This document shows positions 1 to 64,000 of a DNA stretch of 64,000 nucleotides, piece by piece. The notes under the pieces were generated by a model. The model saw nothing but the letters and a program-made list of their open reading frames with translations. It had not been told where the DNA came from and searched no databases. The translations under genes and the position numbers were made by a program. Source of the stretch: Escherichia phage vB_EcoM_FB; the sequence record MT682711.1. One strand, given 5' to 3'. The number at the start of each line of letters is the position of its first letter. Position 1 is the first letter of the stretch.

Positions 1-522
1 TCATGGTCTGCAACCACTAAGGAATACAATGGACGGGCCAGGTCCTTATCATCAACTTGTTTGTAGCCATTGATTACAATTTTACCATTGTCTACAGTAA
101 TAGCAAATGTATCAATACTCAGTCCAGAGGACACACGCATCAACTGCTGGTAATCTTCGGCTTTAAGGTCAAAAATAACTTCAGCCACCGGGAACGGAAT
201 AGCTTTGCTTGGGAATGCAATTGTGCTTGGGTCGGCAATAGGCCACTTAATAGTTGAACGTTGGTCTTTAATAATTAAAGTGGTTTGGTCTTCACTTACC
301 GAAACTTCAGCACTTTCAGATACCAATGACAGAATACTTAAGAAGCCGTTCAGGTCGTAGATTGCGGCTTCGATATCAAAGGTGTCATTTACAGTAGCTT
401 CACCATAACTTGCACCCGTTACTGAACGAGTTAGAATAGTGTTACCAGGTTTAAGCATGATACCTGGGTTAATACCGGAGAAGTTTTTCAGAATGTTCAG
501 AGTTTCTTTAGAGAATTTCATA
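1..522 (-). CDS. 45: DNA polymerase sliding clamp gp45, N-terminal part (gene runs past window start)
   Basis: Minus-strand translation from ATG at 522 reads MKFSKETLNILKNF..GIMLKPGNTILTRSV, matching T4 gp45 N-terminus as recalled; no stop before position 1. Confidence 0.85.
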
Positions 523-549
523 ATGTTTCCTTATCAAGTCAAAAATTAA

Positions 550-963
550 TTAAGCAATAACGATCATTTGTTTACGAATGGATTCAGGCAGAGATTCAAT
601 ATACTCTGGAATCTGGGAAGCAACAATAGCACCAGCTTCAAGCAGTTGTTCGTCAAAATCTACACAATAATCATCTTCGAGACGTTCAGAACCATCACGG
701 TCGATAACCAGTTTAGCACCTGCGGCCAGTGAATCATTATAGTGGCGACGCATAATTTCTACCCACTTATCGGATACGTCGTTATCAATGATACCGTAGA
801 GCATGAACTTAGTTTCTTGTGGAAGAGACTGCAGACGACGTGCAGAGTCGGTATCAATATTCAGTACCCATGATTTACGGATACGGTTTTGATTATGTGG
901 GTTGGAATCAGTACGAATGGTTTTAACTTGGATATCTTTAACAGTAATAGCGTTAGCAAACAT
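550..963 (-). CDS. rpbA: RpbA-like RNA polymerase-binding protein (assigned by position only)
   Basis: ORF immediately upstream of gene 45 as in T4 order; track ORF 550..1005 begins at TTG, first ATG at 963. Confidence 0.4.
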   Translation of the reverse strand: MFANAITVKDIQVKTIRTDSNPHNQNRIRKSWVLNIDTDSARRLQSLPQETKFMLYGIIDNDVSDKWVEIMRRHYNDSLAAGAKLVIDRDGSERLEDDYCVDFDEQLLEAGAIVASQIPEYIESLPESIRKQMIVIA

Positions 964-1023
964 AATATTTTCTCTCATTTGGTTGGTAGATGTATTATAA
1001 ATCAATATTTTAAAGCACTTAAT

Positions 1024-1218
1024 TTAATCAAAGTATTCATAAACGAACCAGGCAGGATTCCTGTTCGACATGATTCTATCATACTCTGACTTAAAAGCAT
1101 TTCGGAGATAATCTTCAGTAACAAGATGTTCGTCTCCAGAGAAGTTATTAACTAAAACATACCGCTTTAGTTCAGGAACGGCCAACAAATGCTGGCCTGT
1201 TATAAAATTAGAAGCCAT
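1024..1218 (-). CDS. hypothetical small protein (45.2 position)
   Basis: 64-codon ATG ORF co-directional with neighbours. Confidence 0.4.
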   Translation of the reverse strand: MASNFITGQHLLAVPELKRYVLVNNFSGDEHLVTEDYLRNAFKSEYDRIMSNRNPAWFVYEYFD

Positions 1219-1261
1219 ATAAATATCTTTATCGGTCGCTGTATCAAATAAGGATTTGATA

Positions 1262-1978
1262 ATGAATTATAAATCAATATACGAAAAGCTTATTCAACGA
1301 GCAGTTAATAGAAATTTAACTACCTATAAAGAACGTCATCACATTATACCACAATGTATGGGTGGAACGGATGACGCTTTAAACTTGGTAGACTTAACAC
1401 CTGAAGAACATTACTTGGCTCATCAGTTGTTAGTTAAAATCCATCCAGATAATGTATCACTAGTCTATGCGGCAAGAATGATGACAATTAGCTCACCAAA
1501 TGCTGATAGGTCTAAAAATAAATTATTTGGATGGCTTCGTCGTAAGAATTCAGAAGTCCAAAAGGATAAAGAATTCTCGGAAGAAACCAGAAAGAAAATG
1601 TCGATTTCTGCTTTAAAAAAGCCTAGAGTTACCTGTCCACACTGTGGTAAAACCGGTTTGGTAGGCAATATGAACAGATGGCATTTTGATAATTGTCCTA
1701 AAGGCCCTAATAAAGTGGTTCATACTATACCAAAAGAACAAAAAGATAAAATATCAAACACTTTTAAGAATAAAGTATTTGAATTGGTTAATTGCCAGTT
1801 TTGTGGTATAGAAGGTAAGAAGAGCGTTATAGTAACCCATCAATATTTTTGCAAATTAAACCCTAACCGTAAAAAGAAAGAGGACCCTAAAATAAAGTGT
1901 CCTCATTGCGATAAAGTAGGAATACCTGCCAATATGAAACGTTGGCATTTTGATAATTGCAAATTAAAGCCTCAATAA
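1262..1978 (+). CDS. HNH homing endonuclease (Mob-like) with three C-terminal zinc-finger repeats
   Basis: N-terminal KERHHIIPQCMGGTDDALNLVDLTPEEHYLAHQ HNH motif; three CxxC..W/HxFDNC repeats; track start 1256 is TTG, ATG at 1262 with AAGGA upstream. Confidence 0.75.
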   Translation: MNYKSIYEKLIQRAVNRNLTTYKERHHIIPQCMGGTDDALNLVDLTPEEHYLAHQLLVKIHPDNVSLVYAARMMTISSPNADRSKNKLFGWLRRKNSEVQKDKEFSEETRKKMSISALKKPRVTCPHCGKTGLVGNMNRWHFDNCPKGPNKVVHTIPKEQKDKISNTFKNKVFELVNCQFCGIEGKKSVIVTHQYFCKLNPNRKKKEDPKIKCPHCDKVGIPANMKRWHFDNCKLKPQ

Positions 1979-1983
1979 GAGGC

Positions 1984-3666
1984 TTATTCCAATACAGTAA
2001 ATCTACCGACCTTCTTCATTTGAAGGTGTTGTCCATACGATTGAGGGTCATGGTCCTTATGAGAAATTATAAAGATATTAGAATCTTCCAAAGAATTTAT
2101 AATATTAGATACACCTTTAATACCCTCTGCATCAAAACTTCCATCAAAAACTTCATCTAAAATTAAAGTGCTTATATGTATTCCCGAGACTCGAGAAGCA
2201 ATATCACGCCATGTAAACAATAAAGCCACATCTATTCTAGACTTTTCACCTTCACTAAATGAAGCATAACTAAAGTCTTCACGTCCACGTGATTTAATCG
2301 TCTCGTTGAATTCTTCGTCTAGGGTAAAGACGTAGTCAGCTTCCATAATCTTCAAATAAGAATTTATCTGCTTATTAAAGATAGGAATGTATTTCTTAAT
2401 AATGGAACCTTTAATACCAGTATCCTTCAACATTTCTGTCAGAATTCCACGATGATATTTTTCCATTACTAAGGACGATTTGGTAGAGACGATTTTATCA
2501 AGCTCTGCTTGAAGCGCGGCAATCTCTTCGGCATTACTTACGAACTCAGCAGCTGCTTGGTCGATTAATACTTTAACTTTTTTAGCTTTCTCTACGGCAG
2601 TAATGGCTTGTTGCTTATGAGTAGCTATCTGAGATTTAATAGCCAGCGCTTTATTACGTTGTTCGGTTACTTGGTCCTTAATGAGCTTGAGTTCTTGGTA
2701 CTGCTCATTAATCTTATCCAAAGATTTTTGAAGTTCAAAGTTCTTATCCTTAATTTTAGTAAGGATGTTTCCATGCTCTTCCAATCCTTGCATACACGTA
2801 GGGCAGTGGCCGCCTGTTTCGTATAATTTCACAACCTTAGTAAAGGTTGCCATATCATTCTTGATTGCAAATCCTTTATTGCTCAGGTCACTCATAGAGT
2901 CGCTAGGGTCATCACCAACGATGACATTGAGTAATTCATCAGTCAGGTTTTCTATATTGCCCTTCGCAGTCCTGGCTTCTTTAACTAGCTCGTCATACAT
3001 TACTTGTAGACGTGCTGCGTTCTCACCGGATAATTTACGCTGACGTTCTTCGTTGTCATTATAAATTTTAATCTGTTGGGTAATAGAATCCTGTTTAACG
3101 TCGATTACTTGGATTTGGCTATTAGTCTCACGAATCAAAGATTTGTTCAACTTATCCATATCCGCTAATACAGAAACCTCTAAGAGGTCTTCCACAAGCT
3201 TTCGGCGCGCAGGGGTCGACAAACCCATGAAAGGGGTATACCCTGCTGTACCAAGTACGACAATCTGTTTGAAACTGGTATATGACATTCCGATAAGCTG
3301 TTCAAATTCTGCTTGGAAGTCTTTACTGCTGGCAGATTCATCAAGACGTTCACCGCCACAAGAGATTTCAAAAATATTGGGTTTTTGCCCGCGCTTGATA
3401 TAGTATTCTTTGCCATCATATTCCATCCACAGTTCGACCAAAAGGTCTTTCTTATTACTTGAGTTAATCAACTGCCCTTTCTTAACATCACGAAAAGGCT
3501 TACCGAACAGAGCAAATGTAACGGCTTCAAGGAACGTAGATTTCCCAGCGCCATTTTTACCGGTGACTAAGGTCTTTTGGACCTTATCAAGTTGGATTGT
3601 AATAGATTGCTGACCTACCGACATAATATTTTTATACGTTACTTTCTTTAACTTAAACGTTTTCAT
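1984..3666 (-). CDS. 46: recombination endonuclease subunit gp46 (Rad50/SbcC-like ATPase)
   Basis: 560 aa; Walker A GKNGAGKST near N-terminus, coiled-coil middle, C-terminal signature/Walker B (LILDEVFDG); T4 position and size. Confidence 0.9.
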   Translation of the reverse strand: MKTFKLKKVTYKNIMSVGQQSITIQLDKVQKTLVTGKNGAGKSTFLEAVTFALFGKPFRDVKKGQLINSSNKKDLLVELWMEYDGKEYYIKRGQKPNIFEISCGGERLDESASSKDFQAEFEQLIGMSYTSFKQIVVLGTAGYTPFMGLSTPARRKLVEDLLEVSVLADMDKLNKSLIRETNSQIQVIDVKQDSITQQIKIYNDNEERQRKLSGENAARLQVMYDELVKEARTAKGNIENLTDELLNVIVGDDPSDSMSDLSNKGFAIKNDMATFTKVVKLYETGGHCPTCMQGLEEHGNILTKIKDKNFELQKSLDKINEQYQELKLIKDQVTEQRNKALAIKSQIATHKQQAITAVEKAKKVKVLIDQAAAEFVSNAEEIAALQAELDKIVSTKSSLVMEKYHRGILTEMLKDTGIKGSIIKKYIPIFNKQINSYLKIMEADYVFTLDEEFNETIKSRGREDFSYASFSEGEKSRIDVALLFTWRDIASRVSGIHISTLILDEVFDGSFDAEGIKGVSNIINSLEDSNIFIISHKDHDPQSYGQHLQMKKVGRFTVLE

Positions 3667-3887
3667 GTATTGTTCTCACGAATTGTTTGTTCAGCATATT
3701 CTAGCATTTCTTCGGAAGAAGCAAACACGTCGTCAAGTTCCATGGCCCATGAAACACCTTCAGAATATTCAGAAGTGACATACATAGTTCCGGTATACCA
3801 AGAACCATCCACGTCCCATTCTACATTACCGAACCAGCCATCGCCAATATGAAAATCATGTTTATACATTTTCATCATTATAAGCAT
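3663..3887 (-). CDS. hypothetical protein
   Basis: ATG ORF between 46 and 47, overlaps gene 46 start by 4 nt. Confidence 0.4.
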   Translation of the reverse strand: MLIMMKMYKHDFHIGDGWFGNVEWDVDGSWYTGTMYVTSEYSEGVSWAMELDDVFASSEEMLEYAEQTIRENNT

Positions 3888-4125
3888 CCTTGATGCATGA
3901 TTCAGCCATATGAATTAATGTTTCTGGAGTATCATCTACCATTACATTAAAGCTAAATTCCACAGCCCAATCAGTAGCAACATAAACTTTAATAAGCTCG
4001 TTGGTATCGCGAGTGCTCACGGCTTCAAACCAGAACTTAATGATATTCGTTTGGTTATCGTCATCAATAACGATGCAGTCGTGTTCTAGTTCAAGGCCTG
4101 ATTTTTTGAATTCATCTAAAGTCAT
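3862..4125 (-). CDS. hypothetical protein
   Basis: ATG ORF between 46 and 47, stop overlaps gene 47 end. Confidence 0.4.
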   Translation of the reverse strand: MTLDEFKKSGLELEHDCIVIDDDNQTNIIKFWFEAVSTRDTNELIKVYVATDWAVEFSFNVMVDDTPETLIHMAESCIKDAYNDENV

Positions 4126-5144
4126 CGTGTAACCTCATTATAAAGTTGTGCGGCCATAGTCTTAAGGGCTTTAACATCGTCTTCAGTGTGGCCATCAGGA
4201 AGGGCATCGATATAATCATACATCATATCCAAGAGGGACTTAACTTCATCTTCCTCTTCAGAATCATCGATATCAACACTGTTATCTACCTTAGACACAA
4301 TACGTAAAGAGTGAACAACCTTTTCAAGTTCAGATTCGAACTTGGTAAGCCCGTCATCAATTTTATCGACTATAACACGAACCGCAATATTTGTAAAATC
4401 TTTGTAATCGATAGTCGCATTCGGATAATGAATCTTACGATGCCAACAAGTTTCATTGATGATGAAATCCATTTTATGGGTTTCTGTATCGAAAATCCAG
4501 AAGCCACGAGGGTCGTTCTCATCACCTGCAGTCAGGGTCCATGGCGTACCAATATACTTGACGTTTGCTGCATCAGAAATGGTGTGGAAGTGACCAGACC
4601 ATACTTGCTTATACTTCTTAAGGAAATCAGGTTCTAAACCATGTGATTTCATTCCTTTATAGAAATAGAAACCATTTAATTCCCAGTGGCCAATACAGAA
4701 ATCGGCAGTAGTATTTTTGATATGGTCCATGATATCGGTCGTGTTTTCTTCACACATCCATGGAATCAAATCAATTTCTGTACCATCAAAATTAACCGTA
4801 GTAGGTTTCTCAATAACCTTGATATGGTCGTATTTACCCAGAACTTCAGAAGCAGCGTTCGGAGTCAATGTGTTTTTGTAGTGCATATCATGGTTACCAA
4901 CGACCGTATACATGGTAATGCCGTTGGCTTTAAGCAAATCGGAGATTTCGCGAGCGAATTCCATACACTTATGGGTAATTGCTTTACGAACGTCAAAGAT
5001 ATCACCGTATTGAATCCATACAGTAATGCCATTTGCTTTAGAATAATTAATAGCGTCTTGGATACCTTGACGTTGGATATTTTGTACCCACACATCATCG
5101 GCCTTCACTCCAAGGTGCCAGTCACCTGTGTTTAATATTTTCAT
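4122..5144 (-). CDS. 47: recombination endonuclease subunit gp47 (Mre11/SbcD-like phosphoesterase)
   Basis: MKILNTGDWHLG..GNHD metallophosphatase motifs; start set at ATG 5144 (ATGA overlap with upstream small ORF). Confidence 0.9.
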   Translation of the reverse strand: MKILNTGDWHLGVKADDVWVQNIQRQGIQDAINYSKANGITVWIQYGDIFDVRKAITHKCMEFAREISDLLKANGITMYTVVGNHDMHYKNTLTPNAASEVLGKYDHIKVIEKPTTVNFDGTEIDLIPWMCEENTTDIMDHIKNTTADFCIGHWELNGFYFYKGMKSHGLEPDFLKKYKQVWSGHFHTISDAANVKYIGTPWTLTAGDENDPRGFWIFDTETHKMDFIINETCWHRKIHYPNATIDYKDFTNIAVRVIVDKIDDGLTKFESELEKVVHSLRIVSKVDNSVDIDDSEEEDEVKSLLDMMYDYIDALPDGHTEDDVKALKTMAAQLYNEVTR

Positions 5145-5284
5145 AAGCCAAGCGCCGTTATTGCAATGCAAAATAAAATTATTGAAATGAACCCGTCAGG
5201 AGTGGAAAAGAATCCTATCCAACAAGCTCGTGTGAATGTGTAGAATGCCATGAATAACACGACATATCCTAAAAGTAGTTCCAT
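5141..5284 (-). CDS. small hydrophobic protein (47 aa)
   Basis: Not in ORF track (<60 aa); GAGGAG 5 nt upstream of ATG; stop overlaps gene 47 ATG (ATGA). Confidence 0.35.
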   Translation of the reverse strand: MELLLGYVVLFMAFYTFTRACWIGFFSTPDGFISIILFCIAITALGL

Positions 5285-5304
5285 ATGTTCTCCTCAGTTG
5301 GTTC

Positions 5305-5328
5305 ATTTTATCATCCAAATATAAAGCA
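5305..5328 (-). promoter_or_regulatory. MotA-box middle promoter candidate upstream of the gene 47/46 operon
   Basis: Minus strand reads TTTGCTTTA, 11 nt spacer, TAAAAT; fits T4 middle promoter layout. Confidence 0.5.
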
Positions 5329-5347
5329 AAAAAGGAGCCTAAGCTCC
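5327..5347 (-). terminator. rho-independent terminator candidate
   Basis: GGAGC-CTAA-GCTCC hairpin followed on the minus strand by a U-run. Confidence 0.45.
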
Positions 5348-5512
5348 TTTACCAACTAATACACCGTACAGAGGTTCGTGATTAGACCTGAACTTGATAG
5401 GCTTATAGGTAATAGTACCTTCATTTTCTGCTTTAATACGAGCGGCTTCAAATTGAAGTATCATCTCATTTTTGTCAGATTTAATCTTATCAAAATCCAT
5501 CGAATTCGTCAT
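5339..5512 (-). CDS. hypothetical small protein (57 aa)
   Basis: Not in ORF track; AAGAGG 9 nt upstream of ATG; 3-prime end overlaps terminator hairpin. Confidence 0.3.
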   Translation of the reverse strand: MTNSMDFDKIKSDKNEMILQFEAARIKAENEGTITYKPIKFRSNHEPLYGVLVGKGA

Positions 5513-5570
5513 TCATACAACCTCTTAAACTTTTTCGTATTCGTCTTTCATTAGCCGCCTGTCCACGTTA

Positions 5571-5771
5571 TCATCGTTGCCACCATTTCTTAAGTTGATG
5601 AGAATCTACCCAAACCTTGGCTACGGGCTCAATCCGAAAAATTCCATCGGAATACTGGCCGACCATTTTATATTCGGTTTCGGACTGCTTAATACAGATA
5701 TTACCGTATGAGCGAAGTCTAAAGGCGGCTCCAATAAGAAGCCGTTTAAAGGGTTTATTTACTAGGGCCAT
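5571..5771 (-). CDS. hypothetical protein
   Basis: 66-codon ATG ORF co-directional. Confidence 0.3.
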   Translation of the reverse strand: MALVNKPFKRLLIGAAFRLRSYGNICIKQSETEYKMVGQYSDGIFRIEPVAKVWVDSHQLKKWWQR

Positions 5772-6066
5772 TGACGATTTCCCAAATTTGTTTGCGGGTA
5801 GATTCCCACATCAATTGAACAAGTTCATCAGTAACAGGTTGACGGTAAATACCACGTAATTTAATTAAAGCGTACTTATATGCTTCAAAGTTGTTTTCAA
5901 GTACAGCGCCTTGGGCATGGAGATTTAAACGACGGATTTCACGAGCATTCTTCTTAAGAATCTTAGCCGCTTGAGAATTAGCTTCTTTAATATTGTGCTC
6001 TTCTAAACGTTGCTGGGCTTCTTCAATTTGCTCATCAGTCAATTGAGAAATGTCATGGCTTTGCAT
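5755..6066 (-). CDS. hypothetical protein
   Basis: 103-codon ATG ORF in 55-47 interval. Confidence 0.45.
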   Translation of the reverse strand: MQSHDISQLTDEQIEEAQQRLEEHNIKEANSQAAKILKKNAREIRRLNLHAQGAVLENNFEAYKYALIKLRGIYRQPVTDELVQLMWESTRKQIWEIVNGPSK

Positions 6067-6067
6067 A

Positions 6068-6298
6068 TTAATCCTTTGGAGTCAATTCAATAGTGAAGTA
6101 GAAATTAGCGTTCTCAACATGATAACGATAATCTACGTTATTGTCAGGAGAAGTGAATTCAATATTCCTGACGTTAAGTGGGTCAATATCAATAGGAAGG
6201 CCTTTAACATCCCGTAATATCAATTTAATAAAATAAGGGAGTGCTTCGAAGTCTTCCATTCCATCTAAAAGTGGAGTGATATTAATCTGATGTTCCAT
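6068..6298 (-). CDS. hypothetical protein
   Basis: Track ORF starts at GTG 6334; first ATG at 6298 inside gene 55 3-prime end. Confidence 0.35.
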
Positions 6299-6839
6299 AT
6301 AAAAAATCCAGTTCACCAACTTTAGGTTCGGCACTCTTATCAGACCCTGGTGCTTTAGTTAAAGAGGTTTCATACTGAGTCATTTTGTCGTAGATATCTT
6401 GGATAAAGGTTTCATCTGCAATACCTACCATGTCGTCATCATTACTGTCATAGACATTATGGACGAAGTAGCTATATTTCTTTGCCATTTCTTTACGTTC
6501 TTTTTTGATACGCTGAACGAAGGCATTAAAACAAGCCATAGTGATATATGCATGTGGGTTGTCGTATTTTGTTTCGTCGAAATTGTGAAGACCTTTAATC
6601 GAAGCTTCGATTCCATCAGCTATCATTTCCTGCCGCCAAGATTGGGTATATCCTGAGAAGTTGAAACGCTTGCTGAGGCCTTCTGCTATAAGCATAATAG
6701 CCAATCCTATAGTATCATTTTGTCTAATGATTTTATTAGGGTCGGTGTTAGCATATAATTCCTGCTTCCAACTTGTAATAGCTTTAAGAAGCTCCTTGTT
6801 ATTTACATAATTATTTTTTGTTAACTTCACCTGATTCAT
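6282..6839 (-). CDS. 55: late-transcription sigma factor gp55
   Basis: [58 protein letters not shown] matches T4 gp55 as recalled; start at ATG 6839. Confidence 0.9.
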
Positions 6840-7506
6840 AAGCCCTCTTAAACCTATCAACTAGTGGTCTAAAATTATTTATCGTATATGGATAACCTAG
6901 TTCACAGCATTTGCGCCAGAATTTAGAATAACTAGGGCGTCCTTCCTTAATCCAAAGTTCATGGAACTCATCATATAATACATATGTTGGATTTTTAGCA
7001 AACTTGGAATAATTCTCTATAGAGTAATATTCTTTGTTCTTTTTACTTTTGGCCTCTCTAACTTCAGGATTAGCATTATACTCTTTATGGATTCGACGCA
7101 TCATTTCTCGATGCTCTTCATTTTCCCAAGACTTTTTAATAGAGTTGGAAACCCGCTCTTTATATTCAGGGTCCTGCCAGCGTTCGGTAACTTCTTTAGA
7201 CTGTTCTTCAAGTCTTTCCGGTGTCGGAGGAGCATAACCACCTATACCACCAGGTTTCATATTGACGCAGTTAGTTATTTCGGACATGGCATTTTCTACC
7301 AAAAGCTCTTCAAATTCAAAAGCAAGCTCACTTGTCTCAAAATAACATAAGGCCTCTATATTAAAAGAGCATTTCCCTGAGGCCTTAGCATCTTCTACGA
7401 ATTTGCCACTACCGACATACCCGTCATCTATAAATCCGGTGTGTTTACCGAAATAGTAATAAGTATCATTTTCGGATTTTATAGTGGTCATATAACAATA
7501 GTGCAT
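6811..7506 (-). CDS. GIY-YIG-like (Seg-type) homing endonuclease, motif partly degenerate
   Basis: [20 protein letters not shown] and [10 protein letters not shown] parallel the intact Seg-like protein at 44737; overlaps gene 55 start. Confidence 0.5.
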
Positions 7507-7538
7507 AATGATTAATCTTTAATTTAAATAATGAATCT

Positions 7539-7563
7539 ATTATATACCAATTGGCTTAAAGCA
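7539..7563 (-). promoter_or_regulatory. MotA-box middle promoter candidate
   Basis: Minus strand TGCTTTA, 12 nt, TATAAT. Confidence 0.5.
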
Positions 7564-7827
7564 TCAACGGAGTAAGCAATAAGCCTGAAATACGGTTTCA
7601 AGGATTTGTGTGAACTCGGAATAAGAAATTGTATCAGTACATCCATGTTCAGACATATATCCACAAAATTCTTTAAAAAGACCTGGATATTCGCGATGGT
7701 TGTATTTGGAAATATGAGACTTCCATACTAAAGAAGTCTCACCACAAACAAACTCAACATCCATACAGTTATCTATTAAGAAAAATCCGAGACCTTCGTA
7801 GGCGAGGGTGGTGGATATGGGTTTCAT
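7564..7827 (-). CDS. hypothetical protein
   Basis: 87-codon ATG ORF. Confidence 0.4.
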   Translation of the reverse strand: MKPISTTLAYEGLGFFLIDNCMDVEFVCGETSLVWKSHISKYNHREYPGLFKEFCGYMSEHGCTDTISYSEFTQILETVFQAYCLLR

Positions 7828-8090
7828 TGTAGGAATCGAGCTCCTTCCAAGGCATCATCTAGGTTATCGAACTCGTCGACGTAATCAACACCGCCAACCT
7901 CATCTTTTGCATACAGCCAATACTGTTTAAACTCGTATTCAATAATAAAGTGGTCGCCTTCAATTTGAAGAACCCCATCACCATTAAATTGAACTGCATA
8001 ACCTGTAAAGCGGACATCATTCAAGAGTTCTTCTTTCATAGCAATCATTTCCAAGTTTTTATCGTAATTAGAGAGTTTTATTTTAATCAT
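7824..8090 (-). CDS. hypothetical protein
   Basis: 88-codon ATG ORF, 4-nt overlap with neighbour. Confidence 0.4.
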   Translation of the reverse strand: MIKIKLSNYDKNLEMIAMKEELLNDVRFTGYAVQFNGDGVLQIEGDHFIIEYEFKQYWLYAKDEVGGVDYVDEFDNLDDALEGARFLQ

Positions 8091-8416
8091 TTCGCTGCCT
8101 TAACAATTTTCAGGTCAACAAATTTTTTCTTACGTTGGTTTTTCATACGACGGATAGTTTTATCAGAGATTTCACCAGGGGCCCAAGCTTTAGATTCTAC
8201 ACCAAAGGCAGCGACATCGAATTCATCGAGGATATATTGAACCAGAATTTCACGAATACCGTTCTTACCAATTTTCTGGTCTTTAGAGTGCATGATAGGT
8301 AACAGTTCAGCAACCCATTGGTCAAGAACCTGAGGAGTTACAAAACCAGTTTTCATCAGTTCGTTTACTTTATCGAAAGCGAAAGAGTTCAGTACGTTTT
8401 TAATAGCTTGTGACAT
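8087..8416 (-). CDS. hypothetical protein
   Basis: Start moved to ATG 8416 (MSQAIK) with GAGGAA upstream; the longer track ORF would run through the promoter. Confidence 0.45.
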   Translation of the reverse strand: MSQAIKNVLNSFAFDKVNELMKTGFVTPQVLDQWVAELLPIMHSKDQKIGKNGIREILVQYILDEFDVAAFGVESKAWAPGEISDKTIRRMKNQRKKKFVDLKIVKAAK

Positions 8417-8455
8417 AATAATTTCCTCAGTTTTAAAGTTATAATCCGTAGGACC

Positions 8456-8485
8456 ATTATACTCTGGTCCCAAGAGTTTGTAAAC
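8456..8485 (-). promoter_or_regulatory. sigma70-type early promoter candidate
   Basis: Minus strand GTTTACA, 17 nt, TATAAT; spacer and downstream form inverted repeat GGACC/GGTCC. Confidence 0.55.
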
Positions 8486-8685
8486 TATTTTTGACTCATT
8501 GCACCTTTCCAGCCTTCGTACATCATTGCGGCGGAAATTAACAAAGCGCCTGAACAACTTGAATATTTGTGATTCCAAAACCAGTTCAGAAAAACTTCGT
8601 CATCAATACCTTGGGCTATCATATTTTCAAAGAACTGACGACGAGCTTCAGCAATTCGCTGTGATAATTTAGATTCAGGATTCAT
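8485..8685 (-). CDS. hypothetical protein
   Basis: 66-codon ATG ORF. Confidence 0.4.
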   Translation of the reverse strand: MNPESKLSQRIAEARRQFFENMIAQGIDDEVFLNWFWNHKYSSCSGALLISAAMMYEGWKGAMSQK

Positions 8686-8813
8686 ATTTTCCAGTTACCG
8701 TTTTCATCAATAAATTTAATCCAGTCATTTACTGACCACTTAGTTGTATCGCCTTTTGGAGCAGAATTTAAAGTGTATAATCCTTGTTTAAAAAGCATTC
8801 GTTTGATATTCAT
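8682..8813 (-). CDS. hypothetical small protein
   Basis: Start moved to internal ATG 8813 to avoid out-of-frame overlap with upstream gene. Confidence 0.3.
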   Translation of the reverse strand: MNIKRMLFKQGLYTLNSAPKGDTTKWSVNDWIKFIDENGNWKI

Positions 8814-8820
8814 GTTTTCC

Positions 8821-9114
8821 TCAGCTGTAACGATAACACTCGTTTGATTTACGTTTTGCAACACGATGAGAAGTATTATAATCCAAATCATCCTCAACGT
8901 ATACATCTTTTTTCAACTGACGAACTTCTTTACGCAGTTGACGATTCATCTCATTCTTGACTTCTGAATCAACGCCACGCATACGCTTCCATTTGTCTGA
9001 ACGGAAGATATTTTCTTCAACTTGTTCCTGACTTACGCCGTCCGGTGCTTTACGACGTCCGGAATAATAAAAATCTTTTACAGACAATTCTTTACGACGA
9101 ATAGTTTTACCCAT
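8821..9114 (-). CDS. hypothetical basic protein
   Basis: 97-codon ATG ORF, Lys/Arg-rich. Confidence 0.4.
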   Translation of the reverse strand: MGKTIRRKELSVKDFYYSGRRKAPDGVSQEQVEENIFRSDKWKRMRGVDSEVKNEMNRQLRKEVRQLKKDVYVEDDLDYNTSHRVAKRKSNECYRYS

Positions 9115-9116
9115 AG

Positions 9117-9371
9117 TTACCTCAGCAGTTTGTATCCAATAAGATTTTTAATGTATTGGACATCTTTGACATCCAAATCTAACTTAATATCTTTCAGGCG
9201 TTCGGCCAGAGTAAGAAATGATACACGTTTCCAATTCTTAACAGGACAGCAATAAGTTTTCGGGCCATTGGCGATTTCAATATTCTTATCAGTGACGGTG
9301 AGAAAAATCAGGCGCTCATCATCCAGATTAAGGGTGACGACATTTTTCATTGAATGTAATTTCAGGCTCAT
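9117..9371 (-). CDS. hypothetical protein
   Basis: 84-codon ATG ORF. Confidence 0.4.
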   Translation of the reverse strand: MSLKLHSMKNVVTLNLDDERLIFLTVTDKNIEIANGPKTYCCPVKNWKRVSFLTLAERLKDIKLDLDVKDVQYIKNLIGYKLLR

Positions 9372-9550
9372 AATTTGATTTCCTTAGCTATTGAACAAAA
9401 CACGCTACGGTCACATACCATCATTGGAATATTTCTATGGTCCAGTACACGATACCATACGTCTGAATCGCTAGCAGCAATTACACGAACCGCACGCCCA
9501 TTCACCAAATAATACTGGTCGGCTTTAATTTCTTTATCTTGGATAGTCAT
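9368..9550 (-). CDS. hypothetical protein
   Basis: 60-codon ATG ORF with GAGGAG upstream, directly below a promoter cassette. Confidence 0.4.
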   Translation of the reverse strand: MTIQDKEIKADQYYLVNGRAVRVIAASDSDVWYRVLDHRNIPMMVCDRSVFCSIAKEIKL

Positions 9551-9567
9551 AATGTTCTCCTCATGTG

Positions 9568-9608
9568 TTGATAGGATAGACTATAACACGTGAGGAGAGG
9601 AAGTAAAC
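9568..9608 (-). promoter_or_regulatory. early promoter-hairpin cassette (PeSL-like), divergent copy
   Basis: Plus strand TTGATAGGATAGACTATAACACG..AGTAAAC; inverted repeat CTCCTCATGTG/CACGTGAGGAG encloses the core and covers the SD. Confidence 0.45.
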
Positions 9609-9609
9609 A

Positions 9610-9927
9610 CTAATCTTCAATTAAATCTTGGTCATAACCAAGTTCAATCAAAAGCGATTTGAAGGCAGGAATATTTTCTATTTTCTTATTATCGACAAAT
9701 ATGACAGGATAGCGTATCGCTAAGCTCTTGAAGCCTGCACGTTTGGCCAATGATACTATAAGAGGCTTGTCGTATACTGCGCCTGACGGCGTCTGGTTAA
9801 TCACAGGATAGAAAGTATGTAGGATAGAAAGGGAATTTAGGAGCGATAGAACAGCAATGCACCCTGGACAGCGCATGACTGTCTCAGGGATACCGTAAAT
9901 CTCAATTTTAGTTAACTTTTGGTCCAC
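9610..9927 (-). CDS. glutaredoxin/thioredoxin-fold protein (CPGC)
   Basis: KIEIYGIPETVMRCPGC redox motif; first codon is GTG with GGAG upstream. Confidence 0.5.
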   Translation of the reverse strand: MDQKLTKIEIYGIPETVMRCPGCIAVLSLLNSLSILHTFYPVINQTPSGAVYDKPLIVSLAKRAGFKSLAIRYPVIFVDNKKIENIPAFKSLLIELGYDQDLIED

Positions 9928-10204
9928 AGGAAATAACTCCTTGGTAGTCCCAAGTTTTTAGAACTTCGTCTTCATTAGTTCCGTATGGGACGTAAATCTG
10001 GATAAGGAACCCGGTATCATCAAAAGAGAAATAGACAGTAGGTTTAATACCATGAATCTCTGACAGAGCATAGATGTCCTTGAGGTCGTCTTCCTTACCT
10101 TTAAAGAATTCAGGGTTCAGGTCACAGTCATGGAAGTACCAATCATCACCAAACTTGTCCCAAGCGGTCCAATTCAAAGCTACATATTCTTCAAAACGTT
10201 TCAT
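9908..10204 (-). CDS. hypothetical protein
   Basis: 98-codon ATG ORF. Confidence 0.4.
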   Translation of the reverse strand: MKRFEEYVALNWTAWDKFGDDWYFHDCDLNPEFFKGKEDDLKDIYALSEIHGIKPTVYFSFDDTGFLIQIYVPYGTNEDEVLKTWDYQGVISCGPKVN

Positions 10205-10416
10205 TCTTTCACCTTCATCATTTTTGCAATAACACTATGAACAGCCTGGATTCGTTTGTCGAACTCGGACCCTTCAAGACCTTTTTCAGTACTCAGAGCA
10301 CCAATAATCATGAACAGCAATCCAAACGGAATAGCCAGGATTAAAAGGCATACGATAAACAGAACTAATGTAATATTGGCCAAGATATCAGAAACAGCAT
10401 TACGAAATTTGTTCAT
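10201..10416 (-). CDS. small membrane protein
   Basis: Hydrophobic core LVLFIVCLLILAIPFGLLFMIIGAL; track start is GTG, ATG at 10416. Confidence 0.4.
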   Translation of the reverse strand: MNKFRNAVSDILANITLVLFIVCLLILAIPFGLLFMIIGALSTEKGLEGSEFDKRIQAVHSVIAKMMKVKE

Positions 10417-10541
10417 TAAAGAACCCACATGTTAGTTACAACAAATAACCATTGAGCAGGATACTCAACACCCATACGGCGGATAATATCATTCATAGAT
10501 TCAGCTAGAGCATAGAATGTATAGCCATAAAAATTAATCAT
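10416..10541 (-). CDS. hypothetical small protein (41 aa)
   Basis: Not in track; GAGGAA upstream; stop overlaps next ATG. Confidence 0.3.
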   Translation of the reverse strand: MINFYGYTFYALAESMNDIIRRMGVEYPAQWLFVVTNMWVL

Positions 10542-10557
10542 TTAAGCGATTTCCTCA

Positions 10558-11631
10558 TTAAGATTTCAAATAAGTTATATAACTTTCCAACCATTCAATC
10601 ATTTCTGATTTTTCGGTGGCAGTCATAGGATTAACTATATCCTTAAAACTGTTAAGCATTACTTGGGACGTAACTTTTGTTTTTTCGGATTTTACCAATT
10701 CAATAGAGCTAAGTTTTTTAATATGCTCTTCTTTGCTTTCGACTACTAATTTAATAGCTCTTCCGTCTTTAATAGCTTTATTAGCCTGTCCACGGGTCAT
10801 ACCATAAAACTCTTCTAACTCAGAATTGGATAAAAATTTTGTGCCTGAAGAAACATCTTGGAATTTATAACGTTGACGAGAAATATCAGGCGGAAGGCCC
10901 CAGCGGCCTTTAATAAGGTCGAGGGTTCCTTGAAGAAGCCTGGTTAGATGGTTGCTACTTAAATCATTATTACGAGCAAACTCGTTTTGATTTAGAACTT
11001 CCACTGCTTTATTTTCTTCATAGTCCCATATAGTAAATTTAGAGCAATTATAGGTAACAGAATGTTTTTCTGTTCTAGAACGGCCTAATTGCCACCCAGA
11101 TTTAATATACTCAGCAACTTCATCGGGTTTAACATACTTAGTTTTCTGGCCGATTTTGTACATCATGGGCCAGGAAACGTGTTCGTTTCCTTTATCAAAT
11201 TCCATCCATCTTGCAATATCATCTTCGGATAAATCGTCAAAGCAGTTAGGGTTGAAATGACCGCCAATTTGTTTGTTGAGCCACATAGGGTCTCGTAAAA
11301 CATCATTGGCTAATTGCATTTCCATTTCGGCCATAAGGGTTTTACCCCAAGTAGGATACCACCCTACAATAAGGTACTCTTTAGGGCTTATACCCTTTTC
11401 TATCATTGCGTTTACTTCATTAGATGATGATGTATAGGTTTTCCAATCAGATTCCTCAAATCCTTTTTTAGGACCACGCTTAAATGTGCATGGCGCGGCT
11501 TTGATTCGTTTCCAAATCTTTTTAGCGCCAACATATTTTTTACCGTCTTCAAAAGTGATTACGTAGACAAACCCGATATGGTTTTTAATATCGGTTTCTT
11601 CAAATACCGCCCAATGACCAAAATCTTGCAT
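10558..11631 (-). CDS. GIY-YIG homing endonuclease (I-TevI-like N-terminus)
   Basis: GFVYVITFEDGKKYVGAKK GIY-x10-YVG motif near N-terminus; 357 aa. Confidence 0.6.
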   Translation of the reverse strand: MQDFGHWAVFEETDIKNHIGFVYVITFEDGKKYVGAKKIWKRIKAAPCTFKRGPKKGFEESDWKTYTSSSNEVNAMIEKGISPKEYLIVGWYPTWGKTLMAEMEMQLANDVLRDPMWLNKQIGGHFNPNCFDDLSEDDIARWMEFDKGNEHVSWPMMYKIGQKTKYVKPDEVAEYIKSGWQLGRSRTEKHSVTYNCSKFTIWDYEENKAVEVLNQNEFARNNDLSSNHLTRLLQGTLDLIKGRWGLPPDISRQRYKFQDVSSGTKFLSNSELEEFYGMTRGQANKAIKDGRAIKLVVESKEEHIKKLSSIELVKSEKTKVTSQVMLNSFKDIVNPMTATEKSEMIEWLESYITYLKS

Positions 11632-11669
11632 GACCTATACCTTTAATAATAATTAGATATAGGTATTTA

Positions 11670-11855
11670 TTATTTTTCAAATGTGCTATAGAACGAGCGA
11701 TGCAACCGTTTAAATTGGCGAATCATCTTTTTGGTAGGACGAGTATACAATCCTACGCAGGTGGCCATAAACTGGTCAGTAGGACTTCCTTTGATAAGAA
11801 GTTTCCAGACCTTACCACCATTTAACTTTTCGGTATAGACTAATTTAGTTTTCAT
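11670..11855 (-). CDS. hypothetical protein
   Basis: 61-codon ATG ORF. Confidence 0.35.
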   Translation of the reverse strand: MKTKLVYTEKLNGGKVWKLLIKGSPTDQFMATCVGLYTRPTKKMIRQFKRLHRSFYSTFEK

Positions 11856-12028
11856 CAGAACGCCCTATCAGAAAAGCGAAGTTGAGCTTCAAGCCAATGG
11901 ATATAATCTGCCGCGGCAAAAATTAAATCAGATTCTTCATCAGATAACTTACGAGAATCTGAAAGCTCGTAAAGCGAATGTTCAATTAGACGGCCTTTAT
12001 GCCGACCTACTTCAATTTTTGTACTCAT
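11855..12028 (-). CDS. hypothetical small protein (57 aa)
   Basis: Not in track; stop overlaps next ATG by 1 nt. Confidence 0.3.
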   Translation of the reverse strand: MSTKIEVGRHKGRLIEHSLYELSDSRKLSDEESDLIFAAADYIHWLEAQLRFSDRAF

Positions 12029-12153
12029 ACCCAAACTCTATATCGATTAATTCATTGTTTGAAGGTTCATTATACTCTATTTCGGAATCGTTGTAAACGG
12101 GTTCCTCTGGCTCGGTAGGTTCTATCGTATCCCACCGAGCGACATACCATGGC

Positions 12154-12525
12154 TTAACGGTCACACCACCAACTACTTACTTCAAAATCAGGTTCACCGT
12201 GTTCCCAGTACCAAGGACCGACTGGATGCCAATCACCGTGTTCATCTTCTTCAAATTCTTCAGATTCAAGGCCAACGTATTGCCATTGGACTTCATAAGC
12301 AGTGCCACCGATTACAACGGTGTTCTCGCCATATGGATGAGCTACAGCAAAGTCTACACCTTCTGCTTTAGCCAGCCAAACCATATATTCGTATAGTTTA
12401 TATTCTAGGTCATCTTCGGTACCATCACCTAGAAAAATGGTTTGTTCGTTTAATTCAATCATTTGAAGTTCCAGAATGAAGCACCAACCAGAAATAAAGG
12501 CCAACAAATCATAGACGTCAGCCAT
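12154..12525 (-). CDS. hypothetical acidic protein
   Basis: Track start is TTG; ATG at 12525 with AGGTGA upstream. Confidence 0.4.
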   Translation of the reverse strand: MADVYDLLAFISGWCFILELQMIELNEQTIFLGDGTEDDLEYKLYEYMVWLAKAEGVDFAVAHPYGENTVVIGGTAYEVQWQYVGLESEEFEEDEHGDWHPVGPWYWEHGEPDFEVSSWWCDR

Positions 12526-12616
12526 GAACAAAAGTCACCTGAATCATCTAATTTAGCTAGGGTCTTAGCATAACCAATACCGATGATAAGATACAAAACA
12601 ACCAACATTAATTCAA

Positions 12617-12880
12617 TCATTTGAAATACGCTCGCAGTTGGTCAAAGCCACCAATATGACTTCCATCAGGGGCAAATACTTGCGGCATGGTCAAACCGAT
12701 TTGAGATTCGTGACCAAGCGCAGCCAGGAGTTGAGCAATCTTCTCATCATCAAATACGCCTTTTTCCGGCATCACGTTAATGAATTCGTAAGGTTGTTTC
12801 TTAACATCAAGCAGACGTTTGGCATTATCGCAGAAAACACAACGGTGAATATTTGAATCATAACCATAAACTTTAAACAT
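12617..12880 (-). CDS. nrdC: thioredoxin NrdC
   Basis: MFKVYGYDSNIHRCVFCDNAKRLL..GLTMPQVFAPDGSHIGGFDQL matches T4 NrdC as recalled. Confidence 0.85.
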   Translation of the reverse strand: MFKVYGYDSNIHRCVFCDNAKRLLDVKKQPYEFINVMPEKGVFDDEKIAQLLAALGHESQIGLTMPQVFAPDGSHIGGFDQLRAYFK

Positions 12881-12881
12881 T

Positions 12882-13118
12882 TTAAATTCCTAATATTTGT
12901 TTGAATGCTTCAGAACGGTCAAGTTCTGTTCCATATTTTTCCATGTGCTCATATTTTAAATTATACACATCAGATAGTATATTATTATACGAGCGAGTTA
13001 AAGCAGATTTCAATACTGAATAACTGTCCGGAAATTTACCATGCTCTTTATAATAAGCTAGAGTAAGTTCTCGGACTGCCTTATCGGCAGCCTCTACATA
13101 TTCTTTACGCTTTGCCAT
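12882..13118 (-). CDS. hypothetical protein
   Basis: Start chosen at ATG 13118 to limit overlap with 13105..13416. Confidence 0.35.
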
Positions 13119-13416
13119 TTTCGTCTCGCTCAAATCGGTGTTTACAATGGCGGCATTTGTAACGAAGATTACTAGTCCGCCAATGGACCAATTGAACCTG
13201 TTCTGTGCCGCACTTAAGACAGTTAGGAACATTCTTAGAAGCTTGTTCTCGTCGTGCGACCATAGCCATTACAGCATCCCAATTAACGGCATCACCATAA
13301 TCATCACAACCATGAATTTTACCAACCAATTCAACTTCAACATCCTCGGCTTTAATAAATTTCAATAAACCAGTATTAGATGCTGAAGCAATATCTTCAG
13401 CTAAACGTTGTTTCAT
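13105..13416 (-). CDS. zinc-ribbon protein
   Basis: C-terminal CLKCGTEQ..(n)..CRHCKHRF four-Cys pattern. Confidence 0.45.
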
Positions 13417-14423
13417 TTCAGCAGCTCCAGAGCCTGTTCAAGACGGTCTAAACGATTGGTAGACTCTTCCAAAAGTTTTTTGGCAGCAGTATATTGTCCG
13501 GCCAGTTTTTTGTTGATAGCAAGGGCATCTTTATACGCTTTTTCTAAGGCAACGACTTCTGGTAACTTGGATTTAGTAATTGGTGTAGGGGCCATGATAG
13601 GGCCGTTCAAGTCGTTAATCAAATCTTCTAATGTAGCAGGCTCTTTATCAGTGTTCACAATTTCCTCACATTTTTCTTGGTAAATTTCAGCGTCAGTTTT
13701 TGGAACGGTACATTTGATTTCACGGACTGTTACTAAGACTTCATATCCTTTCCAGCCTAAGTGGTGTTTAACTTCTTGGGTCTCATATTTCTCTACGGTA
13801 TCCATCAGAGCTAAAGCCTGTTCGATAGTATTCAAGGTATCGTAAGCAATATCTTGATACTTTACAACTTCCACATCATCTTTAGGTTTCCTATTAGGTG
13901 ACCAAATAACAGAAATAATAGCTTTTCCTTTATAACTATTTGTTTTAATCATGCAATTAGCCATCGGGTGAATAGTACGACAATCACCGGAAACTATAGT
14001 TTTAGAGGCCGCTTTGAGAATTAATGCAGAGTTAGCCTTGAATTCGCTAACCCAACGTTGCGGAAATAAACTATTAGGGTCCATACCTTTAATTTTGATA
14101 TAACCTTTTATGGTATCACCAAACCATTTGTAGCTAACAACACGGTTGGAACCTGGATATTTCTCTTTGCCAAACTCTGAAAGGATGTCCTTATTGACCA
14201 GTCGCGAAAGCAGTCGAGAACCTTTAAATGTTTTAATGATATCATGAACGCACAAACGGCCTGCAATCTTTTCGATTTCGGCTTTGAAACAGCGCGATAA
14301 TGCATCATCAATTTGGTCGACCCATTTATTGATATTAGAAACTATTACCACATATGGGGTTAATGGAGGGGTATTGGCAGTGATATACGTAGTAAAGGCA
14401 TTAATGTATTCAGTACGAGTCAT
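13413..14423 (-). CDS. hypothetical protein (336 aa)
   Basis: Long ORF; start at ATG 14423 with GAGGAG upstream; C-terminal coiled-coil-like tail. Confidence 0.55.
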   Translation of the reverse strand: MTRTEYINAFTTYITANTPPLTPYVVIVSNINKWVDQIDDALSRCFKAEIEKIAGRLCVHDIIKTFKGSRLLSRLVNKDILSEFGKEKYPGSNRVVSYKWFGDTIKGYIKIKGMDPNSLFPQRWVSEFKANSALILKAASKTIVSGDCRTIHPMANCMIKTNSYKGKAIISVIWSPNRKPKDDVEVVKYQDIAYDTLNTIEQALALMDTVEKYETQEVKHHLGWKGYEVLVTVREIKCTVPKTDAEIYQEKCEEIVNTDKEPATLEDLINDLNGPIMAPTPITKSKLPEVVALEKAYKDALAINKKLAGQYTAAKKLLEESTNRLDRLEQALELLK

Positions 14424-14450
14424 GATATTCTCCTCAGTAGATTTAAAAAG

Positions 14451-14480
14451 ATTATACTCCATCCATCCTTGGATGTAAAC
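14451..14480 (-). promoter_or_regulatory. sigma70-type early promoter candidate
   Basis: Minus strand GTTTACA, 17 nt, TATAAT. Confidence 0.55.
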
Positions 14481-14481
14481 A

Positions 14482-15384
14482 TTATTTTAGAGCTAATACT
14501 GCCGCGCGGAGCTTGTCACGCTGGAGTTCCATGTTCTTGATGCGAATCAATACGTCTTGGATACTCTTTTTCTCATCTTCGATCTGGCCGTTTAAACGGT
14601 GGATTGATTCCTGGAGGTGGTCCTCATGATACTTCTCGATAGGTTTCATCGTAGGGTTAGTAACAACCAAAGAATTATCAGGTTTAATTTTCCAATGATA
14701 CGGTTCAGAATTGAATGGACTCGGTACAGCCGTGGTTTTGAATCTGTCATAGGCTGCATACTGGCCTACGCTGTCACATGATACTGCAGAGATACGACGT
14801 TCCATTTGTGGTTCCTTTTGTTGGGATTGATAAGGGGCATAAGACAAAAGATATTCACGAGTTAGTTTAATATTAAAATAAACTGCATCAGCCCGCTCAA
14901 AACAATCAGCATATTCATCGGTTGTAACTTTATATGATTCTACTGCCTTAATACGGGTCATTGCCTCTCTGAATAAGGTTTCGAATGCTTCACGAAGGGC
15001 CTTATTACCTTTTGAGGTAGGACGGAAACGAACTTGAATACCGTCAGGCAGAATATTAATGACTAGGTTACGAGCCGTAAAATTAATATTCTTGATATTG
15101 ACAGGAACCGTAGAAATACGTCCTGCAGTAGCCAAGAGGTCTTTGATATTAGCTCGTAGTGTTGCACCAAACAGGTGGGCTGGGCTTCGGCAATAATCAT
15201 TTAAAGAACTAATATAAGTCCCTTTACGACCTACACCATAAGTATAATTACCATTACAAATATGGCCAAAGTCTGCCAGCCGATCGATAGCGATGCATTT
15301 AGTTATCTTAGAGTAAAGGAACGGCGAGCAAGAATATTCTTTACGTGTTTTAATGTTCATATCAAAGTCCAAATAATTTTTCAT
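14482..15384 (-). CDS. hypothetical protein (300 aa)
   Basis: Long ATG ORF, no motif recognised. Confidence 0.55.
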   Translation of the reverse strand: MKNYLDFDMNIKTRKEYSCSPFLYSKITKCIAIDRLADFGHICNGNYTYGVGRKGTYISSLNDYCRSPAHLFGATLRANIKDLLATAGRISTVPVNIKNINFTARNLVINILPDGIQVRFRPTSKGNKALREAFETLFREAMTRIKAVESYKVTTDEYADCFERADAVYFNIKLTREYLLSYAPYQSQQKEPQMERRISAVSCDSVGQYAAYDRFKTTAVPSPFNSEPYHWKIKPDNSLVVTNPTMKPIEKYHEDHLQESIHRLNGQIEDEKKSIQDVLIRIKNMELQRDKLRAAVLALK

Positions 15385-15562
15385 AGAGTTTAGCTAAAGG
15401 CCAAGTCACAATAGAAACTATTCCAAATAAAGCAAGCACCGGCCAAATAAAGGTAGCGAATACTGCTTCGCCACCTGAGCTAATTTCCATATGTTTGCGG
15501 CCAATCAGAACAGTAATGAATCCTAATGCAAGGTACAGAAGAATAAAACCTGCGATTTCCAT
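15362..15562 (-). CDS. small membrane protein
   Basis: Two hydrophobic segments. Confidence 0.4.
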   Translation of the reverse strand: MEIAGFILLYLALGFITVLIGRKHMEISSGGEAVFATFIWPVLALFGIVSIVTWPLAKLYEKLFGL

Positions 15563-15564
15563 AA

Positions 15565-16404
15565 TTAATCCTTAAGAAGATTTAGGATATCGATATATTT
15601 CTGGCGTTCAGCCTTGGCTTTAGCATTCAGACCAGAGAGTCGGAAAATCTCATCATCTTGTTGCTGAATTGTAACATTCAAGCAAGTAAGCAAATTGCTA
15701 AAATACTCGATTTGAGCTTGATGCTTCTCATTGCTGCGCACTGGTACAGGTTCCGGTTTAGGAGCTTCTGAATGACTCTTAACTTCATTACCTGGCTTAA
15801 CAAGTTTAATACGCCAGCCTGTACTGGTATTAACATTATCGAAGGTAAGAATACCGCTACGTTCGAGTTCAGACAAAGCCAATCGAAGATGGAATTTCCA
15901 GTTGTCGTATTGACAACCACTAAAAGTTGAAGTAAGATACTCGTTTTCGTTACCTGGTTGGTTGACAATATTAAAGATAATCCAATCACCTGAGCCATTA
16001 GTCTTAAATGGCATTTGCTTATCTTTACCTAAAGCTAGACGAGCACCTAGTGCTAGTAGACGTCGTTGGTTGGCATGAAGGTCTTGAACCACTTCGTCAA
16101 ATGACATCGCCGGGATTAAACGACCATAGAGGTCGTAGCCTTTGTTATAATTTTTAAGAATAATTTTGGCATTAGCACGAGACAACATACCTGTTTTACG
16201 AAGAGTTTTCATGACCCGGTCTTCTAAGGTAAACGACCTGGTCTTGTCAAAGATTTTAGTGAAGTCATCTTTAACAGTACAAACGTTGAACTTGTCCCAC
16301 ATCATATATAGAACCTTTTCAACCACTTCTTTAGAACTCGGAATACGACCAAATTTAATAACTTTTTTAACTTCAGAACGAATTTGATTAATTGCCTGTG
16401 ACAT
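15565..16404 (-). CDS. hypothetical protein (279 aa)
   Basis: Long ATG ORF with GAGGAA upstream. Confidence 0.55.
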   Translation of the reverse strand: MSQAINQIRSEVKKVIKFGRIPSSKEVVEKVLYMMWDKFNVCTVKDDFTKIFDKTRSFTLEDRVMKTLRKTGMLSRANAKIILKNYNKGYDLYGRLIPAMSFDEVVQDLHANQRRLLALGARLALGKDKQMPFKTNGSGDWIIFNIVNQPGNENEYLTSTFSGCQYDNWKFHLRLALSELERSGILTFDNVNTSTGWRIKLVKPGNEVKSHSEAPKPEPVPVRSNEKHQAQIEYFSNLLTCLNVTIQQQDDEIFRLSGLNAKAKAERQKYIDILNLLKD

Positions 16405-16441
16405 AATAATTTCCTCAGTAAGTAATTAAGAACCTAGAACC

Positions 16442-16466
16442 ATTATACCATCCTTGGTATAAAGCG
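16442..16466 (-). promoter_or_regulatory. MotA-box-like middle promoter candidate
   Basis: Minus strand CGCTTTA, 12 nt, TATAAT; box deviates from TGCTT at first position. Confidence 0.4.
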
Positions 16467-16467
16467 T

Positions 16468-16992
16468 TTATGCGAGAACCGTCTTTAAACGCTCTTCAAA
16501 TTTCTGAAGCAGAGCTTGGCGTTCAGCTCGTTGTGATTTGTACTGCTCGATACGACCTGAAGTGAGGGCGTACTGTTCGTTTACTGATTCCCGCATAAAT
16601 TCAGGAATTTCTTTACAAGCTTTGATTTCGACAAACTTGTCAATAACAGCTTGTTGTTCAGCAATCAGATTATCGAAATAAGAGATATCTGATTTAACGT
16701 TTGCCAGGTCAGATTCGGTAGGCATTAAACGTTTGTTACGTTCAGCTTGATAAGCTTGGTTGGTTTCACGACTCCAGTGAAGAGTACGTTTTTTGTTAGT
16801 ATTTTTATAGAGCTCTACAATACCTACTGAATCGATGATAACAATCCAGTTCCAACGGCTTTTGTAAATCTCTCCTCCAGATATGGTAATCTCATTTCCA
16901 CAAGCAGCATCGTTAAAGAACTTGCTTTGTTTTTCAGATTTGAAATTACCGTTATTAAAATTAATCAGTGAAAAAATATCTTTAGCGTTCAT
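16468..16992 (-). CDS. hypothetical protein
   Basis: 174-codon ATG ORF with GGAGG upstream. Confidence 0.55.
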   Translation of the reverse strand: MNAKDIFSLINFNNGNFKSEKQSKFFNDAACGNEITISGGEIYKSRWNWIVIIDSVGIVELYKNTNKKRTLHWSRETNQAYQAERNKRLMPTESDLANVKSDISYFDNLIAEQQAVIDKFVEIKACKEIPEFMRESVNEQYALTSGRIEQYKSQRAERQALLQKFEERLKTVLA

Positions 16993-17007
16993 GTTAACCT
17001 CCAGTAG

Positions 17008-17047
17008 TTGATAGGTCTATAGTATCATTCCTACTGGAGATGTAAAC
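17008..17047 (-). promoter_or_regulatory. early promoter-hairpin cassette (PeSL-like)
   Basis: Plus strand TTGATAGGTCTATAGTATCA..TGTAAAC; flanking inverted repeat CCAGTAG/CTACTGG. Confidence 0.5.
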
Positions 17048-17049
17048 AA

Positions 17050-17391
17050 CTAATAGAAACTTTTTTCGCCGGCTTGTCCGCTAAACCAGGCTGATTGGGT
17101 ATTAGGTTTCCGTTGATGTTCAATACGGGTACGATATTCTTTTCTTATGGCACAGAGGTCATCCTGGAAGTCGCCTGCCAACTTTACCTGCTTACGGTCT
17201 AGATTTATTAAGGCCTGAGTCTTAGCTGCCAAGGCCAGTCTCTTGTAGTCTCCTTCTTCACAATCGGTTTTATAAACTCTATTAGCGTATCCTTCGATAA
17301 ATTCTTTATCATAGTCTTTGATAGACTGTTCCATGGCATTAGAGTACTTCAACTCTGCTTTTATAAGGTCATAACTAAATTGTTCAAACAT
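17050..17391 (-). CDS. hypothetical protein
   Basis: 113-codon ATG ORF. Confidence 0.45.
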   Translation of the reverse strand: MFEQFSYDLIKAELKYSNAMEQSIKDYDKEFIEGYANRVYKTDCEEGDYKRLALAAKTQALINLDRKQVKLAGDFQDDLCAIRKEYRTRIEHQRKPNTQSAWFSGQAGEKSFY

Positions 17392-17400
17392 AATTTACCT

Positions 17401-18381
17401 TTATTTCAGAAGTGTAACTTCGGCAATTTCAGACCAATCATTAGAATCGGTAGCAATGAAATCAGCCAAATAGAGGGCGGTACGCAATGAAACATTACGC
17501 AAACGTGATACATTAGCCTTCATCCATGAGAGTGCCTGGTAAGTCTGAGCGTCAGTCAGACCACGTTTCTGCATCATATCTGTAGACAGAATAACATCTT
17601 CAACACGAACCATAATCTCTTCGTTAGAGTGAACGCCTAAGTCAAGATAAACGGAACGAGATACTAAAGCCTGAAGGTGTGGAGCAAGTTTAGTACCACG
17701 TTCTAATTCACGGTCAATATCAACGTTAGTGATGAATACGATGGTGCCTTCATACTCAAATTCTTTATCGATATTTTTATCATCAAGATAAGAACTTGAA
17801 GTGCTCCAGCATACCTTACGTTTCTCACCGGTGTCCAATGCCGCTTTCAGAAGGTTCAGGATATCCATATCAGAGAATACATCAACATCATCAATAAGAA
17901 GAACACTATTAGGGCCGCGGTTATTCCAAAGCTGCTCGTAAAGACCGATTCCACTAATCTTTCCGTTGATTGATTTATATTCGATAGTTTCATTTTCGTG
18001 GGCATTCTGTAATGCTTTATCCAATGAATATGTTTTACCAATACCTGCTGCACCAGAGATGATAAGGGAACGAATTTTACCATCGATGATTCCATTAGTC
18101 ATCATATTCATTACTTTAAAACGTTTGTTGATGCGGTGTTTCATTTCATCCTGGGATTCGGTTACGACTGCAGGGGTTTCAACACCTTCAGTCTCGATAT
18201 CAGATTTGAACACCCATACACCACGCTCTACGCCATCAATCTGAACAAAGACCTTACCATCGCCGAGGTGGGCTTCTGATTCATGAATTTTATTAGGGAA
18301 CCAGGTTTTACCTGAACTCATGAACGTACCAGAGATTTCATTACCGCGGTAGATGCCTTTGTTGATTTTGATAGTTAACAT
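17401..18381 (-). CDS. P-loop ATPase (AAA-like)
   Basis: Walker A GAAGIGKTY, Walker B VLLIDDVD; track start GTG, ATG at 18381 with GAAGGA upstream. Confidence 0.6.
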   Translation of the reverse strand: MLTIKINKGIYRGNEISGTFMSSGKTWFPNKIHESEAHLGDGKVFVQIDGVERGVWVFKSDIETEGVETPAVVTESQDEMKHRINKRFKVMNMMTNGIIDGKIRSLIISGAAGIGKTYSLDKALQNAHENETIEYKSINGKISGIGLYEQLWNNRGPNSVLLIDDVDVFSDMDILNLLKAALDTGEKRKVCWSTSSSYLDDKNIDKEFEYEGTIVFITNVDIDRELERGTKLAPHLQALVSRSVYLDLGVHSNEEIMVRVEDVILSTDMMQKRGLTDAQTYQALSWMKANVSRLRNVSLRTALYLADFIATDSNDWSEIAEVTLLK

Positions 18382-18405
18382 TTTATTATCCTTCACTCAT
18401 TTGTT

Positions 18406-18445
18406 TTGATAGGTCTATCTTAACACGTTTAATCAGGTTGTAAAC
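18406..18445 (-). promoter_or_regulatory. early promoter-hairpin cassette (PeSL-like), variant spacing
   Basis: TTGATAGGTCTAT core then TGTAAAC about 5 nt further than in other copies. Confidence 0.4.
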
Positions 18446-18464
18446 AATTTTTTGCACTAAACCC

Positions 18465-18486
18465 AAAAAAGGAACCCGAAGGTTCC
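18465..18486 (-). terminator. rho-independent terminator candidate
   Basis: GGAACC-UUCG-GGUUCC hairpin followed on the minus strand by six U. Confidence 0.55.
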
Positions 18487-18681
18487 TAAATTGCACTCCA
18501 AAAATTATGGAATCTGATATAGTTTATAGCCAAGTTAACACAGCGTCTTATCTGCTTAGACGTGGGCTTACACACATACTTAAAATTGATTCGCCTACCG
18601 GTTTCTCTACAAACTACTTCAAGATACCAACGGCAGGTTTTATGAGGTCTTCCGTATGACAAGAAGACGTTGACTTCTTCT

Positions 18682-19692
18682 TTAGCGGTAATAAGCGTTG
18701 TGGTTGTCAAGGTATACCTCTTCGACAAATTTGTCCCAGAACTTCATATCTACCTTATCAGGCATACCGTTCTTGGCAGCCCAGACGGCATTGGTTTCGA
18801 CTTCATCGACGATTGCTTCAAGTTCAGCTTGTACATCTTTAAAAGCGTGTAGACCTTGTTTGATTTCAAGGATAAATGGAGCCGTACGTAAAGGATATTG
18901 AAGGTCACCGGTCATATAAATTTCCTTCAACTGGTATCCAGCACGATAAGCATGGCTCAGCGCTTTCCAGTCAATACCTTCGTTAGCTTCGGCCTTACGA
19001 GCGCGTTCACCATATTCGGCGTCCAGTTTATTCAGAGATTGCTTAAGCTCGATTAATGACAAAGTAGTTTGGTATTTGCGACCGAGAACAGTATAGAACG
19101 TCTGTGGACCAGTTTTCTCATGGTTATGGAATACCCATTCGCAGAATTCGTTCTCTGGGAGACGATGCTTAATATCTTCAACTTTAGTGCGACGTTGTTT
19201 AGTCGTACCATCTTCTTGGTAGTCAACCCACTGTTCAGGAATCTGGTTAACAATTGCCAGTACACCACGTAATGCAGCTAAACGAGAACCCTTAACACCA
19301 TACTTAGAAGCTTGCTTGCGGACGTACCCCAAATATGCTTTCATGTTAGTTGTATAAAACCGGGAACGGTTATCCTGGATAAACTTCCATACATCTGGTA
19401 AATCGGATTTGACTACCAGGTTAGCCGGAGTGTGAATCATGTCCAGAGCAACAGTTTCACCGTCAGCGGCCAGTTTAAAGAAATATTTCAGACTATAAAG
19501 TTCATGGTCAACATCGTCTTTAGTGTTTTTGGATGCCGTGTTATTCGTGTTCAAGTTGGTATGGTTCATGGCCGTACCTAACAGAATATTACGCGGATGT
19601 GGAACAAAGATTTCCTTAAAATCGACATCAGATTCCGGAGTACTTGTTCCATAAAGATGGCTACCGAAGTAGCCCTTCATAACTGTTCTCAT
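18682..19692 (-). CDS. Pol-beta-superfamily nucleotidyltransferase-like protein
   Basis: N-terminal GYFGSHLYGTSTPESDVDF fits the GS-x(n)-DxD nucleotidyltransferase signature. Confidence 0.55.
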   Translation of the reverse strand: MRTVMKGYFGSHLYGTSTPESDVDFKEIFVPHPRNILLGTAMNHTNLNTNNTASKNTKDDVDHELYSLKYFFKLAADGETVALDMIHTPANLVVKSDLPDVWKFIQDNRSRFYTTNMKAYLGYVRKQASKYGVKGSRLAALRGVLAIVNQIPEQWVDYQEDGTTKQRRTKVEDIKHRLPENEFCEWVFHNHEKTGPQTFYTVLGRKYQTTLSLIELKQSLNKLDAEYGERARKAEANEGIDWKALSHAYRAGYQLKEIYMTGDLQYPLRTAPFILEIKQGLHAFKDVQAELEAIVDEVETNAVWAAKNGMPDKVDMKFWDKFVEEVYLDNHNAYYR

Positions 19693-20141
19693 TTCTTCGC
19701 CTCAAAATGGATTACCGGACACATCTTAGATTTACGAGCTTTGATATATTGAATGAAAACGTTTTCTTTAGTTTCTCGGCCTTCACGCTCAGCTTTAATT
19801 CGTTCCCATTCTTTTTCTTCTTTACGTAAATCGTACCAGGACCAGAAATTCATTAGAGCATACACTAAACCAAATGCTACCGCCAGAATAAGGGCCATTG
19901 TAGCTAGTCCTAAAATAAACCCCAACCCTAAACCAACAGGAATACTTAATACAAAGAACTGGTCTAATACGCCAGCACCTGCAACAGTTAAGGCGAAGAT
20001 TGTACTACCTACAAGCACAGAACAAATAAAGCAGGCCCATACAATTTTCCAGAAGTAAGCACATAAAGAGTGTGGGCGAGAATAATGGCTATAAAAACGG
20101 TCGTGTAATTTAGTGTGCCAAGAGTTCGTATTGATAATCAT
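19689..20141 (-). CDS. membrane protein
   Basis: Several hydrophobic helices (e.g. GLGLGFILGLATMALILAVAFGLVYALM). Confidence 0.5.
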   Translation of the reverse strand: MIINTNSWHTKLHDRFYSHYSRPHSLCAYFWKIVWACFICSVLVGSTIFALTVAGAGVLDQFFVLSIPVGLGLGFILGLATMALILAVAFGLVYALMNFWSWYDLRKEEKEWERIKAEREGRETKENVFIQYIKARKSKMCPVIHFEAKK

Positions 20142-20151
20142 AATATTTTCC

Positions 20152-20706
20152 TTAAGGGTTCATAGTTGGGATAATAGTGTTCAGGTATTTTACCAGAACT
20201 TTTAATTCGTCTTTAGTGAATACTACTTCAGCTTCACCATCGTGGGTCTGGATGATAGATAACATATCGCGACCTTGATATTGGTAGACACTGAATTCGG
20301 TATTATAATCGCCTTCTTCATCACCTTCAAAGGTTTCGCTTGAATGCATAATAGCATCACAACCAGGGATTTTCCACTCGAGCTCAGGTACACACTCTTC
20401 TTGGAAGAGTTTAAAAATTTTCTCTAAAAATTCTGAACGGTTTTTAATAGATAAACAAGCCCATTCGGTTTCCAGATTAAAGCCATTTTCACCTAGATAC
20501 AACCAGGCCACAACTTCATCGTTAATTTTAAAGACACGATTATGAGTTCGAATATACTGCTCTGCATCAATAACAGACAACTCGTACAGGTTCTGAATAT
20601 CTTGAATGGTCAAAACGACTGTATCATCTTCTTGTTTAAGCACGATTGCATTATCAATTACATCGGCAGTCAGGTCACCAAACAACCCAGATTTTTCAAT
20701 AATCAT
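20152..20706 (-). CDS. hypothetical acidic protein
   Basis: 184-codon ATG ORF. Confidence 0.5.
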   Translation of the reverse strand: MIIEKSGLFGDLTADVIDNAIVLKQEDDTVVLTIQDIQNLYELSVIDAEQYIRTHNRVFKINDEVVAWLYLGENGFNLETEWACLSIKNRSEFLEKIFKLFQEECVPELEWKIPGCDAIMHSSETFEGDEEGDYNTEFSVYQYQGRDMLSIIQTHDGEAEVVFTKDELKVLVKYLNTIIPTMNP

Positions 20707-20718
20707 TTTAATTTCCTC

Positions 20719-20934
20719 TTAACGGTTATGTTTTAAAATACTATAAAGAGCTTCTACTTGGCTTGCATCCAGGTAAATAACATCATCATCTTGCTCAATG
20801 GAAATACCACCAGTATTACCTGCAACAAAATTGCATTCGCACACTTCAACGGGACGGTATACGTCACCAACTGGATGCTCAGGCTCCAGAACAATCACAC
20901 CATTTTCAGAATTACCACTTGGGTCGTATAACAT
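20719..20934 (-). CDS. hypothetical protein
   Basis: Track start is TTG; ATG at 20934 has GAGGAA 6 nt upstream. Confidence 0.4.
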   Translation of the reverse strand: MLYDPSGNSENGVIVLEPEHPVGDVYRPVEVCECNFVAGNTGGISIEQDDDVIYLDASQVEALYSILKHNR

Positions 20935-21025
20935 TACAGTTTCCTCGCTAACCATGAAAAGAATAAACCAATTAAAACAGGCCCTACAGCCATTATTAAC
21001 CAAGCCCAAGGTTCAAGATAGTAAA

Positions 21026-21283
21026 TCATCTCATGCTCCTGTGCCAACAATTACGTGGCTCACGTTTAAAAATTTCATCATGCATTGATTGACAACCAAC
21101 ACAATATATCACACCCTTGATAGCTTTACGTCGTGCTTCAGGAATCTCTTCATCGCAATCAAAGCAATATTCAGCGGATTCACGTTCAATAGCCACTTGC
21201 TTACGAGCGTGTACAATAGCGGCTTGTACAACCGCTTCCATTTCGAGCTGTTCGGCTCCGTCCTTTGCAAAACCGACAGCCAT
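21026..21283 (-). CDS. DksA/TraR-family C4 zinc-finger protein
   Basis: CFDCDEEIPEARRKAIKGVIYCVGC: CxxC-x17-CxxC. Confidence 0.55.
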   Translation of the reverse strand: MAVGFAKDGAEQLEMEAVVQAAIVHARKQVAIERESAEYCFDCDEEIPEARRKAIKGVIYCVGCQSMHDEIFKREPRNCWHRSMR

Positions 21284-21465
21284 TATGCTTTCAACTCATT
21301 AAGATACTCAACCAAGGCTGCTTTAGAGTTAGCCAAATCTCGTTTACATTGCTCTATTCCGGAATATGAATAGCCTTCACAATGTTCTACTGCAATATCA
21401 TAAGAATCACGTTCAATAGCAGTAGCGAGTTTAAGGATTTGTTCAATCTGTTCAGTAGTTAACAT
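21283..21465 (-). CDS. hypothetical protein
   Basis: 60-codon ATG ORF. Confidence 0.4.
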   Translation of the reverse strand: MLTTEQIEQILKLATAIERDSYDIAVEHCEGYSYSGIEQCKRDLANSKAALVEYLNELKA

Positions 21466-21469
21466 ATTA

Positions 21470-21706
21470 TCACCAGTATTTGCTAATGGTAGAAATTAAT
21501 TCTTGGACCTGGGCTGTATTCAGTTTACATCCACAACCCTTTAATGTGTCTTTAAGGAGCCACGGTTCCTTGAGCTCGTCCTTTTCTAGACGAATTCTGT
21601 ATCCTCGATAATCGGCGAAGATACTTCGGTCGTCGAATATCTTAATCTCAAGGATACGACCGTTGATTTCATATTCTAACGAAACCGTAGTACTTGTAAG
21701 TTTCAT
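21470..21706 (-). CDS. hypothetical protein
   Basis: 78-codon ATG ORF below a promoter cassette. Confidence 0.45.
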   Translation of the reverse strand: MKLTSTTVSLEYEINGRILEIKIFDDRSIFADYRGYRIRLEKDELKEPWLLKDTLKGCGCKLNTAQVQELISTISKYW

Positions 21707-21723
21707 TCTGTTCTCCTCATTAG

Positions 21724-21763
21724 TTGATAGGTCTATAGTATCATGTTCCTAGAGGATGTAAAC
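21724..21763 (-). promoter_or_regulatory. early promoter-hairpin cassette (PeSL-like)
   Basis: TTGATAGGTCTATAGTATCA..TGTAAAC. Confidence 0.5.
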
Positions 21764-21772
21764 ACCTAAACG

Positions 21773-21799
21773 AAAAAAGGTCCCACCGAAGTGAGACCT
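21773..21799 (-). terminator. rho-independent terminator candidate
   Basis: AGGUCUCAC-UUCG-GUGGGACCU hairpin followed on the minus strand by six U. Confidence 0.55.
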
Positions 21800-21803
21800 T
21801 TGA

Positions 21804-22190
21804 TTATTCTAACGTTAGCAAATACTTGGTCTGGTAAAAGACACCAGTGATATCGTCCAAAGTCGACTGGATGGCCTTAGGAAGATTTTTGTAGATTTTA
21901 TCAGATGCTTTAATAAGTTCATCAAGAAAATCTATAGGGTCTTTAGGCAGTTCTGAAGCAGACGGCAGTGATGCTTTATATTCTTTGCCACTGAATCCAA
22001 GATATTGCTCACTAAATTGGTCCAGTGGTCCTTGAACTTCTACGTAATAGAAGTCATACGCTTTGTGTCTTGCATAGCTTTTGGTTTCTAAATGGGCTGA
22101 CTTAAAATAGGCTAAAGAAACCAACAGCCAGCCAATATAAGAATCTACTTCAGTCCCTCGACTAAGTACGAAATCATTGAATTTCATCAT
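21804..22190 (-). CDS. hypothetical protein
   Basis: 128-codon ATG ORF. Confidence 0.5.
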   Translation of the reverse strand: MMKFNDFVLSRGTEVDSYIGWLLVSLAYFKSAHLETKSYARHKAYDFYYVEVQGPLDQFSEQYLGFSGKEYKASLPSASELPKDPIDFLDELIKASDKIYKNLPKAIQSTLDDITGVFYQTKYLLTLE

Positions 22191-22467
22191 CTACCTTCAT
22201 TAGTTTAACGTATCGTTCTCCGACCTCCCGACCTTCAATCGAGCAAGACACTATTGTATTGCAATTTGAAAGTTTCCAAGAAGCAGTTAAATAAGCCCAG
22301 TAGTCTTTAGAGGCCTTTACGCTAGGTTTACTCATTTGCGCATAAACTGGCATCGCACTACTAGCAAAGGCATCCATCAATTTAGGATCGGATTTGTTTG
22401 CTAGTGAAACTGTTGGGCTTAAACATCCGATCATAAGGATACAAGCCACTGTACGGAAAATACCCAT
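22174..22467 (-). CDS. putative lipoprotein
   Basis: Signal peptide with lipobox-like LMIGC. Confidence 0.45.
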   Translation of the reverse strand: MGIFRTVACILMIGCLSPTVSLANKSDPKLMDAFASSAMPVYAQMSKPSVKASKDYWAYLTASWKLSNCNTIVSCSIEGREVGERYVKLMKVDDEIQ

Positions 22468-22559
22468 ACAAAAGTCCTTTGTTGTTTTATACTATTTGCC
22501 TTTCGGCCTTAACCGATAGCGATTACCAAAAGCTAAAGCTCTACGGTTAGTATTATTAT

Positions 22560-22838
22560 TTATAGCTTTTTAAGCTTACGACAATAAGAATAGAACACGT
22601 CGTTAAAATTATATTCAACCCAATTCCTCTGTATAGGCGAGGTAATGGAAAGCATATAATGCGCTTTAATTAAATCCATCCCATTTTTATTAGGACATTC
22701 TTTATTATTAGCATTATACGTCGCTGCTACAACCTCTATCTCTCTTTTGTAAGCCACATCATCCATGATAGGCGAAAGAACAATATAAGAAATAGCCACA
22801 GCGAACGCTAGAATTAAAATCTTTGAATTTAGGTCCAT
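22560..22838 (-). CDS. membrane-anchored small protein
   Basis: N-terminal hydrophobic helix. Confidence 0.45.
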   Translation of the reverse strand: MDLNSKILILAFAVAISYIVLSPIMDDVAYKREIEVVAATYNANNKECPNKNGMDLIKAHYMLSITSPIQRNWVEYNFNDVFYSYCRKLKKL

Positions 22839-22845
22839 AATACCC

Positions 22846-23418
22846 TCAACTCGTTATTTCTATCCAGTGCTTCCTGCACAATGACACGTAAGAATCGTTG
22901 CCACCTATAGAAACTTGGTCACCGTCCTTAATTGCGATACCATTTTGGATACGAGCTGTCATAGTAGCCTTACGTCCACAATGGCACACACCTTTGTACT
23001 CAACGAGTTTATCTGCTGTAGCCAATAATTCAGCAGAGCCAGGAAACAGTTTACCCTGAAAATCAGTTCTTAGACCGTAACACATGACCGGTATATTATA
23101 ATTATCTACTATCTTTGCCAATTGTTTTATTTGCAAAGGTTCTAAGAACTGTGCTTCATCCACAAACACGCAGTGGATATCTTTTTGAGATTCAGCCCAA
23201 CGATAGAACTCGTATAGGTCCATATCCGGAGTCACTGCATTAGCCTCTTGACTAATCCCTATACGAGACGAAATGGTATGGCTTGATTCTCTATTGTCTA
23301 TCGCAGGCTTTAAAAGGAGTACGCTCATACCTCGTTCTTTGTAGTTATGAGCGGCCGTTAGCAATGAAGCAGTCTTCCCGGAATTCATTGCCGCATAGTG
23401 AAAATAAAGTTGAGCCAT
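22846..23418 (-). CDS. tk: thymidine kinase
   Basis: P-loop AMNSGKT, VDEAQF, C-terminal Cys cluster; T4 tk position. Confidence 0.85.
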   Translation of the reverse strand: MAQLYFHYAAMNSGKTASLLTAAHNYKERGMSVLLLKPAIDNRESSHTISSRIGISQEANAVTPDMDLYEFYRWAESQKDIHCVFVDEAQFLEPLQIKQLAKIVDNYNIPVMCYGLRTDFQGKLFPGSAELLATADKLVEYKGVCHCGRKATMTARIQNGIAIKDGDQVSIGGNDSYVSLCRKHWIEITS

Positions 23419-23427
23419 ATTACCTTC

Positions 23428-23613
23428 TTAAAGACTATTTACATAAGCAATTAATTCGTTTTCTTTCTCATCAAACCGACTGGCGAATTCTTCCTGGTGT
23501 TCGGCATCTATAGGGCCATATTCATCATAAAAAGAATTTGCTTCTGCATGCTCATCCAAAAGCTCATGGATAAGCTCAAATAATTTATCTTTCTGTTCTT
23601 TACTCAGACTCAT
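23428..23613 (-). CDS. hypothetical acidic protein
   Basis: Track start is TTG; ATG at 23613 gives ATGA overlap with upstream stop. Confidence 0.4.
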   Translation of the reverse strand: MSLSKEQKDKLFELIHELLDEHAEANSFYDEYGPIDAEHQEEFASRFDEKENELIAYVNSL

Positions 23614-23822
23614 AACCATTGCACCTTTAAGCAATATTCTTCTACATGCTGTTTACGTTTATTTTTATCTATAAAAGTATATTCAACATATTCGCCGATA
23701 TACCATTTATCGGTGTTGTGTTGACTTTTTATAGGGCATTTAGTTACTCGGGTTTCGGTCCAGCGTCGAATAATTTCCGCTTTGTTTTTAGGGTCAAACG
23801 GATGCGGGTAATGGGCTTTCAT
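23610..23822 (-). CDS. hypothetical protein
   Basis: 70-codon ATG ORF. Confidence 0.4.
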   Translation of the reverse strand: MKAHYPHPFDPKNKAEIIRRWTETRVTKCPIKSQHNTDKWYIGEYVEYTFIDKNKRKQHVEEYCLKVQWL

Positions 23823-24261
23823 AATCTACCACCACTAAATTAATATCAGGAGTAAACAAATTAATCAATTGATAAACCTTGTCCCAATCACCACCGGCAA
23901 TACCACAACCGATGCGAGGAATATAAATTCTGGGTTTAAACAAAAGACCCTTTGCGGTACGGTTTAATTCTATCATACAGTTTACTAAAGCACCATAATC
24001 AAGATTAGGGCCTGGTTCGTATTGGGTGTATAAATTATAGCAAATTTGGCCCTTATTACCTGTGGCTTGAGTAAACGTGCCAAGTTTTTCCAAATTGCCT
24101 AAATAAGTGGTTTTATCAATAGCAAGAATAGGTGGATATGCCTTAGCCAATTGACCTGCTACACCTGAACCCATAGTATGAAAACAGTTACACCCATGAG
24201 CAACGTTATTACCCTGAAGAAACAGGGCGACGATATCGCCCTTAATATAATCAATAATCAT
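23794..24261 (-). CDS. macro-domain (ADP-ribose binding/processing) protein
   Basis: GDIVALF..NNVAHGCNCFHTMGSGVAGQLAKA and IGCGIAGGDW resemble macro-domain motifs. Confidence 0.6.
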   Translation of the reverse strand: MIIDYIKGDIVALFLQGNNVAHGCNCFHTMGSGVAGQLAKAYPPILAIDKTTYLGNLEKLGTFTQATGNKGQICYNLYTQYEPGPNLDYGALVNCMIELNRTAKGLLFKPRIYIPRIGCGIAGGDWDKVYQLINLFTPDINLVVVDYESPLPASV

Positions 24262-24614
24262 TTAGAGTTTAGCCCTCGGTTGTAAGAGTCAACGAGTCTG
24301 TCTACCATAGACGCGCATATTTCTTTGTACTTTTTATCAGACGGAACACATTCAGTAACGTTTAGACGTTGCTCGTATCTTTTAGAAAGGGTTTTCTCTT
24401 TCATTCGACGATGCTCGACGTCATTCTGTCCATCTTTAAAAGCAGCCGTTATTTTTGAACTGAATTCAATAACACATTCAGTATTACTTGGATGACAATA
24501 ATCTTTTGCTGTACGGGTAGCATACTCGACAATTGAATTATTGGTATCATCAACCTGTGACGCTAATACTCCCGGAGCAATCAACATAAGCGCTATAGTC
24601 ATCTGTTTAATCAT
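24258..24614 (-). CDS. secreted/periplasmic protein
   Basis: N-terminal signal peptide; four Cys. Confidence 0.45.
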   Translation of the reverse strand: MIKQMTIALMLIAPGVLASQVDDTNNSIVEYATRTAKDYCHPSNTECVIEFSSKITAAFKDGQNDVEHRRMKEKTLSKRYEQRLNVTECVPSDKKYKEICASMVDRLVDSYNRGLNSK

Positions 24615-25172
24615 TTAATATACCGCCTCAAACATCTTTTTAGATTTTAGGTAATTGGCCTTTTCTAGAACTTCCGAAGCATATTTACTACCTGCTTTGA
24701 AATTCCAGCCCGCATTATAAGAAGCAATCGCTTTTCTCAGGTCACCTTTGTGAACATTAATCCAATAAGACAGCTCAATGTAGGCCCAAGAGGCACTGTA
24801 CTGTCGGTTTTGGACCATACGAATTATTTCTTTATCTGACATCTTCCAACCTACCTGTTTAACACGACTTCTTAACGTAGGCAAGTAATTTTGGAACATG
24901 CCATAAGCATGGTGCTTATCTTTATTTAAACCTTGATTAATCCCAGCAGATGATTCCTGCCATAATAATCCAGCCATTATATATCCTAATCCTTTTTGAT
25001 TAGGGGTTTCTTTGAACTTTCCCGACTTTTGGTATTGTTCACCGAAAGCATACGCATAATGTAAATTATCTAGCTGGGTTTCTGTAAATACGGGTTCTGC
25101 TGCACTTACAGAAAACGAACCGCACATAATAGCCGCTATTAAAGAATATTTAAGTTTTTTTAGAAAAATCAT
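24615..25172 (-). CDS. secreted lytic transglycosylase-like protein
   Basis: Signal peptide then LLWQESS..GMFQ..YNAG motifs; track start TTG, ATG at 25172. Confidence 0.55.
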   Translation of the reverse strand: MIFLKKLKYSLIAAIMCGSFSVSAAEPVFTETQLDNLHYAYAFGEQYQKSGKFKETPNQKGLGYIMAGLLWQESSAGINQGLNKDKHHAYGMFQNYLPTLRSRVKQVGWKMSDKEIIRMVQNRQYSASWAYIELSYWINVHKGDLRKAIASYNAGWNFKAGSKYASEVLEKANYLKSKKMFEAVY

Positions 25173-25884
25173 AATCAATAAGTCCTCGGTAATCTACATT
25201 AGGGAAGCCATTCTTAATTGCGATTTTACTAAATCTTCCACACTTTGGTTTATTATTATCTACCCATAATTTATATAATTGTGAATACATTGGTTCACGC
25301 CATATAGGAGCCTTTCGCAAAGAGGCCTTTTTCCTTTCTATAGTTTCCTTAGAATTTTGTATGGCTTTAAATTTTTGTCTATTTTCAGGATTTTCAAAAT
25401 ACTTAACCCGTTTTTCAGACATTTTAGCTTTTACTTTTGGCGAATTTAAAATTTCTTTGAGCCGTTCTTTAGAGCCTTCCTTTTCAAAATATTTTATTAA
25501 AGCCTTTGAATGGGCCGCCCTATTTTCATTTTTAGAGAAGAATAAAATTTTATTAATAGATTGCAGTTTTGAAAATGATTCTTTAGCCAACTTATAATTT
25601 TCAGCATCTACAAAATAAGACCTTTGCTTTGAATTTGAAGTAGAGCTCATATTTAGCCAAGCAAAATTCAACCCGTAGTGGTTTGGATTAGCTTTGGCTA
25701 AATACATATGGGCTAAATAGTGTTCGTCAGCATAAAGCTCGACTAAATTGTCTTGGGTGTCAGGACCACCAACACAACTCGGTATTATATGGTGCTTTTC
25801 TGTATAGGCATCATTAGGTGTATCCCTAGATAAGGCAGCATTTATTATTTTATAGTAGTCATATGGATATTTTATAGTTTCCAT
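25150..25884 (-). CDS. HNH homing endonuclease (Mob-like)
   Basis: EKHHIIPSCVGGPDTQDNLVELYADEHYLAH. Confidence 0.75.
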   Translation of the reverse strand: METIKYPYDYYKIINAALSRDTPNDAYTEKHHIIPSCVGGPDTQDNLVELYADEHYLAHMYLAKANPNHYGLNFAWLNMSSTSNSKQRSYFVDAENYKLAKESFSKLQSINKILFFSKNENRAAHSKALIKYFEKEGSKERLKEILNSPKVKAKMSEKRVKYFENPENRQKFKAIQNSKETIERKKASLRKAPIWREPMYSQLYKLWVDNNKPKCGRFSKIAIKNGFPNVDYRGLIDYDFSKKT

Positions 25885-25891
25885 ACTATCC

Positions 25892-26350
25892 TCACAAGTA
25901 AATAACTTTCGTGCTGGTTTTACCTTCTAAACGTTTAGAGTTAACAAATGCCATACGACATTTAAGGGAATATCCTTTATCAGGATGTTTACGGTCTACT
26001 GTCATACCTAGCCATAAGGTTTTATCGGTAATTTCGAGACGCAATGGACGATACACTTTACCAGGGACAATTTCGGATTCTACATCAGGTAGAGGTTCCT
26101 GGATTAAAAATTCATGAATTTCTTTAACATGGTTATGGAGTTGCTTGAATAAAGCAAAAACGTATTTTTCGTCGATTTCACGTTGGATAGCACGGTCCAA
26201 CAAGTGATTAGAGTACTTAATAAAGAAGGCTGGGACTCCGCTCTTGATGGCGGCTTTTTTGATGGACGTATTCAGTTCACGGAATTCGGTTTCGAACTGA
26301 CGACGTAATTTATTGCGGCGGATGAATACTTCTGAATTAATTTCTGACAT
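25892..26350 (-). CDS. regB: RegB-like endoribonuclease
   Basis: 152 aa; EVFIRRNKLRR..HLLDRAIQREIDE matches T4 RegB as recalled. Confidence 0.7.
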   Translation of the reverse strand: MSEINSEVFIRRNKLRRQFETEFRELNTSIKKAAIKSGVPAFFIKYSNHLLDRAIQREIDEKYVFALFKQLHNHVKEIHEFLIQEPLPDVESEIVPGKVYRPLRLEITDKTLWLGMTVDRKHPDKGYSLKCRMAFVNSKRLEGKTSTKVIYL

Positions 26351-26367
26351 TTTGTAATCTCCTGTAG

Positions 26368-26407
26368 TTGATAGGTCTATAGTACCACGTCTACAGGAGA
26401 TGTAAAC
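26368..26407 (-). promoter_or_regulatory. early promoter-hairpin cassette (PeSL-like)
   Basis: TTGATAGGTCTATAGTACCA..TGTAAAC; inverted repeat CTCCTGTAG/CTACAGGAG covers the SD. Confidence 0.5.
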
Positions 26408-26411
26408 TGCT

Positions 26412-26621
26412 TTATTCTTGGAATGGGGTAAGTTTTCCAGCAGCTGAACAAATTTCTACCAGTACAGGGTAAAACTCTTTCACTTGTTCAAGGCGTTGGG
26501 CTGCATACTGTACTTCACCTTCTTCGAGACAAGCCATTTGGTCGTCAAGCAAGTATTTGTGGTAGCCAGTACAGGCTTCACCGATAATACGCTGGAAATC
26601 TTGTAAACTTTCAATTTTCAT
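26412..26621 (-). CDS. hypothetical protein
   Basis: Start at ATG 26621 with GAGGAA upstream. Confidence 0.4.
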   Translation of the reverse strand: MKIESLQDFQRIIGEACTGYHKYLLDDQMACLEEGEVQYAAQRLEQVKEFYPVLVEICSAAGKLTPFQE

Positions 26622-26899
26622 CAGTATTTTTCCTCGGGTTGGAAAACGGAACGACACGCCCACATGCTTGCTTCTTTCAGACGGTCAATTGCATTACGAA
26701 TCTGGGTGATGCGTTCATGAGCCTGGTCTAGTTCTTGTTCATAAACCTCTTCGGTATCTAAGTTCATATAATGAGTAACATGTTCTTCTTCCAGAGCTTT
26801 AAACATTAACCCAAGACGAACTTCAGCATCTTTGATAGCTTTTACTTTACCGATTTTATCGTCGGTATGCGGCTTATAACCCTTGATATCTTCAATCAT
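26621..26899 (-). CDS. hypothetical protein
   Basis: 92-codon ATG ORF, ATGA coupling. Confidence 0.45.
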   Translation of the reverse strand: MIEDIKGYKPHTDDKIGKVKAIKDAEVRLGLMFKALEEEHVTHYMNLDTEEVYEQELDQAHERITQIRNAIDRLKEASMWACRSVFQPEEKY

Positions 26900-27114
26900 T
26901 TCACTTCCTCGCCAGTTGCGATATCATATTCTACCAAACGAAGGCCTTCAGTCCAACCTTGCACGGAGATATAGGTAGTCGGGTAAATCATTTCTTTACC
27001 ATTCCACCGACCGCCATCCCAGACTTCCAGAAAGTCTTGTTCACCTGGTCCATTAAGCCATTCAACAAATCTTTTCAGAGCTTCTTCAGAACCTTCAATT
27101 GTCAATTTAGACAT
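26896..27114 (-). CDS. hypothetical protein
   Basis: 72-codon ATG ORF. Confidence 0.4.
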   Translation of the reverse strand: MSKLTIEGSEEALKRFVEWLNGPGEQDFLEVWDGGRWNGKEMIYPTTYISVQGWTEGLRLVEYDIATGEEVK

Positions 27115-27403
27115 ATTTTTTCCAATCAGAAATCATATGAATCTCTTGGTCATAAGTCAAGAGACTACGAGCAATAATACCCTTACAAGGCCCTGAGATG
27201 AACTCGAGAGTGAAGTAAGGAACCTGTTTCATTAATCGGATACTAGGAGCATGACATCTAAAACGAGAGCCCTTAAAGGGCCCTGTCATGAATACATATT
27301 CCAATGGGTAGAAATAAGCATATTCGAAATTTGCAGTAAGGTCCTCTCTTCGAACCTTACGTGAGAAATAACAGAACTCAAAAAGTTCTTCATCAGTCAT
27401 CAT
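27107..27403 (-). CDS. hypothetical protein
   Basis: Start at ATG 27403, ATGA overlap with upstream stop. Confidence 0.4.
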   Translation of the reverse strand: MMTDEELFEFCYFSRKVRREDLTANFEYAYFYPLEYVFMTGPFKGSRFRCHAPSIRLMKQVPYFTLEFISGPCKGIIARSLLTYDQEIHMISDWKKYV

Positions 27404-27927
27404 TGCATTCCTATCACAAAGAACAGAGGCAAAGGCTTGTCGCCTTGGCACATAAATTTATTAATCATTACCTGGTAAGCTTCATAGAACTTATCCATCG
27501 CTGGAAGGCGCATTGGCTCTTCGATAATAATCAATAATCGAGTAACAGATAGTCCACGATACTTATGGAAATTGTCTTCATCAAGGAAACTGCGCACAGT
27601 ATCATAGACAACAAAACCAGGACCTTCGACTTGGAGATGTGGGTGTGCCTTAGAAACCTGTTTTATTACATTACAAATTTCTCGCGAGCGATGCGAAGAA
27701 CTCGACATAACAATCACATCATTACCCTTGGAAACCCAATCAGCGGCGAACTGGGCAAGGGCACTTGTTTTACCTGTTTGGCGTCCGCCATCAAGTCGAA
27801 GAGTACCAAACTCTTGCATTCTTGAAGCAGGTTCATACCATGTGTATTGGTCTGAGTCTAAACGTTCAATGGCGCGTTCAGCGAAGGCGTGCATTAAGGT
27901 TAGATAAATGGGAGTTAAAAATTTCAT
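27400..27927 (-). CDS. P-loop NTPase-like protein
   Basis: Walker A-like GGRQTGKTSA. Confidence 0.45.
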   Translation of the reverse strand: MKFLTPIYLTLMHAFAERAIERLDSDQYTWYEPASRMQEFGTLRLDGGRQTGKTSALAQFAADWVSKGNDVIVMSSSSHRSREICNVIKQVSKAHPHLQVEGPGFVVYDTVRSFLDEDNFHKYRGLSVTRLLIIIEEPMRLPAMDKFYEAYQVMINKFMCQGDKPLPLFFVIGMQ

Positions 27928-28087
27928 AGTAGTCTCTTAGTGGTGGGGCCATTCCTTGGCACATAATTCGTCCATGTATCCGTATGTAAACCCTTTACCG
28001 CACTTGGGCTCGACCTTATTACAGGTAGGGAAAGGTCCATCACTCAGAGGACGCGACGTTCATGAGGAGAGGGCCGGCTTGCCTTTA

Positions 28088-28387
28088 TTAGAAAGAACCA
28101 GAACCTCTAATTGTGTTCTGGCGACCTTTATTTTCTAATTCGGAGTGGTCGATTTCATATGCTTGTGCTACGCCAAAGGCCTTTTTAACTTTAGCTAAAG
28201 AACCTTTAGATGTAACAATATTAAAAGTATTACCTTTGGTAAAATCAACAAAATCGACTTGTACGCCCTGTTTACCGAGGCTTGCTACAATAGCATCAAC
28301 ATATTCTTGGTCTAAATTGCCTTGAACTCCAATTTGAAATGCTTTAGGAGCTTTGGCTTCTGTGATAAATTCTTGATAAGTTTTCAT
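28088..28387 (-). CDS. internal head protein (IPII-like) with capsid-targeting leader
   Basis: N-terminus MKTYQEFITEA matches T4 internal-protein leader; 99 aa. Confidence 0.6.
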   Translation of the reverse strand: MKTYQEFITEAKAPKAFQIGVQGNLDQEYVDAIVASLGKQGVQVDFVDFTKGNTFNIVTSKGSLAKVKKAFGVAQAYEIDHSELENKGRQNTIRGSGSF

Positions 28388-28430
28388 TGTTATTCCTTAA
28401 GTTGATAGAAGTATTCTATCACGGATTTAA

Positions 28431-28847
28431 TTAAGCGTAAATAGCCTTGCCATAATGTTTGTACCAGGTAGGACGCTGTGCAATTTTTTCATCCAAACGG
28501 GTCTGAGATATAGCAATAGAAGCTTCGTGTGGAGTATAGTCACCACGGAATTCCTGAGGAATGTCACTAATGTCCTGGACAGTAGTATCCTTGATATTAA
28601 AACCACGTTTTAAACATTCGGCTATAAGCTCAATTTGTCGCTTACGTAAAAATTCAAGCTTATCGTAAAAGAATGTAACATGGCCTGTGCCAAGGATAAA
28701 AGTAGGACTGATTTTGAAATCACGGACACGTTTACCATTAGCAACATGCTTACGAACTGCACCGAAAACACGTGGTAATTCACGATATTCAGCCATTAAG
28801 TGTTGGTCAGCCAATTCAGATACTAAGGTAAGGTTGATACGAGTCAT
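28431..28847 (-). CDS. denV: endonuclease V (pyrimidine-dimer DNA glycosylase) DenV
   Basis: 138 aa, [31 protein letters not shown].. almost identical to T4 endonuclease V as recalled. Confidence 0.9.
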
Positions 28848-28863
28848 TTTTAATCTCCTGTAG

Positions 28864-28903
28864 TTGATAGGTCTATAGTATCATGACTACAGGAGATGTA
28901 AAC
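28864..28903 (-). promoter_or_regulatory. early promoter-hairpin cassette (PeSL-like)
   Basis: TTGATAGGTCTATAGTATCA..TGTAAAC; inverted repeat CTCCTGTAG/CTACAGGAG. Confidence 0.5.
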
Positions 28904-28927
28904 AACTTTTATCAAGTATAGGCTTTA

Positions 28928-29524
28928 TTAATTACCACGGGCTGCATTAGCAACGGCGTAAGCGTACTGAATATTAGCGTCTTTAAACGTACCTTTAGAG
29001 GTATCTATCTCTGCCTTAAAGCCGCCTTTAACCATAACATCAGCAAATTCTTTACGGAAAGTCATTGCATCAAGACCTTTCCATGCGGATTTATGCTTGG
29101 CAAATTCAAGACCGGCGAAGTTAACTGCTTTAGCCAATTTATTATCAATAGTCCATTTACCTGCTTTAGGTACAAACACCGGGCCTTTCTGTTTAGAGAA
29201 CAGTTTTAAATTCCAGCGACGAAGGTCACCGTCAGCTTTAACAAAAGCTGCGTCCAAGTTACTAGCAACAACATCTTGGATATGGGCAAATTTAAGTCCA
29301 TCAGCTTCAATATTTAGGTCGTTACGCCAGCGAAGTCCTTCCCAGGCGAAAGCTTTAAAGTCGGAAGCTTTTGTAGCCAAGTACCGTTCAATAGGAGCTG
29401 TTTTAGCGTCAAAACCGTTTCCTGGGTTGTCAACGCCGTTTCCTTTGTAAGTCCACTCATCTTTATTAATGCCTTGGACCTTTCCTACAGAAGCTTCGGC
29501 GATAAATTCTTTATACGTTTTCAT
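28928..29524 (-). CDS. internal head protein (IPIII-like) with capsid-targeting leader
   Basis: N-terminus MKTYKEFIAEA; 198 aa. Confidence 0.6.
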   Translation of the reverse strand: MKTYKEFIAEASVGKVQGINKDEWTYKGNGVDNPGNGFDAKTAPIERYLATKASDFKAFAWEGLRWRNDLNIEADGLKFAHIQDVVASNLDAAFVKADGDLRRWNLKLFSKQKGPVFVPKAGKWTIDNKLAKAVNFAGLEFAKHKSAWKGLDAMTFRKEFADVMVKGGFKAEIDTSKGTFKDANIQYAYAVANAARGN

Positions 29525-29562
29525 ACGGGTTCCTTAAAGGTAAATATTTTAATTGGTCTGTT

Positions 29563-29606
29563 CAAGTAACTGTAGATATACTATCACAATTCTAGGAGAT
29601 GTAAAC
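29563..29606 (-). promoter_or_regulatory. early promoter candidate, divergent cassette
   Basis: TGTAAAC present but core replaced by ..GTAGATATACTATCA.. Confidence 0.35.
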
Positions 29607-30005
29607 TTATTTATGGGTCTTCATCCAATTCTTGAACAAAGCCGCGACGTCTTTCTCTTTAACGTTCAGTTTAATGTCCAACATTTTACCACCCGCTGCT
29701 CTGGTTTGGCGAATCTTAGCAGTACCGGTTTCGCCATTCCACTCAACATAATACTGTCCAGTGTTCATTGCAATACCATCACCGTAGTCTTCATTTTTAG
29801 AAGTGGTGAATGCTAGCTTCATAGTCTTAGATACACGAGCCTGCATGCCTGTCTGAAGGGCATTACGAACGCGAATAACCTGAGGAGTGGCCTGGGTCAA
29901 GTTCTCATTCAGTTCTTCAGTGAACTCTTCAGATTCAAACATCGCCAAAAGTTCTTTAGATGCAGGAATTACATTCTCTGCGATAAATTCATTATAAGTT
30001 TTCAT
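29607..30005 (-). CDS. additional internal-protein-like gene with capsid-targeting leader
   Basis: N-terminus [11 protein letters not shown]; 132 aa. Confidence 0.55.
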
Positions 30006-30486
30006 ATGCTTTCCAAGTACCTGTTTTAAATGTTGAAATCACGCGCTTAGCACGATTAGGAGTTTGTTTATACCAACGGGATTGAGCCAGGTTAACTGCC
30101 GCATCGTTCCAACGTTTCTGTTGGAGCATACGTAAAGAGTTAGTGAACCCTGCTACGCCTGCTTCACCCATTTGGAAGACCATGTTAATTAAAGCACAAC
30201 GACGAACTTCGTCCAGTACATCATAAACAGGTTTCAATTTAGGATTACGCAGAATAGCTCTACGAGCATTTTCAACCGATCGATTAAAGAGTTGCTCGGC
30301 TTCAGCCATAGTAATACGACCATTACAAACTCGACCCATAAGCTTATCAAGTTCAGCGCGAGCAACGTCTTTAGATGGGTTCTTGGTAATCAACTGACCA
30401 ATGCCAATAGTCCAATAACCTTCGGTGTCTTTATAAAGATTTAAATCAAGACCTTCGTCTTGACGTAACATATCAAAAATATCCAT
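29992..30486 (-). CDS. e: lysozyme e (endolysin)
   Basis: 164 aa; Glu11, Asp20, Thr26 conserved; [31 protein letters not shown] as in T4 lysozyme. Confidence 0.9.
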
Positions 30487-30489
30487 AAT

Positions 30490-30515
30490 ACCTCCGAGTA
30501 TAGGAGGTATTTATA
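30490..30515 (-). promoter_or_regulatory. late promoter TATAAATA plus SD-sequestering hairpin for gene e
   Basis: Minus strand TATAAATA at 30515..30508, then ACCTCC-loop-GGAGGT hairpin whose downstream arm is the SD. Confidence 0.6.
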
Positions 30516-30965
30516 TCAAAAGAGCGAACTCAAAACTTTATACATCGACGGGCCCATGACATATTCCCATTGCGGACGTTTAATCAAAGCGAACGCATCG
30601 AATTCAGGAATCGTACGGCCGTCAGGGAACGTATGGTAAGCTGTACATTTGCAATCCTTGAACTGCTCGTGTTCCACAGGCACTGTATATAAGAACAGAT
30701 GTAGATTCTTATTGCTTGAATATTTGAACTCACCTAGGTCTTTCAGGAATGCAGGATCGTATGCTGTGAATCCAATCTCTTCTTCGGTTTCGCGCATTGC
30801 CGCTTGAATAGGCTCTTCGCCTGGTTCGACATGACCTTTAGGAATGTCCCATTTATGACGCATGTTCTCTGGATTACGAGAGCCTGTTACACGACCCATG
30901 ACCAGTTCTTTATCAACGGTCATGAACAAAATACCTGCCGATAATTCCTTAGCTTTCTTACCCAT
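30516..30965 (-). CDS. nudE: Nudix hydrolase NudE
   Basis: Nudix box GHVEPGEEPIQAAMRETEEEIG; start at ATG 30965. Confidence 0.75.
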   Translation of the reverse strand: MGKKAKELSAGILFMTVDKELVMGRVTGSRNPENMRHKWDIPKGHVEPGEEPIQAAMRETEEEIGFTAYDPAFLKDLGEFKYSSNKNLHLFLYTVPVEHEQFKDCKCTAYHTFPDGRTIPEFDAFALIKRPQWEYVMGPSMYKVLSSLF

Positions 30966-31194
30966 CGTCTCGTTCCCATGATTGTTTAAAAATATCTTGC
31001 ATAATAATTTGAAGTCTATTTTCTGATGATGGACTTTCACTATCAGACACTTGAAGCATATAGTCACCAATAGGACAGAACATATCCATATCGCTTTCTA
31101 AGTCTTCTTTAATTTTCTCTTCTGATGTTCCAGTATCATAGGAATACAGATAAGAATCACATGACTCAGATTTAATATAAATTGCAATGCTCAT
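30958..31194 (-). CDS. hypothetical acidic protein
   Basis: 78-codon ATG ORF. Confidence 0.4.
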   Translation of the reverse strand: MSIAIYIKSESCDSYLYSYDTGTSEEKIKEDLESDMDMFCPIGDYMLQVSDSESPSSENRLQIIMQDIFKQSWERDDG

Positions 31195-31778
31195 TTACGG
31201 CATTCCTTAATAAAAGAGTTTAATGTATTTTTCTTAGTGATATCGTCATATACCTTTTTAACTTTAGAAATACGAAAAGGTACTTCGATAACAGAGGTCC
31301 ATAAAAATGATGCGATAAGACCTAAGATAGCAGCAGACATCGCTGAAGCGAATACACAAATAGGCAGGTCATTATCTGTTGGCAGGAAAAACCCTAGGAG
31401 TGGGAAAAATAATATACCCATCCAAACATAGAATCTAGAACTCACCAATTTGTCGTATTCATCACTCCAGGCACGGAAGCCGTATTTTTTGCTATAACAA
31501 ATCAATGGGTCTGGAGTCTGTTCTTTATGTGGTTCCGCTTGCCAGCCGTTTACGATGTAGCCCATTTTATATTCCTCAATTAAAAGCTGTTTCATTTCGG
31601 CAGTACAACCTGACCAATCTATTGTACTGGCTGAAAGACCTTCATCACCATCATCAAGATTTCGCCAGGACTTTTTAATAACCATATTTTCACCGCTTGG
31701 TACAATGATTCCGGCGTTTTCAGAACGACGGATGAAGTTTACATCGAGGCCCATACATCCGGGTTCATAAAGGGCCAT
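31191..31778 (-). CDS. membrane protein
   Basis: C-terminal half has two hydrophobic helices; ends ..FIKECRK. Confidence 0.5.
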   Translation of the reverse strand: MALYEPGCMGLDVNFIRRSENAGIIVPSGENMVIKKSWRNLDDGDEGLSASTIDWSGCTAEMKQLLIEEYKMGYIVNGWQAEPHKEQTPDPLICYSKKYGFRAWSDEYDKLVSSRFYVWMGILFFPLLGFFLPTDNDLPICVFASAMSAAILGLIASFLWTSVIEVPFRISKVKKVYDDITKKNTLNSFIKECRK

Positions 31779-32464
31779 TACCAGCCCTCCATAGGGAATT
31801 CAAGATAAACCTGAGCATTAACACGAATTTCATTGGTAATATTTTTAACACGGTCAGTGTTACGAGATACACGACCAAACCATCGCCATCCATTACTTAC
31901 CGTACGAGAACCAGTATGCCAGGTTTGCCAATCAAACTGCAAGAGCGTACGGTCCGGGGCTTCCCACTGCTTCAATTCACCTGATTCAATTTTAGCCAAG
32001 ACTTCTTTGTGCCATTGTCGATAAATCAATTCACCTTCCGGGATTTCACTAAAGGTAGCTTCACCGGTAGCAAAATGGGTAGGACACACATCAGCGTTAA
32101 CAAGACCAAGAATGTGTTCAGACAAATAGCGAGGATTGTCATAATCGGGTTGTCCTGCAGTAATAAAATGTTGACCTGTTGGAATAGGTGGACGAGGAAC
32201 ATCGTCGTGGTGATAACCTGGGATAGCCGGATACCAACCAGGCATCAACATATGCACACGCGAATCAAACACTACTTGGTCATTGTTCCAATCATCAGGC
32301 AAGTTCATAATAAAAGAGCGCGTAATAGGGCCACCATTATTATAAGCAAATTCTAAACTACAGTTGAAGAACATCGGTTCGTTCTTGATTTTATCATTAG
32401 AAATACCGCCGGCAAAACCACCTACTACACGAGCTTGACTATTAAAAGTTTTAGGACCGTTCAT
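31778..32464 (-). CDS. hypothetical protein (228 aa)
   Basis: Start at ATG 32464 with GAGGAA upstream. Confidence 0.5.
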   Translation of the reverse strand: MNGPKTFNSQARVVGGFAGGISNDKIKNEPMFFNCSLEFAYNNGGPITRSFIMNLPDDWNNDQVVFDSRVHMLMPGWYPAIPGYHHDDVPRPPIPTGQHFITAGQPDYDNPRYLSEHILGLVNADVCPTHFATGEATFSEIPEGELIYRQWHKEVLAKIESGELKQWEAPDRTLLQFDWQTWHTGSRTVSNGWRWFGRVSRNTDRVKNITNEIRVNAQVYLEFPMEGW

Positions 32465-32477
32465 AATATTTTCCTCA

Positions 32478-32690
32478 TTACTTTTTATTGAAAAAGTACA
32501 TTTTACCTTTAGGAGATAAAGATACACGAAGCGCGTTACCGATACCAACTGAACACTTAACCAAGTCAGCAGATTTCAATTCACCAAATGCTTGACGAAG
32601 GTCTGCATCACGGGTATTAACCATCAGACATTTAGCACCAGCTGCACGAACTTCGTTTAACATGTTGATTGCTTGATTAGAAAGTTTCAT
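32478..32690 (-). CDS. hypothetical small protein
   Basis: Start at ATG 32690 with GGAG upstream; longer track ORF would run through the promoter. Confidence 0.4.
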   Translation of the reverse strand: MKLSNQAINMLNEVRAAGAKCLMVNTRDADLRQAFGELKSADLVKCSVGIGNALRVSLSPKGKMYFFNKK

Positions 32691-32716
32691 TTTATTCTCC
32701 ATTTCACTCTGTTGTT

Positions 32717-32756
32717 TTGATAGGTCTATAGTATCACACCTATAGACCTTGTACAC
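32717..32756 (-). promoter_or_regulatory. early promoter-hairpin cassette (PeSL-like), -35 variant TGTACAC
   Basis: TTGATAGGTCTATAGTATCACACCTATAGACC; inverted repeat GGTCTATAG/CTATAGACC. Confidence 0.45.
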
Positions 32757-32768
32757 TGTTTTATGCAA

Positions 32769-33728
32769 TTATTTTTCGAAAGGACGAATTAAATGATGAT
32801 TGTCTTGGAATCGCTTGATGTAATCATTTTCACCCAGAGATTTATACATATTCACTACGGCTTGATAGTTTTCCCACGCGTATTCGCGGAACCATCCGGA
32901 AGTGATAGAGGTGCACACTTTCTCAAGAGCCATATAAAAACTTAACGACGGTGAAATATTGAAGTCGTTAGGAACCTGTGAACGTTCTAGGGCCAGGACA
33001 CAAGTTTCTTCGTATACGCCAGCCAGTTTAATAGCTTCAGGCAAAGCTTCAAACTTCTCACGAGAGGTCATGACTTCAGACCCATCTTTCATATAAAAGG
33101 TATATGCAGGGCGTCCAGCCAATGCCACAGCTTCATGGATAGAGTCGTGGTCCAGAGTATAAATTGTGTCATTAAAGAATGAAGATTTGTTAACGTCCAG
33201 TTTAGGATGAGAATAGCTCAACGTTTCTTTCTGACGTTGCAGCATGATTTCCTGGAGCTCTTCGTTCAGGGTTACACCTTTATTACGAAGGTATTTGATG
33301 TGGGACATAGTTTTCAAGAAGAACGGATTATTCTTCAGGAAACGATGAGAGGTTTTAATAGCCAGACAGATATCAGGAGTAGCCCAATAGAAACCTGTCA
33401 TACGATCTTTCTTAATATGATTTTCAGCATATTTCAGAAGACGATAACTTGAGGTGAAGTCTTCGTCTTGAAGCTCACCAGTGATTTCTCGTACGTTAGT
33501 CAAAGCGCGAACGATATAAGCTTCAAAATAGGTTTCTTTACCGTTGTGCATACATTTGAAAGCCTGGACATCAGGGTTGTCTACGTGTACATGGGCACCA
33601 AACATCTGTGCTTTAAAATTATTCCATGACCCCTGGTCGGCAATGAAATCCCAATCAGAATTTTCGATATACTTACTTTCAATAAGACCTGCGTTATGTA
33701 ATGCACGAGAACCGATAACTAGCATCAT
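32769..33728 (-). CDS. hypothetical protein (319 aa)
   Basis: Long ATG ORF, no motif recognised. Confidence 0.55.
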   Translation of the reverse strand: MMLVIGSRALHNAGLIESKYIENSDWDFIADQGSWNNFKAQMFGAHVHVDNPDVQAFKCMHNGKETYFEAYIVRALTNVREITGELQDEDFTSSYRLLKYAENHIKKDRMTGFYWATPDICLAIKTSHRFLKNNPFFLKTMSHIKYLRNKGVTLNEELQEIMLQRQKETLSYSHPKLDVNKSSFFNDTIYTLDHDSIHEAVALAGRPAYTFYMKDGSEVMTSREKFEALPEAIKLAGVYEETCVLALERSQVPNDFNISPSLSFYMALEKVCTSITSGWFREYAWENYQAVVNMYKSLGENDYIKRFQDNHHLIRPFEK

Positions 33729-33749
33729 ATTATTTTCCTCAGAATTAAA

Positions 33750-33986
33750 TTAAATGTCCCAGCGGGCGCTATCATATTCATCCCATAGAGCTTCATGGGA
33801 GTTACAAACGATAGGAGCAATGACTCCGTTAATATCTTCGTTGTAAGGGCAGATAGTACAAAATGCATCTTCGAAACGAACACCGTAATCAGACTTCTTA
33901 TACGCAATGTCAAAAATCTTTTTAAACTTTTCACGAGTAATGGTTTTAGCAACAACTTCAGTACCAATACTTTCGTAATAAATCAT
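33750..33986 (-). CDS. hypothetical protein
   Basis: 78-codon ATG ORF preferred over overlapping low-complexity frame. Confidence 0.4.
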   Translation of the reverse strand: MIYYESIGTEVVAKTITREKFKKIFDIAYKKSDYGVRFEDAFCTICPYNEDINGVIAPIVCNSHEALWDEYDSARWDI

Positions 33987-33996
33987 GGTTATCTCC

Positions 33997-34197
33997 TCAG
34001 ATAGGACCGTAAAGGTATGTCCAACGTTTAACGAAAGAAACTACTTCTTCCAAGGTATCGAAGACCTCTGTAGTGCCTGGAACGCCATCGCCACTGATGG
34101 TTACTTTAATGCCATCTGAAACTTCCTGGAGGTTAATCTCCAGTTGGTTGGCTTTGGCTTCGTTCAGAACTTTGATTAATTCGTTTGCGATAGACAT
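33997..34197 (-). CDS. hypothetical acidic protein
   Basis: 66-codon ATG ORF. Confidence 0.4.
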   Translation of the reverse strand: MSIANELIKVLNEAKANQLEINLQEVSDGIKVTISGDGVPGTTEVFDTLEEVVSFVKRWTYLYGPI

Positions 34198-34261
34198 TTT
34201 TATTCTCCTGTTCTGATAACGTGATTGTCATCAGTTGATAAGAGAATAGTACCACAGTTTT

Positions 34262-34591
34262 CTAGAGTTGTACATCACTTCTGCAATATTCTAAAAATAA
34301 TTTATTGTTGTCAACTGTATCCCAACGTCGCCAAGATGGATTCCAGACCAAAGCGTTGTCACCACAATCATTGAGCTTAAAATGGTCATAGTACATAGCT
34401 ATATGTCTAGTCTCGTCACCAGAGAACCCTAGTATAGGCTCGCCGTGGGTGTGATACATATGATGGTGCATTGAGAGGTCGCATTTATAAAACATTTCAC
34501 GTTTACCGCGAATGAACAAGAATGCTTGTCCGTTCATATAAAATTCTTTATCTGTTTTTAAAAGATATTTGAATACTGAATCTTTGTGCAT
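34262..34591 (-). CDS. hypothetical protein
   Basis: 109-codon ATG ORF, His-rich stretch. Confidence 0.45.
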   Translation of the reverse strand: MHKDSVFKYLLKTDKEFYMNGQAFLFIRGKREMFYKCDLSMHHHMYHTHGEPILGFSGDETRHIAMYYDHFKLNDCGDNALVWNPSWRRWDTVDNNKLFLEYCRSDVQL

Positions 34592-34628
34592 AAGTCCTCC
34601 TTCACATCCGTGTGATTATTATATCCTA

Positions 34629-34853
34629 TTAACAGCTACTTGGATACCAGATTTTACCATCAGCTTGAGCAACGAAGGTACGACCAGCTTCTTCACCATA
34701 ACAAGAGCTATTCAGCCAATCTTCGAGACGAACTTCGCCGTCATAATCATCTAGCTCAACACCAAAATCCTGAGCAGAAGCCATATCTTTTACTTTCTTA
34801 TACAGTGCAGCCAGTTCAAGAGCAGCTTTTTCTAATTCATTAATATCAGACAT
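34629..34853 (-). CDS. small acidic protein, paralog family member 1 (C-terminal ..WYPSSC)
   Basis: Start at ATG 34853 with AAGGAA upstream; C-terminal W-x-SS-C. Confidence 0.45.
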   Translation of the reverse strand: MSDINELEKAALELAALYKKVKDMASAQDFGVELDDYDGEVRLEDWLNSSCYGEEAGRTFVAQADGKIWYPSSC

Positions 34854-34863
34854 TTTTATTTCC

Positions 34864-35076
34864 TTAGCAAGACATAGAAGAAGTAAACCAGAAACCATCG
34901 CCATCTGGGATACCGTAATCATCACGGACCCATTCGTAATCATCATATTCCGGATTCTTTGGAGAAATGTATTGTCCACGACCGGAAACATGGAACTCTT
35001 CACCTGTTTCGTCAGCCACGGACTGGCCTTTACGTACTAATTCGTGGATTTGTTTTTCAATTTCATCAATAGTCAT
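34864..35076 (-). CDS. small acidic protein, paralog family member 2 (C-terminal ..WFTSSMSC)
   Basis: 70 aa; shares C-terminal motif with three neighbours. Confidence 0.45.
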   Translation of the reverse strand: MTIDEIEKQIHELVRKGQSVADETGEEFHVSGRGQYISPKNPEYDDYEWVRDDYGIPDGDGFWFTSSMSC

Positions 35077-35085
35077 TTTATTACC

Positions 35086-35367
35086 TTAACATTCAGAAGA
35101 AGAGGACACCCATCCACCTTTTTCAAGGTCTGTGGTGTAGTCGTGGGTGTTAACGATAGCGTATTGAGGCTCACCGTATTCTTCCCAGTGGGCAAGGTCA
35201 GCTTTCAAGGCGCCAGGAGAATAATAGTCACCGCCCATACCGCGAGCAGGGTATATATTAAAATGAGTCTCATATTTGTTTGCAATTTCCTCGGCGTGGC
35301 GAATAGCCTTATGGATGTCATTTACTGCGTTGGCCAGTTCTTTATTTTTACTGTAATCATTCATCAT
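35086..35367 (-). CDS. small acidic protein, paralog family member 3 (C-terminal ..WVSSSSEC)
   Basis: 93 aa; shared C-terminal motif. Confidence 0.45.
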   Translation of the reverse strand: MMNDYSKNKELANAVNDIHKAIRHAEEIANKYETHFNIYPARGMGGDYYSPGALKADLAHWEEYGEPQYAIVNTHDYTTDLEKGGWVSSSSEC

Positions 35368-35376
35368 AACGTTTCC

Positions 35377-35667
35377 TTAGCACAATGCCGAAGAGGAGAC
35401 CCAAGCACCAACTGTAACGACGCCGTTTTCAACTTCACCGCCGTTGTTTTCAATTTCATCTTTAAACCACTGGGAGCATTCATAGCCGATAGGGTAATAT
35501 GTACGACCTGAACCATAATCGCCCGTACCGAATTGAATACCATACTTATCAGCAATTACTTCACATTCATGTTCGATGGTATCCACTTTATTCAGAAGAG
35601 CATAGATAGCTTTTTCTGCAGATTTCTCGTCGTTGTGTTCTGGGATTTCAATTTCAATTTTATTCAT
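35377..35667 (-). CDS. small acidic protein, paralog family member 4 (C-terminal ..WVSSSALC)
   Basis: 96 aa; shared C-terminal motif. Confidence 0.45.
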   Translation of the reverse strand: MNKIEIEIPEHNDEKSAEKAIYALLNKVDTIEHECEVIADKYGIQFGTGDYGSGRTYYPIGYECSQWFKDEIENNGGEVENGVVTVGAWVSSSALC

Positions 35668-36017
35668 GATTTACATTCCTTAATAAAGGTTTCAAGGTCA
35701 TTACATTTGGTTTGTTTTACATACTCATTATACTTAGCCATAGCTAAAGCATAACTCTTTTTACGTGGCTTGTTTAATTTATTAGTTTGGACAACATCAA
35801 AGACTAATGGGATAAAGTATCCTACTAAAGATGGAACCCAAATCCACGCAAGACTCATATCTTCAAACGGATGACGAGGCATACCATTAATAATCCCGCC
35901 AACAAGGAATCCTATTATTCCTGCAATCATACTAGTAGCAATGCCGAGGAATAAGGAAATAGAGATATCGTAATCTTCTAATGCATAACCTGGATCGGTT
36001 TTACTAGGCTTATACAT
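35664..36017 (-). CDS. membrane protein
   Basis: Two hydrophobic helices; start at ATG 36017 with AAAGAGG upstream; ends ..FIKECKS. Confidence 0.45.
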   Translation of the reverse strand: MYKPSKTDPGYALEDYDISISLFLGIATSMIAGIIGFLVGGIINGMPRHPFEDMSLAWIWVPSLVGYFIPLVFDVVQTNKLNKPRKKSYALAMAKYNEYVKQTKCNDLETFIKECKS

Positions 36018-36546
36018 TTTGAACCTCTTTAGCATATTCGCGGCATTCTTTAATAAAACGATTAAGCTTGCGTTGCTGTTTACGACTTTCTAACGTGTAT
36101 TCGTCGGCCAAAACAATAAGCTCGTCTTTATCGTAATTTTTAATATCAGAGTAAGATGGACGACGGTCGACCATACCAAAATGGTCACCATTTTCTAACA
36201 TCAAATAACATACTAAATGATAATCATCATCTGCATTAGTAAGCTGCTTATAATCACTCGGTTCGTTTAAAGCATATACCGAATATCTTACTCCGGCGAA
36301 TTCCACTCGTTGAATAGCCAGATTTACGTCAATAATTTCTAAAGCTTCTGCAAAAGAAAGGTCTTCAGCTAAAGCAAAGATAAAGGGTAATTTAGTAGTA
36401 TAGCCACGGTTATTTGTTCTGCTTAAGAAATCGTTAGAATAACCTAGGTCCTGGCGAATTCTATAAAGAACCGCATTAGTTTCATGGGAAAGACCACTAT
36501 GCTTAAACCAATCAACATTTGATATCAGGTCATCATATAAACCCAT
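36010..36546 (-). CDS. hypothetical protein
   Basis: Start at ATG 36546 with GGAGGAGAGGAG upstream; ends ..FIKECREYAKEVQNV. Confidence 0.5.
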   Translation of the reverse strand: MGLYDDLISNVDWFKHSGLSHETNAVLYRIRQDLGYSNDFLSRTNNRGYTTKLPFIFALAEDLSFAEALEIIDVNLAIQRVEFAGVRYSVYALNEPSDYKQLTNADDDYHLVCYLMLENGDHFGMVDRRPSYSDIKNYDKDELIVLADEYTLESRKQQRKLNRFIKECREYAKEVQNV

Positions 36547-36569
36547 AATATTCTCCTCTCCTCCAAATG

Positions 36570-36587
36570 GGGAGACCGAAGTCTCCC
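36570..36587 (-). promoter_or_regulatory. intergenic UUCG-tetraloop stem-loop
   Basis: Minus-sense GGGAGAC-UUCG-GUCUCCC, no U-tract; sits between a stop and the next SD. Confidence 0.35.
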
Positions 36588-36595
36588 GGGTAACA

Positions 36596-37189
36596 TTACT
36601 TAAGTGAATTGATGTAGTCGTCGATATCAGCAGAAGTCGTATCCATTCCAACTTGTGGGCCTTTAAACGTTTCTACACGCATCAAGGTATCTTCAATATC
36701 AATCTTAGTCAGTGCAGCGATTTCAACAACATCATCGGCAGTAGCAATACCAAGGGCAGCCATATTACGAGTTTCACGGATATACTCGAGCTTAACGGCT
36801 AGTTCCTGACGAGAGTCATCAAGTTCCTTGACCTTAAGCTTAATTTCATTACGCATTTCAACATAATCATCAGCTTTCTTACGAAGTTGAGTAGCCGTAC
36901 GACGATAAAGGAGGCCCAGTTTAGCATGCACCTGAACATCGGCGCCTTCTTTAATCAGCTTACGAATTTCACGTTCTTTAGAACTAGCCAGTTGGTCCTT
37001 TTCATTAGCGAGTTCACGAATACGTTTTTCTTCATTCACAGACTTAACATGGGCAGTCTGGAGCTCAGTGATTTTATCAATCAGAGTAGAAGCAGCTTTA
37101 GTATACTGGTCTTCGATTGACAGGTTCTGAGCCATTGCGGTACCCAGTTTAGAACGGATGAATTCAACGATTTTCTTTAAAGTGTTCAT
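36596..37189 (-). CDS. coiled-coil protein
   Basis: 197 aa, mostly heptad-like charged helix. Confidence 0.5.
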
Positions 37190-37231
37190 AGTATTTCCTT
37201 CAGTTGGTTAAGATTTATAATCCATGAGGAC

Positions 37232-37261
37232 ATTATACCCTGTCCTCTGAGGTTTGTAAAC
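37232..37261 (-). promoter_or_regulatory. sigma70-type early promoter candidate
   Basis: Minus strand GTTTACA, 17 nt, TATAAT; inverted repeat GAGGACAG/CTGTCCTC flanks the -10. Confidence 0.55.
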
Positions 37262-37264
37262 ATT

Positions 37265-37663
37265 TTATTTCATTTTTGCGAGGCAAATTTCATTGGCTTC
37301 CCATTGAGCTTGCTTAATAATAGCTTTGGATACAGGAGCCCTTTGGCCATAAGTTTTTGACGTTGAGAGAACAATACATTTGTTTGCCTCATTATGCCAG
37401 CCCCGTGATTTTTCGCCATGAGTACCTTTAACTACAGCTGACACCTCAACAGAGCAACCACCATCAGAAATCTTGGTTTCGACAATCCATTCATTTCTTT
37501 CGACAGCTTCAAGTTCTAATCTAGTTTTTTCTTCATACATGGCGGCCCAATCAGTTTTTGCCAGGTTGAAAGTGAGAGCTTTCTCCAATTCTTTGGCAGC
37601 TTTTTGTTGTTCAGGCGTTAATGAATTGTACAACTCTTGCATTTCTTTATCTTCGATATTCAT
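37265..37663 (-). CDS. hypothetical protein
   Basis: 132-codon ATG ORF. Confidence 0.5.
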   Translation of the reverse strand: MNIEDKEMQELYNSLTPEQQKAAKELEKALTFNLAKTDWAAMYEEKTRLELEAVERNEWIVETKISDGGCSVEVSAVVKGTHGEKSRGWHNEANKCIVLSTSKTYGQRAPVSKAIIKQAQWEANEICLAKMK

Positions 37664-37720
37664 TATGTTCTCCTCAAATTATGGGCTCATAATATCTTAA
37701 TCATGAGCCCATGTAAACAA

Positions 37721-37984
37721 TTATTTCATATTATTGAAATAATCTTCCGCATCAAAATCGTTATCATGATAAACTTTGGTAGACGATTTAGCATAACCTT
37801 CAGCTGAGAACATATTAACCACAACCTTAATTGTATACCATTGTCCGTCTTCATTACCCATTACAGCATACGTTTCATATACCGGATGTTCAGGACCGAT
37901 AACCTTAATATCGTTAACAGTAGCACCAAATTCTTCAGGAACGCATTTCATAAAGAAATTAAACAATTCACCGTAATTATCCAT
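37721..37984 (-). CDS. hypothetical protein
   Basis: Track start GTG; ATG at 37984 with AAGGAG upstream. Confidence 0.45.
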   Translation of the reverse strand: MDNYGELFNFFMKCVPEEFGATVNDIKVIGPEHPVYETYAVMGNEDGQWYTIKVVVNMFSAEGYAKSSTKVYHDNDFDAEDYFNNMK

Positions 37985-38008
37985 TTTACTCTCCTTCACT
38001 CTGTTGTT

Positions 38009-38048
38009 TTGATAGGTCTATAGTATCATGTTTAAAGGAGGTGTAAAC
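38009..38048 (-). promoter_or_regulatory. early promoter-hairpin cassette (PeSL-like)
   Basis: TTGATAGGTCTATAGTATCA..TGTAAAC. Confidence 0.5.
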
Positions 38049-38071
38049 ATCTTTTTAAACTTTTTAGAAAC

Positions 38072-38099
38072 AAAAAAGGCCCAACCTTTCGGAAGGGCC
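38072..38099 (-). terminator. rho-independent terminator candidate closing the tRNA region
   Basis: GGCCC..GGGCC hairpin followed on the minus strand by six U. Confidence 0.5.
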
Positions 38100-38149
38100 T
38101 TTAACCTAGGGTAACCTTGTCGGGGTTTCACCTGCTAGGCAAGTGTTTG

Positions 38150-38240
38150 TACGATACGCCGGGATTCGAACCCGGTTATTAAGTAGTTGACGCTACTTAA
38201 TATTTTAAAAGGCCATATCTCGACCATATCCGAACGTTCC
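38150..38240 (-). ncRNA. structured small RNA candidate with tRNA-like T-arm
   Basis: Minus-sense GGTTCGAATCC T-loop between CCGGG/CCCGG and a 9-bp hairpin; no canonical acceptor pairing found. Confidence 0.25.
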
Positions 38241-38409
38241 GTCAAAAACGCTACTCGGCTTACGGCAAAGATATTTCCTCGAATCGATAATTCTGTGCGC
38301 CGTTTAAGCTGTGATATAAGGGGTCATTAACAAAACATAAAGATTTATTAATGTCGGTCCTTAAACAGGGAACTTCAGTCCGACGACTTACCGGTAGCGA
38401 CCCGGTTTC

Positions 38410-38760
38410 TTAATATTCTTTTAAAGAATCAATATATTCACGGCGTTTACGCCACAAATCAATTGCTTCATACGCGGATTCAGCATTTCGAATTAGCCGG
38501 CATTTATGTAAAGACTTATGATTTTGATATTGTGTAGATAACGGAATTGTATCTAAAAGGTCTTTACGATCAAAATATTCGTAACCATCTAAACCAAATG
38601 AACGATTTTTGAGAAATTGCCAATGACCATATTCGTTTTCGACATAAACATAATCTGCATGCTGATAAAGCAAATTAATTACACGTTCAGAAATAACAGT
38701 ATCATTATGATTAAAATAGAATGTTAAATCATGAACTACTAAATAAACATTACCTTTCAT
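38410..38760 (-). CDS. hypothetical protein
   Basis: 116-codon ATG ORF with GAGGAA upstream, inside the tRNA cluster. Confidence 0.45.
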   Translation of the reverse strand: MKGNVYLVVHDLTFYFNHNDTVISERVINLLYQHADYVYVENEYGHWQFLKNRSFGLDGYEYFDRKDLLDTIPLSTQYQNHKSLHKCRLIRNAESAYEAIDLWRKRREYIDSLKEY

Positions 38761-38778
38761 ATTTTCCTCACTTATAAT

Positions 38779-38854
38779 TGGTCGAGGCAGTAGGGATCGA
38801 ACCTACGACCTAGGACTTAGAAGGTCCTTGCTCTTCCTTCTGAGCTATGCCCCG
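38779..38854 (-). tRNA. tRNA-Arg (anticodon UCU), CCA encoded
   Basis: 76 nt cloverleaf folded by hand: 7-bp acceptor with one G-U, GG in D-loop, anticodon loop CUUCUAA, T-loop TTCGATC. Confidence 0.8.
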
Positions 38855-38857
38855 TAA

Positions 38858-39490
38858 TTAAAATTTCATTTTTCGACCTTTAAACCATCCTTCTGGAATT
38901 GGGTCAGTTTTCTTAATACGTTTAGAAACTTTTTCATCTAATGAATGAATCCACATCATACCAAATTGGGAATTCTTTTCGCCCTGTTGATGTTTATTTC
39001 TGGCGTGAGATTCTTTCATTTTATTAATAGTTTCAGGAGTATGATGCTTATTTAAAAATCTGCTATTATTTAAAAATTTTTCCCTGTATTCAGGAGTTGA
39101 CCACAAGCGTTTAAATACATTTGAACCATGTTTACGATATTTTTCTTGAAGTAAAATATCACTTTTAAAACGTGACTTAAACGATTTAGCTCCTTTTAAA
39201 CTAGCGTCTTTCTTCTGGTTTAGCATCCCAGGAATATTTATATGGTCCCAACCACCTTCACCACCTAATTTCAAATTATAAACATCAGGGCGCTTTAAAA
39301 ACTCTTCAGTCACAATATTCTTTTCTGACTCAAACATAGAGGTTTTATCGTCAAAGAACTCTCTAATATTTCTTTAGAAAAATTTTCTATACCATACTTA
39401 TCTTGGGCTCTTTTTAATAATTTACCAGAACCCATATATCCATCATCTAAATTTTCGGTAGAATGAGCGCCTATATAGATTTTTATTATT
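38858..39490 (-). pseudogene. decayed GIY-YIG (Seg-like) homing endonuclease gene
   Basis: Upstream frame encodes ..[23 protein letters not shown] with no ATG, stop immediately upstream; downstream 159-codon frame continues the homology after a frameshift at GAGAG. Confidence 0.6.
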
Positions 39491-39567
39491 AATTTTATTT
39501 GTTATTTTATAAATGTAATGGAACATAAATATCTCCTATTTCTAAGAGTATTTATGTTCCCAAAATA

Positions 39568-39638
39568 TGGCCCTGGGTGGAATCGAACCACCATCCAGCG
39601 ATTATGAGTCGCTCGCTTGACCGTCCAGCTACAGGGCC
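39568..39638 (-). tRNA. tRNA with CAU anticodon (Met or Ile2 type), CCA not encoded
   Basis: 71 nt: perfect 7-bp acceptor GGCCCTG/CAGGGCC, anticodon loop CTCATAA, T-arm GGTGG-TTCGATT-CCACC. Confidence 0.7.
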
Positions 39639-39699
39639 TTAATTCTATTATGAAAGGCTCTTTGAGGGAAGAACCTTTGGTAATAGAGGGTACTTATTA

Positions 39700-39724
39700 A
39701 TAATAACACACAACTCTTAAAGCA
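39700..39724 (-). promoter_or_regulatory. MotA-box middle promoter candidate upstream of the tRNA cluster
   Basis: Minus strand TGCTTTA, 12 nt, TATTAT. Confidence 0.45.
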
Positions 39725-39733
39725 TATTACTTG

Positions 39734-40114
39734 TTAACCTTCATCAACAATAGTGTGGGTATTGGCATTAACAATTTGCCACCAGTCGAAACGATTAGAA
39801 CCGTATTGAGGCTTATTCTCGTTTTCTTTAATGATATCACGCAGTTCATCTTCAGTCGCGGCCTTTGCGATTAAGTCGGCATAACCGCCACGGGGATAAT
39901 AGTTATCACCAGCAAAGAGTAAAAAGTTTGTTTTAATATTCTTGAATTCTTCAAGAGTAATAACTGTTCCAGATGGTTGGACAATATCTACGTAACTATA
40001 TCCTAATTTCTGGGCTTCATTTACTGCTTCAAGCAGGGTGTCATGGGCCCATCCAATTTGACAATCCGGTTTTTCAGATGGGTTGGCTTGATAATCTGCG
40101 TACACTTTATACAT
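39734..40114 (-). CDS. hypothetical protein
   Basis: Start at ATG 40114 with AGGTGA upstream. Confidence 0.45.
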   Translation of the reverse strand: MYKVYADYQANPSEKPDCQIGWAHDTLLEAVNEAQKLGYSYVDIVQPSGTVITLEEFKNIKTNFLLFAGDNYYPRGGYADLIAKAATEDELRDIIKENENKPQYGSNRFDWWQIVNANTHTIVDEG

Positions 40115-40115
40115 T

Positions 40116-40301
40116 TTACTCACCTTTAGAGATTTTATCCATAACGAAAGAGATTGAACCAATTAAAAATGCCACTACTAAAGAGATTGTATTCTCAGAA
40201 GTTGTAAGCAAATCCAACATGAATCCTGCAAACATACTAAAACTAAAAGTGGTAATAGCAATAAGGGCAGTAGCATTTCTAATTAATTCACAACGTTTCA
40301 T
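40116..40301 (-). CDS. small membrane protein
   Basis: Track start TTG; ATG at 40301 with GGAG upstream. Confidence 0.4.
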   Translation of the reverse strand: MKRCELIRNATALIAITTFSFSMFAGFMLDLLTTSENTISLVVAFLIGSISFVMDKISKGE

Positions 40302-40326
40302 TTTATTCTCCAATCACTCATTTGTT

Positions 40327-40367
40327 TTGATAGGGCTATAGTATCATCACTAAAGCCCGTTGTAAAC
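40327..40367 (-). promoter_or_regulatory. early promoter-hairpin cassette (PeSL-like)
   Basis: TTGATAGGGCTATAGTATCA..TGTAAAC. Confidence 0.5.
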
Positions 40368-40369
40368 AA

Positions 40370-40630
40370 TTATTTTAGATAAATTGCATATTTTTTATAG
40401 CCAGCTGTCTCGTGGCGCAACCCTTTGTCATTAGCAAAGCGTTCAATATTATTAATTTGGTTTTGGTCGAGTTCTGAAATATCAAATACAAAAAAGTTTC
40501 TCTTATTGCCTAAAGTTACGTGATTAGTCAAATCGATGTTATAGAGATGATTTATATTATCAATCACGGTCTTAACAGATTTGTTAATTTTTACTTCCTC
40601 ATTAAGAATAAATTCTTGATAAGTTTTCAT
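40370..40630 (-). CDS. internal-protein-like gene (IPI position) with capsid-targeting leader
   Basis: N-terminus MKTYQEFILNE; 86 aa. Confidence 0.55.
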   Translation of the reverse strand: MKTYQEFILNEEVKINKSVKTVIDNINHLYNIDLTNHVTLGNKRNFFVFDISELDQNQINNIERFANDKGLRHETAGYKKYAIYLK

Positions 40631-40656
40631 TTTGGGTTCCGTTTGGTTAGTTTGTT

Positions 40657-40696
40657 TTGATAGGTCTATAGTATCATATTTATAGACCTTGTAAAC
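40657..40696 (-). promoter_or_regulatory. early promoter-hairpin cassette (PeSL-like)
   Basis: TTGATAGGTCTATAGTATCATATTTATAGACC..TGTAAAC. Confidence 0.5.
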
Positions 40697-40703
40697 AACT
40701 TTT

Positions 40704-41381
<678 letters not shown>

Positions 41382-41389
<8 letters not shown>

Positions 41390-42143
41390 TTTTATTTCCT
41401 AATAATTTATCAATAGTAGTGTATAGTTCAGAAAGGGTTCCGTTATTTTCAACAACAACGTCACCAGGTAAAATTGGTAGACCCGCTTCAGTAATGTGCG
41501 AGTCTTGTACTTGACCGGTATCAGCGCGAACTACATGAATAATCGTAGCACCCATCGCCCTGAGCGAATCAATTTCATGTGTTTGACGAACATCAGGTAC
41601 GACATAGTATTTCGCATCAGAGTATATTTTATCAAAATAGTCTAAAGCGAATAACTTAACCCAATACATTTTATCAAATCGGTTAACAATAATATCAGTC
41701 CCAAGGGTCTGCATGAGACGACGTACTGACCAATTGTTATTTTTATTTATTACTTCAAACAGTTGGTCTTTTGTTTCTTCAGACAGATACTGGACTGGGG
41801 TAAGACCATAATGATATGCGGTACGAACATCCATTCCTGGAATAGGAAGGATATTATTCAGTTTGACAATAGCATTTTCAAAGATATCAATCACATCATA
41901 TGGTTTTAAAGGAATGATTTCTTCACGGTCGTAACCGATACCTTCAAAACAGTTAAAATCTAGTTTAGGCATGTAACTACGGTCGAATACAGGGTCATCA
42001 GAGATGTATTCATAGGCTTCAGCCAGATACTTTTTAATAGGACCTGCGAGCTGAAATTTTACCGAATCCATATTTTCGATTACATAGTTAGCAACGGTAT
42101 CCTTACCGCTACGTTTGATTCCTACAATTGATATTAGTTTCAT
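41382..42143 (-). CDS. 1: dNMP kinase gp1
   Basis: MKLISIVGIKRSGKDT P-loop N-terminus; T4 position. Confidence 0.85.
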
Positions 42144-42733
42144 TATTTTCTCATAGATGGATGCATAGACATACGAGCCACTCGTTGTTCGGCATACGAA
42201 TCAATTTGTGGACGACCTGTAACTATTGTACCATCTATTTCTACAGCAAACGATTTGAAGTTGAATGTTGCTGTGGCGATTATCGCCGGGTCAGAATCCT
42301 CTTTATAAGAGTACTGGATTTCCGAGAGGTCGGATGGCCAACCACCGTAGTAATGAATGCTCATTACGATTTTCTGTTTGTTGTTATCAAGGATGTGGAG
42401 GGTGATAGCTTCCGGTTGACCTTTAGGATGCCAGGCTTCTGAATCATGGGTTACATAGTTGTTTAATGACAACATCCACTTATAAACGTCAAGCCACGAT
42501 TTCAATTCACGGTCCACAAGAAAGTTCACAATCAATGGGTCGAATTCTACAGTAGAACCTGGCAGCTTAGCACGATGTATACCCTGGGTCGATCCTGGGA
42601 CGTCTGAGACCGGAATATGGATACCAGGTAGTGTTACATCTTGCACGTTTAATTTGAATGCCTGCGTCATTCCTGCGTCACTAACCTCTAAGATAAAGTT
42701 AGTAGTGTTAGTTTGGTTAAATAAACCGTTCAT
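42143..42733 (-). CDS. 3: tail completion / sheath stabiliser gp3 (by position)
   Basis: 196-codon ORF between genes 1 and 2. Confidence 0.55.
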   Translation of the reverse strand: MNGLFNQTNTTNFILEVSDAGMTQAFKLNVQDVTLPGIHIPVSDVPGSTQGIHRAKLPGSTVEFDPLIVNFLVDRELKSWLDVYKWMLSLNNYVTHDSEAWHPKGQPEAITLHILDNNKQKIVMSIHYYGGWPSDLSEIQYSYKEDSDPAIIATATFNFKSFAVEIDGTIVTGRPQIDSYAEQRVARMSMHPSMRK

Positions 42734-42815
42734 AGGGTTCCTATATTGCTTAAGTCCTAGCCAGTGTATAATGGTCCTAGGTCTGTTCCATTCAATAACT
42801 GGCTGGGATAATAGA

Positions 42816-43643
42816 TTAAGAATTCTTCCATACTTTCTGAGCTGAGTAACGCTTACCTTTAGACATGAACTGTTGGAGAGGCATCATTACGACATTAGCC
42901 CAATCAGATGGTTTTATCTCTACTAAAGGTCCCTTAATATTTCCAGGGATATAAGCCTTAATCATCACGTCGGCGCCAGCGAATCCTTTTACCTTACTCC
43001 AATCGATTTTTAATTTAGTCGAGTTCGTAATGGTAGGCGTACTCGCGTATTGCTTCAGCAATTCTTCCAGAAATTGTTGTCGTGCTTTAGGTGGGATATA
43101 GTGTAAGTTCAGCCCGTACATTAAATTATGCTTACCTAGCCCAAGATAAATGATTAATGGATATTTGTCCCAGTACGGTAGGGTATCCTTATGTTTGGCA
43201 TCATAGATATACGCATAAAGCTTACCAGGAGATGGTTTAGATACCTGGTGCCCACGAATTCCTTTCTTTAATGTTTCTGTAAACCATTTAGCCGATTTAT
43301 TGTTTACAGCGGCGCCCTCGTTAGCAATCTTATCACGAATACTCTTTCTAAAACTATTCACCAAAATTAATTGACGTTCTGCTTTGGTTAATTTATTGCC
43401 AGGTTTCTTCTGAAGTTTTTCAACCTGTACAGCAGTTTTAATTCGACTCGAGTATCGAGACATCGCAGATGTAAAGCTAGAATACTTGATGCCTTTATCT
43501 TCAGCGAATTTCTTAGCCGAAACACCTTTAGCCTTAGCGTTGGCATATTCAACGCCTAAAGTTATCCATTGTTGTTCTGAACGAGTAGGCTTGGAACCTT
43601 TTGTAGTTTCAGTAGCCTCGTTGATGTAAGAAAATATACTCAT
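42816..43643 (-). CDS. 2: DNA end protector gp2 (by position and size)
   Basis: Start at ATG 43643 forming ATGA overlap with gene 4 stop. Confidence 0.6.
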
Positions 43644-44089
43644 CCTTTCCATCCTAATTTTTTCAGTGAGTTTTCGGTAATCAATCTGAAATTAATTCCC
43701 ATTTTATCTGCTGTAGCTTTAGCAGCTTTCCATTTATCTTTATTTACACTCCATGTATAATGTTCGTTGATATATCTCTTTTTAGCAGCTGTAGTCATTT
43801 TAGCAGGCGCCGCTGGAGGATGGGTCTCTTTAAAAGGTTTGACTTCGAAAAAGAATTGTTGACCATTGTCGAACTTCACCCAGAAGTCCATAAAATACCG
43901 ACGTTTCTTTCCATCAGCGTTACTAAAATATGGAATCACAACCTCTTCCGAGTTCCACTGGACGACATTAGGATGGTTGTCAAGCCAACGCATAAGCCAT
44001 GCTTCCCAAGAGGAACGATATTGGATTTTCTTCCAATCACCTTTATATTTTTGTAAGTTTGTAGGTTTAAATTTCCCTGAGTAGGCCAT
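43640..44089 (-). CDS. 4: head completion protein gp4
   Basis: MAYSGKF.. N-terminus and 149 aa as recalled for T4 gp4. Confidence 0.75.
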
Positions 44090-44099
44090 AGTGCCTCCT

Positions 44100-44107
44100 T
44101 ATAAATA
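44100..44107 (+). promoter_or_regulatory. late promoter TATAAATA for gene 53
   Basis: Exact TATAAATA 28 nt upstream of gene 53 ATG, GGAGG SD between. Confidence 0.65.
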
Positions 44108-44114
44108 TTAATAT

Positions 44115-44122
44115 TATTTATA
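44115..44122 (-). promoter_or_regulatory. late promoter TATAAATA for gene 4
   Basis: Exact TATAAATA on minus strand; the two boxes sit inside a 9-bp inverted repeat AGTGCCTCC/GGAGGCACT. Confidence 0.6.
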
Positions 44123-44134
44123 CTCGGAGGCACT

Positions 44135-44737
44135 ATGCTCTTCTCATTTTTCGATCCTATAAATTACGAATCAAAAACAGTCAAGCCAGATTCCGGCTCA
44201 TTAACTGATGCCGATGTACTGAGCGTACCGATGACTGATATATTTAGAAACTATAAAGAATATTTTGATAAAGTGGCTAAAAATTATACACTTAAAACAT
44301 ATTATATCAGTGGGGCCCCTCGTCCAGAAGAATTAGCCCATCAACTTTATGGTAACGTGCAATTATATTGGATCCTTTTAATGTGTAACAATATCTATGA
44401 CCCTTATTACGGCTGGATTACAGGCCAAGAATCTGCGTATCAAGCAGCTATTCAACGTTATGCTACTGCAGGCGGAAACCAAGTCCTTTATCATGTCAAT
44501 GAAAAGGGTGAGAAATTCTGGAATCTAGTAAATACTCCGGAAAATCCTTATACTTGGTACGATAAAGGTGATACAGAAAAACGTTATCCTCAATATGAAG
44601 GTCCTTTGGCTGCAGTAGATATTTACGAGGACGCCATTCGTAAAAATGAATATAAGCGCGAAATAAAGATTATAGACCCTAATGACATCGAGTCCTTTGT
44701 TTCCGCTTTAATTAGAGAAATGGAGAAGTCACTCTAA
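44135..44737 (+). CDS. 53: baseplate wedge protein gp53
   Basis: MLFSFFDPINYESKTV.. N-terminus and 200 aa as recalled for T4 gp53. Confidence 0.8.
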   Translation: MLFSFFDPINYESKTVKPDSGSLTDADVLSVPMTDIFRNYKEYFDKVAKNYTLKTYYISGAPRPEELAHQLYGNVQLYWILLMCNNIYDPYYGWITGQESAYQAAIQRYATAGGNQVLYHVNEKGEKFWNLVNTPENPYTWYDKGDTEKRYPQYEGPLAAVDIYEDAIRKNEYKREIKIIDPNDIESFVSALIREMEKSL

Positions 44738-45249
44738 TGTTTTATTACGTCTATAAAATAACCAATATAATTAATGGTAAATTTTATATCGGTGCTCATA
44801 GTACATCAAATATGGATGACGGTTATATGGGCTCAGGTAAATTAATTAAACGCGCTATACTAAAATACGGCATTGAAAATTTCAAAAAAGAAATATTAAA
44901 ATTTGTTGATTCTAAAAAAGAAATGTATGAACTCGAAAAAGAACTTGTTGTCCTTACTGAAAATTCATACAATTTAAAACCGGGCGGTTCCGGTGGGTTT
45001 TTAAAACATGATAACTTTAAAGGCAGGTCCCATAGTCAGAAAACCAAAGATATTATGAGCGCTAATAACTCAGGCAAAAACAATCCTATGTATGGTAGAA
45101 AACGAGACCAACACGGAGAAAAAGCACCTAATTATGGTAAAAAGTGCTCTGAGGCTAAAAGAAAATTACTTTCTGAAAAATCTAAATCCTATTTTGAAAA
45201 CCTTCAAACCATAACTAAAAAATCTCGGCTTTGGTCCTACATCGGTTGA
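44737..45249 (+). CDS. GIY-YIG homing endonuclease (Seg-like)
   Basis: FYYVYKITNIINGKFYIGAHS GIY-YIG motif, [14 protein letters not shown]-like Gly/Lys repeats. Confidence 0.8.
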   Translation: MFYYVYKITNIINGKFYIGAHSTSNMDDGYMGSGKLIKRAILKYGIENFKKEILKFVDSKKEMYELEKELVVLTENSYNLKPGGSGGFLKHDNFKGRSHSQKTKDIMSANNSGKNNPMYGRKRDQHGEKAPNYGKKCSEAKRKLLSEKSKSYFENLQTITKKSRLWSYIG

Positions 45250-45369
45250 AACTAGATATGTATCAAGACATATTAAAAAGCTAGGATTAGATTTTTATAA
45301 ATTTAATCGTGATATAACAGAAACTAATGTTTCCATAGTTAGAAATATTTTAGAACAAAGGAAAGCGCT

Positions 45370-47157
45370 ATGATTAACATGTCTGATAATGTAAGTTGGT
45401 TCGTCGGTGTAGTTGAAGACCGAATGGACCCGCTCCAACAAGGCCGAGTACGCGTGCGCGTATGGGGTATGCATCCTTACGAAAAGGTCCAAGGTCCTGT
45501 AAAAGGCCTTCGTACAGAGGATTTACCGTGGATGTCCGTATTAATGCCTACATCTTCTGCCTCTGTTTCTGGTATCCAAACCGCTATGACTGGTATGGTT
45601 CCAGGTACTCAGGTTTATGGGCACTTTCTTGATAAGTGGAAATTAAACGGGCTTGTCCTCGGTACATATGGTTCCGCTTCAAGACAAAAGGCTAATCCTA
45701 ATGAAGGTTTTAGTGACCCGACAGGTCAATACCCACTTTATTTGGGTAATGATGCTGCAGCACTAAACCGAGGTGGTGAAGTTGGATACGATGCCACTTC
45801 CAACGTAATACAAGATGCAAACACCGATGTAGGTATTAATCCTGATGGTTTAGATTTGAGCCAGGTTAAGCCTGATGATAATCCTAATTTCACAATAGAA
45901 AACATGCTTCACCGTGATGAAGGGCTTCGACTGAAGGTATATTGGGACACCGAAGGATACCCTACTATCGGTATAGGTCACCTTATTACACCACAACCTA
46001 TTAGAGATATGAATCAAATAAACAAAATATTATCTAATCAGGTAGGACGAGAAGTTAAAGGTAACCCTGGTGCAATATCAATGGACGAGGTTTCTAAATT
46101 ATTCCAAGACGACCTTAAAAAAGTCCAAAACGATATAGGCAGGCATAGTGTTGTAGGTCCTGTTTATAATAAAGAAAACCGTTCGAGACAAATGGCTCTT
46201 GAAAACATGGCTTTCCAAATGGGATTGGGCGGCTTGGCTAAATTCCGTGGAATGCTTAGTGCAATGCTAATAGGCGATTATAAAAAGGCATTTGAGGAAG
46301 CTCGTAATTCAGTATGGTTTAACCAAACTAAAGGCCGTGCATCAAGGGTGTCAATGATTATCCTCACAGGTAACATGGAATCATATGGTATTATGGCCCC
46401 TAAAGAAAGGTCATTTAATGGCCGTTCGTATAGAATGATTCAAACCTTTGTGGCCCCTACAAATTCAGACCCTGCCGACCCGTGGACTCCAGAAGACACA
46501 AGGATTCTTTTTAAAGAACCTGATTCTAGTTATAAAGGCGAATATCCATATGTCCAAACCATGCAAACTGAAGGCGGGCATATCCAAGAATTCGATAATA
46601 CTCCAGGGCAAGAACGATACCGTTTAATCCATCCTACCGGTAGTTATGAAGAAGTTGCTCCTGATGGACGTAAAACTTCTAAGACGGTAGCCGATGGTTA
46701 TTATATGACCCAAGGCGATTCAAATACTTATGTTGGTGGTAATAATAAAGTCAACGTTGGTGGCGATGAAACCTATTATAATATGGCAAACGTGCGCCGT
46801 CAAACTGATGGGTCTGAAAGCATTCATATTCGAGGGAATGAAACCAAAACTGTAGAAGGTAATGGAACTCTGCTTGTTAAAGGAAATGTTAAAATAGTTA
46901 TTATGGGTACTGCTGATATAACTGTTGAACAAGAAGCATATATTACGGTTGAAAAAGATACAACAGTTAATGTCAACCAGAATGCAGATATAAGCGTTAA
47001 ACAAAAGGCCACAATCAATGCTCAAAATATGGATGTAAATGTCGAACAAGATTTAAATTTTGCAGCGACGAACATTAATTTAAACGCATCAAATACTGTG
47101 CATATGGATGGCGGTTCATTAGCTAAAGTATCTGGTGGCAACGTACAGGTCGGTTAA
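45370..47157 (+). CDS. 5: baseplate central spike gp5 with lysozyme domain
   Basis: N-terminal OB-like region, internal lysozyme block (HRDEGLRLKVYWDTEGYPTIGIGHL), C-terminal V-N-V repeat beta-helix. Confidence 0.85.
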   Translation: MINMSDNVSWFVGVVEDRMDPLQQGRVRVRVWGMHPYEKVQGPVKGLRTEDLPWMSVLMPTSSASVSGIQTAMTGMVPGTQVYGHFLDKWKLNGLVLGTYGSASRQKANPNEGFSDPTGQYPLYLGNDAAALNRGGEVGYDATSNVIQDANTDVGINPDGLDLSQVKPDDNPNFTIENMLHRDEGLRLKVYWDTEGYPTIGIGHLITPQPIRDMNQINKILSNQVGREVKGNPGAISMDEVSKLFQDDLKKVQNDIGRHSVVGPVYNKENRSRQMALENMAFQMGLGGLAKFRGMLSAMLIGDYKKAFEEARNSVWFNQTKGRASRVSMIILTGNMESYGIMAPKERSFNGRSYRMIQTFVAPTNSDPADPWTPEDTRILFKEPDSSYKGEYPYVQTMQTEGGHIQEFDNTPGQERYRLIHPTGSYEEVAPDGRKTSKTVADGYYMTQGDSNTYVGGNNKVNVGGDETYYNMANVRRQTDGSESIHIRGNETKTVEGNGTLLVKGNVKIVIMGTADITVEQEAYITVEKDTTVNVNQNADISVKQKATINAQNMDVNVEQDLNFAATNINLNASNTVHMDGGSLAKVSGGNVQVG

Positions 47158-47158
47158 T

Positions 47159-49222
47159 ATGAATTACTACGATAAAGTTGATGAAGTGGTAGGGACTGTA
47201 ACAAGTCCCTGTGATGACGCAGTAGGACCCGGTGAATATCGCCGGGTTAAATGGGAATTATATAACCCAACAGGTGCTTTTATTCAACCTGGGAATGGCG
47301 TTGAATGGGATACCGAGATTATTCCACTAGCTACACATTTATACACACAAAATCCATTTGGTAATAAGTCCGAAACTTTTCCTGCACCTCCCCCACCGGA
47401 AGATGGAACAAGTCAAGGTATCTGGTGTGCTAAACTCGGAATATTCTTTATTACGCAATTGGATTTAGAAAATTATGTAGAATCGATTGGTGCAACTCTT
47501 TTGCCCGGTAATGATTGGTACGGCGCTGATTTATCAAAATCTGTATTGTATAAAACATCTATTGAATATGATATGTATCGCATCGAAAACTGTGGCGGTG
47601 TATGGACATCACAAGGCCCCAGAATGGACCCCAGGACGATGATTGCAGTTACGGCTGATTATCATATGTATGTCAACTTTAACGGCCTTGGTGACTCCCG
47701 CAGGGCTTATTTGAAGTACTATGAGACAAAACCTTGTACTTATGTTGGACTGGTATTAAATCTAGATGTTGATACGAGTATCCCAGGAACTCCGATTCCG
47801 GGACCGGTATCCATCGGGTCTTTACCGCCAGAAATAACCGGGCGAGCCAGGGCAATAGGCTGTGTTCCTTTTACAGCGGAATTCCCTTACAACGGATTGA
47901 CCAATGCGATTATGGCTTCATGGAATACATCTAGGAATTCATTCAAATTATATTGGGATATGCTCCCTGGATGGCCATCATCTGGTGGAACCGATTGGGA
48001 AAAATTCTTCGATTCTGGTTATAGTAAGCTATCGGTCGCAATGGAAGAGCTAGGCAACTCAGCTGTTGCTATGTGTCAATATGTTCAGCAAATGGCTTTT
48101 CTTGCATTTAAAGATGCCATATCACAGGTCTTGAATATTGTTGGCGGTGGGTGGGACTTACTTAAAAGCTTTTTACCCTCGATTACTATTATGGGCATGA
48201 CTATTGACCTAGAAGACCTCTGCACTTCAGGTGATGGTGTACAGAAATTAAAAGAAGCATGGAAAAACTTTAATTTAGAAGAAACCATCCAATCGATTTA
48301 TTCTGCCATTGGGTCTGCATACGATTATTCGGTTGAACGCGTCAAGATGTATTCGCGTGACCTTATTGATGCAATTACAGACTTGTATGACTGGGCCTGG
48401 TCTCAATTGCTTATGGCTGGTGTTGCATTATCAAAACTGTGTGTAGACCTCGCTCAAATATGGAGTATGCCTCCTATAGTTCCGAACCCAGTTTGGAGCG
48501 TTATTACTGCGGTCAAGGAAATGATGAAGCAAGTTAAACCACTGGACATGATAATGAGCGGTAACTTTCCAGGATTCACAGCATCAGATGTTTATCAAAT
48601 GGTTATGGAAAAGGTAGACCAGAAAATAGACGAAGCTTATGCAATGATTGAGGCTCTTAAAACCCAGGCACTCAATCTGTGGAATGAGATTAAGCTCAAA
48701 AAGCAAGAAGTACAAAAACAAGCTATTGAATTTAAACAATATCTTTCAGGAATGTACGAAAAAGTTACAGACGAGCTAACTGCTCAGAAGGAAGCCGCAT
48801 TAGCACAAGCTGAAGCTGCACTCGAACTTTTAAAGAATAAATATAATCAGATTAAGAACTCTATTACCGAAAGTCAAACCTCCGTTTCTGATGTATTAGA
48901 TATGGCTTTAGAAGAATTCAAAAAACTTCCTATTGTGGCTCAAATGGAAGAACTTCTCGGTATGCTCGGAGCTACTGTAGATGATATCATGGTTATATAC
49001 GAGAACTCAGTAACTAAAGCAAAATCTTTATATCACGAATTTACTGATGGTTCCAGGTCAATGAAAGACTTGTGCAAATCAATGTATAACCAAATATCAA
49101 CATTATCCTTAAGTAAGGTGGTACAATGGATTAATAAGATGCTGGGAATATTCGGTTTAACGATTGCATTTCCATCCCTTTCCATTTGCATACCTTGTTT
49201 AGAATCTCCTACTAGGAATTAA
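47159..49222 (+). CDS. large protein of unknown function between genes 5 and 6
   Basis: 687-codon ORF; ATG overlaps gp5 stop (TAATATG), ends 1 nt before gene 6 ATG; no motif recognised. Confidence 0.6.
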   Translation: MNYYDKVDEVVGTVTSPCDDAVGPGEYRRVKWELYNPTGAFIQPGNGVEWDTEIIPLATHLYTQNPFGNKSETFPAPPPPEDGTSQGIWCAKLGIFFITQLDLENYVESIGATLLPGNDWYGADLSKSVLYKTSIEYDMYRIENCGGVWTSQGPRMDPRTMIAVTADYHMYVNFNGLGDSRRAYLKYYETKPCTYVGLVLNLDVDTSIPGTPIPGPVSIGSLPPEITGRARAIGCVPFTAEFPYNGLTNAIMASWNTSRNSFKLYWDMLPGWPSSGGTDWEKFFDSGYSKLSVAMEELGNSAVAMCQYVQQMAFLAFKDAISQVLNIVGGGWDLLKSFLPSITIMGMTIDLEDLCTSGDGVQKLKEAWKNFNLEETIQSIYSAIGSAYDYSVERVKMYSRDLIDAITDLYDWAWSQLLMAGVALSKLCVDLAQIWSMPPIVPNPVWSVITAVKEMMKQVKPLDMIMSGNFPGFTASDVYQMVMEKVDQKIDEAYAMIEALKTQALNLWNEIKLKKQEVQKQAIEFKQYLSGMYEKVTDELTAQKEAALAQAEAALELLKNKYNQIKNSITESQTSVSDVLDMALEEFKKLPIVAQMEELLGMLGATVDDIMVIYENSVTKAKSLYHEFTDGSRSMKDLCKSMYNQISTLSLSKVVQWINKMLGIFGLTIAFPSLSICIPCLESPTRN

Positions 49223-49223
49223 A

Positions 49224-51182
49224 ATGGCTACTCCTACGAATTACCAATTAACAAGAACCGTTAACGCTATCCCAAAAGTATTTGTGGGAGCTACGTTTGA
49301 AGAGATTAAAAAGAATATTATTGATTGGCTTTCTAGCCAGGACGAATTTAAGGATTACGATTTCGTTGGTTCGCGAATGAATATCCTGATTGACATGTTA
49401 GCTTACAACACCCTGTATATGCAGCAGTTTGCTAATACCGCGGTATATGAATCTTTCATCGGTACCGCTAACTTGCGTTCCTCCGTCGTCCAGGCTGCAC
49501 AGGATAACGGCTATTTGCCAAGTTCTAAATCAGCAGCCAAAACAAGTATCATGTTGACCTGTACCCAAGCCCTGAATGAAAAGAATATTCGTATCCCGCG
49601 TGGTACTAAATTCTTGGCCTATGCCCGTGATACTTCAGCAGACCCGTATGCTTTTGTTACCACGGAAAACGTTATTGCCGTACGTGATGTTAATAACCAA
49701 TATCTTCCTATCGTATCTTTAGCACAAGGTCGTATTATCCGTACTGAACTTAAGTATGACCCTAAAACTCCTATTCTTATTCGTGACCCGGATATTGATA
49801 GACAGGAAGTTAAACTTTATGTCGATGGCGCAGAATGGACTAACTGGACTAATAAATCCATGGTTCATGCTGGTAGTACATCAACAATTTACTATATGCG
49901 TGAAACCGTAGATGGTAATACTGAATTCTTCTTTGGTGAAGGTGTTGCTGAAAAATCAGTTGCAGGTGGGGTATTAGAAGCTAATTATATTGGTGGTTTA
50001 AAACCTGTTAAAGATGCTACCATTGTTATAGAATACCTTCGTACAGATGGTGAAGTTGCTAACGGGGCAGTGGACTTTAGTTATGCGGATTCTTTGGCAT
50101 ATATTACGGTTGAAAAAATTACAGAAAACTACGATGAAAACCCGGATTATGTAGGTGCTGACGGTGGTGGTGACCCTGAAGATATTGAACGTATTCGTGA
50201 ACTTGCTGTAGTTAAACGTGAAGCCCAGATGCGTGCTGTAACCGGTACAGATTATGATACATTCGTTTCGGAGCGATTTGGTTCTATTGTACAAGCAGTA
50301 CAAACCTTTACAGACCCAAATAAACCAGGTTATGCCTTTGTTACCATTAAACCTAAATCAGGATTGTATTTGACTGCGGTTCAACGCGAAGATATCCAAA
50401 ATTATCTTTCAGAATTTAACTTGGCACCTATTACCCCTTCGGTTATTTCTCCTGACTACTTGTTCTTGAAGCATAAAATTAAGGTTTCATATGCACTGAA
50501 CAAATTACAGGAATCCGAACAATGGTTAACGGCTCAAATCCTTTCCCAAATAGACCGTTATTATATTAACGAAGTTGAAATATTCAACCACGGATTTGCC
50601 AAGTCTAAAATGCTGACTTATATTGATAATGCAGACCACAGTATCCTTGGCTCTTCGGCTACGGTAACAATGGTTCGCGAGGTATTAAACTTCTTCAAAA
50701 CACCTGAAGCGGGTATTAAATACTATAATCAATACACCAACCGTTCTGTAACTTCTAGTGAATTTGAGTTCGTCCCAACAAACGTATCGGATGTTGTTAA
50801 ATCTTACAACGTACGTATTGTTGCCACAGATAAAGACGAACGAGGCGATGGTAAAATGGTTATAGGTCCTTTCCGACCTGGCGATGTAATTGAAAACCAA
50901 TACATCCAACCTTACACCGGAGATGACTTTGATAAAATGGCAGCGCCTGCAGACCAATCAGTCTACTATGTTATTGGCGAAATTGATTATTACTCAGATT
51001 TTATTTTCTGGGATATTGCCGCAATAGGCCTTACTTCCGACCGTTTTGAAGTCCAGTCTATTGAACTGTATGCAGGGCCAGACCAAGACAACATCTTTAC
51101 CAAAGACGGTTCTTTAATCGTATTTGAAGATGACCTTCGTCCTCAGTACACAACTATAGAGTTGGAACCAATTACAATATAA
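49224..51182 (+). CDS. 6: baseplate wedge protein gp6
   Basis: MATPTNYQLTRTVNAIPKVFVGATFEEIKKNI..LAYNTLYMQQF matches T4 gp6 N-terminus as recalled. Confidence 0.85.
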   Translation: MATPTNYQLTRTVNAIPKVFVGATFEEIKKNIIDWLSSQDEFKDYDFVGSRMNILIDMLAYNTLYMQQFANTAVYESFIGTANLRSSVVQAAQDNGYLPSSKSAAKTSIMLTCTQALNEKNIRIPRGTKFLAYARDTSADPYAFVTTENVIAVRDVNNQYLPIVSLAQGRIIRTELKYDPKTPILIRDPDIDRQEVKLYVDGAEWTNWTNKSMVHAGSTSTIYYMRETVDGNTEFFFGEGVAEKSVAGGVLEANYIGGLKPVKDATIVIEYLRTDGEVANGAVDFSYADSLAYITVEKITENYDENPDYVGADGGGDPEDIERIRELAVVKREAQMRAVTGTDYDTFVSERFGSIVQAVQTFTDPNKPGYAFVTIKPKSGLYLTAVQREDIQNYLSEFNLAPITPSVISPDYLFLKHKIKVSYALNKLQESEQWLTAQILSQIDRYYINEVEIFNHGFAKSKMLTYIDNADHSILGSSATVTMVREVLNFFKTPEAGIKYYNQYTNRSVTSSEFEFVPTNVSDVVKSYNVRIVATDKDERGDGKMVIGPFRPGDVIENQYIQPYTGDDFDKMAAPADQSVYYVIGEIDYYSDFIFWDIAAIGLTSDRFEVQSIELYAGPDQDNIFTKDGSLIVFEDDLRPQYTTIELEPITI

Positions 51183-51209
51183 GCCTCTTCGGAGGTTTAA
51201 GGAGATTTA

Positions 51210-54200
51210 ATGTCTGTACAAGCGCCTTATGTTACTAGTCTGAGAATTGATAAACTCTCGGCCAACCATGTGAGCATTCTTTGGGATGACGTAGGCGCCA
51301 ACTTCTATTATTTCGTAGAACTGGCCCAAACGAAGGATGCGGGTGTAGAAATTCCCGACGATAGATTATTTTGGAGAAATTTAGGTTACACCCCTAATAA
51401 CGAATGGTTTGAAGAGGCATTCATTTCTCCTAATTCATTTTATAAAATGCGAGTTGCGGTGGCCGCCCAGGGGTTTGAGCAGTCTGAATGGGTTTACACT
51501 GAAGAATTTGAAACTTTCTCTACCAACGCATATACATTTGAGCATATGCGCGAATTCGCGTTGTCTAATAAATTTATTGAAGAAAAATTCACAAAAAATA
51601 ATCAGAATTATGTGAACTTTAATACTGACGCCATTATGGCTTCTTTGATGAGTGAAGATTTTAACTTTACGCCAGCGTATTCGCATTTGTCATCTATATC
51701 AAATTATGTTTTAAAAGCCGACCGTTTCCATGAAATCCAAGGAAGCATCCAAGCGGTTTGTAAAGACCCTAAACGTTCTATTTTAATGGAACTTGGTGGT
51801 GTACTTTACCTTTTAGAAAGATTCCAAAGTACCGCTAAGGTTTCTAATGATAAAGGGCAGAACTGGCATTATATCCGTTTGTTTAATGACCGAGTAGGTA
51901 ACCCTGTTTCGCGTACAGCACATTACCAAACTGAAACTACTACGTATGTTCTAGGTTATGACCAAATATTTTACGGACGTAAATCAAGTGATATTCGTTG
52001 GTCTGCCGACGATGTCCGTTTTAGCTCTCAAGATGTAACATTTGCTAAAATAGGTAGTGATATCGACCTTCCATTTGAAATCGAGATATTTGGTTCTTAT
52101 GCAAAACTTCCTTTGCCTATTTCCACTATTGCTGAAGCTATATGCGCTTCTGACGATTTCATTTATGTTGCAGGTAGAGACAGAGTTTATAAAGCAAAAA
52201 CATCTGAGGCTCCTATAGACACCGACCCTAGTTCTCCGACTTATGGAGAGAAGATATTTGAAAGCGGATATTCAACTATCACAGGGAACCCTAAAGCAGT
52301 TTGTTATAAATTAGATTCTATCCAAGGCCGTACATTTGCTTTAATTACAGGTGAAGTTAAAGAAGAAAAAATGGACCCTACGGTCGAATCCAATGTGGTT
52401 GATTCTGAATCCAAAGGTGTTTATTGGTTAGACACTTCAACTGATACATGGACTCGTGTATTTGGAAACACCGAAGAAGAACGTCGTCGTATAGAGCATG
52501 GGTATACCAGCATGTCTACCGACGGAGAGGAATTATTTTTCAGTTCAAGCAACTTTAGATATGAAGTAGAGGTTGATTCTGAGCTTCCTTTGGAATACCC
52601 TGAAATTGTCACCTCCGCCGTTAAATATGTTAAAGATGAACAATGGATTCACGATAAACATTATTTGATGATGAGTTTTAGGTCTAACTCTAAATCCGAT
52701 TTCAAAGAATTTAAACCTGGGCGTATGGCTTATTATGCCGAACCATTCTTTAGTTGGTCTCGACGCGATGGAACCCGTTCATGGATTACCACCGGTGACC
52801 ATGCGATGGTTGTTTATAACGATGCTTTATACCAGAAAATTATCGACCTGAACAGTGGTTCTTCACCTGAACGTATTGTTCATGAGATTTGGAATAAAGG
52901 TTTTTGTAAAGTCACATCTCCTAATATAGAGTTCAACGGCTTTAAGAAATATTCTTCTGGAATGATGATTCACAAATCTACAGGTGAATTGGTTGGATAT
53001 TTTGAATTCGACTATCGTGTACGCGATGAAGTCCGTGTTATTTGGAAGCCTAAAGAAATTATGTTTACGGCTGAATTGCAAAACCAAGAACATGAAATCC
53101 CGTGGAAACCTAAAGAGGAAGTTGGTGAGCAAGACCCGGACCTCCAGCCTTTACTGGTTAAAATGATTCCAGATAGTTATTTGCTTCAAGATAGCAACTT
53201 TGAAAAATTCTGTGAATACTATCTCCAATTTATTAGTGATGGCTCAGGTACACACTATAATAATTTGTTGAATCTTATTCGTAACCAATACCCACGTGAA
53301 GAAGATTCATGGGAATATTTGTGGTCGGAAATCTATAAGCGTAATATCTATTTGTCGAAAGAAAAACGCGACGAAGTAGTTCGTTTTTTCCAGGCGCGCC
53401 AAACCGATTTTTGGTCTACAAAAGGTACCGAAGCTTCATATAAATTCCTGTTTAAATTGCTTTACAATGAAGATGTAGAAATTGATATCGAGTCCAAGAA
53501 CTCTATCGAATATGATATCATCGTAGAATCTGATAATATCAGTGAAGATATCGTAGGCCAAACGATTTATACTCCTACAGGTCGTAGTAATGTTACTTAT
53601 ATAGAACGAAATTACAAAGATGGTAAACTGCAATGGCGTTTAACCATTCATAATCTTTTAGGTCGTTTTATAGTCGGACAGGAAATTAAATCTGAACGTA
53701 CTTCGTTCAAGGGTATGATTGTTCAGGGCGTACGTGGTAAAGAGCTTTTGAGTAACAATATCGACTATATCAACCGTAACCGTTCTTATTATGTGATGAC
53801 CATTAAGTCTAATCTCCCTACTTCTCGTTATCGCAACGATGTTTTGAGATTTGTTCATCCAGTAGGTTTCGGCTTTGTAGGTATAACTTTGCTTTCTATG
53901 TTCGTTAACGTAGGTTTAACGCTAAAACATACAGAAACTATTATTAATATCCTTAAGAACTACAAATGGGACTCAGGTTTGCCATCTGAATGGTATGATA
54001 GAGTTGCTGTAATAGGTTTTGATGGTAATATAGAACGAGACCCTAGAACAGGACTTCCGGTTTATAACGTTGGACCTAAAGCAGGAGAACCGTTTGATAT
54101 CCCTGCAGATTATGATGCGGAAAATGATTTCTCTGTATTCCAAGGTCAATTACCACACGAACGTATTAAAAAGCATAGTCCATTGTTTGACCAAAGTGCT

Positions 54201-54305
54201 GTGACCTTTGCCAATTGGCGTGCACTGGTTGATAAGCGTCTTAAAGACGATATTGGAAATCCTAGAGACCCTAAAGTTCCAACTCAGGTAAAAATTAATG
54301 ATTAA
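51210..54305 (+). CDS. 7: baseplate wedge initiator gp7
   Basis: 1031 aa at the T4 gp7 position and size. Confidence 0.8.
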   Translation: MSVQAPYVTSLRIDKLSANHVSILWDDVGANFYYFVELAQTKDAGVEIPDDRLFWRNLGYTPNNEWFEEAFISPNSFYKMRVAVAAQGFEQSEWVYTEEFETFSTNAYTFEHMREFALSNKFIEEKFTKNNQNYVNFNTDAIMASLMSEDFNFTPAYSHLSSISNYVLKADRFHEIQGSIQAVCKDPKRSILMELGGVLYLLERFQSTAKVSNDKGQNWHYIRLFNDRVGNPVSRTAHYQTETTTYVLGYDQIFYGRKSSDIRWSADDVRFSSQDVTFAKIGSDIDLPFEIEIFGSYAKLPLPISTIAEAICASDDFIYVAGRDRVYKAKTSEAPIDTDPSSPTYGEKIFESGYSTITGNPKAVCYKLDSIQGRTFALITGEVKEEKMDPTVESNVVDSESKGVYWLDTSTDTWTRVFGNTEEERRRIEHGYTSMSTDGEELFFSSSNFRYEVEVDSELPLEYPEIVTSAVKYVKDEQWIHDKHYLMMSFRSNSKSDFKEFKPGRMAYYAEPFFSWSRRDGTRSWITTGDHAMVVYNDALYQKIIDLNSGSSPERIVHEIWNKGFCKVTSPNIEFNGFKKYSSGMMIHKSTGELVGYFEFDYRVRDEVRVIWKPKEIMFTAELQNQEHEIPWKPKEEVGEQDPDLQPLLVKMIPDSYLLQDSNFEKFCEYYLQFISDGSGTHYNNLLNLIRNQYPREEDSWEYLWSEIYKRNIYLSKEKRDEVVRFFQARQTDFWSTKGTEASYKFLFKLLYNEDVEIDIESKNSIEYDIIVESDNISEDIVGQTIYTPTGRSNVTYIERNYKDGKLQWRLTIHNLLGRFIVGQEIKSERTSFKGMIVQGVRGKELLSNNIDYINRNRSYYVMTIKSNLPTSRYRNDVLRFVHPVGFGFVGITLLSMFVNVGLTLKHTETIINILKNYKWDSGLPSEWYDRVAVIGFDGNIERDPRTGLPVYNVGPKAGEPFDIPADYDAENDFSVFQGQLPHERIKKHSPLFDQSAVTFANWRALVDKRLKDDIGNPRDPKVPTQVKIND

Positions 54306-55302
54306 TTCTACAGTAGTTTATCGTTCTATTGTTACTTCAAAATTTAGAACGGAAAAAATGTACAACTTTTACAGAACAATAGGTGATGGTGAAGACCAGA
54401 ACACCATGTATGTATCTTTCGGAAGGGCCCGACCATGGGCCGATAACGAAAACGACCCAGGTTTTGCCCCGCCATATCCTGTAGATGATTCTGAAGGCGT
54501 AGAAGACGTCTGGACAAACATGATGGGATGCGTTAAGGTTTATAAGAGCATGTTGGATTGTGTTGTCCCGCGCAAAGACTGGGGCGATACCTCTTATCCT
54601 AATCCGTTTACTTTCCAGATTGGTGAAATTGTAGTGGCGAACAGCCAGCCGCAAAACCGTACTGATGTCGGTGCCGGGTGGATGGTTTATCGTTGTGTAG
54701 ATATCCCAGAATCAGGTACATGTTCTATTTTGTCCCTTGATAATAAAACTGAGTGTATTAAACTTGGTGGTAAATGGACCTCAAATGTACAGTCGGTTAA
54801 AGCTCCAGCAGGTCAAGGTGATACGGAAGGTATGGTTGATACGGGTGATGGGTATCTCTGGGAATATTTGTATGAGATTCCACCTGATGTAAGTATTAAC
54901 CGTTGCACTAATGAATATATCGTGGTTCCATGGCCAGAAGAAATTGCCGAAGACCCGGAACGTTGGGGATACGAGAATAACCTTACTTGGCAGCAAGACG
55001 ATTATGGATTGATTTATCGTATTAAAGGCAATACCATTCGTTTTAAAGCATTCTTAGATTCAGTTTACTTCCCTGAATTTAGTCTTCCTGGTAACAAAGG
55101 ATTTAGACAGCTTTCGATAATCTCTAATCCATTAGAAGCTAAAGCTCACCCATCCGATCCGATCATTAAAGCCGAAAAAGAGTACTATGATGTTATAGAC
55201 CTCTCCCGCCATTCAGGTGAAATGATTTATATGGAAAACCGTCCTCCGGTTATTCGTTCCATGGACCAAACAGAAGAAATTAACATTATCTTCGAATTCT
55301 AA
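54298..55302 (+). CDS. 8: baseplate wedge protein gp8
   Basis: 334 aa; VYRSIVTSKFRTEKM..INRCTNEYIVVPWPEE matches T4 gp8 as recalled. Confidence 0.85.
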   Translation: MINSTVVYRSIVTSKFRTEKMYNFYRTIGDGEDQNTMYVSFGRARPWADNENDPGFAPPYPVDDSEGVEDVWTNMMGCVKVYKSMLDCVVPRKDWGDTSYPNPFTFQIGEIVVANSQPQNRTDVGAGWMVYRCVDIPESGTCSILSLDNKTECIKLGGKWTSNVQSVKAPAGQGDTEGMVDTGDGYLWEYLYEIPPDVSINRCTNEYIVVPWPEEIAEDPERWGYENNLTWQQDDYGLIYRIKGNTIRFKAFLDSVYFPEFSLPGNKGFRQLSIISNPLEAKAHPSDPIIKAEKEYYDVIDLSRHSGEMIYMENRPPVIRSMDQTEEINIIFEF

Positions 55303-55304
55303 TA

Positions 55305-55329
55305 AGGGCCGCAAGGCCCTTTCGGGTTT
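55305..55329 (+). terminator. weak terminator-like hairpin after gene 8
   Basis: GGGCC-GCAA-GGCCC then TTTCGGGTTT; followed by near-consensus late box TAATAAATA. Confidence 0.35.
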
Positions 55330-55363
55330 AATAAATACAGTATATCAATAATGAGGCATACCT

Positions 55364-56224
55364 ATGATTAAGCAAACTGGTAAAGAACTAATTGACGTCG
55401 GTGAAATTGGTAATGCCAGCACCGGCGACATTCTTTATGATGGCGGTGTTAAACTGAACACTGACTTAAACAACATATATAATACTTTCGGCGACCAACG
55501 CAAAACTGCTTTAACTGGTGAATTAACCGGTCAGAAATTACACGCTACAGGTTATTATCAAAAATTTGGTGATATGGACCAAGCAAGCTCAGTAGATTTA
55601 GGCTCTTTGGTGGATATCGATGCTTCTACCGGTTCTATCGTATTAACCACTGTAAAAGGTGCAGTCGGTGAAGGAATCGAGATTATCAACTCTAACGGGA
55701 GTATTTCTTCCACTAATTATCTTGAAATCCGTATATTGGATACTTTTGCAAGCCATTCAACTTCGACTTTGCGTATCGTAACACCCTATACACGGGTTCT
55801 TTTATGGTGTGTATCGGATACAAACGGCGTTGCAGTATGGGATTATTCAATTGAAAGTATGTTTGGTGATAAACGAGTTCCATTAAATAAGACATATAAT
55901 ATATCTTCTGTCGCTCGTGATATTCCGGTGGTTTATTCCGGCCAGTATTCATTGGTCAAACTTTTAGTTACGGCAGTGAATGCCAACGAAACCATTTACA
56001 AAGCTTCAGAATATCTTGTGTTTATCGACAACCAAGCTAAAAAGATTTATTCCACCGAATACGCTGTTATTAAACGTGGGCAAACTTCAGATGATGACGA
56101 AATTTATTCCCTAGATTTTAAATTCGATACATCAAACTATATTATCGCGACCGCTTCTTCTGTCAATCCTATGAGGCTTGCAATTAAGGTCGTAGAAACC
56201 CAAACTATTGGAGTTCCAGTATAA
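55364..56224 (+). CDS. 9: baseplate wedge / long-tail-fibre socket protein gp9
   Basis: 286 aa; LIDVGEIGNASTGDILYDGG matches T4 gp9 as recalled. Confidence 0.85.
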   Translation: MIKQTGKELIDVGEIGNASTGDILYDGGVKLNTDLNNIYNTFGDQRKTALTGELTGQKLHATGYYQKFGDMDQASSVDLGSLVDIDASTGSIVLTTVKGAVGEGIEIINSNGSISSTNYLEIRILDTFASHSTSTLRIVTPYTRVLLWCVSDTNGVAVWDYSIESMFGDKRVPLNKTYNISSVARDIPVVYSGQYSLVKLLVTAVNANETIYKASEYLVFIDNQAKKIYSTEYAVIKRGQTSDDDEIYSLDFKFDTSNYIIATASSVNPMRLAIKVVETQTIGVPV

Positions 56225-58035
56225 TGAAACAAGACTTAAAAGTAGGTTCCGCTGTTGATGACGGGTCCGGTGATTACCTGCGTGCAGGTGGTCTTAAAAT
56301 TAATAACAACTTCAATGAGCTTTATTACCAATTAGGTGATGGCAACAACCCTCATGCAGCAGGCGCTTGGAAACAGCATTCTACTGCAGATGGTGCTTTG
56401 TTGAACGCTGTAATGGGTCATAGCTATACCCTTAATACTCAAGGTGGGCGTATTAACGTTCAGCTTCCTAAAGGCTCTCCTGAAGAATATAACTTTGTTA
56501 TCCGTGTACGTGATGTGTATTCCTCATGGCAAGCTAACCCTGTAACCCTAATCCCTGCCACGGGTGATACCATTAAGGGTTCAGCTACTCAAGTAGAAAT
56601 TGCTCGCAACTTCTCGGACCTTGAATTAGTTTATTGTGCCCCAGGACGATGGGAATACGTTGAAAATAAGCAAGTAAACCGTATTCCAAATAACGACCTC
56701 GCTACTGTAGCAACTAAGCAGTTTATTGCCACTGAAGGCCAAACAGATTTTCTAGACATTTTCCCAGGGCTTTCTTATAACGTAGCAAGTTTAAGCGTTT
56801 CGCAACGTGGTAACAATTTGTTCTACGGTGTTGATGATATTTTTGATGCGGCTACTGCAGAGTTCGGTTCTCCGGGTGCTCAACCAGGCGAATTGGTTGC
56901 CTTGAATGGTAAAGACATCCGTTTAAAATATCCTTGTGAAGCAGGTGATACTGTTATTATCAAATCATATAATGACGGGCTTGCTCAATGGCGCAGTTCT
57001 TATAACCGCCGTGATATAACAATCCAAAGTTCAGAATTGACTAAAAACGTTTCTGTTCCTGGTTCTTCTTTCGTGGCTGATTTGAATACTTCGCATGTTA
57101 TATCGGCCGCAGATTTGAATATTTCTGTTAACAGCCCTATCAACCCAAATGCTTGTCAAGTCATGCTTAATAGCACATTACTTCATCAAGCGGGTACAGC
57201 AGGACTTCCTTCGTTTTATTGTGAAGGTGCTGATGGTCGTACTGCTACCGAGTGTTTTAATGCTGGTGGTCAATGGACCCAATCTAAATCAGATTATATT
57301 TTTAATTTGACTCCTGAAGACAAGATTGAATCTATTGAATTTGGACGTAACTTTGAACACGGCGATATTCTTACAGTAATTTGGTACAATAATGATATCG
57401 GTACCACCATGGAAATTGATGAGATTTTGGATTATACCAACAACATCTATATTTCTAAAGGGCCTTCTATCGATATAACAGGTCAAGTTCGTATCACTGA
57501 TGTAGATAATCCTTTTGCACCTAACGTTGAACCGGTCGCCGCGTCCAATATTACAATAGATACAGCAGCAACGTTTTTTGATTTGGTCTATCCAATAGGA
57601 ACCATCTATGAGAATACGGTGAACCCTAATAACCCTAAAACTTATATGGGCTTTGGTTCATGGAAGCGTTTATCTGATGTGTTCTTGGTAGGTTGGTCTC
57701 CAGACGCAGCTTCTTTGTTTAATGCAAATAATAACGATCTGGATTCTGCTGGTATTCCACAGTCAACTGCCGGTGGTACTGGTGGTGCTCATGTGGCTAA
57801 TTTGAAATATGAGAATATCCCTGAACTTAATACCGATGATAAAGTCCTTATTGCTGATAACGATGGCCCTATTTTTGTAGGTGGATGTTTAGTTGACCCT
57901 GATTCACAAGGACCGGCTTATACAAAATATCGTGAAGATAAAGCCAGTATTAATAAGGCTCAAGGAACCACTCCTATCCCGGTTAATACTCTACCACCAT
58001 ACTTAACTGTTCATCGCTGGATGAGGATTGCATAA
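56224..58035 (+). CDS. 10: baseplate wedge / tail pin protein gp10
   Basis: 603 aa at T4 gp10 position and size. Confidence 0.8.
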   Translation: MKQDLKVGSAVDDGSGDYLRAGGLKINNNFNELYYQLGDGNNPHAAGAWKQHSTADGALLNAVMGHSYTLNTQGGRINVQLPKGSPEEYNFVIRVRDVYSSWQANPVTLIPATGDTIKGSATQVEIARNFSDLELVYCAPGRWEYVENKQVNRIPNNDLATVATKQFIATEGQTDFLDIFPGLSYNVASLSVSQRGNNLFYGVDDIFDAATAEFGSPGAQPGELVALNGKDIRLKYPCEAGDTVIIKSYNDGLAQWRSSYNRRDITIQSSELTKNVSVPGSSFVADLNTSHVISAADLNISVNSPINPNACQVMLNSTLLHQAGTAGLPSFYCEGADGRTATECFNAGGQWTQSKSDYIFNLTPEDKIESIEFGRNFEHGDILTVIWYNNDIGTTMEIDEILDYTNNIYISKGPSIDITGQVRITDVDNPFAPNVEPVAASNITIDTAATFFDLVYPIGTIYENTVNPNNPKTYMGFGSWKRLSDVFLVGWSPDAASLFNANNNDLDSAGIPQSTAGGTGGAHVANLKYENIPELNTDDKVLIADNDGPIFVGGCLVDPDSQGPAYTKYREDKASINKAQGTTPIPVNTLPPYLTVHRWMRIA

Positions 58036-58700
58036 TGACTTTAACTGAAATGAAAAGCGGGTTAAAATCCCGCTTAGCCGATTATTTGGAATTATCTTAC
58101 ACTAGTGACAAGCCTACTGCTGTCGCTGACCAACGTCCTATCGGTGGGCCTTCTGCAAACCAAACCCAGAAGGGTGTTTATTTTCCTACAGTCCAAAGTG
58201 CAATAGATGATATTGCATTTAGAACAGAGCTTCCTGTGAACTCCGTTATTATTACCACAGAAAACAGAGCACCTGGATTTATTCAGCAATCTGATAAAAT
58301 TACATTTACCGGTTCTATTTCTTCAGGCGGTGAACTTGGCGACCCGGTTATTATTAAAGTGTTCGGACTTCCTGTAGAGGTCTTAGTTGGCGATTCATCT
58401 GTATTGGTTGCATCTAAAGTAAATGATGTGTTTTTAGACGCTATTGCTAATAGCTATATTTTAGCCGAAACTGCTATTGATGCCTTAGACCAATCTACCT
58501 TGAATATTAAATACAATGACTATCAGAATCATATTTTTTCACCATATAAACAATCGGGTTGTACAATTTCCCATACTATAGTCCAACAGCCAAGGGCTGG
58601 ATACGGTAAGTGGGAATACTTAGGTAACTCTACCCAATCGTTAGCAGGTGGTACAGTTAACGGCACGATTCCTTTATATTACTATAAGAGATTATATTAA
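58035..58700 (+). CDS. 11: baseplate wedge / short-fibre attachment protein gp11
   Basis: 221 aa at T4 gp11 position and size. Confidence 0.75.
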   Translation: MTLTEMKSGLKSRLADYLELSYTSDKPTAVADQRPIGGPSANQTQKGVYFPTVQSAIDDIAFRTELPVNSVIITTENRAPGFIQQSDKITFTGSISSGGELGDPVIIKVFGLPVEVLVGDSSVLVASKVNDVFLDAIANSYILAETAIDALDQSTLNIKYNDYQNHIFSPYKQSGCTISHTIVQQPRAGYGKWEYLGNSTQSLAGGTVNGTIPLYYYKRLY

Positions 58701-60226
58701 TGTCAACAAACACACTAAAACACATTAGTGATAAATCGGAATTCAAATCATTCGACCCTACTGGGTCGAATTTCCCGCCTGATATTACTAATGTTCAAGA
58801 AGCATTGGCAACTATTTCATTAATCGGCGTCACAGGTAATGTTCCTTCAGCTACAGAAACGTCCCAAGGCATTATTCGTCTTGCCACAACACAAGAAGTA
58901 ATGGATGGTCTGGATGCTTATAGTGCAGTGACACCGGCAACTTTAAAAGCCCGTTTAGATATTCCTACTCAGGCAACAGAAACTTATGTAGGTATCACCC
59001 GTTATGCTACTAATGCTGAAGCTATAGCAGGCACAGAGCCCCAGGCTGCAATCGTAGCAACCTCTTTGAAAGCGGTAATGGATTATACATTTGAGAACCG
59101 TTTATCAACAGAGAACGCCACAGGCGTTATCAAGATTTCAACTACACCTGCCGCATTAGCTGGTACCGATGATACCACAGCAATGACCCCACTTAAAGTA
59201 TCTCAGGCAATTGGTGCAGCGACGGCCGCGTTACCGGTTTATTCTACAGCAACGACTACAAATGAAGGTTTAGTTCGTTTAGCGACCAATGCAGAGGTTG
59301 GTAATGGAAGTCTTTCGGTAGGTATCGCTATTTCTCCGGCAGGATTAGCCACATTAACTTCCACCGAAGAACGAAGCGGTATTATTAAACTCGCAGGTTG
59401 GGATATGGTATCTAATGGTACCGACCATACCGCCGCAGTTACACCGGCTTCTTTGTTAGCTCGTACAGGTAATACTGGACGTATTGGGTTGGTTCGTTTA
59501 TCTACTACTGTAGGCCAAGGCGATGGTAATACGGCGCTGGCTTATAATGCTAACGTTATTTCTACTTCAGGCGGCGAAATATGGGGTACTTTAAACGTTA
59601 ATGGAGCATTACGTCGTAATGGTGTTGATGTTGTTACCCATGACCAATTATCAGATAGCGTTCCGGTGGGTACTATTTGCATGTGGGGTGGCAATGAAGG
59701 TAATATACCTGGTAAATGGCGTGCTTGTGTAGGTGGGACTTACACTGGTGGTGCATATTTAAATGCTGTTGGCGGGCGTTGGGGATGGTGGGGTGCTATT
59801 CCAGATTTCCGTGGATTATATCCTCGTGGCGCTAACATGGTCGGTGGATATTCTGAAGGCGAAGTTAACCCGCATATTGCCGGTAACCGAGGAGAAGACG
59901 GTAAAGGTAAAGCCCGTTTAGGTAATGGTGTTGGTTCTTTCCCGCAATCTTCCGTTCAAGCCCAAGCATTACGTTATCATAAACATGCTGGTGGTTTTGG
60001 TGAACATGATAACTATGGCGCTTTTGGTAACACCGCTAACTCCGGATATGTTGGTACTCGTAAAGGCCTTGACTGGGATAACCGTAGTTATTATACCAAC
60101 GAAGGTTTTGAGACCACCGATCCTTGGAACCGTGATGGACATACCACATTGAATAGTGAAGGTCTTATTGCCAACGAAACACGTCCATGGACAATGTCCG
60201 TTCTTTTTATTATTAAAGTAGAATAA
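58700..60226 (+). CDS. 12: short tail fibre protein gp12
   Basis: C-terminal YHKHAGGFGEHDNYGAFGNT..GTRKGLDWDNRSY..NETRPW as in T4 gp12. Confidence 0.85.
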   Translation: MSTNTLKHISDKSEFKSFDPTGSNFPPDITNVQEALATISLIGVTGNVPSATETSQGIIRLATTQEVMDGLDAYSAVTPATLKARLDIPTQATETYVGITRYATNAEAIAGTEPQAAIVATSLKAVMDYTFENRLSTENATGVIKISTTPAALAGTDDTTAMTPLKVSQAIGAATAALPVYSTATTTNEGLVRLATNAEVGNGSLSVGIAISPAGLATLTSTEERSGIIKLAGWDMVSNGTDHTAAVTPASLLARTGNTGRIGLVRLSTTVGQGDGNTALAYNANVISTSGGEIWGTLNVNGALRRNGVDVVTHDQLSDSVPVGTICMWGGNEGNIPGKWRACVGGTYTGGAYLNAVGGRWGWWGAIPDFRGLYPRGANMVGGYSEGEVNPHIAGNRGEDGKGKARLGNGVGSFPQSSVQAQALRYHKHAGGFGEHDNYGAFGNTANSGYVGTRKGLDWDNRSYYTNEGFETTDPWNRDGHTTLNSEGLIANETRPWTMSVLFIIKVE

Positions 60227-60235
60227 GGGTAAAAA

Positions 60236-61825
60236 ATGATTAACAAATTGGAACTTAGTGAGTTACCATTTGTTGACGGCGTACCTGATGCTCCTCAAAA
60301 GCGTATCCAATGGATACGCGAGGGTGATTGTATGTCTGCAGCAAAAACAAAATACGGCAATGAAGGTAATTTGAACGCTGCTGCTTTAGGAGTTCAGAAA
60401 AACGTTGAAGCTCTTGATGCGAATGATTTGAAAACCGCAGATAAAGTTAACGAACTGGTAGAAAACGTTAATAATATCAATGATGCCTTAGAAATGGCTA
60501 CGGATATTTCCGTCATCCAACAAATTGAGAAAACCCGTGTTGATATCGTAGAGCTTAAGAGAGTAGAAGGCGAAACCACTACTGGGCTAAACAATTTAAC
60601 CATAAATTTAGACCACCTAAAAGAAGACGTTGGTTACCATGACCCTTTACAAGATGGCCCATATTTAACTGTACGTGAAAATATTGTTCTTCTTAAAACC
60701 GAAATAGGTCATTATGAAAACCAGGATATAAATGGTAATCCGTTGCCTCCTGGTGAAACCAGCGAAGCCACCGGTATGAAACGTCGCATCATTGATAATA
60801 CCACTCAATTGGTCGACCATCGTCTTCGCATTGATACCCTTGAAAGGAATTATGAAGATTCTGACGTCGGGCAACTAGGTATTAAATTAAATGAAATTCG
60901 TGCTGAACTTGGGCCCCATTCCGATACGGTAGGTAAACAACAGGCTTATACCCGAATTTCTGTATTAGAAACGGCTGCAATTAATTTCAATACATCTATC
61001 GACGAAATTAAGACTAATATTGATTTCTCCGGTATGCCTATAAAGGACCGAGTAACTACTTTAGAAAGCAAAACTCTTACCCTAGAAAATTCAGTCAACG
61101 TTGATTTAAAACCTCGTGTAACATCAATTGAAACCCAAATAGGTTCTGAATCAACTCCTACTTCTATTAATGGACGTTTAAGCGGTCTTCGTACTGATGT
61201 AAATGACCTTAAAACCATAGTGGGTGTTAGTTCAAGTGATGGCTTACGTTTCCAAGTTACTGATATCAACCGCCGTTTAGGTAGTGAAGTATCTCCGGCA
61301 GCTGGGACCATTAATAAGCGTTTAAATGACGTTATTATCCAAGCAAACCAATCTACTTCATCTATCCAGGATATTCAAGTAGAAATTGGAAATAACCAAT
61401 CCGGTATTAAGGGTACTTTACTTAAACTCACCAATAAGGTTGACGGGACAAACCCTAACGGTACTACTGTAGAAGAACGTGGTCTTATTAACGCGGTTAC
61501 TTCTTTAGAAACCCAGATGTTAGGTAAGTTGAATGATGCCCCTTCCGATGGTAAGCTTTATGCTCGTCGTAATGCTACGTGGACCGAAGTTCCTAACGTT
61601 TCTACTGAAATAGGGACCGTTAAAGCTGATTTAGTTGTTACCGATGGTAATGTGGCAGCTTTAACTTCTAGAGTTACTACAGCAGAAGATAAAATCACTG
61701 CATTAGAAACTGAACTTGCTAAACGTCCACCAGTGGCTCCAGTTGCTGATGGACTTCCATATGTTCTTGTTGATAATGCGTGGGTGCTATTGTCAGATTT
61801 TGTGACTTTAAACCCAGCACCATAA
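60236..61825 (+). CDS. wac: fibritin (whisker antigen control) with foldon-like C-terminus
   Basis: N-terminus ..LPFVDGVPDAP..; long coiled-coil; C-terminal ..DGLPYVLVDNAWVLLSDF foldon-like. Confidence 0.8.
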   Translation: MINKLELSELPFVDGVPDAPQKRIQWIREGDCMSAAKTKYGNEGNLNAAALGVQKNVEALDANDLKTADKVNELVENVNNINDALEMATDISVIQQIEKTRVDIVELKRVEGETTTGLNNLTINLDHLKEDVGYHDPLQDGPYLTVRENIVLLKTEIGHYENQDINGNPLPPGETSEATGMKRRIIDNTTQLVDHRLRIDTLERNYEDSDVGQLGIKLNEIRAELGPHSDTVGKQQAYTRISVLETAAINFNTSIDEIKTNIDFSGMPIKDRVTTLESKTLTLENSVNVDLKPRVTSIETQIGSESTPTSINGRLSGLRTDVNDLKTIVGVSSSDGLRFQVTDINRRLGSEVSPAAGTINKRLNDVIIQANQSTSSIQDIQVEIGNNQSGIKGTLLKLTNKVDGTNPNGTTVEERGLINAVTSLETQMLGKLNDAPSDGKLYARRNATWTEVPNVSTEIGTVKADLVVTDGNVAALTSRVTTAEDKITALETELAKRPPVAPVADGLPYVLVDNAWVLLSDFVTLNPAP

Positions 61826-61828
61826 TAA

Positions 61829-61848
61829 AAGGGCTTCGGCCCTTTTTT
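61829..61848 (+). terminator. rho-independent terminator after wac
   Basis: AAGGGC-UUCG-GCCCUU hairpin followed by six U. Confidence 0.65.
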
Positions 61849-61850
61849 GC

Positions 61851-61858
61851 TATAAATA
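61851..61858 (+). promoter_or_regulatory. late promoter TATAAATA for gene 13
   Basis: Exact TATAAATA 22 nt upstream of gene 13 ATG. Confidence 0.6.
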
Positions 61859-61879
61859 CGGTTATTAGAGGAATAAACC

Positions 61880-62815
61880 ATGGCAAGTGAATCATATAAC
61901 CCTAAGCAACTCAAGGACGCAATCCTGCGCCGCCTGGGTGCACCGATTACGAATATTGAAGTAACTACAGACCAAGTATACGATTGCATCCAGCGCGCCC
62001 TGGAGCTCTACGGTGAGTATCATTATAACGGCTATAACAAAGGTTATCAGGCTTTTTATATAGGCCATGATGACGAAGAAAAATTCCGTAACGGCGTATT
62101 TGACCTTAAAGGCCGTAATATATTTGCAGTAACACAAATTTTAAGAACTAATGTGGGTTCTTTAACATCTATGGATGGCCAAGCGACTTATCCATGGTTT
62201 ACTGATTTTGTATTAGGCCTAGCTGGTATTAATGGCGGTCTTGGAACTTCTTGTAATAGCTTCGGACCTAATGCCTTCGGCGCTGACCTCGGTTATTTTA
62301 CACAATTAATGCAATATCGTTCTATGATGCAGGACCTTTTGGTTCCATTGCCTGATTATTGGTATAACGATGCCACCGAACAATTGAAGGTAATGGGTAA
62401 CTTTGTTAAAGGTGATTTTATTGTAATTGAAGTTTATACTCGCTCTTTTAATGGGGTTGATTCTATGGTAGGAAATACCGCAGGATATGGATATGCCTCT
62501 GGCGGGTGCGACGAAAATGAATGGAGTCCTGGAGCTATTTGGGATAACCCGGCCCGTCGTATTTCAGGTATGAGGGCAGGTGAAGACCTTGGTTTGCAAG
62601 ATGGTTCATATAATAACCGTTGGGTCAAAGATTATGCGACGGCATTGGTTAAAGAAGTCAATGGTAATATTTTGGCCAAACACCAAGGCATGCAACTTGC
62701 GGGTGGAACCACTGTAGATGGTATTCGATTGATTGAAGAAGCTCGTTTAGAAAAAGAACGCCTTCGCGAAGAATTAGATTTACTCGACCCACCAACACCT
62801 ATTTTAATTGGATAA
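61880..62815 (+). CDS. 13: neck protein gp13
   Basis: [38 protein letters not shown] matches T4 gp13 as recalled. Confidence 0.85.
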
Positions 62816-62817
62816 TT

Positions 62818-63462
62818 ATGAACTATAATAAGATTTACAAATCTTTAATAAATAAGGGCCTCGAAAGAGGTCTAAATAAAAAGAAGGTAGGGTTTTATAC
62901 AGAGAAGCATCATATTGTCCCTAAATCCATGGGTGGTAGTGAAGACAAATCTAATTTTGTTCTTTTAACCGCTAGAGAACATTTTGTAGCTCATCAATTA
63001 TTGTATAAAATACACAAAAACCGTTCTATGGCCCATGCTATGATTAATATGTGTGCTGATAGCACAGGTAATAGGGTTAATTCTAAGTTATTAGATTGGC
63101 ACCGTAAAGCTAAGGCTAGGGCCCAAAGCGAGATGGTTTCAGGTGAAAACCATCCTATGTATAACAAGAAACATAAAAAAGAAACATTAGAAAAAATGAG
63201 ATTGGCCAAATTAGGCGTCCCATGGACTGAAGAAGTTAAGGAATCTAGAAGAGAAGAATTACTTAAAACCTCTGAACATGCTAGGACTTTCATCGACTAT
63301 AAATCTGGCGGAGAAAATTCAGCCGCAAAGAAAATATGTATAGAAGGTATAGTATTTGATTATATGGAAGAAGCGGTTCCTTGGTGTAATATATCAAGAA
63401 GAACTCTTTTAAATAGAATCAAATCTTCAGACCCTAAATGGAGGGATTGGAATTATGTCTAA
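62818..63462 (+). CDS. HNH homing endonuclease (Mob-like)
   Basis: [32 protein letters not shown]; starts 3 nt after gene 13 stop, overlaps gene 14 start. Confidence 0.75.
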
Positions 63463-64000
63463 CACTTTTGATTCAAGCTTATTTGCTAGGCTTGAGGATG
63501 GTTCAGGTTACGTTAATACAAATAAAAGCGAAATTCTCAATCCGTTCGTCAACTTTTATCGCCATGAGAATACTCAAACATTGGCCGATGCTTTAGTTGC
63601 AGAATCTATCCAAATGAGGGGAATTCCTTTATATTATATCCCTAGACAGTATGTTAAGCCTGACCAATTGTTCGGCGAAGACCTCCAAAACAAGTTTACA
63701 GTGGCCTGGAAATTTGCAGGTTATTTGGATTCCTTTGAAGGTTATTCCGGTGACAATACTTATTTCAGTAAGTTCGGTATGATGGTTAATGATGAAGTAA
63801 CAATCACAATTAACCCTAACCTTTTTAAACATCAATGCAATGGCACTGAACCTGTTTCAGGTGATTTGATTTATTTCCCAATGGACAACAGCCTATTCGA
63901 AATTAACTGGGTACAACCTTACGACCCATTCTATCAAGTAGGAGCTAACGTCCAGCGGCGCATCACCGCTACCAAGTTCATTTACAATGGTGAAGAACTT
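63455..64000 (+). CDS. 14: neck protein gp14, N-terminal part (gene runs past window end)
   Basis: ..[49 protein letters not shown] matches T4 gp14 as recalled; no stop before 64000. Confidence 0.8.

Follow-up and report, generated by a model that had tools for sequence, protein, structure and literature searches.

The plus-strand open reading frame (ORF) at positions 1262 to 1978 of the 64,000-nt stretch of Escherichia phage vB_EcoM_FB DNA analyzed here (MT682711.1; hereafter “the window”) is best explained as a free-standing homing endonuclease gene (HEG) of the T4 “Mob” class that travels on a self-contained cassette and whose product cuts the 3′ end of gene 46 in HEG-less genomes. We give this reading a probability of about 80%. 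The ORF itself is a genuine gene: its product matches PHROG family 655, annotated as “homing endonuclease,” with E = 2.6e-66, it has 4065 homologs at E ≤ 0.001 in a large protein collection, and pairwise dN/dS calculated against its orthologs is 0.10 to 0.27 in the nuclease half and the finger half alike. All three results lie beyond chance, and the dN/dS values indicate that the protein is maintained by selection. An identical protein with the same neighbors was present on a contig assembled from a public sequencing run, and a protein 99% identical to the HEG product was present in a metagenome.

Bases 1 to 5000 of the window are 92 to 98% identical to Bp7, MX01, WG01, QL01, JS98, and their relatives, and the genome is that of a T4-like phage of the JS98/Bp7 group (Dhakavirus-like). 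The genes surrounding the HEG were named by annotation transfer from Bp7 and WG01 (Table 1); in the same annotations, the minus strand also carries 46.1, 46.2, and gene 47. The ORF map, the HNH motif, and the identity of the neighbors bear out the preliminary description of this locus as an HNH endonuclease gene lying antisense between 45.2 and 46. The statement made there that no other plus-strand gene exists in the first 44 kb is correct for practical purposes, as the next convincing plus-strand genes in a greedy ORF map begin in the late region at ~44.1 kb. The sole other plus-strand ORF of at least 70 amino acids (aa) in the first 44 kb (positions 20798 to 21088, 96 aa) was considered as a second gene and rejected, having no family match and an implausible composition.

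Table 1. Positions of the homing endonuclease gene, its parts, and its surroundings in the window.
Feature	Position	Strand	Remarks
rpbA	550-978	-	Annotation transferred from Bp7/WG01
Gene 45.2	1024-1218	-	64 aa; annotation transferred from Bp7/WG01
Candidate T4-type late promoter motif TATAAATA	1218-1225	+	36 nt before the HEG ATG; overlaps the opposite-strand start codon of 45.2
Conserved 5′ leader TTTATC..GCTGTATCAAATAAGGA	1226-1261	+	Shine-Dalgarno AAGGA at 1250-1254; found in seven HEG+ phages of six genera
Free-standing HEG	1262-1978	+	ATG at 1262, TAA at 1976-1978, stop codon counted; 238 aa
Mob-type HNH (beta-beta-alpha-Me) catalytic domain	1262-1561	+	aa 1-100; putative catalytic H26, H27, N41, H50
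NUMOD3-like helix FSEETRKKMSISALK	1574-1618	+	aa 105-119, before finger 1; predicted helix 107-119; aligns with SEETRLKMSKS of T4 MobE
Zinc finger 1, CPHCGKTGLVGNMNRWHFDNC	1625-1699	+	aa 122-146; CX2CX12HX3C; Cys module aa 125-145
Second NUMOD3-like helix	1733-1768	+	aa 158-169, before finger 2; predicted helix
Zinc finger 2, divergent type, CQFCGIEGKKSVIVTHQYFC	1784-1855	+	aa 175-198; CX2CX11HX3C; Cys module aa 178-197; corresponds to the first I-TevIII finger
Zinc finger 3, CPHCDKVGIPANMKRWHFDNC	1889-1963	+	aa 210-234; CX2CX12HX3C; Cys module aa 213-233; corresponds to the second I-TevIII finger
Hairpin AAGCCTC-AATAA-GAGGCTT	1967-1985		Over the convergent HEG and gene 46 stop codons; -10.5 kcal/mol, z = -3.4, 1 of 200 shuffles as good
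Gene 46	1984-3666	-	SbcC/Rad50-like recombination nuclease subunit, 560 aa, intact; annotation transferred from Bp7/WG01
HEG-linked foreign tract (last 273 nt of gene 46)	1984-2256	-	Presumed co-conversion tract; the homing target of HEG-less alleles likely lies here

The HEG is present in the Dhakaviruses Bp7 (where the ortholog is F392_gp161), MX01, IME281, KIT01, and 04086 and absent from WG01, QL01, JS98, IME08, and others that are otherwise 92 to 98% identical. WG01, which lacks the HEG, has overlapping genes 46 and 45.2 (ATGA); in T4, where the HEG is also missing at 46/45.2, a 55-nt spacer is found there. The cassette lies precisely at the boundary of the two genes, with the gene 46 stop codon on one side and the 45.2 start codon on the other; it is intergenic and not part of an intron or intein. 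Five other genera (six in all) have an ortholog of 238 to 239 aa, likewise antisense, at this exact junction, as seen in Mosigvirus a20, Gaprivervirus P479, Tequatrovirus RB32 (ORF054w, “similar to mobB”), Marfavirus pzk-kv8, and Slopekvirus phiKp_1. No sign of experimental work on the orthologs at the 46/45.2 junction was found in the literature. The presence/absence polymorphism, together with the co-conversion footprint in gene 46 considered below, marks the gene, as judged from sequence comparison, as a mobile free-standing HEG, a point that the preliminary description missed.

The footprint was sought by comparing HEG-bearing and HEG-less alleles on both sides of the insertion. On the left flank, the window is 100% identical to WG01 from about base 51 to base 1209. 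The left junction lies at 1209/1210, and the first four codons of 45.2 (MASN, compared to MSD in WG01) belong to the insert. On the gene 46 side, a gapped profile of the window against WG01 contained 91 mismatches in the terminal 273 nt of the gene versus 7 in the next 427 nt. Many of the differences in this tract are silent, with an amino acid identity of 13 to 18 of 20 per block compared to a nucleotide identity of 36 to 47 of 60, and the tract is closer to T4 than to the window’s own genus. When RB32 was compared with T4, an independent pair from another genus, the terminal 270 nt of gene 46 contained 56 mismatches and the adjacent 430 nt contained 8, and the 45.2 side was essentially identical up to the start codon. 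Between Bp7 and WG01, the boundary is nearer to the gene 46 stop codon, at a distance of about 213 to 264 nt. As a comparative footprint, in a small sample made up of two independent pairs and one pair that reuses WG01 as the reference, the co-conversion tract extends 270 to 273 nt on the gene 46 side and is missing on the 45.2 side.

A one-sided tract is consistent with what is expected if the enzyme cuts in the gene 46 3′ end of HEG-less genomes. Since the flank footprint is one-sided, the homing target is probably located in the 3′ end of gene 46. There are precedents for such an arrangement: for MobE in nrdB and SegG in gene 32, co-conversion results from a cut in the neighboring conserved gene (PMC2790892). 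The tract boundaries fall in codons of the gp46 ABC-ATPase signature-motif region (FS-E/Q-GEK ... WRDIAS). At the DIAS codons, a candidate cut site, TCT is changed to GAA or GCG in most HEG+ alleles; the window, by contrast, has the GCTTCT seen in HEG-less alleles. Selection on gp46 chimeras, or linked polymorphism of old date, could also have produced the sharp, shared tract boundary, which would then not mark the position of the cut.

Against curated Pfam and NCBIfam families, the HEG protein stayed below thresholds and produced zinc-ribbon and HNH noise alone. The Pfam HNH model (PF01844) scored 12.8 bits against a cutoff of 21.4, thus failing the gathering threshold, and HNH_5 scored 12.6 bits against a cutoff of 27.5; HNH_3 (PF13392) and NUMOD3 (PF07460) gave no match at E ≤ 1. 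Despite its not being filed under the Pfam HNH, HNH_3, or NUMOD3 models, we place the protein in the HNH superfamily by its fold and its homologs. It contains an HNH-type motif, ERHHIIP...NLV...EEHYLAH, that includes H26, H27, N41, H50, and H54. All five are conserved without exception in 50 aligned homologs and map to a predicted beta-beta-alpha unit. In BLASTP comparisons, aa 1 to ~116 align with T4 MobB (48% identity, E 1e-28) and T4 MobE (46% identity, E 3e-30); the alignment with RB3 MobE covers aa 1 to ~102 (43% identity, E 2e-24). An AlphaFold2 model of the whole protein (pLDDT 91.6) consists of a beta-beta-alpha HNH core, helices at residues 107 to 119 and 158 to 169, and three hairpin-plus-helix fingers.

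The region downstream of the HNH domain had been described as a triplicated Cys module. The three Cys modules are present exactly as quoted there, but “triplicated” is a slight overstatement, as close copies are limited to fingers 1 and 3 and finger 2 is divergent. Fingers 1 and 3 are clear copies of each other (local score 118 compared to a shuffle mean of 21.9, z = 21.7, with 0 of 2000 shuffles as good), and 45 of their 63 coding bases are identical. The sequence similarity of finger 2 to fingers 1 and 3 is not significant alone (z of 1.3 to 2.1); what it has in common with them is the ligand pattern and the predicted fold. The pattern of finger 2 is one residue shorter than that of the other two, and the ligand patterns are of the I-TevIII type. 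The C-terminal finger 3 is conserved family-wide, with C213, C216, H229, and C233 invariant in 50 homologs. Residues 176 to 236 align with residues 208 to 265 of I-TevIII (BLASTP; 28 of 63 identities, 44%, E = 3e-13), including the CKLNPNR linker. The Pfam NUMOD3 model does not match the HEG protein, but the motif is carried by many of its homologs.

A separate model of fingers 2 and 3 (pLDDT 87.1) matched only classical beta-beta-alpha fingers in the PDB (TRAF-type C2HC, Rad18 UBZ, CTCF, and BCL11A). The best local fit was to Rad18 UBZ, with a root mean square deviation of 1.5 Å over 32 columns and a probability of 0.99; since the domains are very small, no PDB match of this model was significant by E-value. 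A PDB sequence search with the HEG protein returned no related solved structure, no structure of this finger on DNA was found, and a Pfam search with one homolog (P0026) revealed no dedicated finger family in the local Pfam copy. The repeat unit is not new: it is the zinc finger of I-TevIII and of Mob-class enzymes, each unit being predicted to fold as beta-beta-alpha. The CX2CX12HX3C finger is a DNA-binding module already known from homing endonucleases, among which it is shuffled, rather than a new domain.

In I-TevIII, the CX2CX12-13HX3C motifs each bind zinc, and the fingers are needed for DNA binding (PMC1865063). The C-terminal ~75 residues of that enzyme mediate dimerization, which allows an enzyme with a single HNH domain to make a double-strand break (PMC1865063). 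The view of the preliminary description that the Cys modules form a modular DNA-binding array is plausible in this light, as they appear to be separate zinc-finger units that match the I-TevIII motif. By analogy, we infer that the HEG protein itself would bind zinc and DNA.

The number of fingers per protein varies. Among the 120 closest homologs, 1 protein has none, 71 have one, 14 have two, 32 have three, 1 has four, and 1 has five. The CX2CX12HX3C finger is also joined to GIY-YIG/Seg-like endonucleases. Taken together, the finger module appears shuffled among Mob-type HNH, HNH_3 (I-TevIII), and GIY-YIG/Seg-like nucleases.

The HEG in the window is itself recombinant. Its 5′ ~455 nt (1262 to ~1718) are ~98% identical to Bp7, with a dS of 0.086 over codons 1 to 100. 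From ~1718 through fingers 2 and 3 and into the gene 46 tract, identity to Bp7 or any phage record is only 60 to 80%, and dS is about 1.6. It is conceivable, if rather doubtful, that the CX2CX12HX3C finger, which usually follows a NUMOD3-like helix, is a DNA-reading module of variable copy number and that gain, loss, or swapping of fingers reprograms the targets of homing endonucleases. If this were true, then the breakpoint between fingers 1 and 2 would be one instance of such reprogramming, having moved together with the matching gene 46 allele, and the finger array would be a phage counterpart of eukaryotic C2H2 arrays.

A gene opposed to its neighbors was expected to need a promoter of its own, and a candidate is indeed found upstream of the HEG ATG in the form of the TATAAATA motif. 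This sequence is the consensus -10 element of gp55-dependent T4 late promoters. The window contains eight copies of it, which is approximately the chance number, three of them on the plus strand. Six of the eight lie 21 to 46 nt upstream of an ORF start on the same strand; all three plus-strand copies do so, at 21 to 36 nt before a plus-strand ORF start. From the background rate, we estimate a probability of ~0.004 that a copy would fall by chance in the 60 nt before the HEG ATG. In an alignment of seven HEG+ phages from six genera, the motif is found at an equal distance from the ATG, exactly in five (Bp7, a20, RB32, and pzk-kv8 among them) and with one mismatch in two (P479 and phiKp_1). The leader that follows, TTTATC..GCTGTATCAAA.AAGGA, is kept at the same spacing in the orthologs from other genera. 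Since both the promoter motif and the leader are conserved across genera, the promoter appears to travel with the cassette.

Other regulatory elements were searched for around the HEG. A hairpin that sequesters the ribosome binding site, as in I-TevI to I-TevIII and Aeh1 mobE, was not found in the leader, which folds no better than its shuffles (z = 0.63). A comparison of the promoter and leader with HEG-less gene 46 and the junction revealed nothing above shuffles that could represent an I-TevI–style operator. No sigma-70–like or MotA-box middle promoter for 45.2 was found on the minus strand inside the HEG. At the 3′ end of the HEG, the hairpin over the convergent stop codons is kept in Bp7, a20, P479, and pzk-kv8; in RB32, another palindrome takes its place. 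Because the hairpin has no plus-strand U-tract, late transcripts may continue past it, antisense to gene 46. A scan for intrinsic terminators returned only an internal stem in the coding region of finger 3, which was judged not meaningful.

T4-type late transcription runs mostly on the strand opposite to that of early genes. The preliminary description had predicted that the antisense gene would collide with early transcription; since its promoter motif is of the T4 late type, the HEG is probably expressed late and the collision is probably avoided by timing. In T4, HEG-specific promoters are middle or late, never early, and segD is the only T4 HEG that is antisense to its neighbors (PMC2988022).

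On the preferred reading, the cassette is composed of the candidate late promoter, a leader with a ribosome binding site, the ORF, and the hairpin at the convergent 3′ ends. The protein is composed of the N-terminal Mob-type HNH domain followed by an extended putative DNA-binding region of two NUMOD3-like helices and three predicted beta-beta-alpha C2HC fingers, with fingers 2 and 3 homologous to the DNA-binding and dimerization domain of I-TevIII. Transcription of the HEG would start late, at the gp55-type promoter, and run opposite to the early and middle genes. During mixed infection with a HEG-less relative, the fingers would bind a conserved sequence in the 3′-terminal ~210 to 270 nt of the relative’s gene 46, and the HNH domain would either nick there, like MobE, or, as a dimer, cut both strands, like I-TevIII. 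Recombinational repair off the HEG+ genome would then copy the HEG together with the adjoining 3′ end of gene 46. The phage’s own gene 46 allele would be protected by its many, mostly silent, differences. Of these steps, the timing of expression, the position of the cut, and the choice between a nick and a double-strand break are those that we infer.

The one-sided footprint bears directly on an alternative that we consider unlikely, namely, that the homing endonuclease cuts at the insertion point, i.e., at the 46/45.2 overlap, with immunity conferred by the insertion alone and the gene 46 tract hitchhiking. Cleavage close to the insertion site is common, being a property of many homing endonucleases. 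The I-Bth0305I paper is also cited for this property. In addition, the insertion destroys the compact ATGA overlap of the WG01 junction. However, a cut at the junction should leave tracts on both sides, whereas co-conversion is fully one-sided in two independent pairs, with 0 differences on the 45.2 side past the first codons compared to ~270 nt on the other. The characterized free-standing HEGs of T4 also cut within a neighboring conserved gene, since MobE nicks nrdB and SegG converts from a distant site (PMC2790892).

Two further explanations concern the reason for which the gene persists. One is that the nuclease is not purely selfish but is retained mainly for its advantage to the phage, whether it shuts out relatives in a co-infection or has been domesticated into an anti-parasite nuclease; purifying selection and the exact length of 238 aa retained across genera are in keeping with this. 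T4 HEGs contribute to the exclusion of T2 (PMC2993671), and HEG-derived defense genes are found in ICP1 (PMC10448857). Yet patchy presence in very close relatives combined with a linked foreign flank is what selfish homing predicts, and we regard a mainly beneficial role as improbable; the two are not exclusive, as marker exclusion is the population-level face of homing. It is highly improbable that the gene is an inactive relic that does not cut and is passively carried, like T4 I-TevIII, even though mobE is the only one of the five T4 mob genes with demonstrated activity (PMC2988022, Table 1). The ORF is full length, the catalytic and zinc-ligand residues are all intact and invariant, dN/dS is low (0.10 to 0.27), and recombination in the HEG and its flank points to recent exchange. 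The HEG is intact and probably active.

The HEG belongs to a well-known class, and its orthologs are already annotated as homing endonucleases; taken alone, it therefore matters little. Its value is that of a clean natural example in which antisense placement and a private late promoter would fit the transcription program of the host. It also exemplifies intronless homing across genus boundaries, with the element at one site in six genera and the gene 46 tract of this Dhakavirus-like genome closer to T4 than to its own genus; a review published in 2010 stated that there was no convincing evidence for intronless homing across genera (PMC2993671). It further illustrates how nuclease and DNA-binding modules mix. 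With its boundary shared at 270 nt, the gp46 signature-motif region offers a concrete place to map cleavage by an uncharacterized Mob-class enzyme.

Among known systems, the orthologs in RB32, Bp7, MX01, KIT01, a20, and P479 are the most similar in arrangement: they share the site, antisense orientation, length of 238 aa, HNH domain with three fingers, promoter motif, and leader, with 60 to 82% amino acid identity. They differ from the window copy in that the latter is a mosaic whose finger 2-3 half and gene 46 tract are only 60 to 80% identical to anything in the phage collection. I-TevIII, from the nrdB intron of phage RB3, likewise has two C-terminal fingers, a CKLNPNR-type linker, and an N-terminal HNH domain with catalytic residues (H26, H27, N39, and H48; PMC1865063) at nearly equal positions. 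In contrast to the HEG, it is intron encoded, co-oriented with its host gene, and equipped with two fingers instead of three; its catalytic domain belongs to Pfam HNH_3 and gave no BLASTP alignment with the HEG HNH domain. T4 MobE and MobB resemble the HEG in the N-terminal domain, including the NUMOD3-like SEETR.KMS motif, and in being free-standing between conserved genes, but have no match to its finger region. MobE targets a neighboring conserved gene and gives co-conversion (PMC2790892). The mobE gene is promoterless, co-oriented, and translationally coupled to nrdA (PMC2790892, PMC2988022), whereas the HEG described here is antisense and carries its own late promoter motif. T4 segD is, like the HEG, opposed to its neighbors; it differs in belonging to the GIY-YIG family and in that no promoter of its own was found (PMC2988022).

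The free-standing homing endonuclease gene (HEG) between genes 45.2 and 46 contains a recombination breakpoint, located between the first and second zinc fingers of its product. The 5′ part of the gene is similar to that of phage Bp7 (~98% identity), and the 3′ part, together with the adjoining tract of gene 46, comes from a source lineage that has no representative above ~80% identity in the phage collection.

In Bp7 itself, the annotation divides gene 46 into two CDS (about positions 3140 to 3430 of that locus). The Bp7 gene is out of register with both WG01 and the window from about 165 nt before its 3′ end; therefore, an indel or a frameshift is present inside the HEG-linked tract. Either the sequence is in error at this point, or the gene 46 allele of Bp7 is damaged. 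In four other phages with the HEG at this junction (a20, RB32, pzk-kv8, and phiKp_1), the HEG and gene 46 converge and share 4 to 14 nt at their 3′ ends, and gp46 has 2 to 4 more amino acids than its counterparts in WG01, T4, and the window. The deposited annotation of the pzk-kv8 HEG (positions 1546 to 2262 of its locus) begins at an internal ATG, at 1669. The full pzk-kv8 open reading frame (ORF) starts at 1546 and encodes 238 amino acids with the conserved MNY N terminus; it is preceded by the T4-type late promoter motif TATAAATA.

For six of the eight copies of TATAAATA in the window, an ORF on the same strand starts 21 to 46 nt downstream; this arrangement suggests that these six are real late promoters. 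Where the early region gives way to the late region, two of them are arranged divergently. Apart from the HEG, a single plus-strand ORF of at least 70 codons is found in the first 44 kb of the window. Its product is rich in P, S, and T and has no Pfam match, no obvious ribosome binding site precedes it, and it is probably not a gene.

Features of the window (Escherichia phage vB_EcoM_FB, MT682711.1)
Feature	Position	Strand	Length (aa)	Remarks
HEG, 5′ part	1262-1718	+
HEG, 3′ part, with gene 46 tract	1719-2256
TATAAATA	1218	+		upstream of HEG
TATAAATA	30508
TATAAATA	40677
TATAAATA	44100	+		divergent pair
TATAAATA	44115	-		divergent pair
TATAAATA	61851
Rejected ORF	20798-21088	+	96
Second Mob-type HNH endonuclease ORF	25150-25884	-	244	co-oriented with early genes
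Third Mob-type HNH endonuclease ORF	62818-63462	+	214	within late-gene region

Two further Mob-type HNH endonuclease ORFs are present in the window. The product of the second shares 42% identity with the HEG protein over the N-terminal 84 amino acids of the latter (tblastn, E = 2e-16) and contains no CxxC fingers; that of the third is 37% identical to the HEG protein across amino acids 1 to 121 (E = 5e-21), again with no fingers. Thus, with one fingered and two fingerless versions, a single genome carries one nuclease domain joined to three different C-terminal regions.

Follow-up and report, generated by a model that had tools for sequence, protein, structure and literature searches.

The phage behind the 64,000-nt window analysed here is a JS98-like T-even phage of the genus Dhakavirus, with about 92% identity to AnYang, WG01 and Bp7. 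The window carries a dispersed set of early promoters whose spacers are complementary, copy by copy, to sequence downstream. We consider it probable that these promoters are wrapped in copy-specific gating hairpins and that, in one type, the hairpin restricts translation to transcripts that begin at the cassette's own promoter. From sequence comparison and folding we infer the start sites and the consequences for translation, as well as any for termination or RNA decay.

Repeated early promoters in the window

The core TTGATAGGTCTATAGTATCA matched nine times with at most three mismatches, always on the plus strand (17008, 18406, 21724, 26368, 28864, 32717, 38009, 40327 and 40657), compared with 0.01 matches expected from shuffles. 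Read on the minus strand, on which every cassette described below lies, each site has the layout GTTTAC-N14-TGATACTAT-AGACCTATCAA-leader-GGAG-ATG. A 17-nt spacer separates GTTTAC from an extended −10 (TGnTACTAT) in gene orientation, and a Shine-Dalgarno (SD) and ATG follow. The cassettes are T4-type early sigma-70 promoters with an extended −10, each preceding a gene, and this arrangement agrees with the published consensus (Hinton, 2010, PMC2988021; Nolan et al., 2006, PMC1524935), with which they share the GTTTAC −35, the TGn plus −10, the A-rich upstream element and extra conserved start-proximal positions (C at −3 to −1 in RB69). Predicted start sites were assigned by rule, 7 nt past the −10.

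The first-pass annotation had listed 11 sites with core and promoter. All 11 are present, and the family has two further members, at 28442 (ATTTAC...TGATAGAAT...CTATCAA) and 34275 (ATGTAC...TGGTACTAT...TTATCAA). The −35 it gave, GTTTACA, is found at nine sites (17047, 18445, 21763, 26407, 28903, 29606, 38048, 40367 and 40696), but reads GTGTACA at 32756 and GTTTACT at 9608. The copy at 29606, described as divergent, is indeed so, as is the one at 9608. A second early-promoter family, GTTTACA-N17-TATAAT, occurs at 8485, 14480, 37261 and 37718 and has similar hairpins.

Promoter spacers as one arm of predicted copy-specific hairpins

Spacer-downstream duplexes were more stable than those of 1000 spacer shuffles (p ≤ 0.015) in 12 of 18 promoters, with a mean z of −2.97 and a Fisher combined p of 6e-17 over all 18, although copies and orthologues are related, so that these shuffle p-values, like the binomial ones, overstate independence. 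The same spacer-shuffle test found no significant inverted repeat at 18445, 28442 or 29606. The hairpins are intergenic, with stabilities of −12 to −20 kcal/mol, and the predicted start site invariably comes after the 5′ arm. Two positions occur for the 3′ arm. SD-type copies carry the Shine-Dalgarno within it (9608, 17047, 26407 and 28903; more weakly 21763 and 38048; also 14480 and 34275), and in start-site-type copies it stops at −2/−1 of the predicted start (32756, 40367, 40696, 8485, 37261 and 37718).

The two arms covary. Among 39 distinct cassettes, 72% of cells in the SD-type helix were paired, compared with 63% in shuffles (0 of 500 reached the observed value) and 35–51% when the partner was slid out of register, and double changes occurred at 8 of the 11 pairs. 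Variants of the core are accompanied by matching spacer variants (GGTCT/AGACC, GGGCT/AGCCC, GATAGGGTA/TACCCTATC, GATAGGACTA/TAGTCCTATC and CAGGGTA/TACCCTG). The inverted repeats are copy-specific and compensating, as had been claimed, and covariation across copies, which the first-pass annotation had proposed as a check, exceeds shuffled controls. G·U pairs were more numerous on the sense strand than on the antisense strand (67 vs. 39), and the sense-strand helix was the more stable in 50 cases vs. 13.

Cassettes whose predicted hairpins pair with the Shine-Dalgarno

At 9608, 17047, 26407 and 28903, the predicted probability that the SD is unpaired falls from 0.22–0.67 on the cassette's own transcript to 0.00 on read-through RNA. 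The cassette before a 60-aa gp55.6-like ORF (9368–9550) spans 9548–9608 (ΔG −18.3, z −4.4), with its −35 at 9608–9603, its −10 at 9585–9580 and a predicted start near 9573; the 5′ arm CTCTCCTCACGTGT (9599–9586) pairs with AACACATGAGGAGAA (9569–9555), and SD accessibility changes from 0.67 to 0.00. Before nrdC.8 (16468–16992), the cassette at 16990–17047 (ΔG −17.6, z −5.7) pairs ATCTCCAGTAGG (17041–17030) with ACTACTGGAGGTT (17008–16996; SD 0.60 to 0.00). The arms ATCTCCTGTAG and CTACAGGAGAT are found both before regB (25892–26350; cassette 26348–26407, ΔG −18.1, SD 0.22 to 0.00) and before denV (28431–28847; cassette 28845–28903, ΔG −19.3, z −6.3, SD 0.32 to 0.00).

Predicted occlusion is weaker before a 78-aa ORF (21470–21706; cassette 21704–21763, TCCTC/GAGGA, z −2.2, SD 0.65 to 0.27) and before e.8 (37721–37984; cassette 37982–38048, ACCTCCTT/AAGGAG, ΔG −11.8, z −2.6, SD 0.43 to 0.07). 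In the divergent cassette at 34195–34275, which precedes a window-specific 66-aa ORF (33997–34197), the helix joins the discriminator TATTCTCTT to the SD region AGGAGAATA (SD 0.52 to 0.04), and in the second family the promoter before nrdC.4 (14421–14480, z −1.8) shows the same predicted change (0.48 to 0.01).

Folding and covariation support the earlier proposal that the SD is occluded on read-through RNA and free on the cassette's own transcript, for about half of the copies rather than most. The GGAG that it placed in the downstream arm of most copies is there at 9608, 17047, 26407 and 28903 and weakly at 21763 and 38048, but at 32756, 40367 and 40696, where its example GGTCTATAG...CTATAGACC belongs, the core forms the 3′ arm and the SD takes no part.

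The cassettes consist of an A-rich upstream stretch, the GTTTAC −35, the 17-nt spacer, TGnTACTAT, the conserved AGACCTATCAA start region, a short GGAG leader and ATG. We propose that the spacer, free of any set sequence for RNA polymerase, has come to serve as the 5′ arm of an RNA hairpin specific to each copy. Because this arm lies upstream of the start, it would be missing from RNA initiated in the cassette and present only when transcription reads through from a promoter further upstream. For SD-type cassettes, with the Shine-Dalgarno region as 3′ arm, the short own transcript would stay open, whereas read-through RNA, its SD region paired, would be inaccessible to ribosomes and probably likewise to RegB, the nuclease that cuts at GGAG and whose four exact consensus sites in the window all fall in cassette leaders. 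A ribosome on the upstream gene, with its stop codon 20–40 nt before the hairpin, might open the long-loop SD-type stem.

Cassettes whose predicted hairpins end at the start site

Of 31 start-site-type helices, 24 have a 3′ arm that stops at −2/−1 relative to the predicted start. The cassette before a 70-aa ORF (32478–32690) spans 32688–32756 (ΔG −15.9, z −4.7); its spacer arm AAGGTCTATAGG (32750–32739) pairs with the −10/discriminator ACTATAGACCTA (32732–32721), the helix ends at the predicted start, and the leader contains GGAGAATAAAA. This leader sequence is also found before trna.4 (40116–40301; cassette 40299–40367, ΔG −14.8, z −3.3), where the core changes from AGACC to AGCCC and the spacer CGGGCTTTAG compensates by pairing with CTATAGCCC. 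The cassette at 40628–40696 (ΔG −12.7, z −5.2) pairs AAGGTCTATAA with CTATAGACCTA before an Ip9-like internal protein gene (40370–40630). Second-family promoters of this type have hairpins CTCTTGGGACCAG/ATGGTCCTACGGAT across the −10 (8414–8485; ΔG −14.2, z −3.3), GAGGACA/TGTCCTC enclosing the −10 before e.6 (37187–37261; ΔG −13.1, z −2.8) and ATGGGCTCAT/ATGAGCCCAT before a 132-aa ORF (37661–37718; ΔG −20.4, z −6.5), the last two stopping at the predicted start. Such hairpins, ending one or two bases short of the start, would leave the SD free; they may serve as a mark or shield for the upstream message at its 3′ end, or make read-through slower.

The cassettes with no significant hairpin precede nrdC.10 (18379–18445, −10 TGTTAAGAT, z +0.6), a 99-aa internal-head-protein-like ORF (28088–28387; divergent cassette 28385–28442, z +0.4) and ipIII (28928–29524; divergent cassette 29522–29606, GTTTACATCTCCT...TGATAGTAT with a long leader, z −0.4). 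Since only some half of the cassettes would occlude the SD and three to four have no significant hairpin, a single explanation does not cover all copies.

Conservation in related phages

An SD-occluding promoter hairpin with other arms is found at regB in T6, a Mosigvirus, a Gelderlandvirus and many IMG/VR relatives, and 25 of 29 distinct regB promoters have an anti-SD in the spacer. When these were anchored on TCC/GGA alone, the next 7 nt paired at 5.2 of 7 positions with their own partner vs. 3.4 of 7 with others (17 arm types across Tevenvirinae, p ≤ 1e-4). Early promoters of T6 have the same excess complementarity (Fisher p = 7e-7); its nrdC.8 promoter has the design seen at 17047 with different arms. 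In MX01, denV is preceded by a different cassette in which the SD is likewise paired with a pre-start arm.

RNA decay and termination

These hairpins might instead mainly govern RNA decay, by keeping RegB and RNase E away from GGAG sites inside long read-through messages, with the start-site type as a protective 3′ hairpin for the processed upstream message and RegB inactivating promoter-proximal transcripts only. We think this unlikely. RNA secondary structure does protect from RegB (PMC3014915); the window has four exact matches to the RegB strong-site consensus GGAGRAYARAA vs. 0.37 expected, all in cassette leaders (for example GGAGAACAGAA at 21763), and start-site-type stems stop right where the A-rich leader begins. 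However, pairing of the SD keeps out RegB as well as ribosomes, so that decay control overlaps translational gating rather than replacing it, and it leaves unexplained why regB itself is the most conserved example.

It is similarly improbable that the stem-loops are terminators or attenuators of upstream RNA, as proposed for promoter-early stem-loop cassettes (PeSLs), isolating genes transcriptionally rather than translationally. Their intergenic position, stability and sense-strand preference would suit this role, and in RB49/phi1 work a transcriptional lacZ fusion was expressed less when a PeSL stem-loop separated lacZ from its strong promoter (PMC2839356), so that an effect on transcription or RNA stability is possible for the cassette hairpins too. 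However, no cassette stem is followed by a T-run and a terminator scan picks up none of them, leaving the PeSL terminator role without sequence support here, and loops of about 23 nt, as in the SD type, make poor terminator hairpins. Separate canonical terminators lie upstream of the −35 at 18445 (18487–18470), 21763 (21801–21776) and 38048 (a terminator-like hairpin and T-run at about 38100–38070). Termination would also leave unexplained the SD as a frequent 3′ arm and the anti-SD in the regB spacers.

Relation to known systems

The comparison with PeSLs, made in the first-pass annotation, is apt, and the cassettes are this kind of element. PeSLs comprise an AT-rich stretch, early promoter, stem-loop, SD and ATG, and the stem-loop may sit between −35 and −10 or overlap the −10 (PMC2839356); element order and stem-loop positions are the same here. 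They have been described in RB49/phi1 (Arbiol et al., 2010, PMC2839356) and in T4/PST and KVP40/nt-1 (Comeau et al., 2014, PMC4122927), and PeSL-like sequences have already been mentioned in JS98, only near gene 43. PeSLs and the cassettes here are both compact and intergenic, present in many copies in variable early regions and adjoining gene swaps and indels. The stems published so far are G-tract/C-tract (RB49), A3-4G3/C3T3-4 (nt-1) or AGNA/TCNT upstream of the promoter (T4/PST) and were read as terminators, whereas here the arms are copy-specific, lack a T-run and use the promoter spacer as 5′ arm, and about half of the copies have the Shine-Dalgarno as 3′ arm, which in the rest ends at the start site. 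SD pairing is absent from both PeSL descriptions, and the T4-type consensus papers held the spacer to be non-informative and do not mention dyad symmetry; an anti-SD arm inside the early-promoter spacer is thus not described in the PeSL and T4 early-promoter literature compared.

The proposed gating follows the logic of T4 e, soc, 49 and I-TevI, which are translated only from promoters within an SD-sequestering hairpin (PMC3014915): long transcripts fold over the SD or AUG and are untranslated, and a start between the arms gives an open message. There the internal promoter is late or middle, which postpones translation. In the cassettes the promoter is of the early sigma-70 kind and supplies the 5′ arm from its own spacer, an arrangement that recurs at many genes, and translation would be limited to the first minutes.

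Cassettes and gene shuffling

Synteny breakpoints with relatives are modestly enriched at cassettes (9 of 13 cassette boundaries vs. 25 of 65 other gene boundaries; Fisher p = 0.04). The earlier link to modular shuffling therefore has clear individual examples, but only this modest enrichment. Breaks fall at 18460|18689 (WG01 and JS98 have cassette-ORF93-cassette there), 28358–28400, 33942|34245 (at the −10 of the 34275 cassette), 38065/38100 and 40615/40633|40701, and the 29606 cassette is the junction of an orf132 transposition relative to JS98. Identical spacers are joined to different leaders, JS98 carries a chimeric cassette, and in WG01 and JS98 an ORF lies between two cassettes sharing a 39-nt direct repeat. 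As first noted, cassettes flank regB, denV and internal-protein genes (ipIII and the Ip9-like gene). The roughly 40-bp conserved promoter would offer dispersed homology for gene insertion, loss and movement.

These breakpoints and joined cassettes, with the PeSL mini-circles reported in RB49 (PMC2839356), would also suit inverted repeats acting on DNA, either as recombination hot spots in hairpin or cruciform form or as leftovers of repeated recombination among cassettes, with no RNA role, but this is very unlikely given that wobble pairs favour the mRNA-sense strand, that the arms are compensated copy by copy whereas shared-core recombination would tend to break the SD type, and that the 3′ arm targets the SD across genera whose cassette sequences otherwise differ.

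Implications

SD-type gating would tie translation of regB, denV, nrdC.8 and other genes to the brief activity of their own early promoters. If this is true, translation of regB, denV and nrdC.8 would be shielded from upstream or later transcription.

Early-region cassettes are predicted T4-type early promoters

By megablast, the window belongs to a JS98-like T-even phage (genus Dhakavirus, Straboviridae) and is about 92–93% identical to AnYang, WG01, MX01 and Bp7 across most of its length. Annotated relatives place a minus-strand early region at 8–43 kb, in which the gene order is 55, nrdH, nrdC, nrdC.4–.11, rI, tk, vs, regB, denV and ipIII, followed by e, nudE, e.6, e.8, the tRNAs, trna.2–.4, internal proteins, 57B/57A, 1, 3 and 2. 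The repeated promoter-plus-hairpin cassette that a first-pass annotation had described here is real, and more extensive than it said. The 20-mer TTGATAGGTCTATAGTATCA has nine matches at ≤3 mismatches in the window, where 0.01 would be expected, and a minus-strand GTTTACA lies 13–14 nt past the core, where that annotation had put it. We recovered all eleven of its sites (named here by their -35 coordinate: 9608, 17047, 18445, 21763, 26407, 28903, 29606, 32756, 38048, 40367 and 40696), some of them with deviations: the -35 is GTGTACA at 32756 and GTTTACT at 9608, where the core is also shifted, and at 29606 sharing is limited to the two hexamers (-35 and -10) and the beginning of the spacer. Two more members of the core family lie at 28442 and 34275. 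Dhakavirus genomes in IMG/VR carry about a dozen exact copies each of the 20-mer TGATACTATAGACCTATCAA.

Read on the minus strand, a cassette consists of GTTTAC (-35), 14 nt, TGATACTAT (TGn plus a TACTAT -10) and AGACCTATCAA, then a 19–47 nt leader with GGAG or GGA, and ATG; the hexamers are 17 nt apart. The 13 core cassettes are intergenic, gene-strand-oriented, σ70-like GTTTAC-N17-TACTAT promoters with TGn; a second type, GTTTACA-N17-TATAAT, accounts for four more sites, at 8485, 14480, 37261 and 37718, also on the gene strand. This second family has neither TGn nor the shared core, and carries a copy-specific hairpin of the same kind around the -10. We left two matches uncounted: GTTTACA-N17-TATAAT at 12098, which scores as a promoter yet lacks both a hairpin and a clear gene start, and a core-like match at 5410, which lies within a coding region and has no -35.

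The T4-type early promoter has been published, including extra conserved positions around the start (PMC2988021), and RB69 early promoters have C at -3 to -1 (PMC1524935). Its consensus (GTTTAC -35, TGn extended -10, TAnnnT -10, 17-nt spacing) recurs in our core sites, as it does in T6. The 13 core sites are therefore predicted to be T4-type early (σ70-class) promoters, and the four others early promoters of a second type; promoter identity is well supported by sequence. Placed by the usual rule, the predicted transcription start is the A of ATCAA, so that the ‘core’ runs from the -10 through the discriminator into the first bases of the transcript. Its counterparts in T6 (TACTATACAACTATCAA) and in a Mosigvirus (TACTATAGACCTGTCAA) argue that the core is a lineage variant of a consensus common to T-even phages.

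The resemblance to the promoter-early stem-loop (PeSL) cassettes of RB49-like phages holds for the descriptive definition of PeSLs (PMC2839356, PMC4122927). The 10–20 nt upstream of the promoters read aaaaaagtt, aaaataatt, aaaaagat, ataaaaca and similar, as in the PeSL description; a Shine-Dalgarno (SD) sequence and the start codon of the next gene stand at the 3′ end; and a promoter-associated stem-loop, with covariation, is found in 12 of 18 promoters, 3–4 copies having no hairpin. PeSL-like sequences had previously been mentioned for JS98, near gene 43 (PMC2839356, PMC4122927). An Rfam search over the window returned two tRNAs only and no known RNA family at the cassettes.

Promoter spacers covary with the sequence downstream

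We scored the duplex energy between each 17-nt spacer and the stretch from the -10 to the ATG against 1000 shuffles of the spacer. Complementarity was in excess in 12/18 promoters (p ≤ 0.015; mean z = −2.97; Fisher p = 6e-17), and the cassette's own spacer was usually the best fit, in most cases equalled by that of no other cassette. Sites 18445, 28442 and 29606 had no significant repeat in this test. For covariation we pooled the CTATCAAC cassettes of the window and its relatives (39 distinct ones) and tested a fixed-register helix of spacer positions 7–17 against the 11 nt after CTATCAA. Pairing was above that in shuffled controls (72% of cells vs. 63%, with 0/500 shuffles reaching the observed value), fell to 35–51% when the partner was slid, and included changes on both sides in 8 of the 11 helix pairs. 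The spacer tracks variants of the core: GGTCTATAG/CTATAGACC, GGGCTtTAG/CTATAGCCC (40367 in the window), GATAGGGTA/TACCCTATC, GATAGGACTA/TAGTCCTATC, CAGGGTA/TACCCTG and AGGCTAT/ATAGCCT. Selection on the cassette hairpins is well supported by these patterns.

The stems do not read as intrinsic terminators, since none is followed by a T-run and a terminator scan calls no cassette stem, finding true terminators only upstream of three cassettes. At 18445 and 21763 a clear one immediately precedes the -35, and 38048 is preceded by a terminator-like hairpin. A strong hairpin is present in 0/3 of these terminator-preceded cassettes vs. 7/10 of the other core cassettes, small numbers that hint at alternative means of insulating a cassette.

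The hairpin may gate translation at about half of the cassettes

Every 5′ arm is upstream of the predicted start, within the spacer or the discriminator, and the 3′ arm takes one of two positions, all on the minus strand. In the SD type the 3′ arm contains the SD. Its pairing is strong at 9608, 17047, 26407 and 28903 (−17.6 to −19.3 kcal/mol) and weaker at 21763 and 38048; at 34275 and 14480 it runs through the discriminator. In the start-site type (32756, 40367, 40696, 8485, 37261 and 37718) the 3′ arm is the -10/discriminator, and it stops at -2/-1 of the predicted start in 24 of 31 distinct helices. The first-pass annotation had put the SD in the downstream arm of most copies; this is true of the SD-type sites, about half of the copies, and not of the start-site type or of 18445, 28442 and 29606.

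We compared the unpaired probability of the SD, from partition-function folding, between the promoter's own transcript and read-through RNA. In these models it dropped to 0.00–0.07 on read-through RNA at 9608 (0.67 to 0.00), 17047 (0.60 to 0.00), 26407 (0.22 to 0.00), 28903 (0.32 to 0.00), 38048 (0.43 to 0.07), 14480 (0.48 to 0.01) and 34275 (0.52 to 0.04), and from 0.65 to 0.27 at 21763; in start-site-type copies it was little altered. Occlusion of the SD on read-through transcripts, as originally proposed, is thus predicted by folding, with covariation support, at SD-type sites and does not extend to the start-site type. For about half of the copies, a translational gate is the function with the best support.

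The mechanism that we propose for SD-type copies is the known one of T4 e, soc, 49 and I-TevI (PMC3014915). As in those hairpins, the SD is paired on RNA begun upstream, here by covariation-supported prediction, and the promoter's own transcript, here from its predicted start, omits the 5′ arm. In contrast to them, where the internal promoter is late or middle, the promoter within the hairpin is here an early σ70 promoter, so that the element would work in the same way and yet is not a described case. In the accessible literature we found no account of an early-promoter spacer acting as an anti-SD arm, none of the conservation of such an arm at regB, and nothing beyond the cited reviews on an early-promoter/SD hairpin in T4.

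The strong RegB/S1 site of T4 is GG*AGRAYARAA, and structure shields RNA from RegB (PMC3014915). Exact GGAGRAYARAA occurs four times in the 64-kb window (0.37 expected), each time as the SD region of a cassette leader (minus strand; 21706–21716, 32690–32700, 34198–34208 and 40301–40311). Since the SD would be paired on read-through RNA and the leaders carry RegB sites, we propose that such RNA is closed to ribosomes and RegB alike.

The arrangement recurs at regB in other T-even phages

In T6, the sequence upstream of regB (locus L067, 33013, minus strand) reads GTTTAC-TTTTCCTCTTGACTG-TGGTATAAT-TTTTCTATCAG-TTAAGAGGAGAA-...ATG, placing an early promoter inside a 15-bp SD-occluding helix. Two sense-strand G·U pairs of this helix would be A·C mismatches on the opposite strand. 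The gene immediately upstream of regB in T6 is the late lysozyme gene e, and the T6 regB promoter has the start-site motif CTATCA in common with Dhakavirus. The regB arms are TTCTCCTCTAG/CTAGAGGAGAA in a Mosigvirus and TTTCTCCTCT/AGAGGAGAAA in a Gelderlandvirus; a Klebsiella phage has a start-site-type hairpin in place of the SD type, and in a Krischvirus regB is without a promoter of its own. In some IMG/VR regB promoters (L079–L082 and L100–L101) two helices are nested, the outer one anti-SD/SD (TCTCC/GGAGA) and the inner one spacer/discriminator (GGGCTATGATACTATAGCCC or GGGCCATGATACTATGGCCC).

Across 42 IMG/VR regB loci, an anti-SD TCC stands in the spacer of 25/29 distinct promoter-to-ATG stretches. 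RNAalifold on a MAFFT alignment of the 29 regB promoter regions gave no structure; the arms lie in different registers and were misaligned by MAFFT, so we anchored the comparison on TCC/GGA only. The next 7 nt paired at 5.2/7 with their own partner vs. 3.4/7 with others (17 distinct arm types; permutation p ≤ 1e-4). Excess complementarity is also seen across T6 early promoters generally (14 promoters, Fisher p = 7e-7), nrdC.8 among them. At denV, MX01 has an unrelated cassette in which the discriminator GTTCTC can pair with the SD GAGAAC; the predicted SD-pairing logic is kept despite the replaced sequence.

We also asked which strand the structure favors. An initial comparison of sense and antisense duplex energies in 72 cassettes was not significant (p = 0.18), and a bias became clear only once distinct helices were selected symmetrically. 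Among 75 such helices, G·U pairs numbered 67 in the sense vs. 39 in the antisense strand (p = 0.008), and the sense helix was the stabler one in 50 cases vs. 13, with the bias present in both geometries. Together with the G·U pairs of T6 regB, this favors a structure in the mRNA-sense strand, on evidence that is moderate because the copies are related.

Cassettes, shuffling and neighboring inserts

We mapped synteny breaks by blastn against WG01, JS98, MX01 and AnYang. Breaks fell at 9/13 core-cassette gene boundaries vs. 25/65 others (one-sided Fisher p = 0.04) and at 0/4 second-family boundaries; with the second family added, the enrichment was lost (9/17 vs. 25/61, p = 0.27). The suggestion that cassettes cluster in variable regions and sit beside indels and replacements between close relatives is therefore borne out by this modest effect, confined to the core family, and by explicit cases. 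The order terminator-cassette-ORF93-cassette-nrdC.10, which includes a 39-nt identical direct repeat, is found in WG01 and JS98; the window, MX01 and AnYang have just one cassette at the ORF93 position. A 132-aa ORF (29607–30005) differs in position: its neighbors are e and the ipIII cassette in the window, but ipIII and the denV cassette in JS98, and TAAATAAGTTTAC(A/T)TCTCCT follows it in both. In MX01 and AnYang, ipIII and denV are separated by an additional gene, ipII, ahead of a denV cassette unlike that of the window. A window insert at 26415–26622 is bordered by AAAG(CA)GTTTACA repeats, and identical spacers occur with different leaders, and vice versa.

In JS98 (L002), a cassette at about 36599 (minus strand) joins the GGTCTATAG spacer to an AGCCC core like that of its neighbor at 36233, and its hairpin gains a mismatch and is broken; from its sequence it looks like a crossover between adjacent cassettes. 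The most rearranged part of the window relative to other phages is the tRNA region (38100–39730), which starts at cassette 38048 and holds two tRNA genes (Arg-TCT and Met-CAT; 38779–38854 and 39568–39638, minus strand) where JS98 has three (Arg, Asn, Met).

Homing endonuclease genes account for the other large inserts peculiar to the window. A 357-aa ORF (10558–11631, minus strand) with a SegE-type GIY-YIG homing endonuclease domain (Pfam E = 4.8e-34) takes the place of gene 49 (endonuclease VII) of WG01, JS98, MX01 and AnYang; a tblastn search of the full 64-kb window with WG01 gp49 detected no gene 49. Inserted between regB and vs.1 is a 244-aa ORF (25150–25884, minus strand; break 25076|25899) of PHROG homing-endonuclease family phrog_655 (E = 2.9e-36) that none of the four relatives shares. 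By gene 55, 6822–7555 is window-specific, with a 231-aa ORF (6811–7506, minus strand) likewise missing from all four relatives. Cassette shuffling and homing endonuclease inserts agree with the two routes of plasticity named in PMC4122927.

Implications

The original interpretation of the cassettes was largely right. If it holds, each cassette carries its own transcription start and its insulation from neighbors, which would explain its mobility, and cassettes could shuffle without disturbing the expression of adjoining genes. For phage engineering, they would be ready-made, context-independent expression units of about 60 bp.

Beyond Dhakavirus, we think it possible, at a shade under an even chance, that throughout the Tevenvirinae, T4-type phages included, many early-promoter spacers double as anti-SD arms, making a set of early genes, of which regB would be the most conserved case, translatable and RegB-sensitive only on transcripts from their own promoter: a general start-dependent switch. 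T4 early expression ends within minutes, and the shut-off of early promoters is still called not understood (PMC3014915, PMC2988021); the regB early promoter is shut off after 2–3 minutes, and RegB cleaves its own SD (PMC3014915). A hairpin in the promoter would be a protein-free way of silencing all transcripts but the promoter's own. Such early genes would stay silent on later read-through RNA, as for T6 regB behind the late gene e, and the RegB nuclease, like other early products that are toxic or whose dose matters, would be limited to the first minutes. The ‘immediate-early only’ period of expression would then be fixed independently of promoter shut-off.

Follow-up and report, generated by a model that had tools for sequence, protein, structure and literature searches.

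Which ADP-ribose-linked substrate is the likely target of a small macrodomain protein encoded among the accessory genes of a T4 relative, and what would the phage gain from it? The question is raised by an ATG-start open reading frame (ORF) of 155 codons on the minus strand (23794..24261) of a 64,000-nt stretch of Escherichia phage vB_EcoM_FB (MT682711.1), the whole of which is called the window below. The preliminary description of this DNA presented the product as a macro-domain protein next to thymidine kinase, able either to reverse host ADP-ribosylation of the DarT type or to process products of the phage's own ADP-ribosyltransferases. From the ORF and its translation, the gene is a tk.4/adfM-like CDS (23794..24261, minus strand) encoding a stand-alone macrodomain protein of 155 aa.

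Gene and local gene block

The tk.4 gene is part of a block whose order, regB, vs.1 (SLT-like), vs, tk.4, tk.3, a small ORF and tk, is common to the window, T4, RB32 and Bp7. Its upstream neighbour is vs, the valyl-tRNA synthetase modifier gene (24258..24614, minus strand; PHROG 1256, E 5.9e-34), in the same order as in T4, RB32 and Bp7. According to the sequence and the ORF coordinates, vs terminates and tk.4 starts within one ATGA (24258..24261, minus strand), and T4 has the identical 4-nt overlap (vs 61386..61733, tk.4 60922..61389). This arrangement is consistent with translational coupling of vs and tk.4 within the minus-strand gene block. Downstream, tk.3 (23610..23822, minus strand), which matches Pfam DUF7202 over positions 1-70 of 70 (E 2.5e-37), overlaps the 3' end of tk.4 by 29 nt. 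This overlap (23794..23822) has the same length in Bp7 but measures 4 nt in T4.

Between tk.3 and tk, a profile match identifies a DUF7438 ORF (23428..23634), and the thymidine kinase gene itself lies at 22846..23418 (minus strand; Pfam TK, E 1.9e-57). The proximity of tk.4 to thymidine kinase in the preliminary description is therefore approximate: both genes belong to the same block, but tk.3 and the DUF7438 ORF intervene. A functional link between tk.4 and tk was considered and rejected because evidence for it is lacking; the two intervening small genes are unrelated, and the block strings together accessory genes of various kinds.

The regB gene was recognised in the window by its match to PF10715 (E 6e-69). 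The window block contains one additional gene, an HNH homing-endonuclease ORF of 244 aa between vs.1 and regB (25150..25884, minus strand; PHROG 655, E 2.9e-36). In T4, RB32 and Bp7 this ORF is absent and vs.1 and regB directly adjoin. This difference suggests a lineage-specific mobile insertion, and the ORF overlaps the start of the annotated vs.1 ORF. A scan of the region 22500..27000 returned 20 promoter-like sites, where 14.0 +/- 4.2 were expected, and 6 terminator-like sites, where 2.8 +/- 2.2 were expected; it was uninformative as to a dedicated tk.4 promoter.

Macro fold and class

The two macro-domain-like motifs on which the preliminary description was based, NNVAHGCNCFHTMGSGVAGQLAKA at residues 18-41 and IGCGIAGGDW at residues 117-126, are both present in the translation of the 155-aa product. 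Comparison with macro-domain family profiles, which that description had put forward as a check, agrees with them: the Pfam Macro profile PF01661 matches the window protein above its gathering threshold (32.1 bits against 22; E 1.2e-7) over profile positions 2-117 of 118, and the predicted structure and the fold search concur. The protein also matches PHROG 335, labelled 'phosphatase', with an E value of 6.8e-67. When a profile built from 47 homologues was compared with the PDB, matches were obtained to BT1257 (2e-20), TARG1 (4e-18), SCO6735 (8e-18), Poa1p (7e-15) and DarG (3e-11 and 7e-10). The AlphaFold2 model computed with the 47-homologue alignment (pLDDT 94.6, pTM 0.89) has the three-layer alpha/beta/alpha arrangement of the macro fold. 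Low confidence is confined to the C-terminal few residues, whose codons lie in the tk.3 overlap (pLDDT about 49). Because these overlap-encoded residues alone have low pLDDT, the C-terminus is predicted to be a disordered tail. Profile, structure prediction and fold search together confirm that the window protein is a macrodomain.

[quoted passage not shown] The conservation of Asn25 and the presence of Gly-rich loops predict binding of ADP-ribose. Identity to human TARG1 and yeast Poa1p is 21-23%. The window protein is distinct from DarG proper: it scores 20.1 bits on the DarG equivalog model NF048014, which has a cutoff of 250 bits, and 23.8 bits on the PADLOC DarG model, over positions 3-142 of 329. 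Moreover, DarG carries a C-terminal DarT-binding domain and is encoded beside darT, whereas the window protein has neither and its gene is flanked by vs and tk.3.

Active site

The first ADP-ribose-binding loop, delimited by conservation and alignment, comprises residues 21-36 (AHGCNCFHTMGSGVAG; 24154..24201, minus strand) and includes His22 (24196..24198, minus strand) and Asn25 (24187..24189, minus strand), aligned with His24 and Asn27 of SCO6735, respectively. In the Thr79-Gln80 pair (24022..24027, minus strand), Gln80 occupies the column of DarG Lys80, TARG1 Lys84 and SCO6735 Gln85. The phosphate-binding loop, residues 115-126 (PRIGCGIAGGDW; 23884..23919, minus strand), contains Gly120, equivalent to SCO6735 Gly128, and Ala122, at the position of TARG1 Asp125. 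The key residues are invariant in the family: among database homologues Gln80 is found in 120/120, His22 in 119/119, Asn25 in 119/119 and Gly120 in 117/117 non-gap sequences, and Pro115, Gly118, Gly120 and Trp126 of the phosphate loop are invariant. Lysine at position 80 occurs in 0/120 homologues.

In SCO6735, where the importance of His24 and Asn27 was established by mutagenesis, Gln85 is essential (the Q85A mutant is inactive) and is locked by Asn27, and Gly128 also matters; the enzyme removes dT-ADPr made by DarT from DNA faster than DarG or TARG1 (PMC9411070). By alignment, the active site of the window protein is of the SCO6735 Gln type and not of the DarG/TARG1 Lys type. Such a site is fully compatible with a role against DarT2, since SCO6735 removes DarT-generated dT-ADPr. 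The nearest characterised members of this type, SCO6735 of Streptomyces coelicolor and BT1257, are thymidine-ADPr DNA hydrolases of the ALC1-like class with about 27% identity to the window protein, which shares their defining features (H22, N25, Q80, G120 and A122, with no Lys/Asp dyad). They differ in a 5-6-residue 'mobile loop' insertion missing from the window protein, in which the loop following the glutamine is of 8 residues compared with 13-14 in SCO6735 and BT1257. They also differ in context, their genes being bacterial and either housekeeping or DNA-damage-regulated, not phage genes. In human TARG1, the Lys84/Asp125 dyad stands in place of Gln80/Ala122, and in the DarG proteins of T. 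aquaticus and M. tuberculosis, as in gp104 of phage PhiKZ, a catalytic lysine within an FPTK motif replaces the glutamine.

Orthology to T4 Tk.4 and probable activity against DarTG2

The window protein aligns with T4 Tk.4 (NP_049723) end to end, over 155/155 aa, with 53% identity (E 4e-62). In a neighbour-joining (NJ) tree of 122 sequences both fall into a common subclade of 47 sequences. T4 Tk.4 is also of 155 aa, occupies the same slot between vs and tk.3 with the same ATGA coupling, and has H22, N25, Q80 and G120 as well as the short loop after Gln80. Sequence and synteny thus identify the window ORF as the Dhakavirus orthologue of T4 tk.4/adfM, the Dhakavirus taxonomy being taken from the Bp7 record. 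The two proteins nevertheless differ at 47% of their residues, for example in the phosphate loop (GAGIGKGNW in T4, GCGIAGGDW in the window), and T4 is a Tequatrovirus, to whose protein the anti-DarTG2 phenotype belongs.

That phenotype was described in a November 2025 preprint (bioRxiv 10.1101/2025.11.20.689424). In HIDEN-SEQ, in which a saturated T4 transposon library was grown on a DarTG2 host, tk.4 was the sole significant hit, and a clean T4 tk.4 knockout was sensitised to DarTG2. The gene was renamed adfM, for anti-DarT factor Macrodomain, and a structural likeness of its product to the M. tuberculosis DarG macrodomain was noted. The evidence is genetic, and removal of ADP-ribose from DNA by AdfM is said by the authors to be what 'seems likely' (bioRxiv 10.1101/2025.11.20.689424). 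The reversal of DarT-type ADP-ribosylation that had been suggested for the window protein thus gains support from the genetics of the T4 orthologue on a DarTG2 host, with hydrolase activity presumed.

On this basis the main role of the window protein is probably the removal of DarT2-made ADP-ribose from DNA, by a Gln80-based mechanism resembling that of SCO6735. The tk.4 product would be expressed from the compact regB-vs-tk block on the minus strand and would bind the ADP-ribose that host DarT2 puts on the N3 of thymidine at TNTC motifs in single-stranded phage DNA. Hydrolysis of the bond at C1'' of the distal ribose would yield free ADP-ribose and replicable DNA, allowing the phage to escape the abortive DarTG2 defence. 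By the SCO6735 scheme, Gln80, held by Asn25, would position the ribose and a water molecule together with His22 and the Gly118/Gly120 loop; the Lys-based catalysis of DarG and TARG1 would not apply. Beside what is directly established (the ORF, the macro fold and its class, the invariant residues, the orthology with its synteny and the T4 genetics), we infer which substrate is used, how the reaction proceeds and that the T4 phenotype carries over to the 53%-identical window protein. At this level of identity, specificity could have drifted from that of T4 Tk.4.

The name AdfM has also been given independently to PhiKZ gp104, in a 2026 Cell Reports article (PMC13309987). In vitro this protein removes ADP-ribose from DarT2-modified DNA, and the N23A substitution reduces the activity (PMC13309987). 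It is related to the window protein at 21% identity (E 0.002), but resembles M. tuberculosis DarG (E 9e-25), keeps the FPTK lysine and reaches 132.9 bits with the PADLOC DarG model. The conserved asparagine (N23 in gp104, N25 here) is all that the two active sites have in common. Since gp104 is a true DarG-type protein and only 21% identical, its biochemistry is not simply transferable to Tk.4-type proteins. The one name therefore covers two subclasses, the Gln-type, TARG1/SCO6735-like Tk.4 of T4 and the Lys-type, DarG-like gp104 of PhiKZ, and transfer of annotation by name would mislead, the two proteins being about 21% identical.

A phosphatase relative in Vibrio phages

An activity of another kind is known within the family. 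RES-domain defences (aRES) convert NAD+ into nicotinamide and ADPR-1''-phosphate, which is unusable by the phage NARP1 pathway of NAD+ reconstitution (Adps and Namat), and Adpp of Vibrio phage Gary (KNV71_gp137) has been demonstrated, with purified protein and mutants, to be an ADPR-1''-phosphate phosphatase (10.64898/2026.01.28.702374, January 2026 preprint). In phage Gary, KNV71_gp137 was confirmed here to be flanked by Adps and Namat. It is 98.7% identical to gp179 of the T5-like Vibrio phage ABurr, a Tk.4 homologue encoded between PRPP-synthetase-like and nicotinate/nicotinamide phosphoribosyltransferase-like genes. Adpp and the window protein are 39% identical (E 9e-29) and have identical H/N/Q/G residues. 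Both belong to one NJ clade of 116/122 sequences, which leaves out SCO6735, BT1257, TARG1, DarG and PhiKZ gp104.

Because a 39%-identical relative is a proven ADPR-1''-phosphate phosphatase, the activity of the window protein cannot be read from its sequence alone. Neither of two similarity measures served to discriminate between the functions. On the DarG HMM, Adpp (44.6 bits) scored above T4 AdfM (36 bits) and the window protein (23.8 bits), and DarG similarity is therefore not predictive of substrate. In single-sequence searches, the window protein matched Poa1p at 1.4e-6 and Gary Adpp gave no match at E<0.01.

A serious, though much less likely, alternative is that the main role of the window protein is that of an Adpp/Poa1p-like phosphatase, turning aRES-made ADPR-1''-phosphate into ADPR, alone or beside DNA de-ADP-ribosylation. 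The RefSeq name 'phosphatase' implies such an activity, and Gary Adpp, with the same four residues, is a demonstrated enzyme. However, Adpp works within an Adps-macro-Namat operon, whereas the neighbours of the window gene are vs and tk.3, and tblastn with Vibrio phage queries found no Adps-like or Namat-like gene in the 64-kb window. In a phage lacking NARP1, NAD+ is not restored by the freed ADPR. The window protein moreover groups with T4 Tk.4 and not with Adpp, which falls outside the 47-sequence subclade and carries a 7-residue loop insertion that the window protein lacks, and the known phenotype of the T4 orthologue is directed against DarTG2.

Both reactions would strip the C1'' substituent of the distal ribose, be it the N3 of thymine or a phosphate, and a single site for the two is plausible. 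Tk.4-type proteins might accordingly be broad C1'' erasers, in which one site acts on thymidine-ADP-ribose and ADPR-1''-phosphate, and perhaps on U-ADPr RNA; we regard this generalisation as speculative and on balance doubtful. If it were true, a single 155-aa protein would blunt at least two mechanistically unrelated ADP-ribose- or NAD-based defences, and the family would represent a third catalytic ALC1-like variant, apart from the Lys type and the long-loop Gln type. The two preprints of 2025-2026 assign two activities, anti-DarT2 and phosphatase, to one family with identical catalytic residues, and the substrates were never cross-tested. At stake are how far anti-defence function transfers by homology in this family and the correctness of the 'phosphatase' annotation.

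Vibrio phages of the T5-like Thalassavirus group carry their Tk.4 homologue inside an Adps-macro-Namat operon (NARP1-AP). A close homologue, mostly adjoining a 'ribose-phosphate pyrophosphokinase' gene, is present in at least 60 records of Vibrio phages.

Possible inhibition by binding and other possible substrates

DarT2 might also be blocked chiefly by binding of the toxin rather than by catalysis. Indeed, catalytically dead SCO6735 Q85A, DarG K80A and TARG1 K84A inhibit DarT in vitro, SCO6735 most strongly (PMC9411070), and the T4 evidence, being genetic only, accommodates such a mechanism. Nevertheless, the active-site residues are invariant in about 120 homologues, the most distant of them about 38% identical, which argues for catalysis. 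The window protein also lacks the DarT-binding C-terminal domain of DarG, the DarG model being matched over positions 3-142 of 329 only. Toxin binding as the chief mode of action thus appears very unlikely beside enzymatic removal of ADP-ribose from DNA.

Even less probable is a role in erasing or trimming the marks that the phage's own Alt, ModA and ModB leave on host proteins or RNA. Enzymes of the SCO6735/TARG1 class do remove some protein-linked ADP-ribose (PMC9411070), and Bp7, the nearest annotated relative, carries modA and modB. The second function put forward in the preliminary description, processing of such products, is nonetheless left without support, as tblastn with T4 ModA, ModB, Alt, 30.3/AdfN and 61.2/AdfA found none of them in the 64-kb window, and the phenotype in the T4 screen was DarTG2-specific. 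Alt, ModA and ModB are Arg-specific ADP-ribosyltransferases, and macrodomains of the ALC1/TARG1-like class are not known to cleave the Arg-ADP-ribose linkage.

RNA carrying ADP-ribose on N3 of uridine, or some other derivative of ADPR, for instance an immune signal, is highly improbable as the relevant substrate. Activity on such RNA is possible, given that TARG1, DarG and SCO6735 strip uracil in ssRNA of ADP-ribose (PMC13036486), but in the literature covered no bacterial defence making U-ADPr on RNA was identified.

Distribution of the family

Over 2.4 kb around tk.4 the window is 94-96% identical to the Dhakavirus-type T4 relatives Bp7, JS10, IME08 and WG01, in whose records the gene is annotated tk.4, described in RefSeq as 'phosphatase' and otherwise as 'similar to T4 Tk.4'. 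A 99%-identical protein of Escherichia phage EcWhh-1 (P0001) is already present at NCBI. By tblastn, homologues of tk.4 occur in 2733/50,697 phage records, about 5%, including Straboviridae, Ackermannviridae, Felix-O1-like phages and phages of Pseudomonas, Vibrio and Campylobacter. Within the Tk.4/AdfM family the window gene is ordinary; it has been catalogued before and is not new. Little is gained by it as a discovery, for dozens of deposited genomes carry the annotation tk.4 or 'phosphatase' and the T4 orthologue already has a name (adfM) and a phenotype.

Some relatives have additional domains. In a metagenomic protein of 247 aa (P0117), a Tk.4-family macrodomain that shares 39% identity with the window protein is followed at the C-terminus by a NUDIX domain (PF00293, E 3.8e-13), a fusion which suggests that release of ADP-ribose may be coupled to its further breakdown. 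Two other proteins (P0092 and P0095) possess N-terminal extensions of ~100 aa with no Pfam match.

Additional observations

A GC-rich hairpin, AAGGGCGATATCGTCGCCCT (24224..24244, minus strand), flagged as terminator-like, lies within codons 7-13 of tk.4. It has the form AAGGGCGATAT(C/T)GTCGCCCT, with an 8-bp stem and a 3-nt loop. Its nucleotides are identical in the window, Bp7, T4 and RB32, every synonymous site included, whereas the codons on either side differ and protein identity is only 53%. Compared with shuffled sequence, its folding is not significantly better (z -1.41). The hairpin may represent a conserved element of RNA or DNA, or may owe its conservation to chance and possibly be non-functional.

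In the Bp7 genome, inspected from 6.4 to 66 kb, a cluster annotated as phosphoheptose isomerase, thymidylate kinase and thymidylate synthase is found downstream of imm and gene 43 (42896..45388 of the Bp7 record). This cluster may represent a different DNA base-modification pathway, and such a modification could affect how DarT2 sees its TNTC sites.

Follow-up and report, generated by a model that had tools for sequence, protein, structure and literature searches.

Four probable internal-protein genes at both T4-type loci of a Dhakavirus, with a candidate further protein family downstream of the lysozyme gene

The internal proteins (IPs) of T4-type phages reach the host before any phage gene is expressed, and because their delivery precedes phage gene expression they can be regarded as a first-line counter-defence. 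To our knowledge, only three IPs have known targets, and all three are from T4. Internal proteins of T4 carry a capsid-targeting sequence (CTS), MKTYQEFIAE (PMC8442874). Mutagenesis of IPIII showed that the first ten residues suffice for packaging, that residues 4 and 7 control targeting, and that residues 8 and 10 control processing (summarised in PMC9026906). Cleavage by gp21, the prohead protease, takes place behind the glutamate of an I/L-x-E motif (PMC9026906, PMC12991175).

That these proteins act against restriction was demonstrated for T4 IPI*, which inhibits GmrSD of E. coli CT596 (PMC3012670), and in 2025 T4 Ip2 and Ip3 were each found to inhibit a GmrSD variant of its own, and no cross-protection was seen (PMC12373910). 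The target of Ip3, established for the T4 protein only, is the two-gene GmrS1/GmrSD2 system of E. coli ECOR17 (PMC12373910). The authors of that study suggest that every accessory protein encoded at the two Ip loci has a variant of the GmrSD family as its target. Since ten other ip genes assayed against new GmrSD systems yielded no new inhibitory pairs (PMC12373910), GmrSD inhibition by all IPs is so far a suggestion. The two IP loci are hypervariable and associated with PeSL elements, and more than 30 IP variants have been reported (PMC2839356); PeSLs themselves are known elements of T4-type phages, and their presence at both IP loci has been pointed out (PMC2839356, PMC4122927).

Here, we have analysed a window of 64,000 nucleotides from Escherichia phage vB_EcoM_FB (MT682711.1) and compared its leader-bearing genes with these systems. 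Judged by its sequence, the window belongs to a Dhakavirus, a JS98/QL01-like T4-type phage (Straboviridae, Tevenvirinae); over the e-denV stretch (27900..30600), its identity is 99.1% to Escherichia phage QL01 and 92-97% to JS98, JS10, MX01 and other Dhakavirus phages. The four ORFs of interest, designated here by their lengths in residues, were placed correctly by an earlier sequence-only reading, which left their strand unsaid; the ORF listing puts all of them on the minus strand. Comparison of gene order with T4 and with relatives of the phage shows that they occupy both T4 IP loci, e-denV and 57B-tRNA region. Transcription runs from right to left, and in this direction the first locus reads e, w132 (29607..30005), w198 (28928..29524), denV (28431..28847), w99 (28088..28387) and vs.8. 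The earlier description of w132, w198 and w99 as clustered is right in that all three belong to the e-denV region, but denV interrupts them between w198 and w99. The fourth gene, w86 (40370..40630), directly follows 57B, 57A and gene 1 and precedes the tRNA region, which is the position of ipI in T4. The window ends at gene 13, so that gene 21 lies outside it. In QL01, the nearest relative, whose 99.1% identity to the window refers to the searched e-denV stretch, gp21 and the gp22 scaffold are 89% and 77% identical to those of T4.

The four proteins share an N-terminal leader. Exactly four ORFs in the window start with MKTY.EFI, and in a six-frame scan the string MKTY occurs four times, each time opening one of these proteins. 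The mean count in 200 shuffles was 0.0 for MKTY.EFI and 0.3 for MKTY; as no shuffle returned MKTY.EFI against four occurrences observed, its recurrence is not a matter of chance. The leader was previously read as MKTYxEFI(A/T/L)E throughout, which is true of w99 (MKTYQEFITE), w198 (MKTYKEFIAE) and w132, while in w86 (MKTYQEFILNE) the glutamate comes one position later. Its identification as the T4 CTS is supported, as the leaders match MKTYQEFIAE (PMC8442874) and keep the residues that are important in IPIII (PMC9026906). The targeting aromatics Y4 and F7 are present in all four proteins, as is I8, and each leader ends in an (I/L)-x-E motif, namely ITE10 in w99, IAE10 in w198 and w132, and LNE11 in w86. 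The predicted mature forms are small and basic (pI 8.9-9.5, with 10.0 for w132 if cut at E34) and resemble T4 IPI*, IPII and IPIII.

Beyond the leader, the proteins have little in common. BLASTP finds only the first 8-25 residues as a common stretch, and when the family profiles of w132, w86 and w99, the three that were compared, are aligned with hhalign after removal of the leaders, the probability is at most 0.1%, in agreement with the earlier claim that the bodies are unrelated. The alignment to T4 IPI, IPII and IPIII that had been proposed as a check gives a divided answer: w198 is IPIII (87%), and w99, w132 and w86 share the leader only. For these three, alignments to IPII that are better than E = 0.2 span just the first 12-17 residues, and of the longer alignments to IPI none reaches significance (E >= 0.44). 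Scans of the four proteins against Pfam and NCBIfam returned nothing over threshold. Every one of the four nonetheless matches a PHROG family with E = 7e-43 or better and has full-length homologues in many phages.

Much of this is already familiar. The phenomenon has been known since 1994, w198 is simply IPIII, and three of the four genes encode internal proteins that already have a name, so the finding is largely an ordinary one. What we add is modest: a probable extra IP family (w132), a candidate two-step propeptide, and a deletion mediated by the leaders. w132 is the sole part that is absent from the databases as an internal protein, and the established picture of the T4 internal proteins is left unchanged.

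Orthology of w198 to T4 IPIII (Ip3) is clear from the alignment, with 87% identity over the full length (E = 2e-129). Its PHROG (5341) is labelled 'internal virion protein', and the counterparts in QL01 and JS10 are annotated as IpIII. Like T4 IPIII, w198 has a near-identical CTS (Q5 is replaced by K) with a single I-A-E10 site and lies downstream of e and upstream of denV. It differs from the T4 protein in five inserted residues close to where the mature part begins, and in that w132 here stands between e and w198. A T4-type early promoter, GTTTAC-N-TGATAGTAT, occupies 29578..29606 on the minus strand, between w132 and the IPIII gene, and aligns with those that precede ipII and ipIII in T4. 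w99, which lies 3' of denV, matches PHROG 2667, 'internal head protein' (E = 7e-43), and has 21 homologue clusters, several of which are called internal head protein; the leader is all that it has in common with T4 IPI, IPII and IPIII. An early-promoter-like site with a short stem-loop lies upstream of it (28403..28441, minus strand). The GC-richer spacer of 160 nt that follows w99 gave no Rfam match and no significant fold.

As w132 is the protein for which an internal-protein role is new, it is worth examining what its family looks like. PHROG 15461, to which it belongs, is labelled 'unknown function', and all 49 phage records with a family member annotate it as 'hypothetical protein'. The leader is kept in each of the 18 family members that were retrieved. 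It is also found in the homologues of Serratia phage 4S (44% identical by tblastn, 57% by protein alignment) and Erwinia phage Cronus (40% and 51%), and a metagenomic variant of 194 residues is still leader-bearing, starting MKSFDQYIME. Family members lie between e and denV in Dhakavirus, Marfavirus, Serratia 4S, Erwinia Cronus and a metagenomic T4-like contig. They are always in this IP locus, in most cases overlapping e at its 3' end or adjoining it there, and the order e-then-w132 is repeated in Marfa, Serratia 4S, Erwinia Cronus and the metagenomic contig. Two slots can be distinguished. In the window, QL01 and UGJNEcP3, the w132 gene follows e and precedes ipIII, and in JS10 it lies between ipIII and denV. 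The latter slot is taken by ipII in T4 and UGJNEcP3 and contains no gene in the window, where an early promoter with a 17-nt inverted repeat of the PeSL type is found in its place (28848..28903, minus strand). In JS10, the w132 homologue is preceded by the ribosome-binding region ATTTACCTTTAAAGGA...ATG, as are other ip genes. Judging from these positions, the w132 gene behaves as a cassette.

The lysozyme gene e (29992..30486, minus strand), identified from the ORF listing and the annotation of relatives, overlaps the start of w132 with its 3' end by 14 nt. Because of this overlap, co-transcription and translational coupling of w132 with e are probable. A T4 late-promoter consensus, TATAAATA, is located at 30508..30515 on the minus strand, 22 nt upstream of e, and its position there suggests that w132 would be expressed late, at the time of prohead assembly. 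This promoter is the likely source of late transcripts over e and w132 and possibly over genes further downstream. Taken together, the kept leader, the position in the IP locus, the cassette behaviour and the late promoter argue that w132 is very probably a further internal protein.

The N-terminal part of w132 suggests how it may be processed. Residues 11-34 are acidic, with seven D/E against one K/R, and are variable or absent in distant homologues; the structure prediction gives residues 1-34 a pLDDT below 50 and folds residues 35-132 into a predicted alpha/beta core. L32-N33-E34 is invariant in an 11-sequence alignment, and the Serratia 4S homologue reads I-N-E. A cut at E34 would leave 98 residues with a pI of 10.0 and a net charge of +8, compared with +2 if the protein were cut only at E10, and the charge and pI after removal of residues 1-34 are similar to those of T4 IPII and IPIII. 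Since the spacer is acidic, the L-N-E at 34 is invariant and the product of such a cut is basic, we propose that w132 may be made as a two-step propeptide, in which a CTS is followed by an acidic spacer and a second cut takes place at L-N-E.

In the metagenomic variant of 194 residues, L-T-E is seen just ahead of the matching domain when the sequence is judged by eye.

No relative of w132 with a known function could be detected, as sequence and fold searches of the PDB were uninformative or relied on low-confidence models. A marginal PDB sequence match to the small domain of M.HhaI (E = 0.011) is taken as a chance one because neither fold search backed it. Searching a whole library with the w132 profile returned only seven proteins. 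Two of these seven, long bacterial repeat proteins, were set aside as homologues, the match being limited to a hairpin motif of 35 residues. The helix-sheet-helix layout predicted for the w132 core is loosely like the published description of T4 IPI* (PMC3012670).

How would such proteins work? We think there is a good chance that all four ORFs are T4-type internal proteins which enter the prohead by their CTS, are cut by gp21, are injected and likely inhibit modification-dependent restriction of the GmrSD-like type IV kind; packaging, cleavage, injection and anti-restriction activity in this phage are what we infer from the comparison. During prohead assembly, the CTS would dock each protein on the gp22 scaffolding core. 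gp21 would then cut after the glutamate of (I/L)-x-E, which is E10 in w99, w198 and w132, E11 in w86 and possibly E34 in w132, and the leader would exit the head. The small basic mature protein would remain with the packaged DNA and be injected along with it into the next host, where it would most probably bind and block a nuclease that attacks modified (hydroxymethylcytosine-type) phage DNA, each IP being matched to one variant of a diverse nuclease family. The shared leader, the ribosome-binding region and the flanking PeSLs could serve as recombination points at which cargo is gained, lost or moved.

The earlier suggestion that injected T4 proteins include an anti-restriction factor has since become more specific, with Ip1, Ip2 and Ip3 each inhibiting a different GmrSD type IV enzyme (PMC12373910), and given these targets the anti-defence idea appears stronger than the sequence-only reading knew. 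The genes described here resemble those of IPI*, the inhibitor of GmrSD-CT596, and of IPII, the inhibitor of GmrSD-ECOR21/BrxU, in their leader logic, their small basic mature forms and their two loci. By orthology, w198 would most likely block ECOR17-type GmrS1/GmrSD2. The dhakaviruses possess a hydroxymethylcytosine (hmC) pathway (PMC12115623) and are absent from the groups with known hmC glucosyl- or arabinosyl-transferases (PMC8056088). Because of this absence, the host nucleases that matter here may be other than the ones restricting T4.

It is also conceivable, though we hold it to be a tentative idea more apt to fail than to stand, that the w132 family is an unrecognised injected protein of Escherichia, Klebsiella, Serratia and Erwinia T4-like phages, made as a two-step propeptide, that inhibits a host defence yet to be paired with any IP. 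As dhakaviruses lack the known hmC sugar transferases, such a defence could be one that acts on DNA with non-glycosylated hmC. The literature on this phage group yielded neither virion proteomics nor N-terminal sequencing or genetics for the four proteins; a literature search for the leader strings returned nothing relevant, and the supplements of PMC12373910 do not include these sequences.

Could w132 instead stay out of the virion? Its leader might have arisen incidentally when ip leaders recombined, and the protein might act late in the infected cell, possibly in connection with e. Such a role would account for the 14-nt overlap with e in a gene that has no promoter of its own, for the recurrence of the e-then-w132 order in Marfa, Serratia 4S, Erwinia Cronus and the metagenomic contig, and for the 'hypothetical' label in 49 of 49 records. 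We nevertheless regard it as improbable. A functionless tag should decay, whereas the leader persists in all 18 members and in homologues of ~40-57% identity (the range depending on the measure), among them the 194-residue variant that starts MKSFDQYIME. In JS10, moreover, ipIII separates the w132 homologue from e and the ribosome-binding region is that of other ip genes, and loading into the prohead would itself need late co-expression with e. That the shared N-termini are a coincidence, or the ORFs spurious, is a notion to which we give practically no credit: the small size of the ORFs is the sole point in its favour, and it is refuted by the absence of a match in 200 shuffles against four in the window, by the full-length homologues and by PHROG matches at E = 7e-43 or better.

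If w132 and its companions are indeed packaged, the question becomes what they do in the virion and after injection. Internal proteins could be mainly structural or physical agents that neutralise charge or aid packaging or ejection, rather than specific anti-defence proteins. The predicted mature forms are all small and basic (pI 8.9-10.0), T4 DNA embeds about 1000 IP molecules, and IP lysines touch DNA phosphates (PMC3012670), all of which would suit a physical task. We think it quite improbable as the main role, however, as the T4 IPs are non-essential (PMC8442874, PMC12373910), all three of them have specific GmrSD targets (PMC12373910), and unrelated cargo families are swapped among close relatives, which is more in keeping with an arms race than with a conserved physical role. 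The physical and the anti-defence roles are not mutually exclusive.

Many of the phages that carry the w132 family are candidates for phage therapy. Flagging the family as a probable IP would fill an annotation gap in about 50 phage genomes, and it adds one orphan effector for screening against type IV restriction enzymes.

The sequences around the genes bear on how these cassettes move. The window contains eight PeSL-type promoters against 0.04 expected, all on the minus strand, and the stem-loops were confirmed at the ip genes. Upstream of the Ip9-family gene w86, a PeSL (40662..40696, minus strand) combines an early promoter with a perfect 9-nt stem, AGGTCTATA/TATAGACCT, and has the late promoter TATAAATA embedded in it (40677..40684, minus strand). 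Since a second PeSL-type promoter (40338..40367, minus strand) adjoins the gene immediately on its downstream side, the Ip9 cassette is flanked on both sides. As in the mobile PeSL cassettes of Arbiol et al. (2010) and Comeau et al. (2014), the motifs here flank ip cassettes whose content varies among close relatives; in this phage, however, one deletion has its end-point inside coding leaders rather than in PeSLs.

That deletion concerns the ipI locus. Ip9 of RB15 and the polymorphism of the ipI locus were reportedly described by Repoila et al. in 1994. w86 (PHROG 7673) is 79% identical to Ip9 of RB15 and 80-91% identical to other members, including proteins named internal head protein, and like Ip9 of RB15 it lies at the same locus, downstream of 57B. 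It differs in that the neighbouring ip8, which is present in QL01, is absent, and in that its leader lacks AESI, so that I8 is fused to L-N-E. QL01 and most dhakaviruses have ip8 and ip9 in tandem, and ip9 stands alone in the window and in Salmonella phage ABTNLS3. DNA alignment with QL01 and ABTNLS3 shows that the body of ip8 was removed by a deletion with its ends in both leaders, by which the promoter and first codons of ip8 were joined to the body of ip9. Because the ends of the deletion sit in the two leaders, we argue from the alignment that the shared leader, besides being a protein signal, is also a substrate of recombination. It offers a clean example of a shared tag that doubles as a recombination handle.

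The leader of w86 has undergone a further in-frame loss of 12 nt between the near-repeats GAATTTAT and GAATCTAT. As a result, AESI is gone, the canonical E10 with it, and I8-L9-N10-E11 is created; all four residues are retained in the other aligned full-length Ip9 members. With I-x-E10 gone, processing of w86 would depend on the fused L-N-E11, a point that counts against the internal-protein reading proposed above.

A relative of w132, the 132-aa candidate internal protein encoded on the minus strand at 29607..30005, was found in a divergent T4-like contig from the Logan assembly of SRR14654591. The gene of this relative (4001..4585 of the contig) sits between lysozyme e and denV, and its 194-aa product starts with MKSFDQYIME, which resembles the capsid-targeting leader MKTYQEFIAE of T4 internal proteins. 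The protein has an additional N-terminal region of ~90 residues, which is followed by the core conserved with w132. A profile search weakly matched residues ~64-97 of w132 (29700..29800) with hairpin units that are repeated in two large surface-type proteins of bacteria (E ~1e-5), and the same stretch had a marginal phmmer match to residues 189-275 of M.HhaI. We judged these matches to be motif-level resemblance, and homology of w132 to the bacterial surface-type proteins or to M.HhaI was rejected.

The T4-type early promoter motif GTTTAC-N(12-20)-TGRTAVTAT occurs eight times in the window, compared with 0.04 copies expected by chance, and all copies are on the minus strand (17019, 21735, 26379, 28875, 29578, 38020, 40338 and 40668). 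Those near the internal protein genes carry stem-loops of the type found in PeSL, the early promoter and stem-loop cassettes of T4-type phages. The interval between the IPIII gene and denV (28848..28927) is an empty slot in the window, with a promoter/stem-loop as its sole content, whereas it is filled by ipII or its orthologue in T4 and UGJNEcP3, and by a homologue of w132 in JS10. At the T4 ipI position, the leader of the Ip9 gene (40598..40630, the start of the 86-aa ORF) has an in-frame deletion of 12 nt relative to the phages QL01 and ABTNLS3, which is absent from the other aligned full-length members of the Ip9 family. Relative to QL01, the neighbouring gene ip8 is deleted in the window, and the end-points of this deletion fall inside the two leaders.

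Upstream of lysozyme e, at 30486..30515 on the minus strand, the late promoter TATAAATA is directly followed by an inverted repeat, ACCTCC...GGAGGT, that overlaps the ribosome-binding site of e and resembles the T4 hairpin blocking translation of early e transcripts. Between vs.8 and the gene of w99, the 99-aa internal head protein, lies a non-coding spacer of 160 nt (27928..28087) with a G+C content of ~49%, compared with 39% in the window. Searching Rfam with this spacer returned no match, and its folding was no better than that of shuffled sequences (z = 0.2). In QL01, the counterparts of these two genes are annotated with a gap of the same length between them.

In T4, a-gt adjoins genes 46/47; beside these genes in the window (5171..10558), no ORF of alpha-glucosyltransferase length (about 400 aa) was found among ORFs of at least 140 aa. 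The missing ORF agrees with the published absence of dhakaviruses from the groups with known hmC glucosyl- or arabinosyl-transferases (PMC8056088).

The window probably contains two homing endonuclease genes, namely a SegE-like GIY-YIG gene (10558..11631, minus strand; Pfam E = 5e-34) and a candidate 214-aa ORF after gene 13 (62818..63462, plus strand), in which an H-N-H-like motif was recognized by eye. The counterpart of the T4 tRNA region has only two tRNA genes, Arg-tct (38779..38854) and Met-cat (39568..39638), whereas T4 carries eight.
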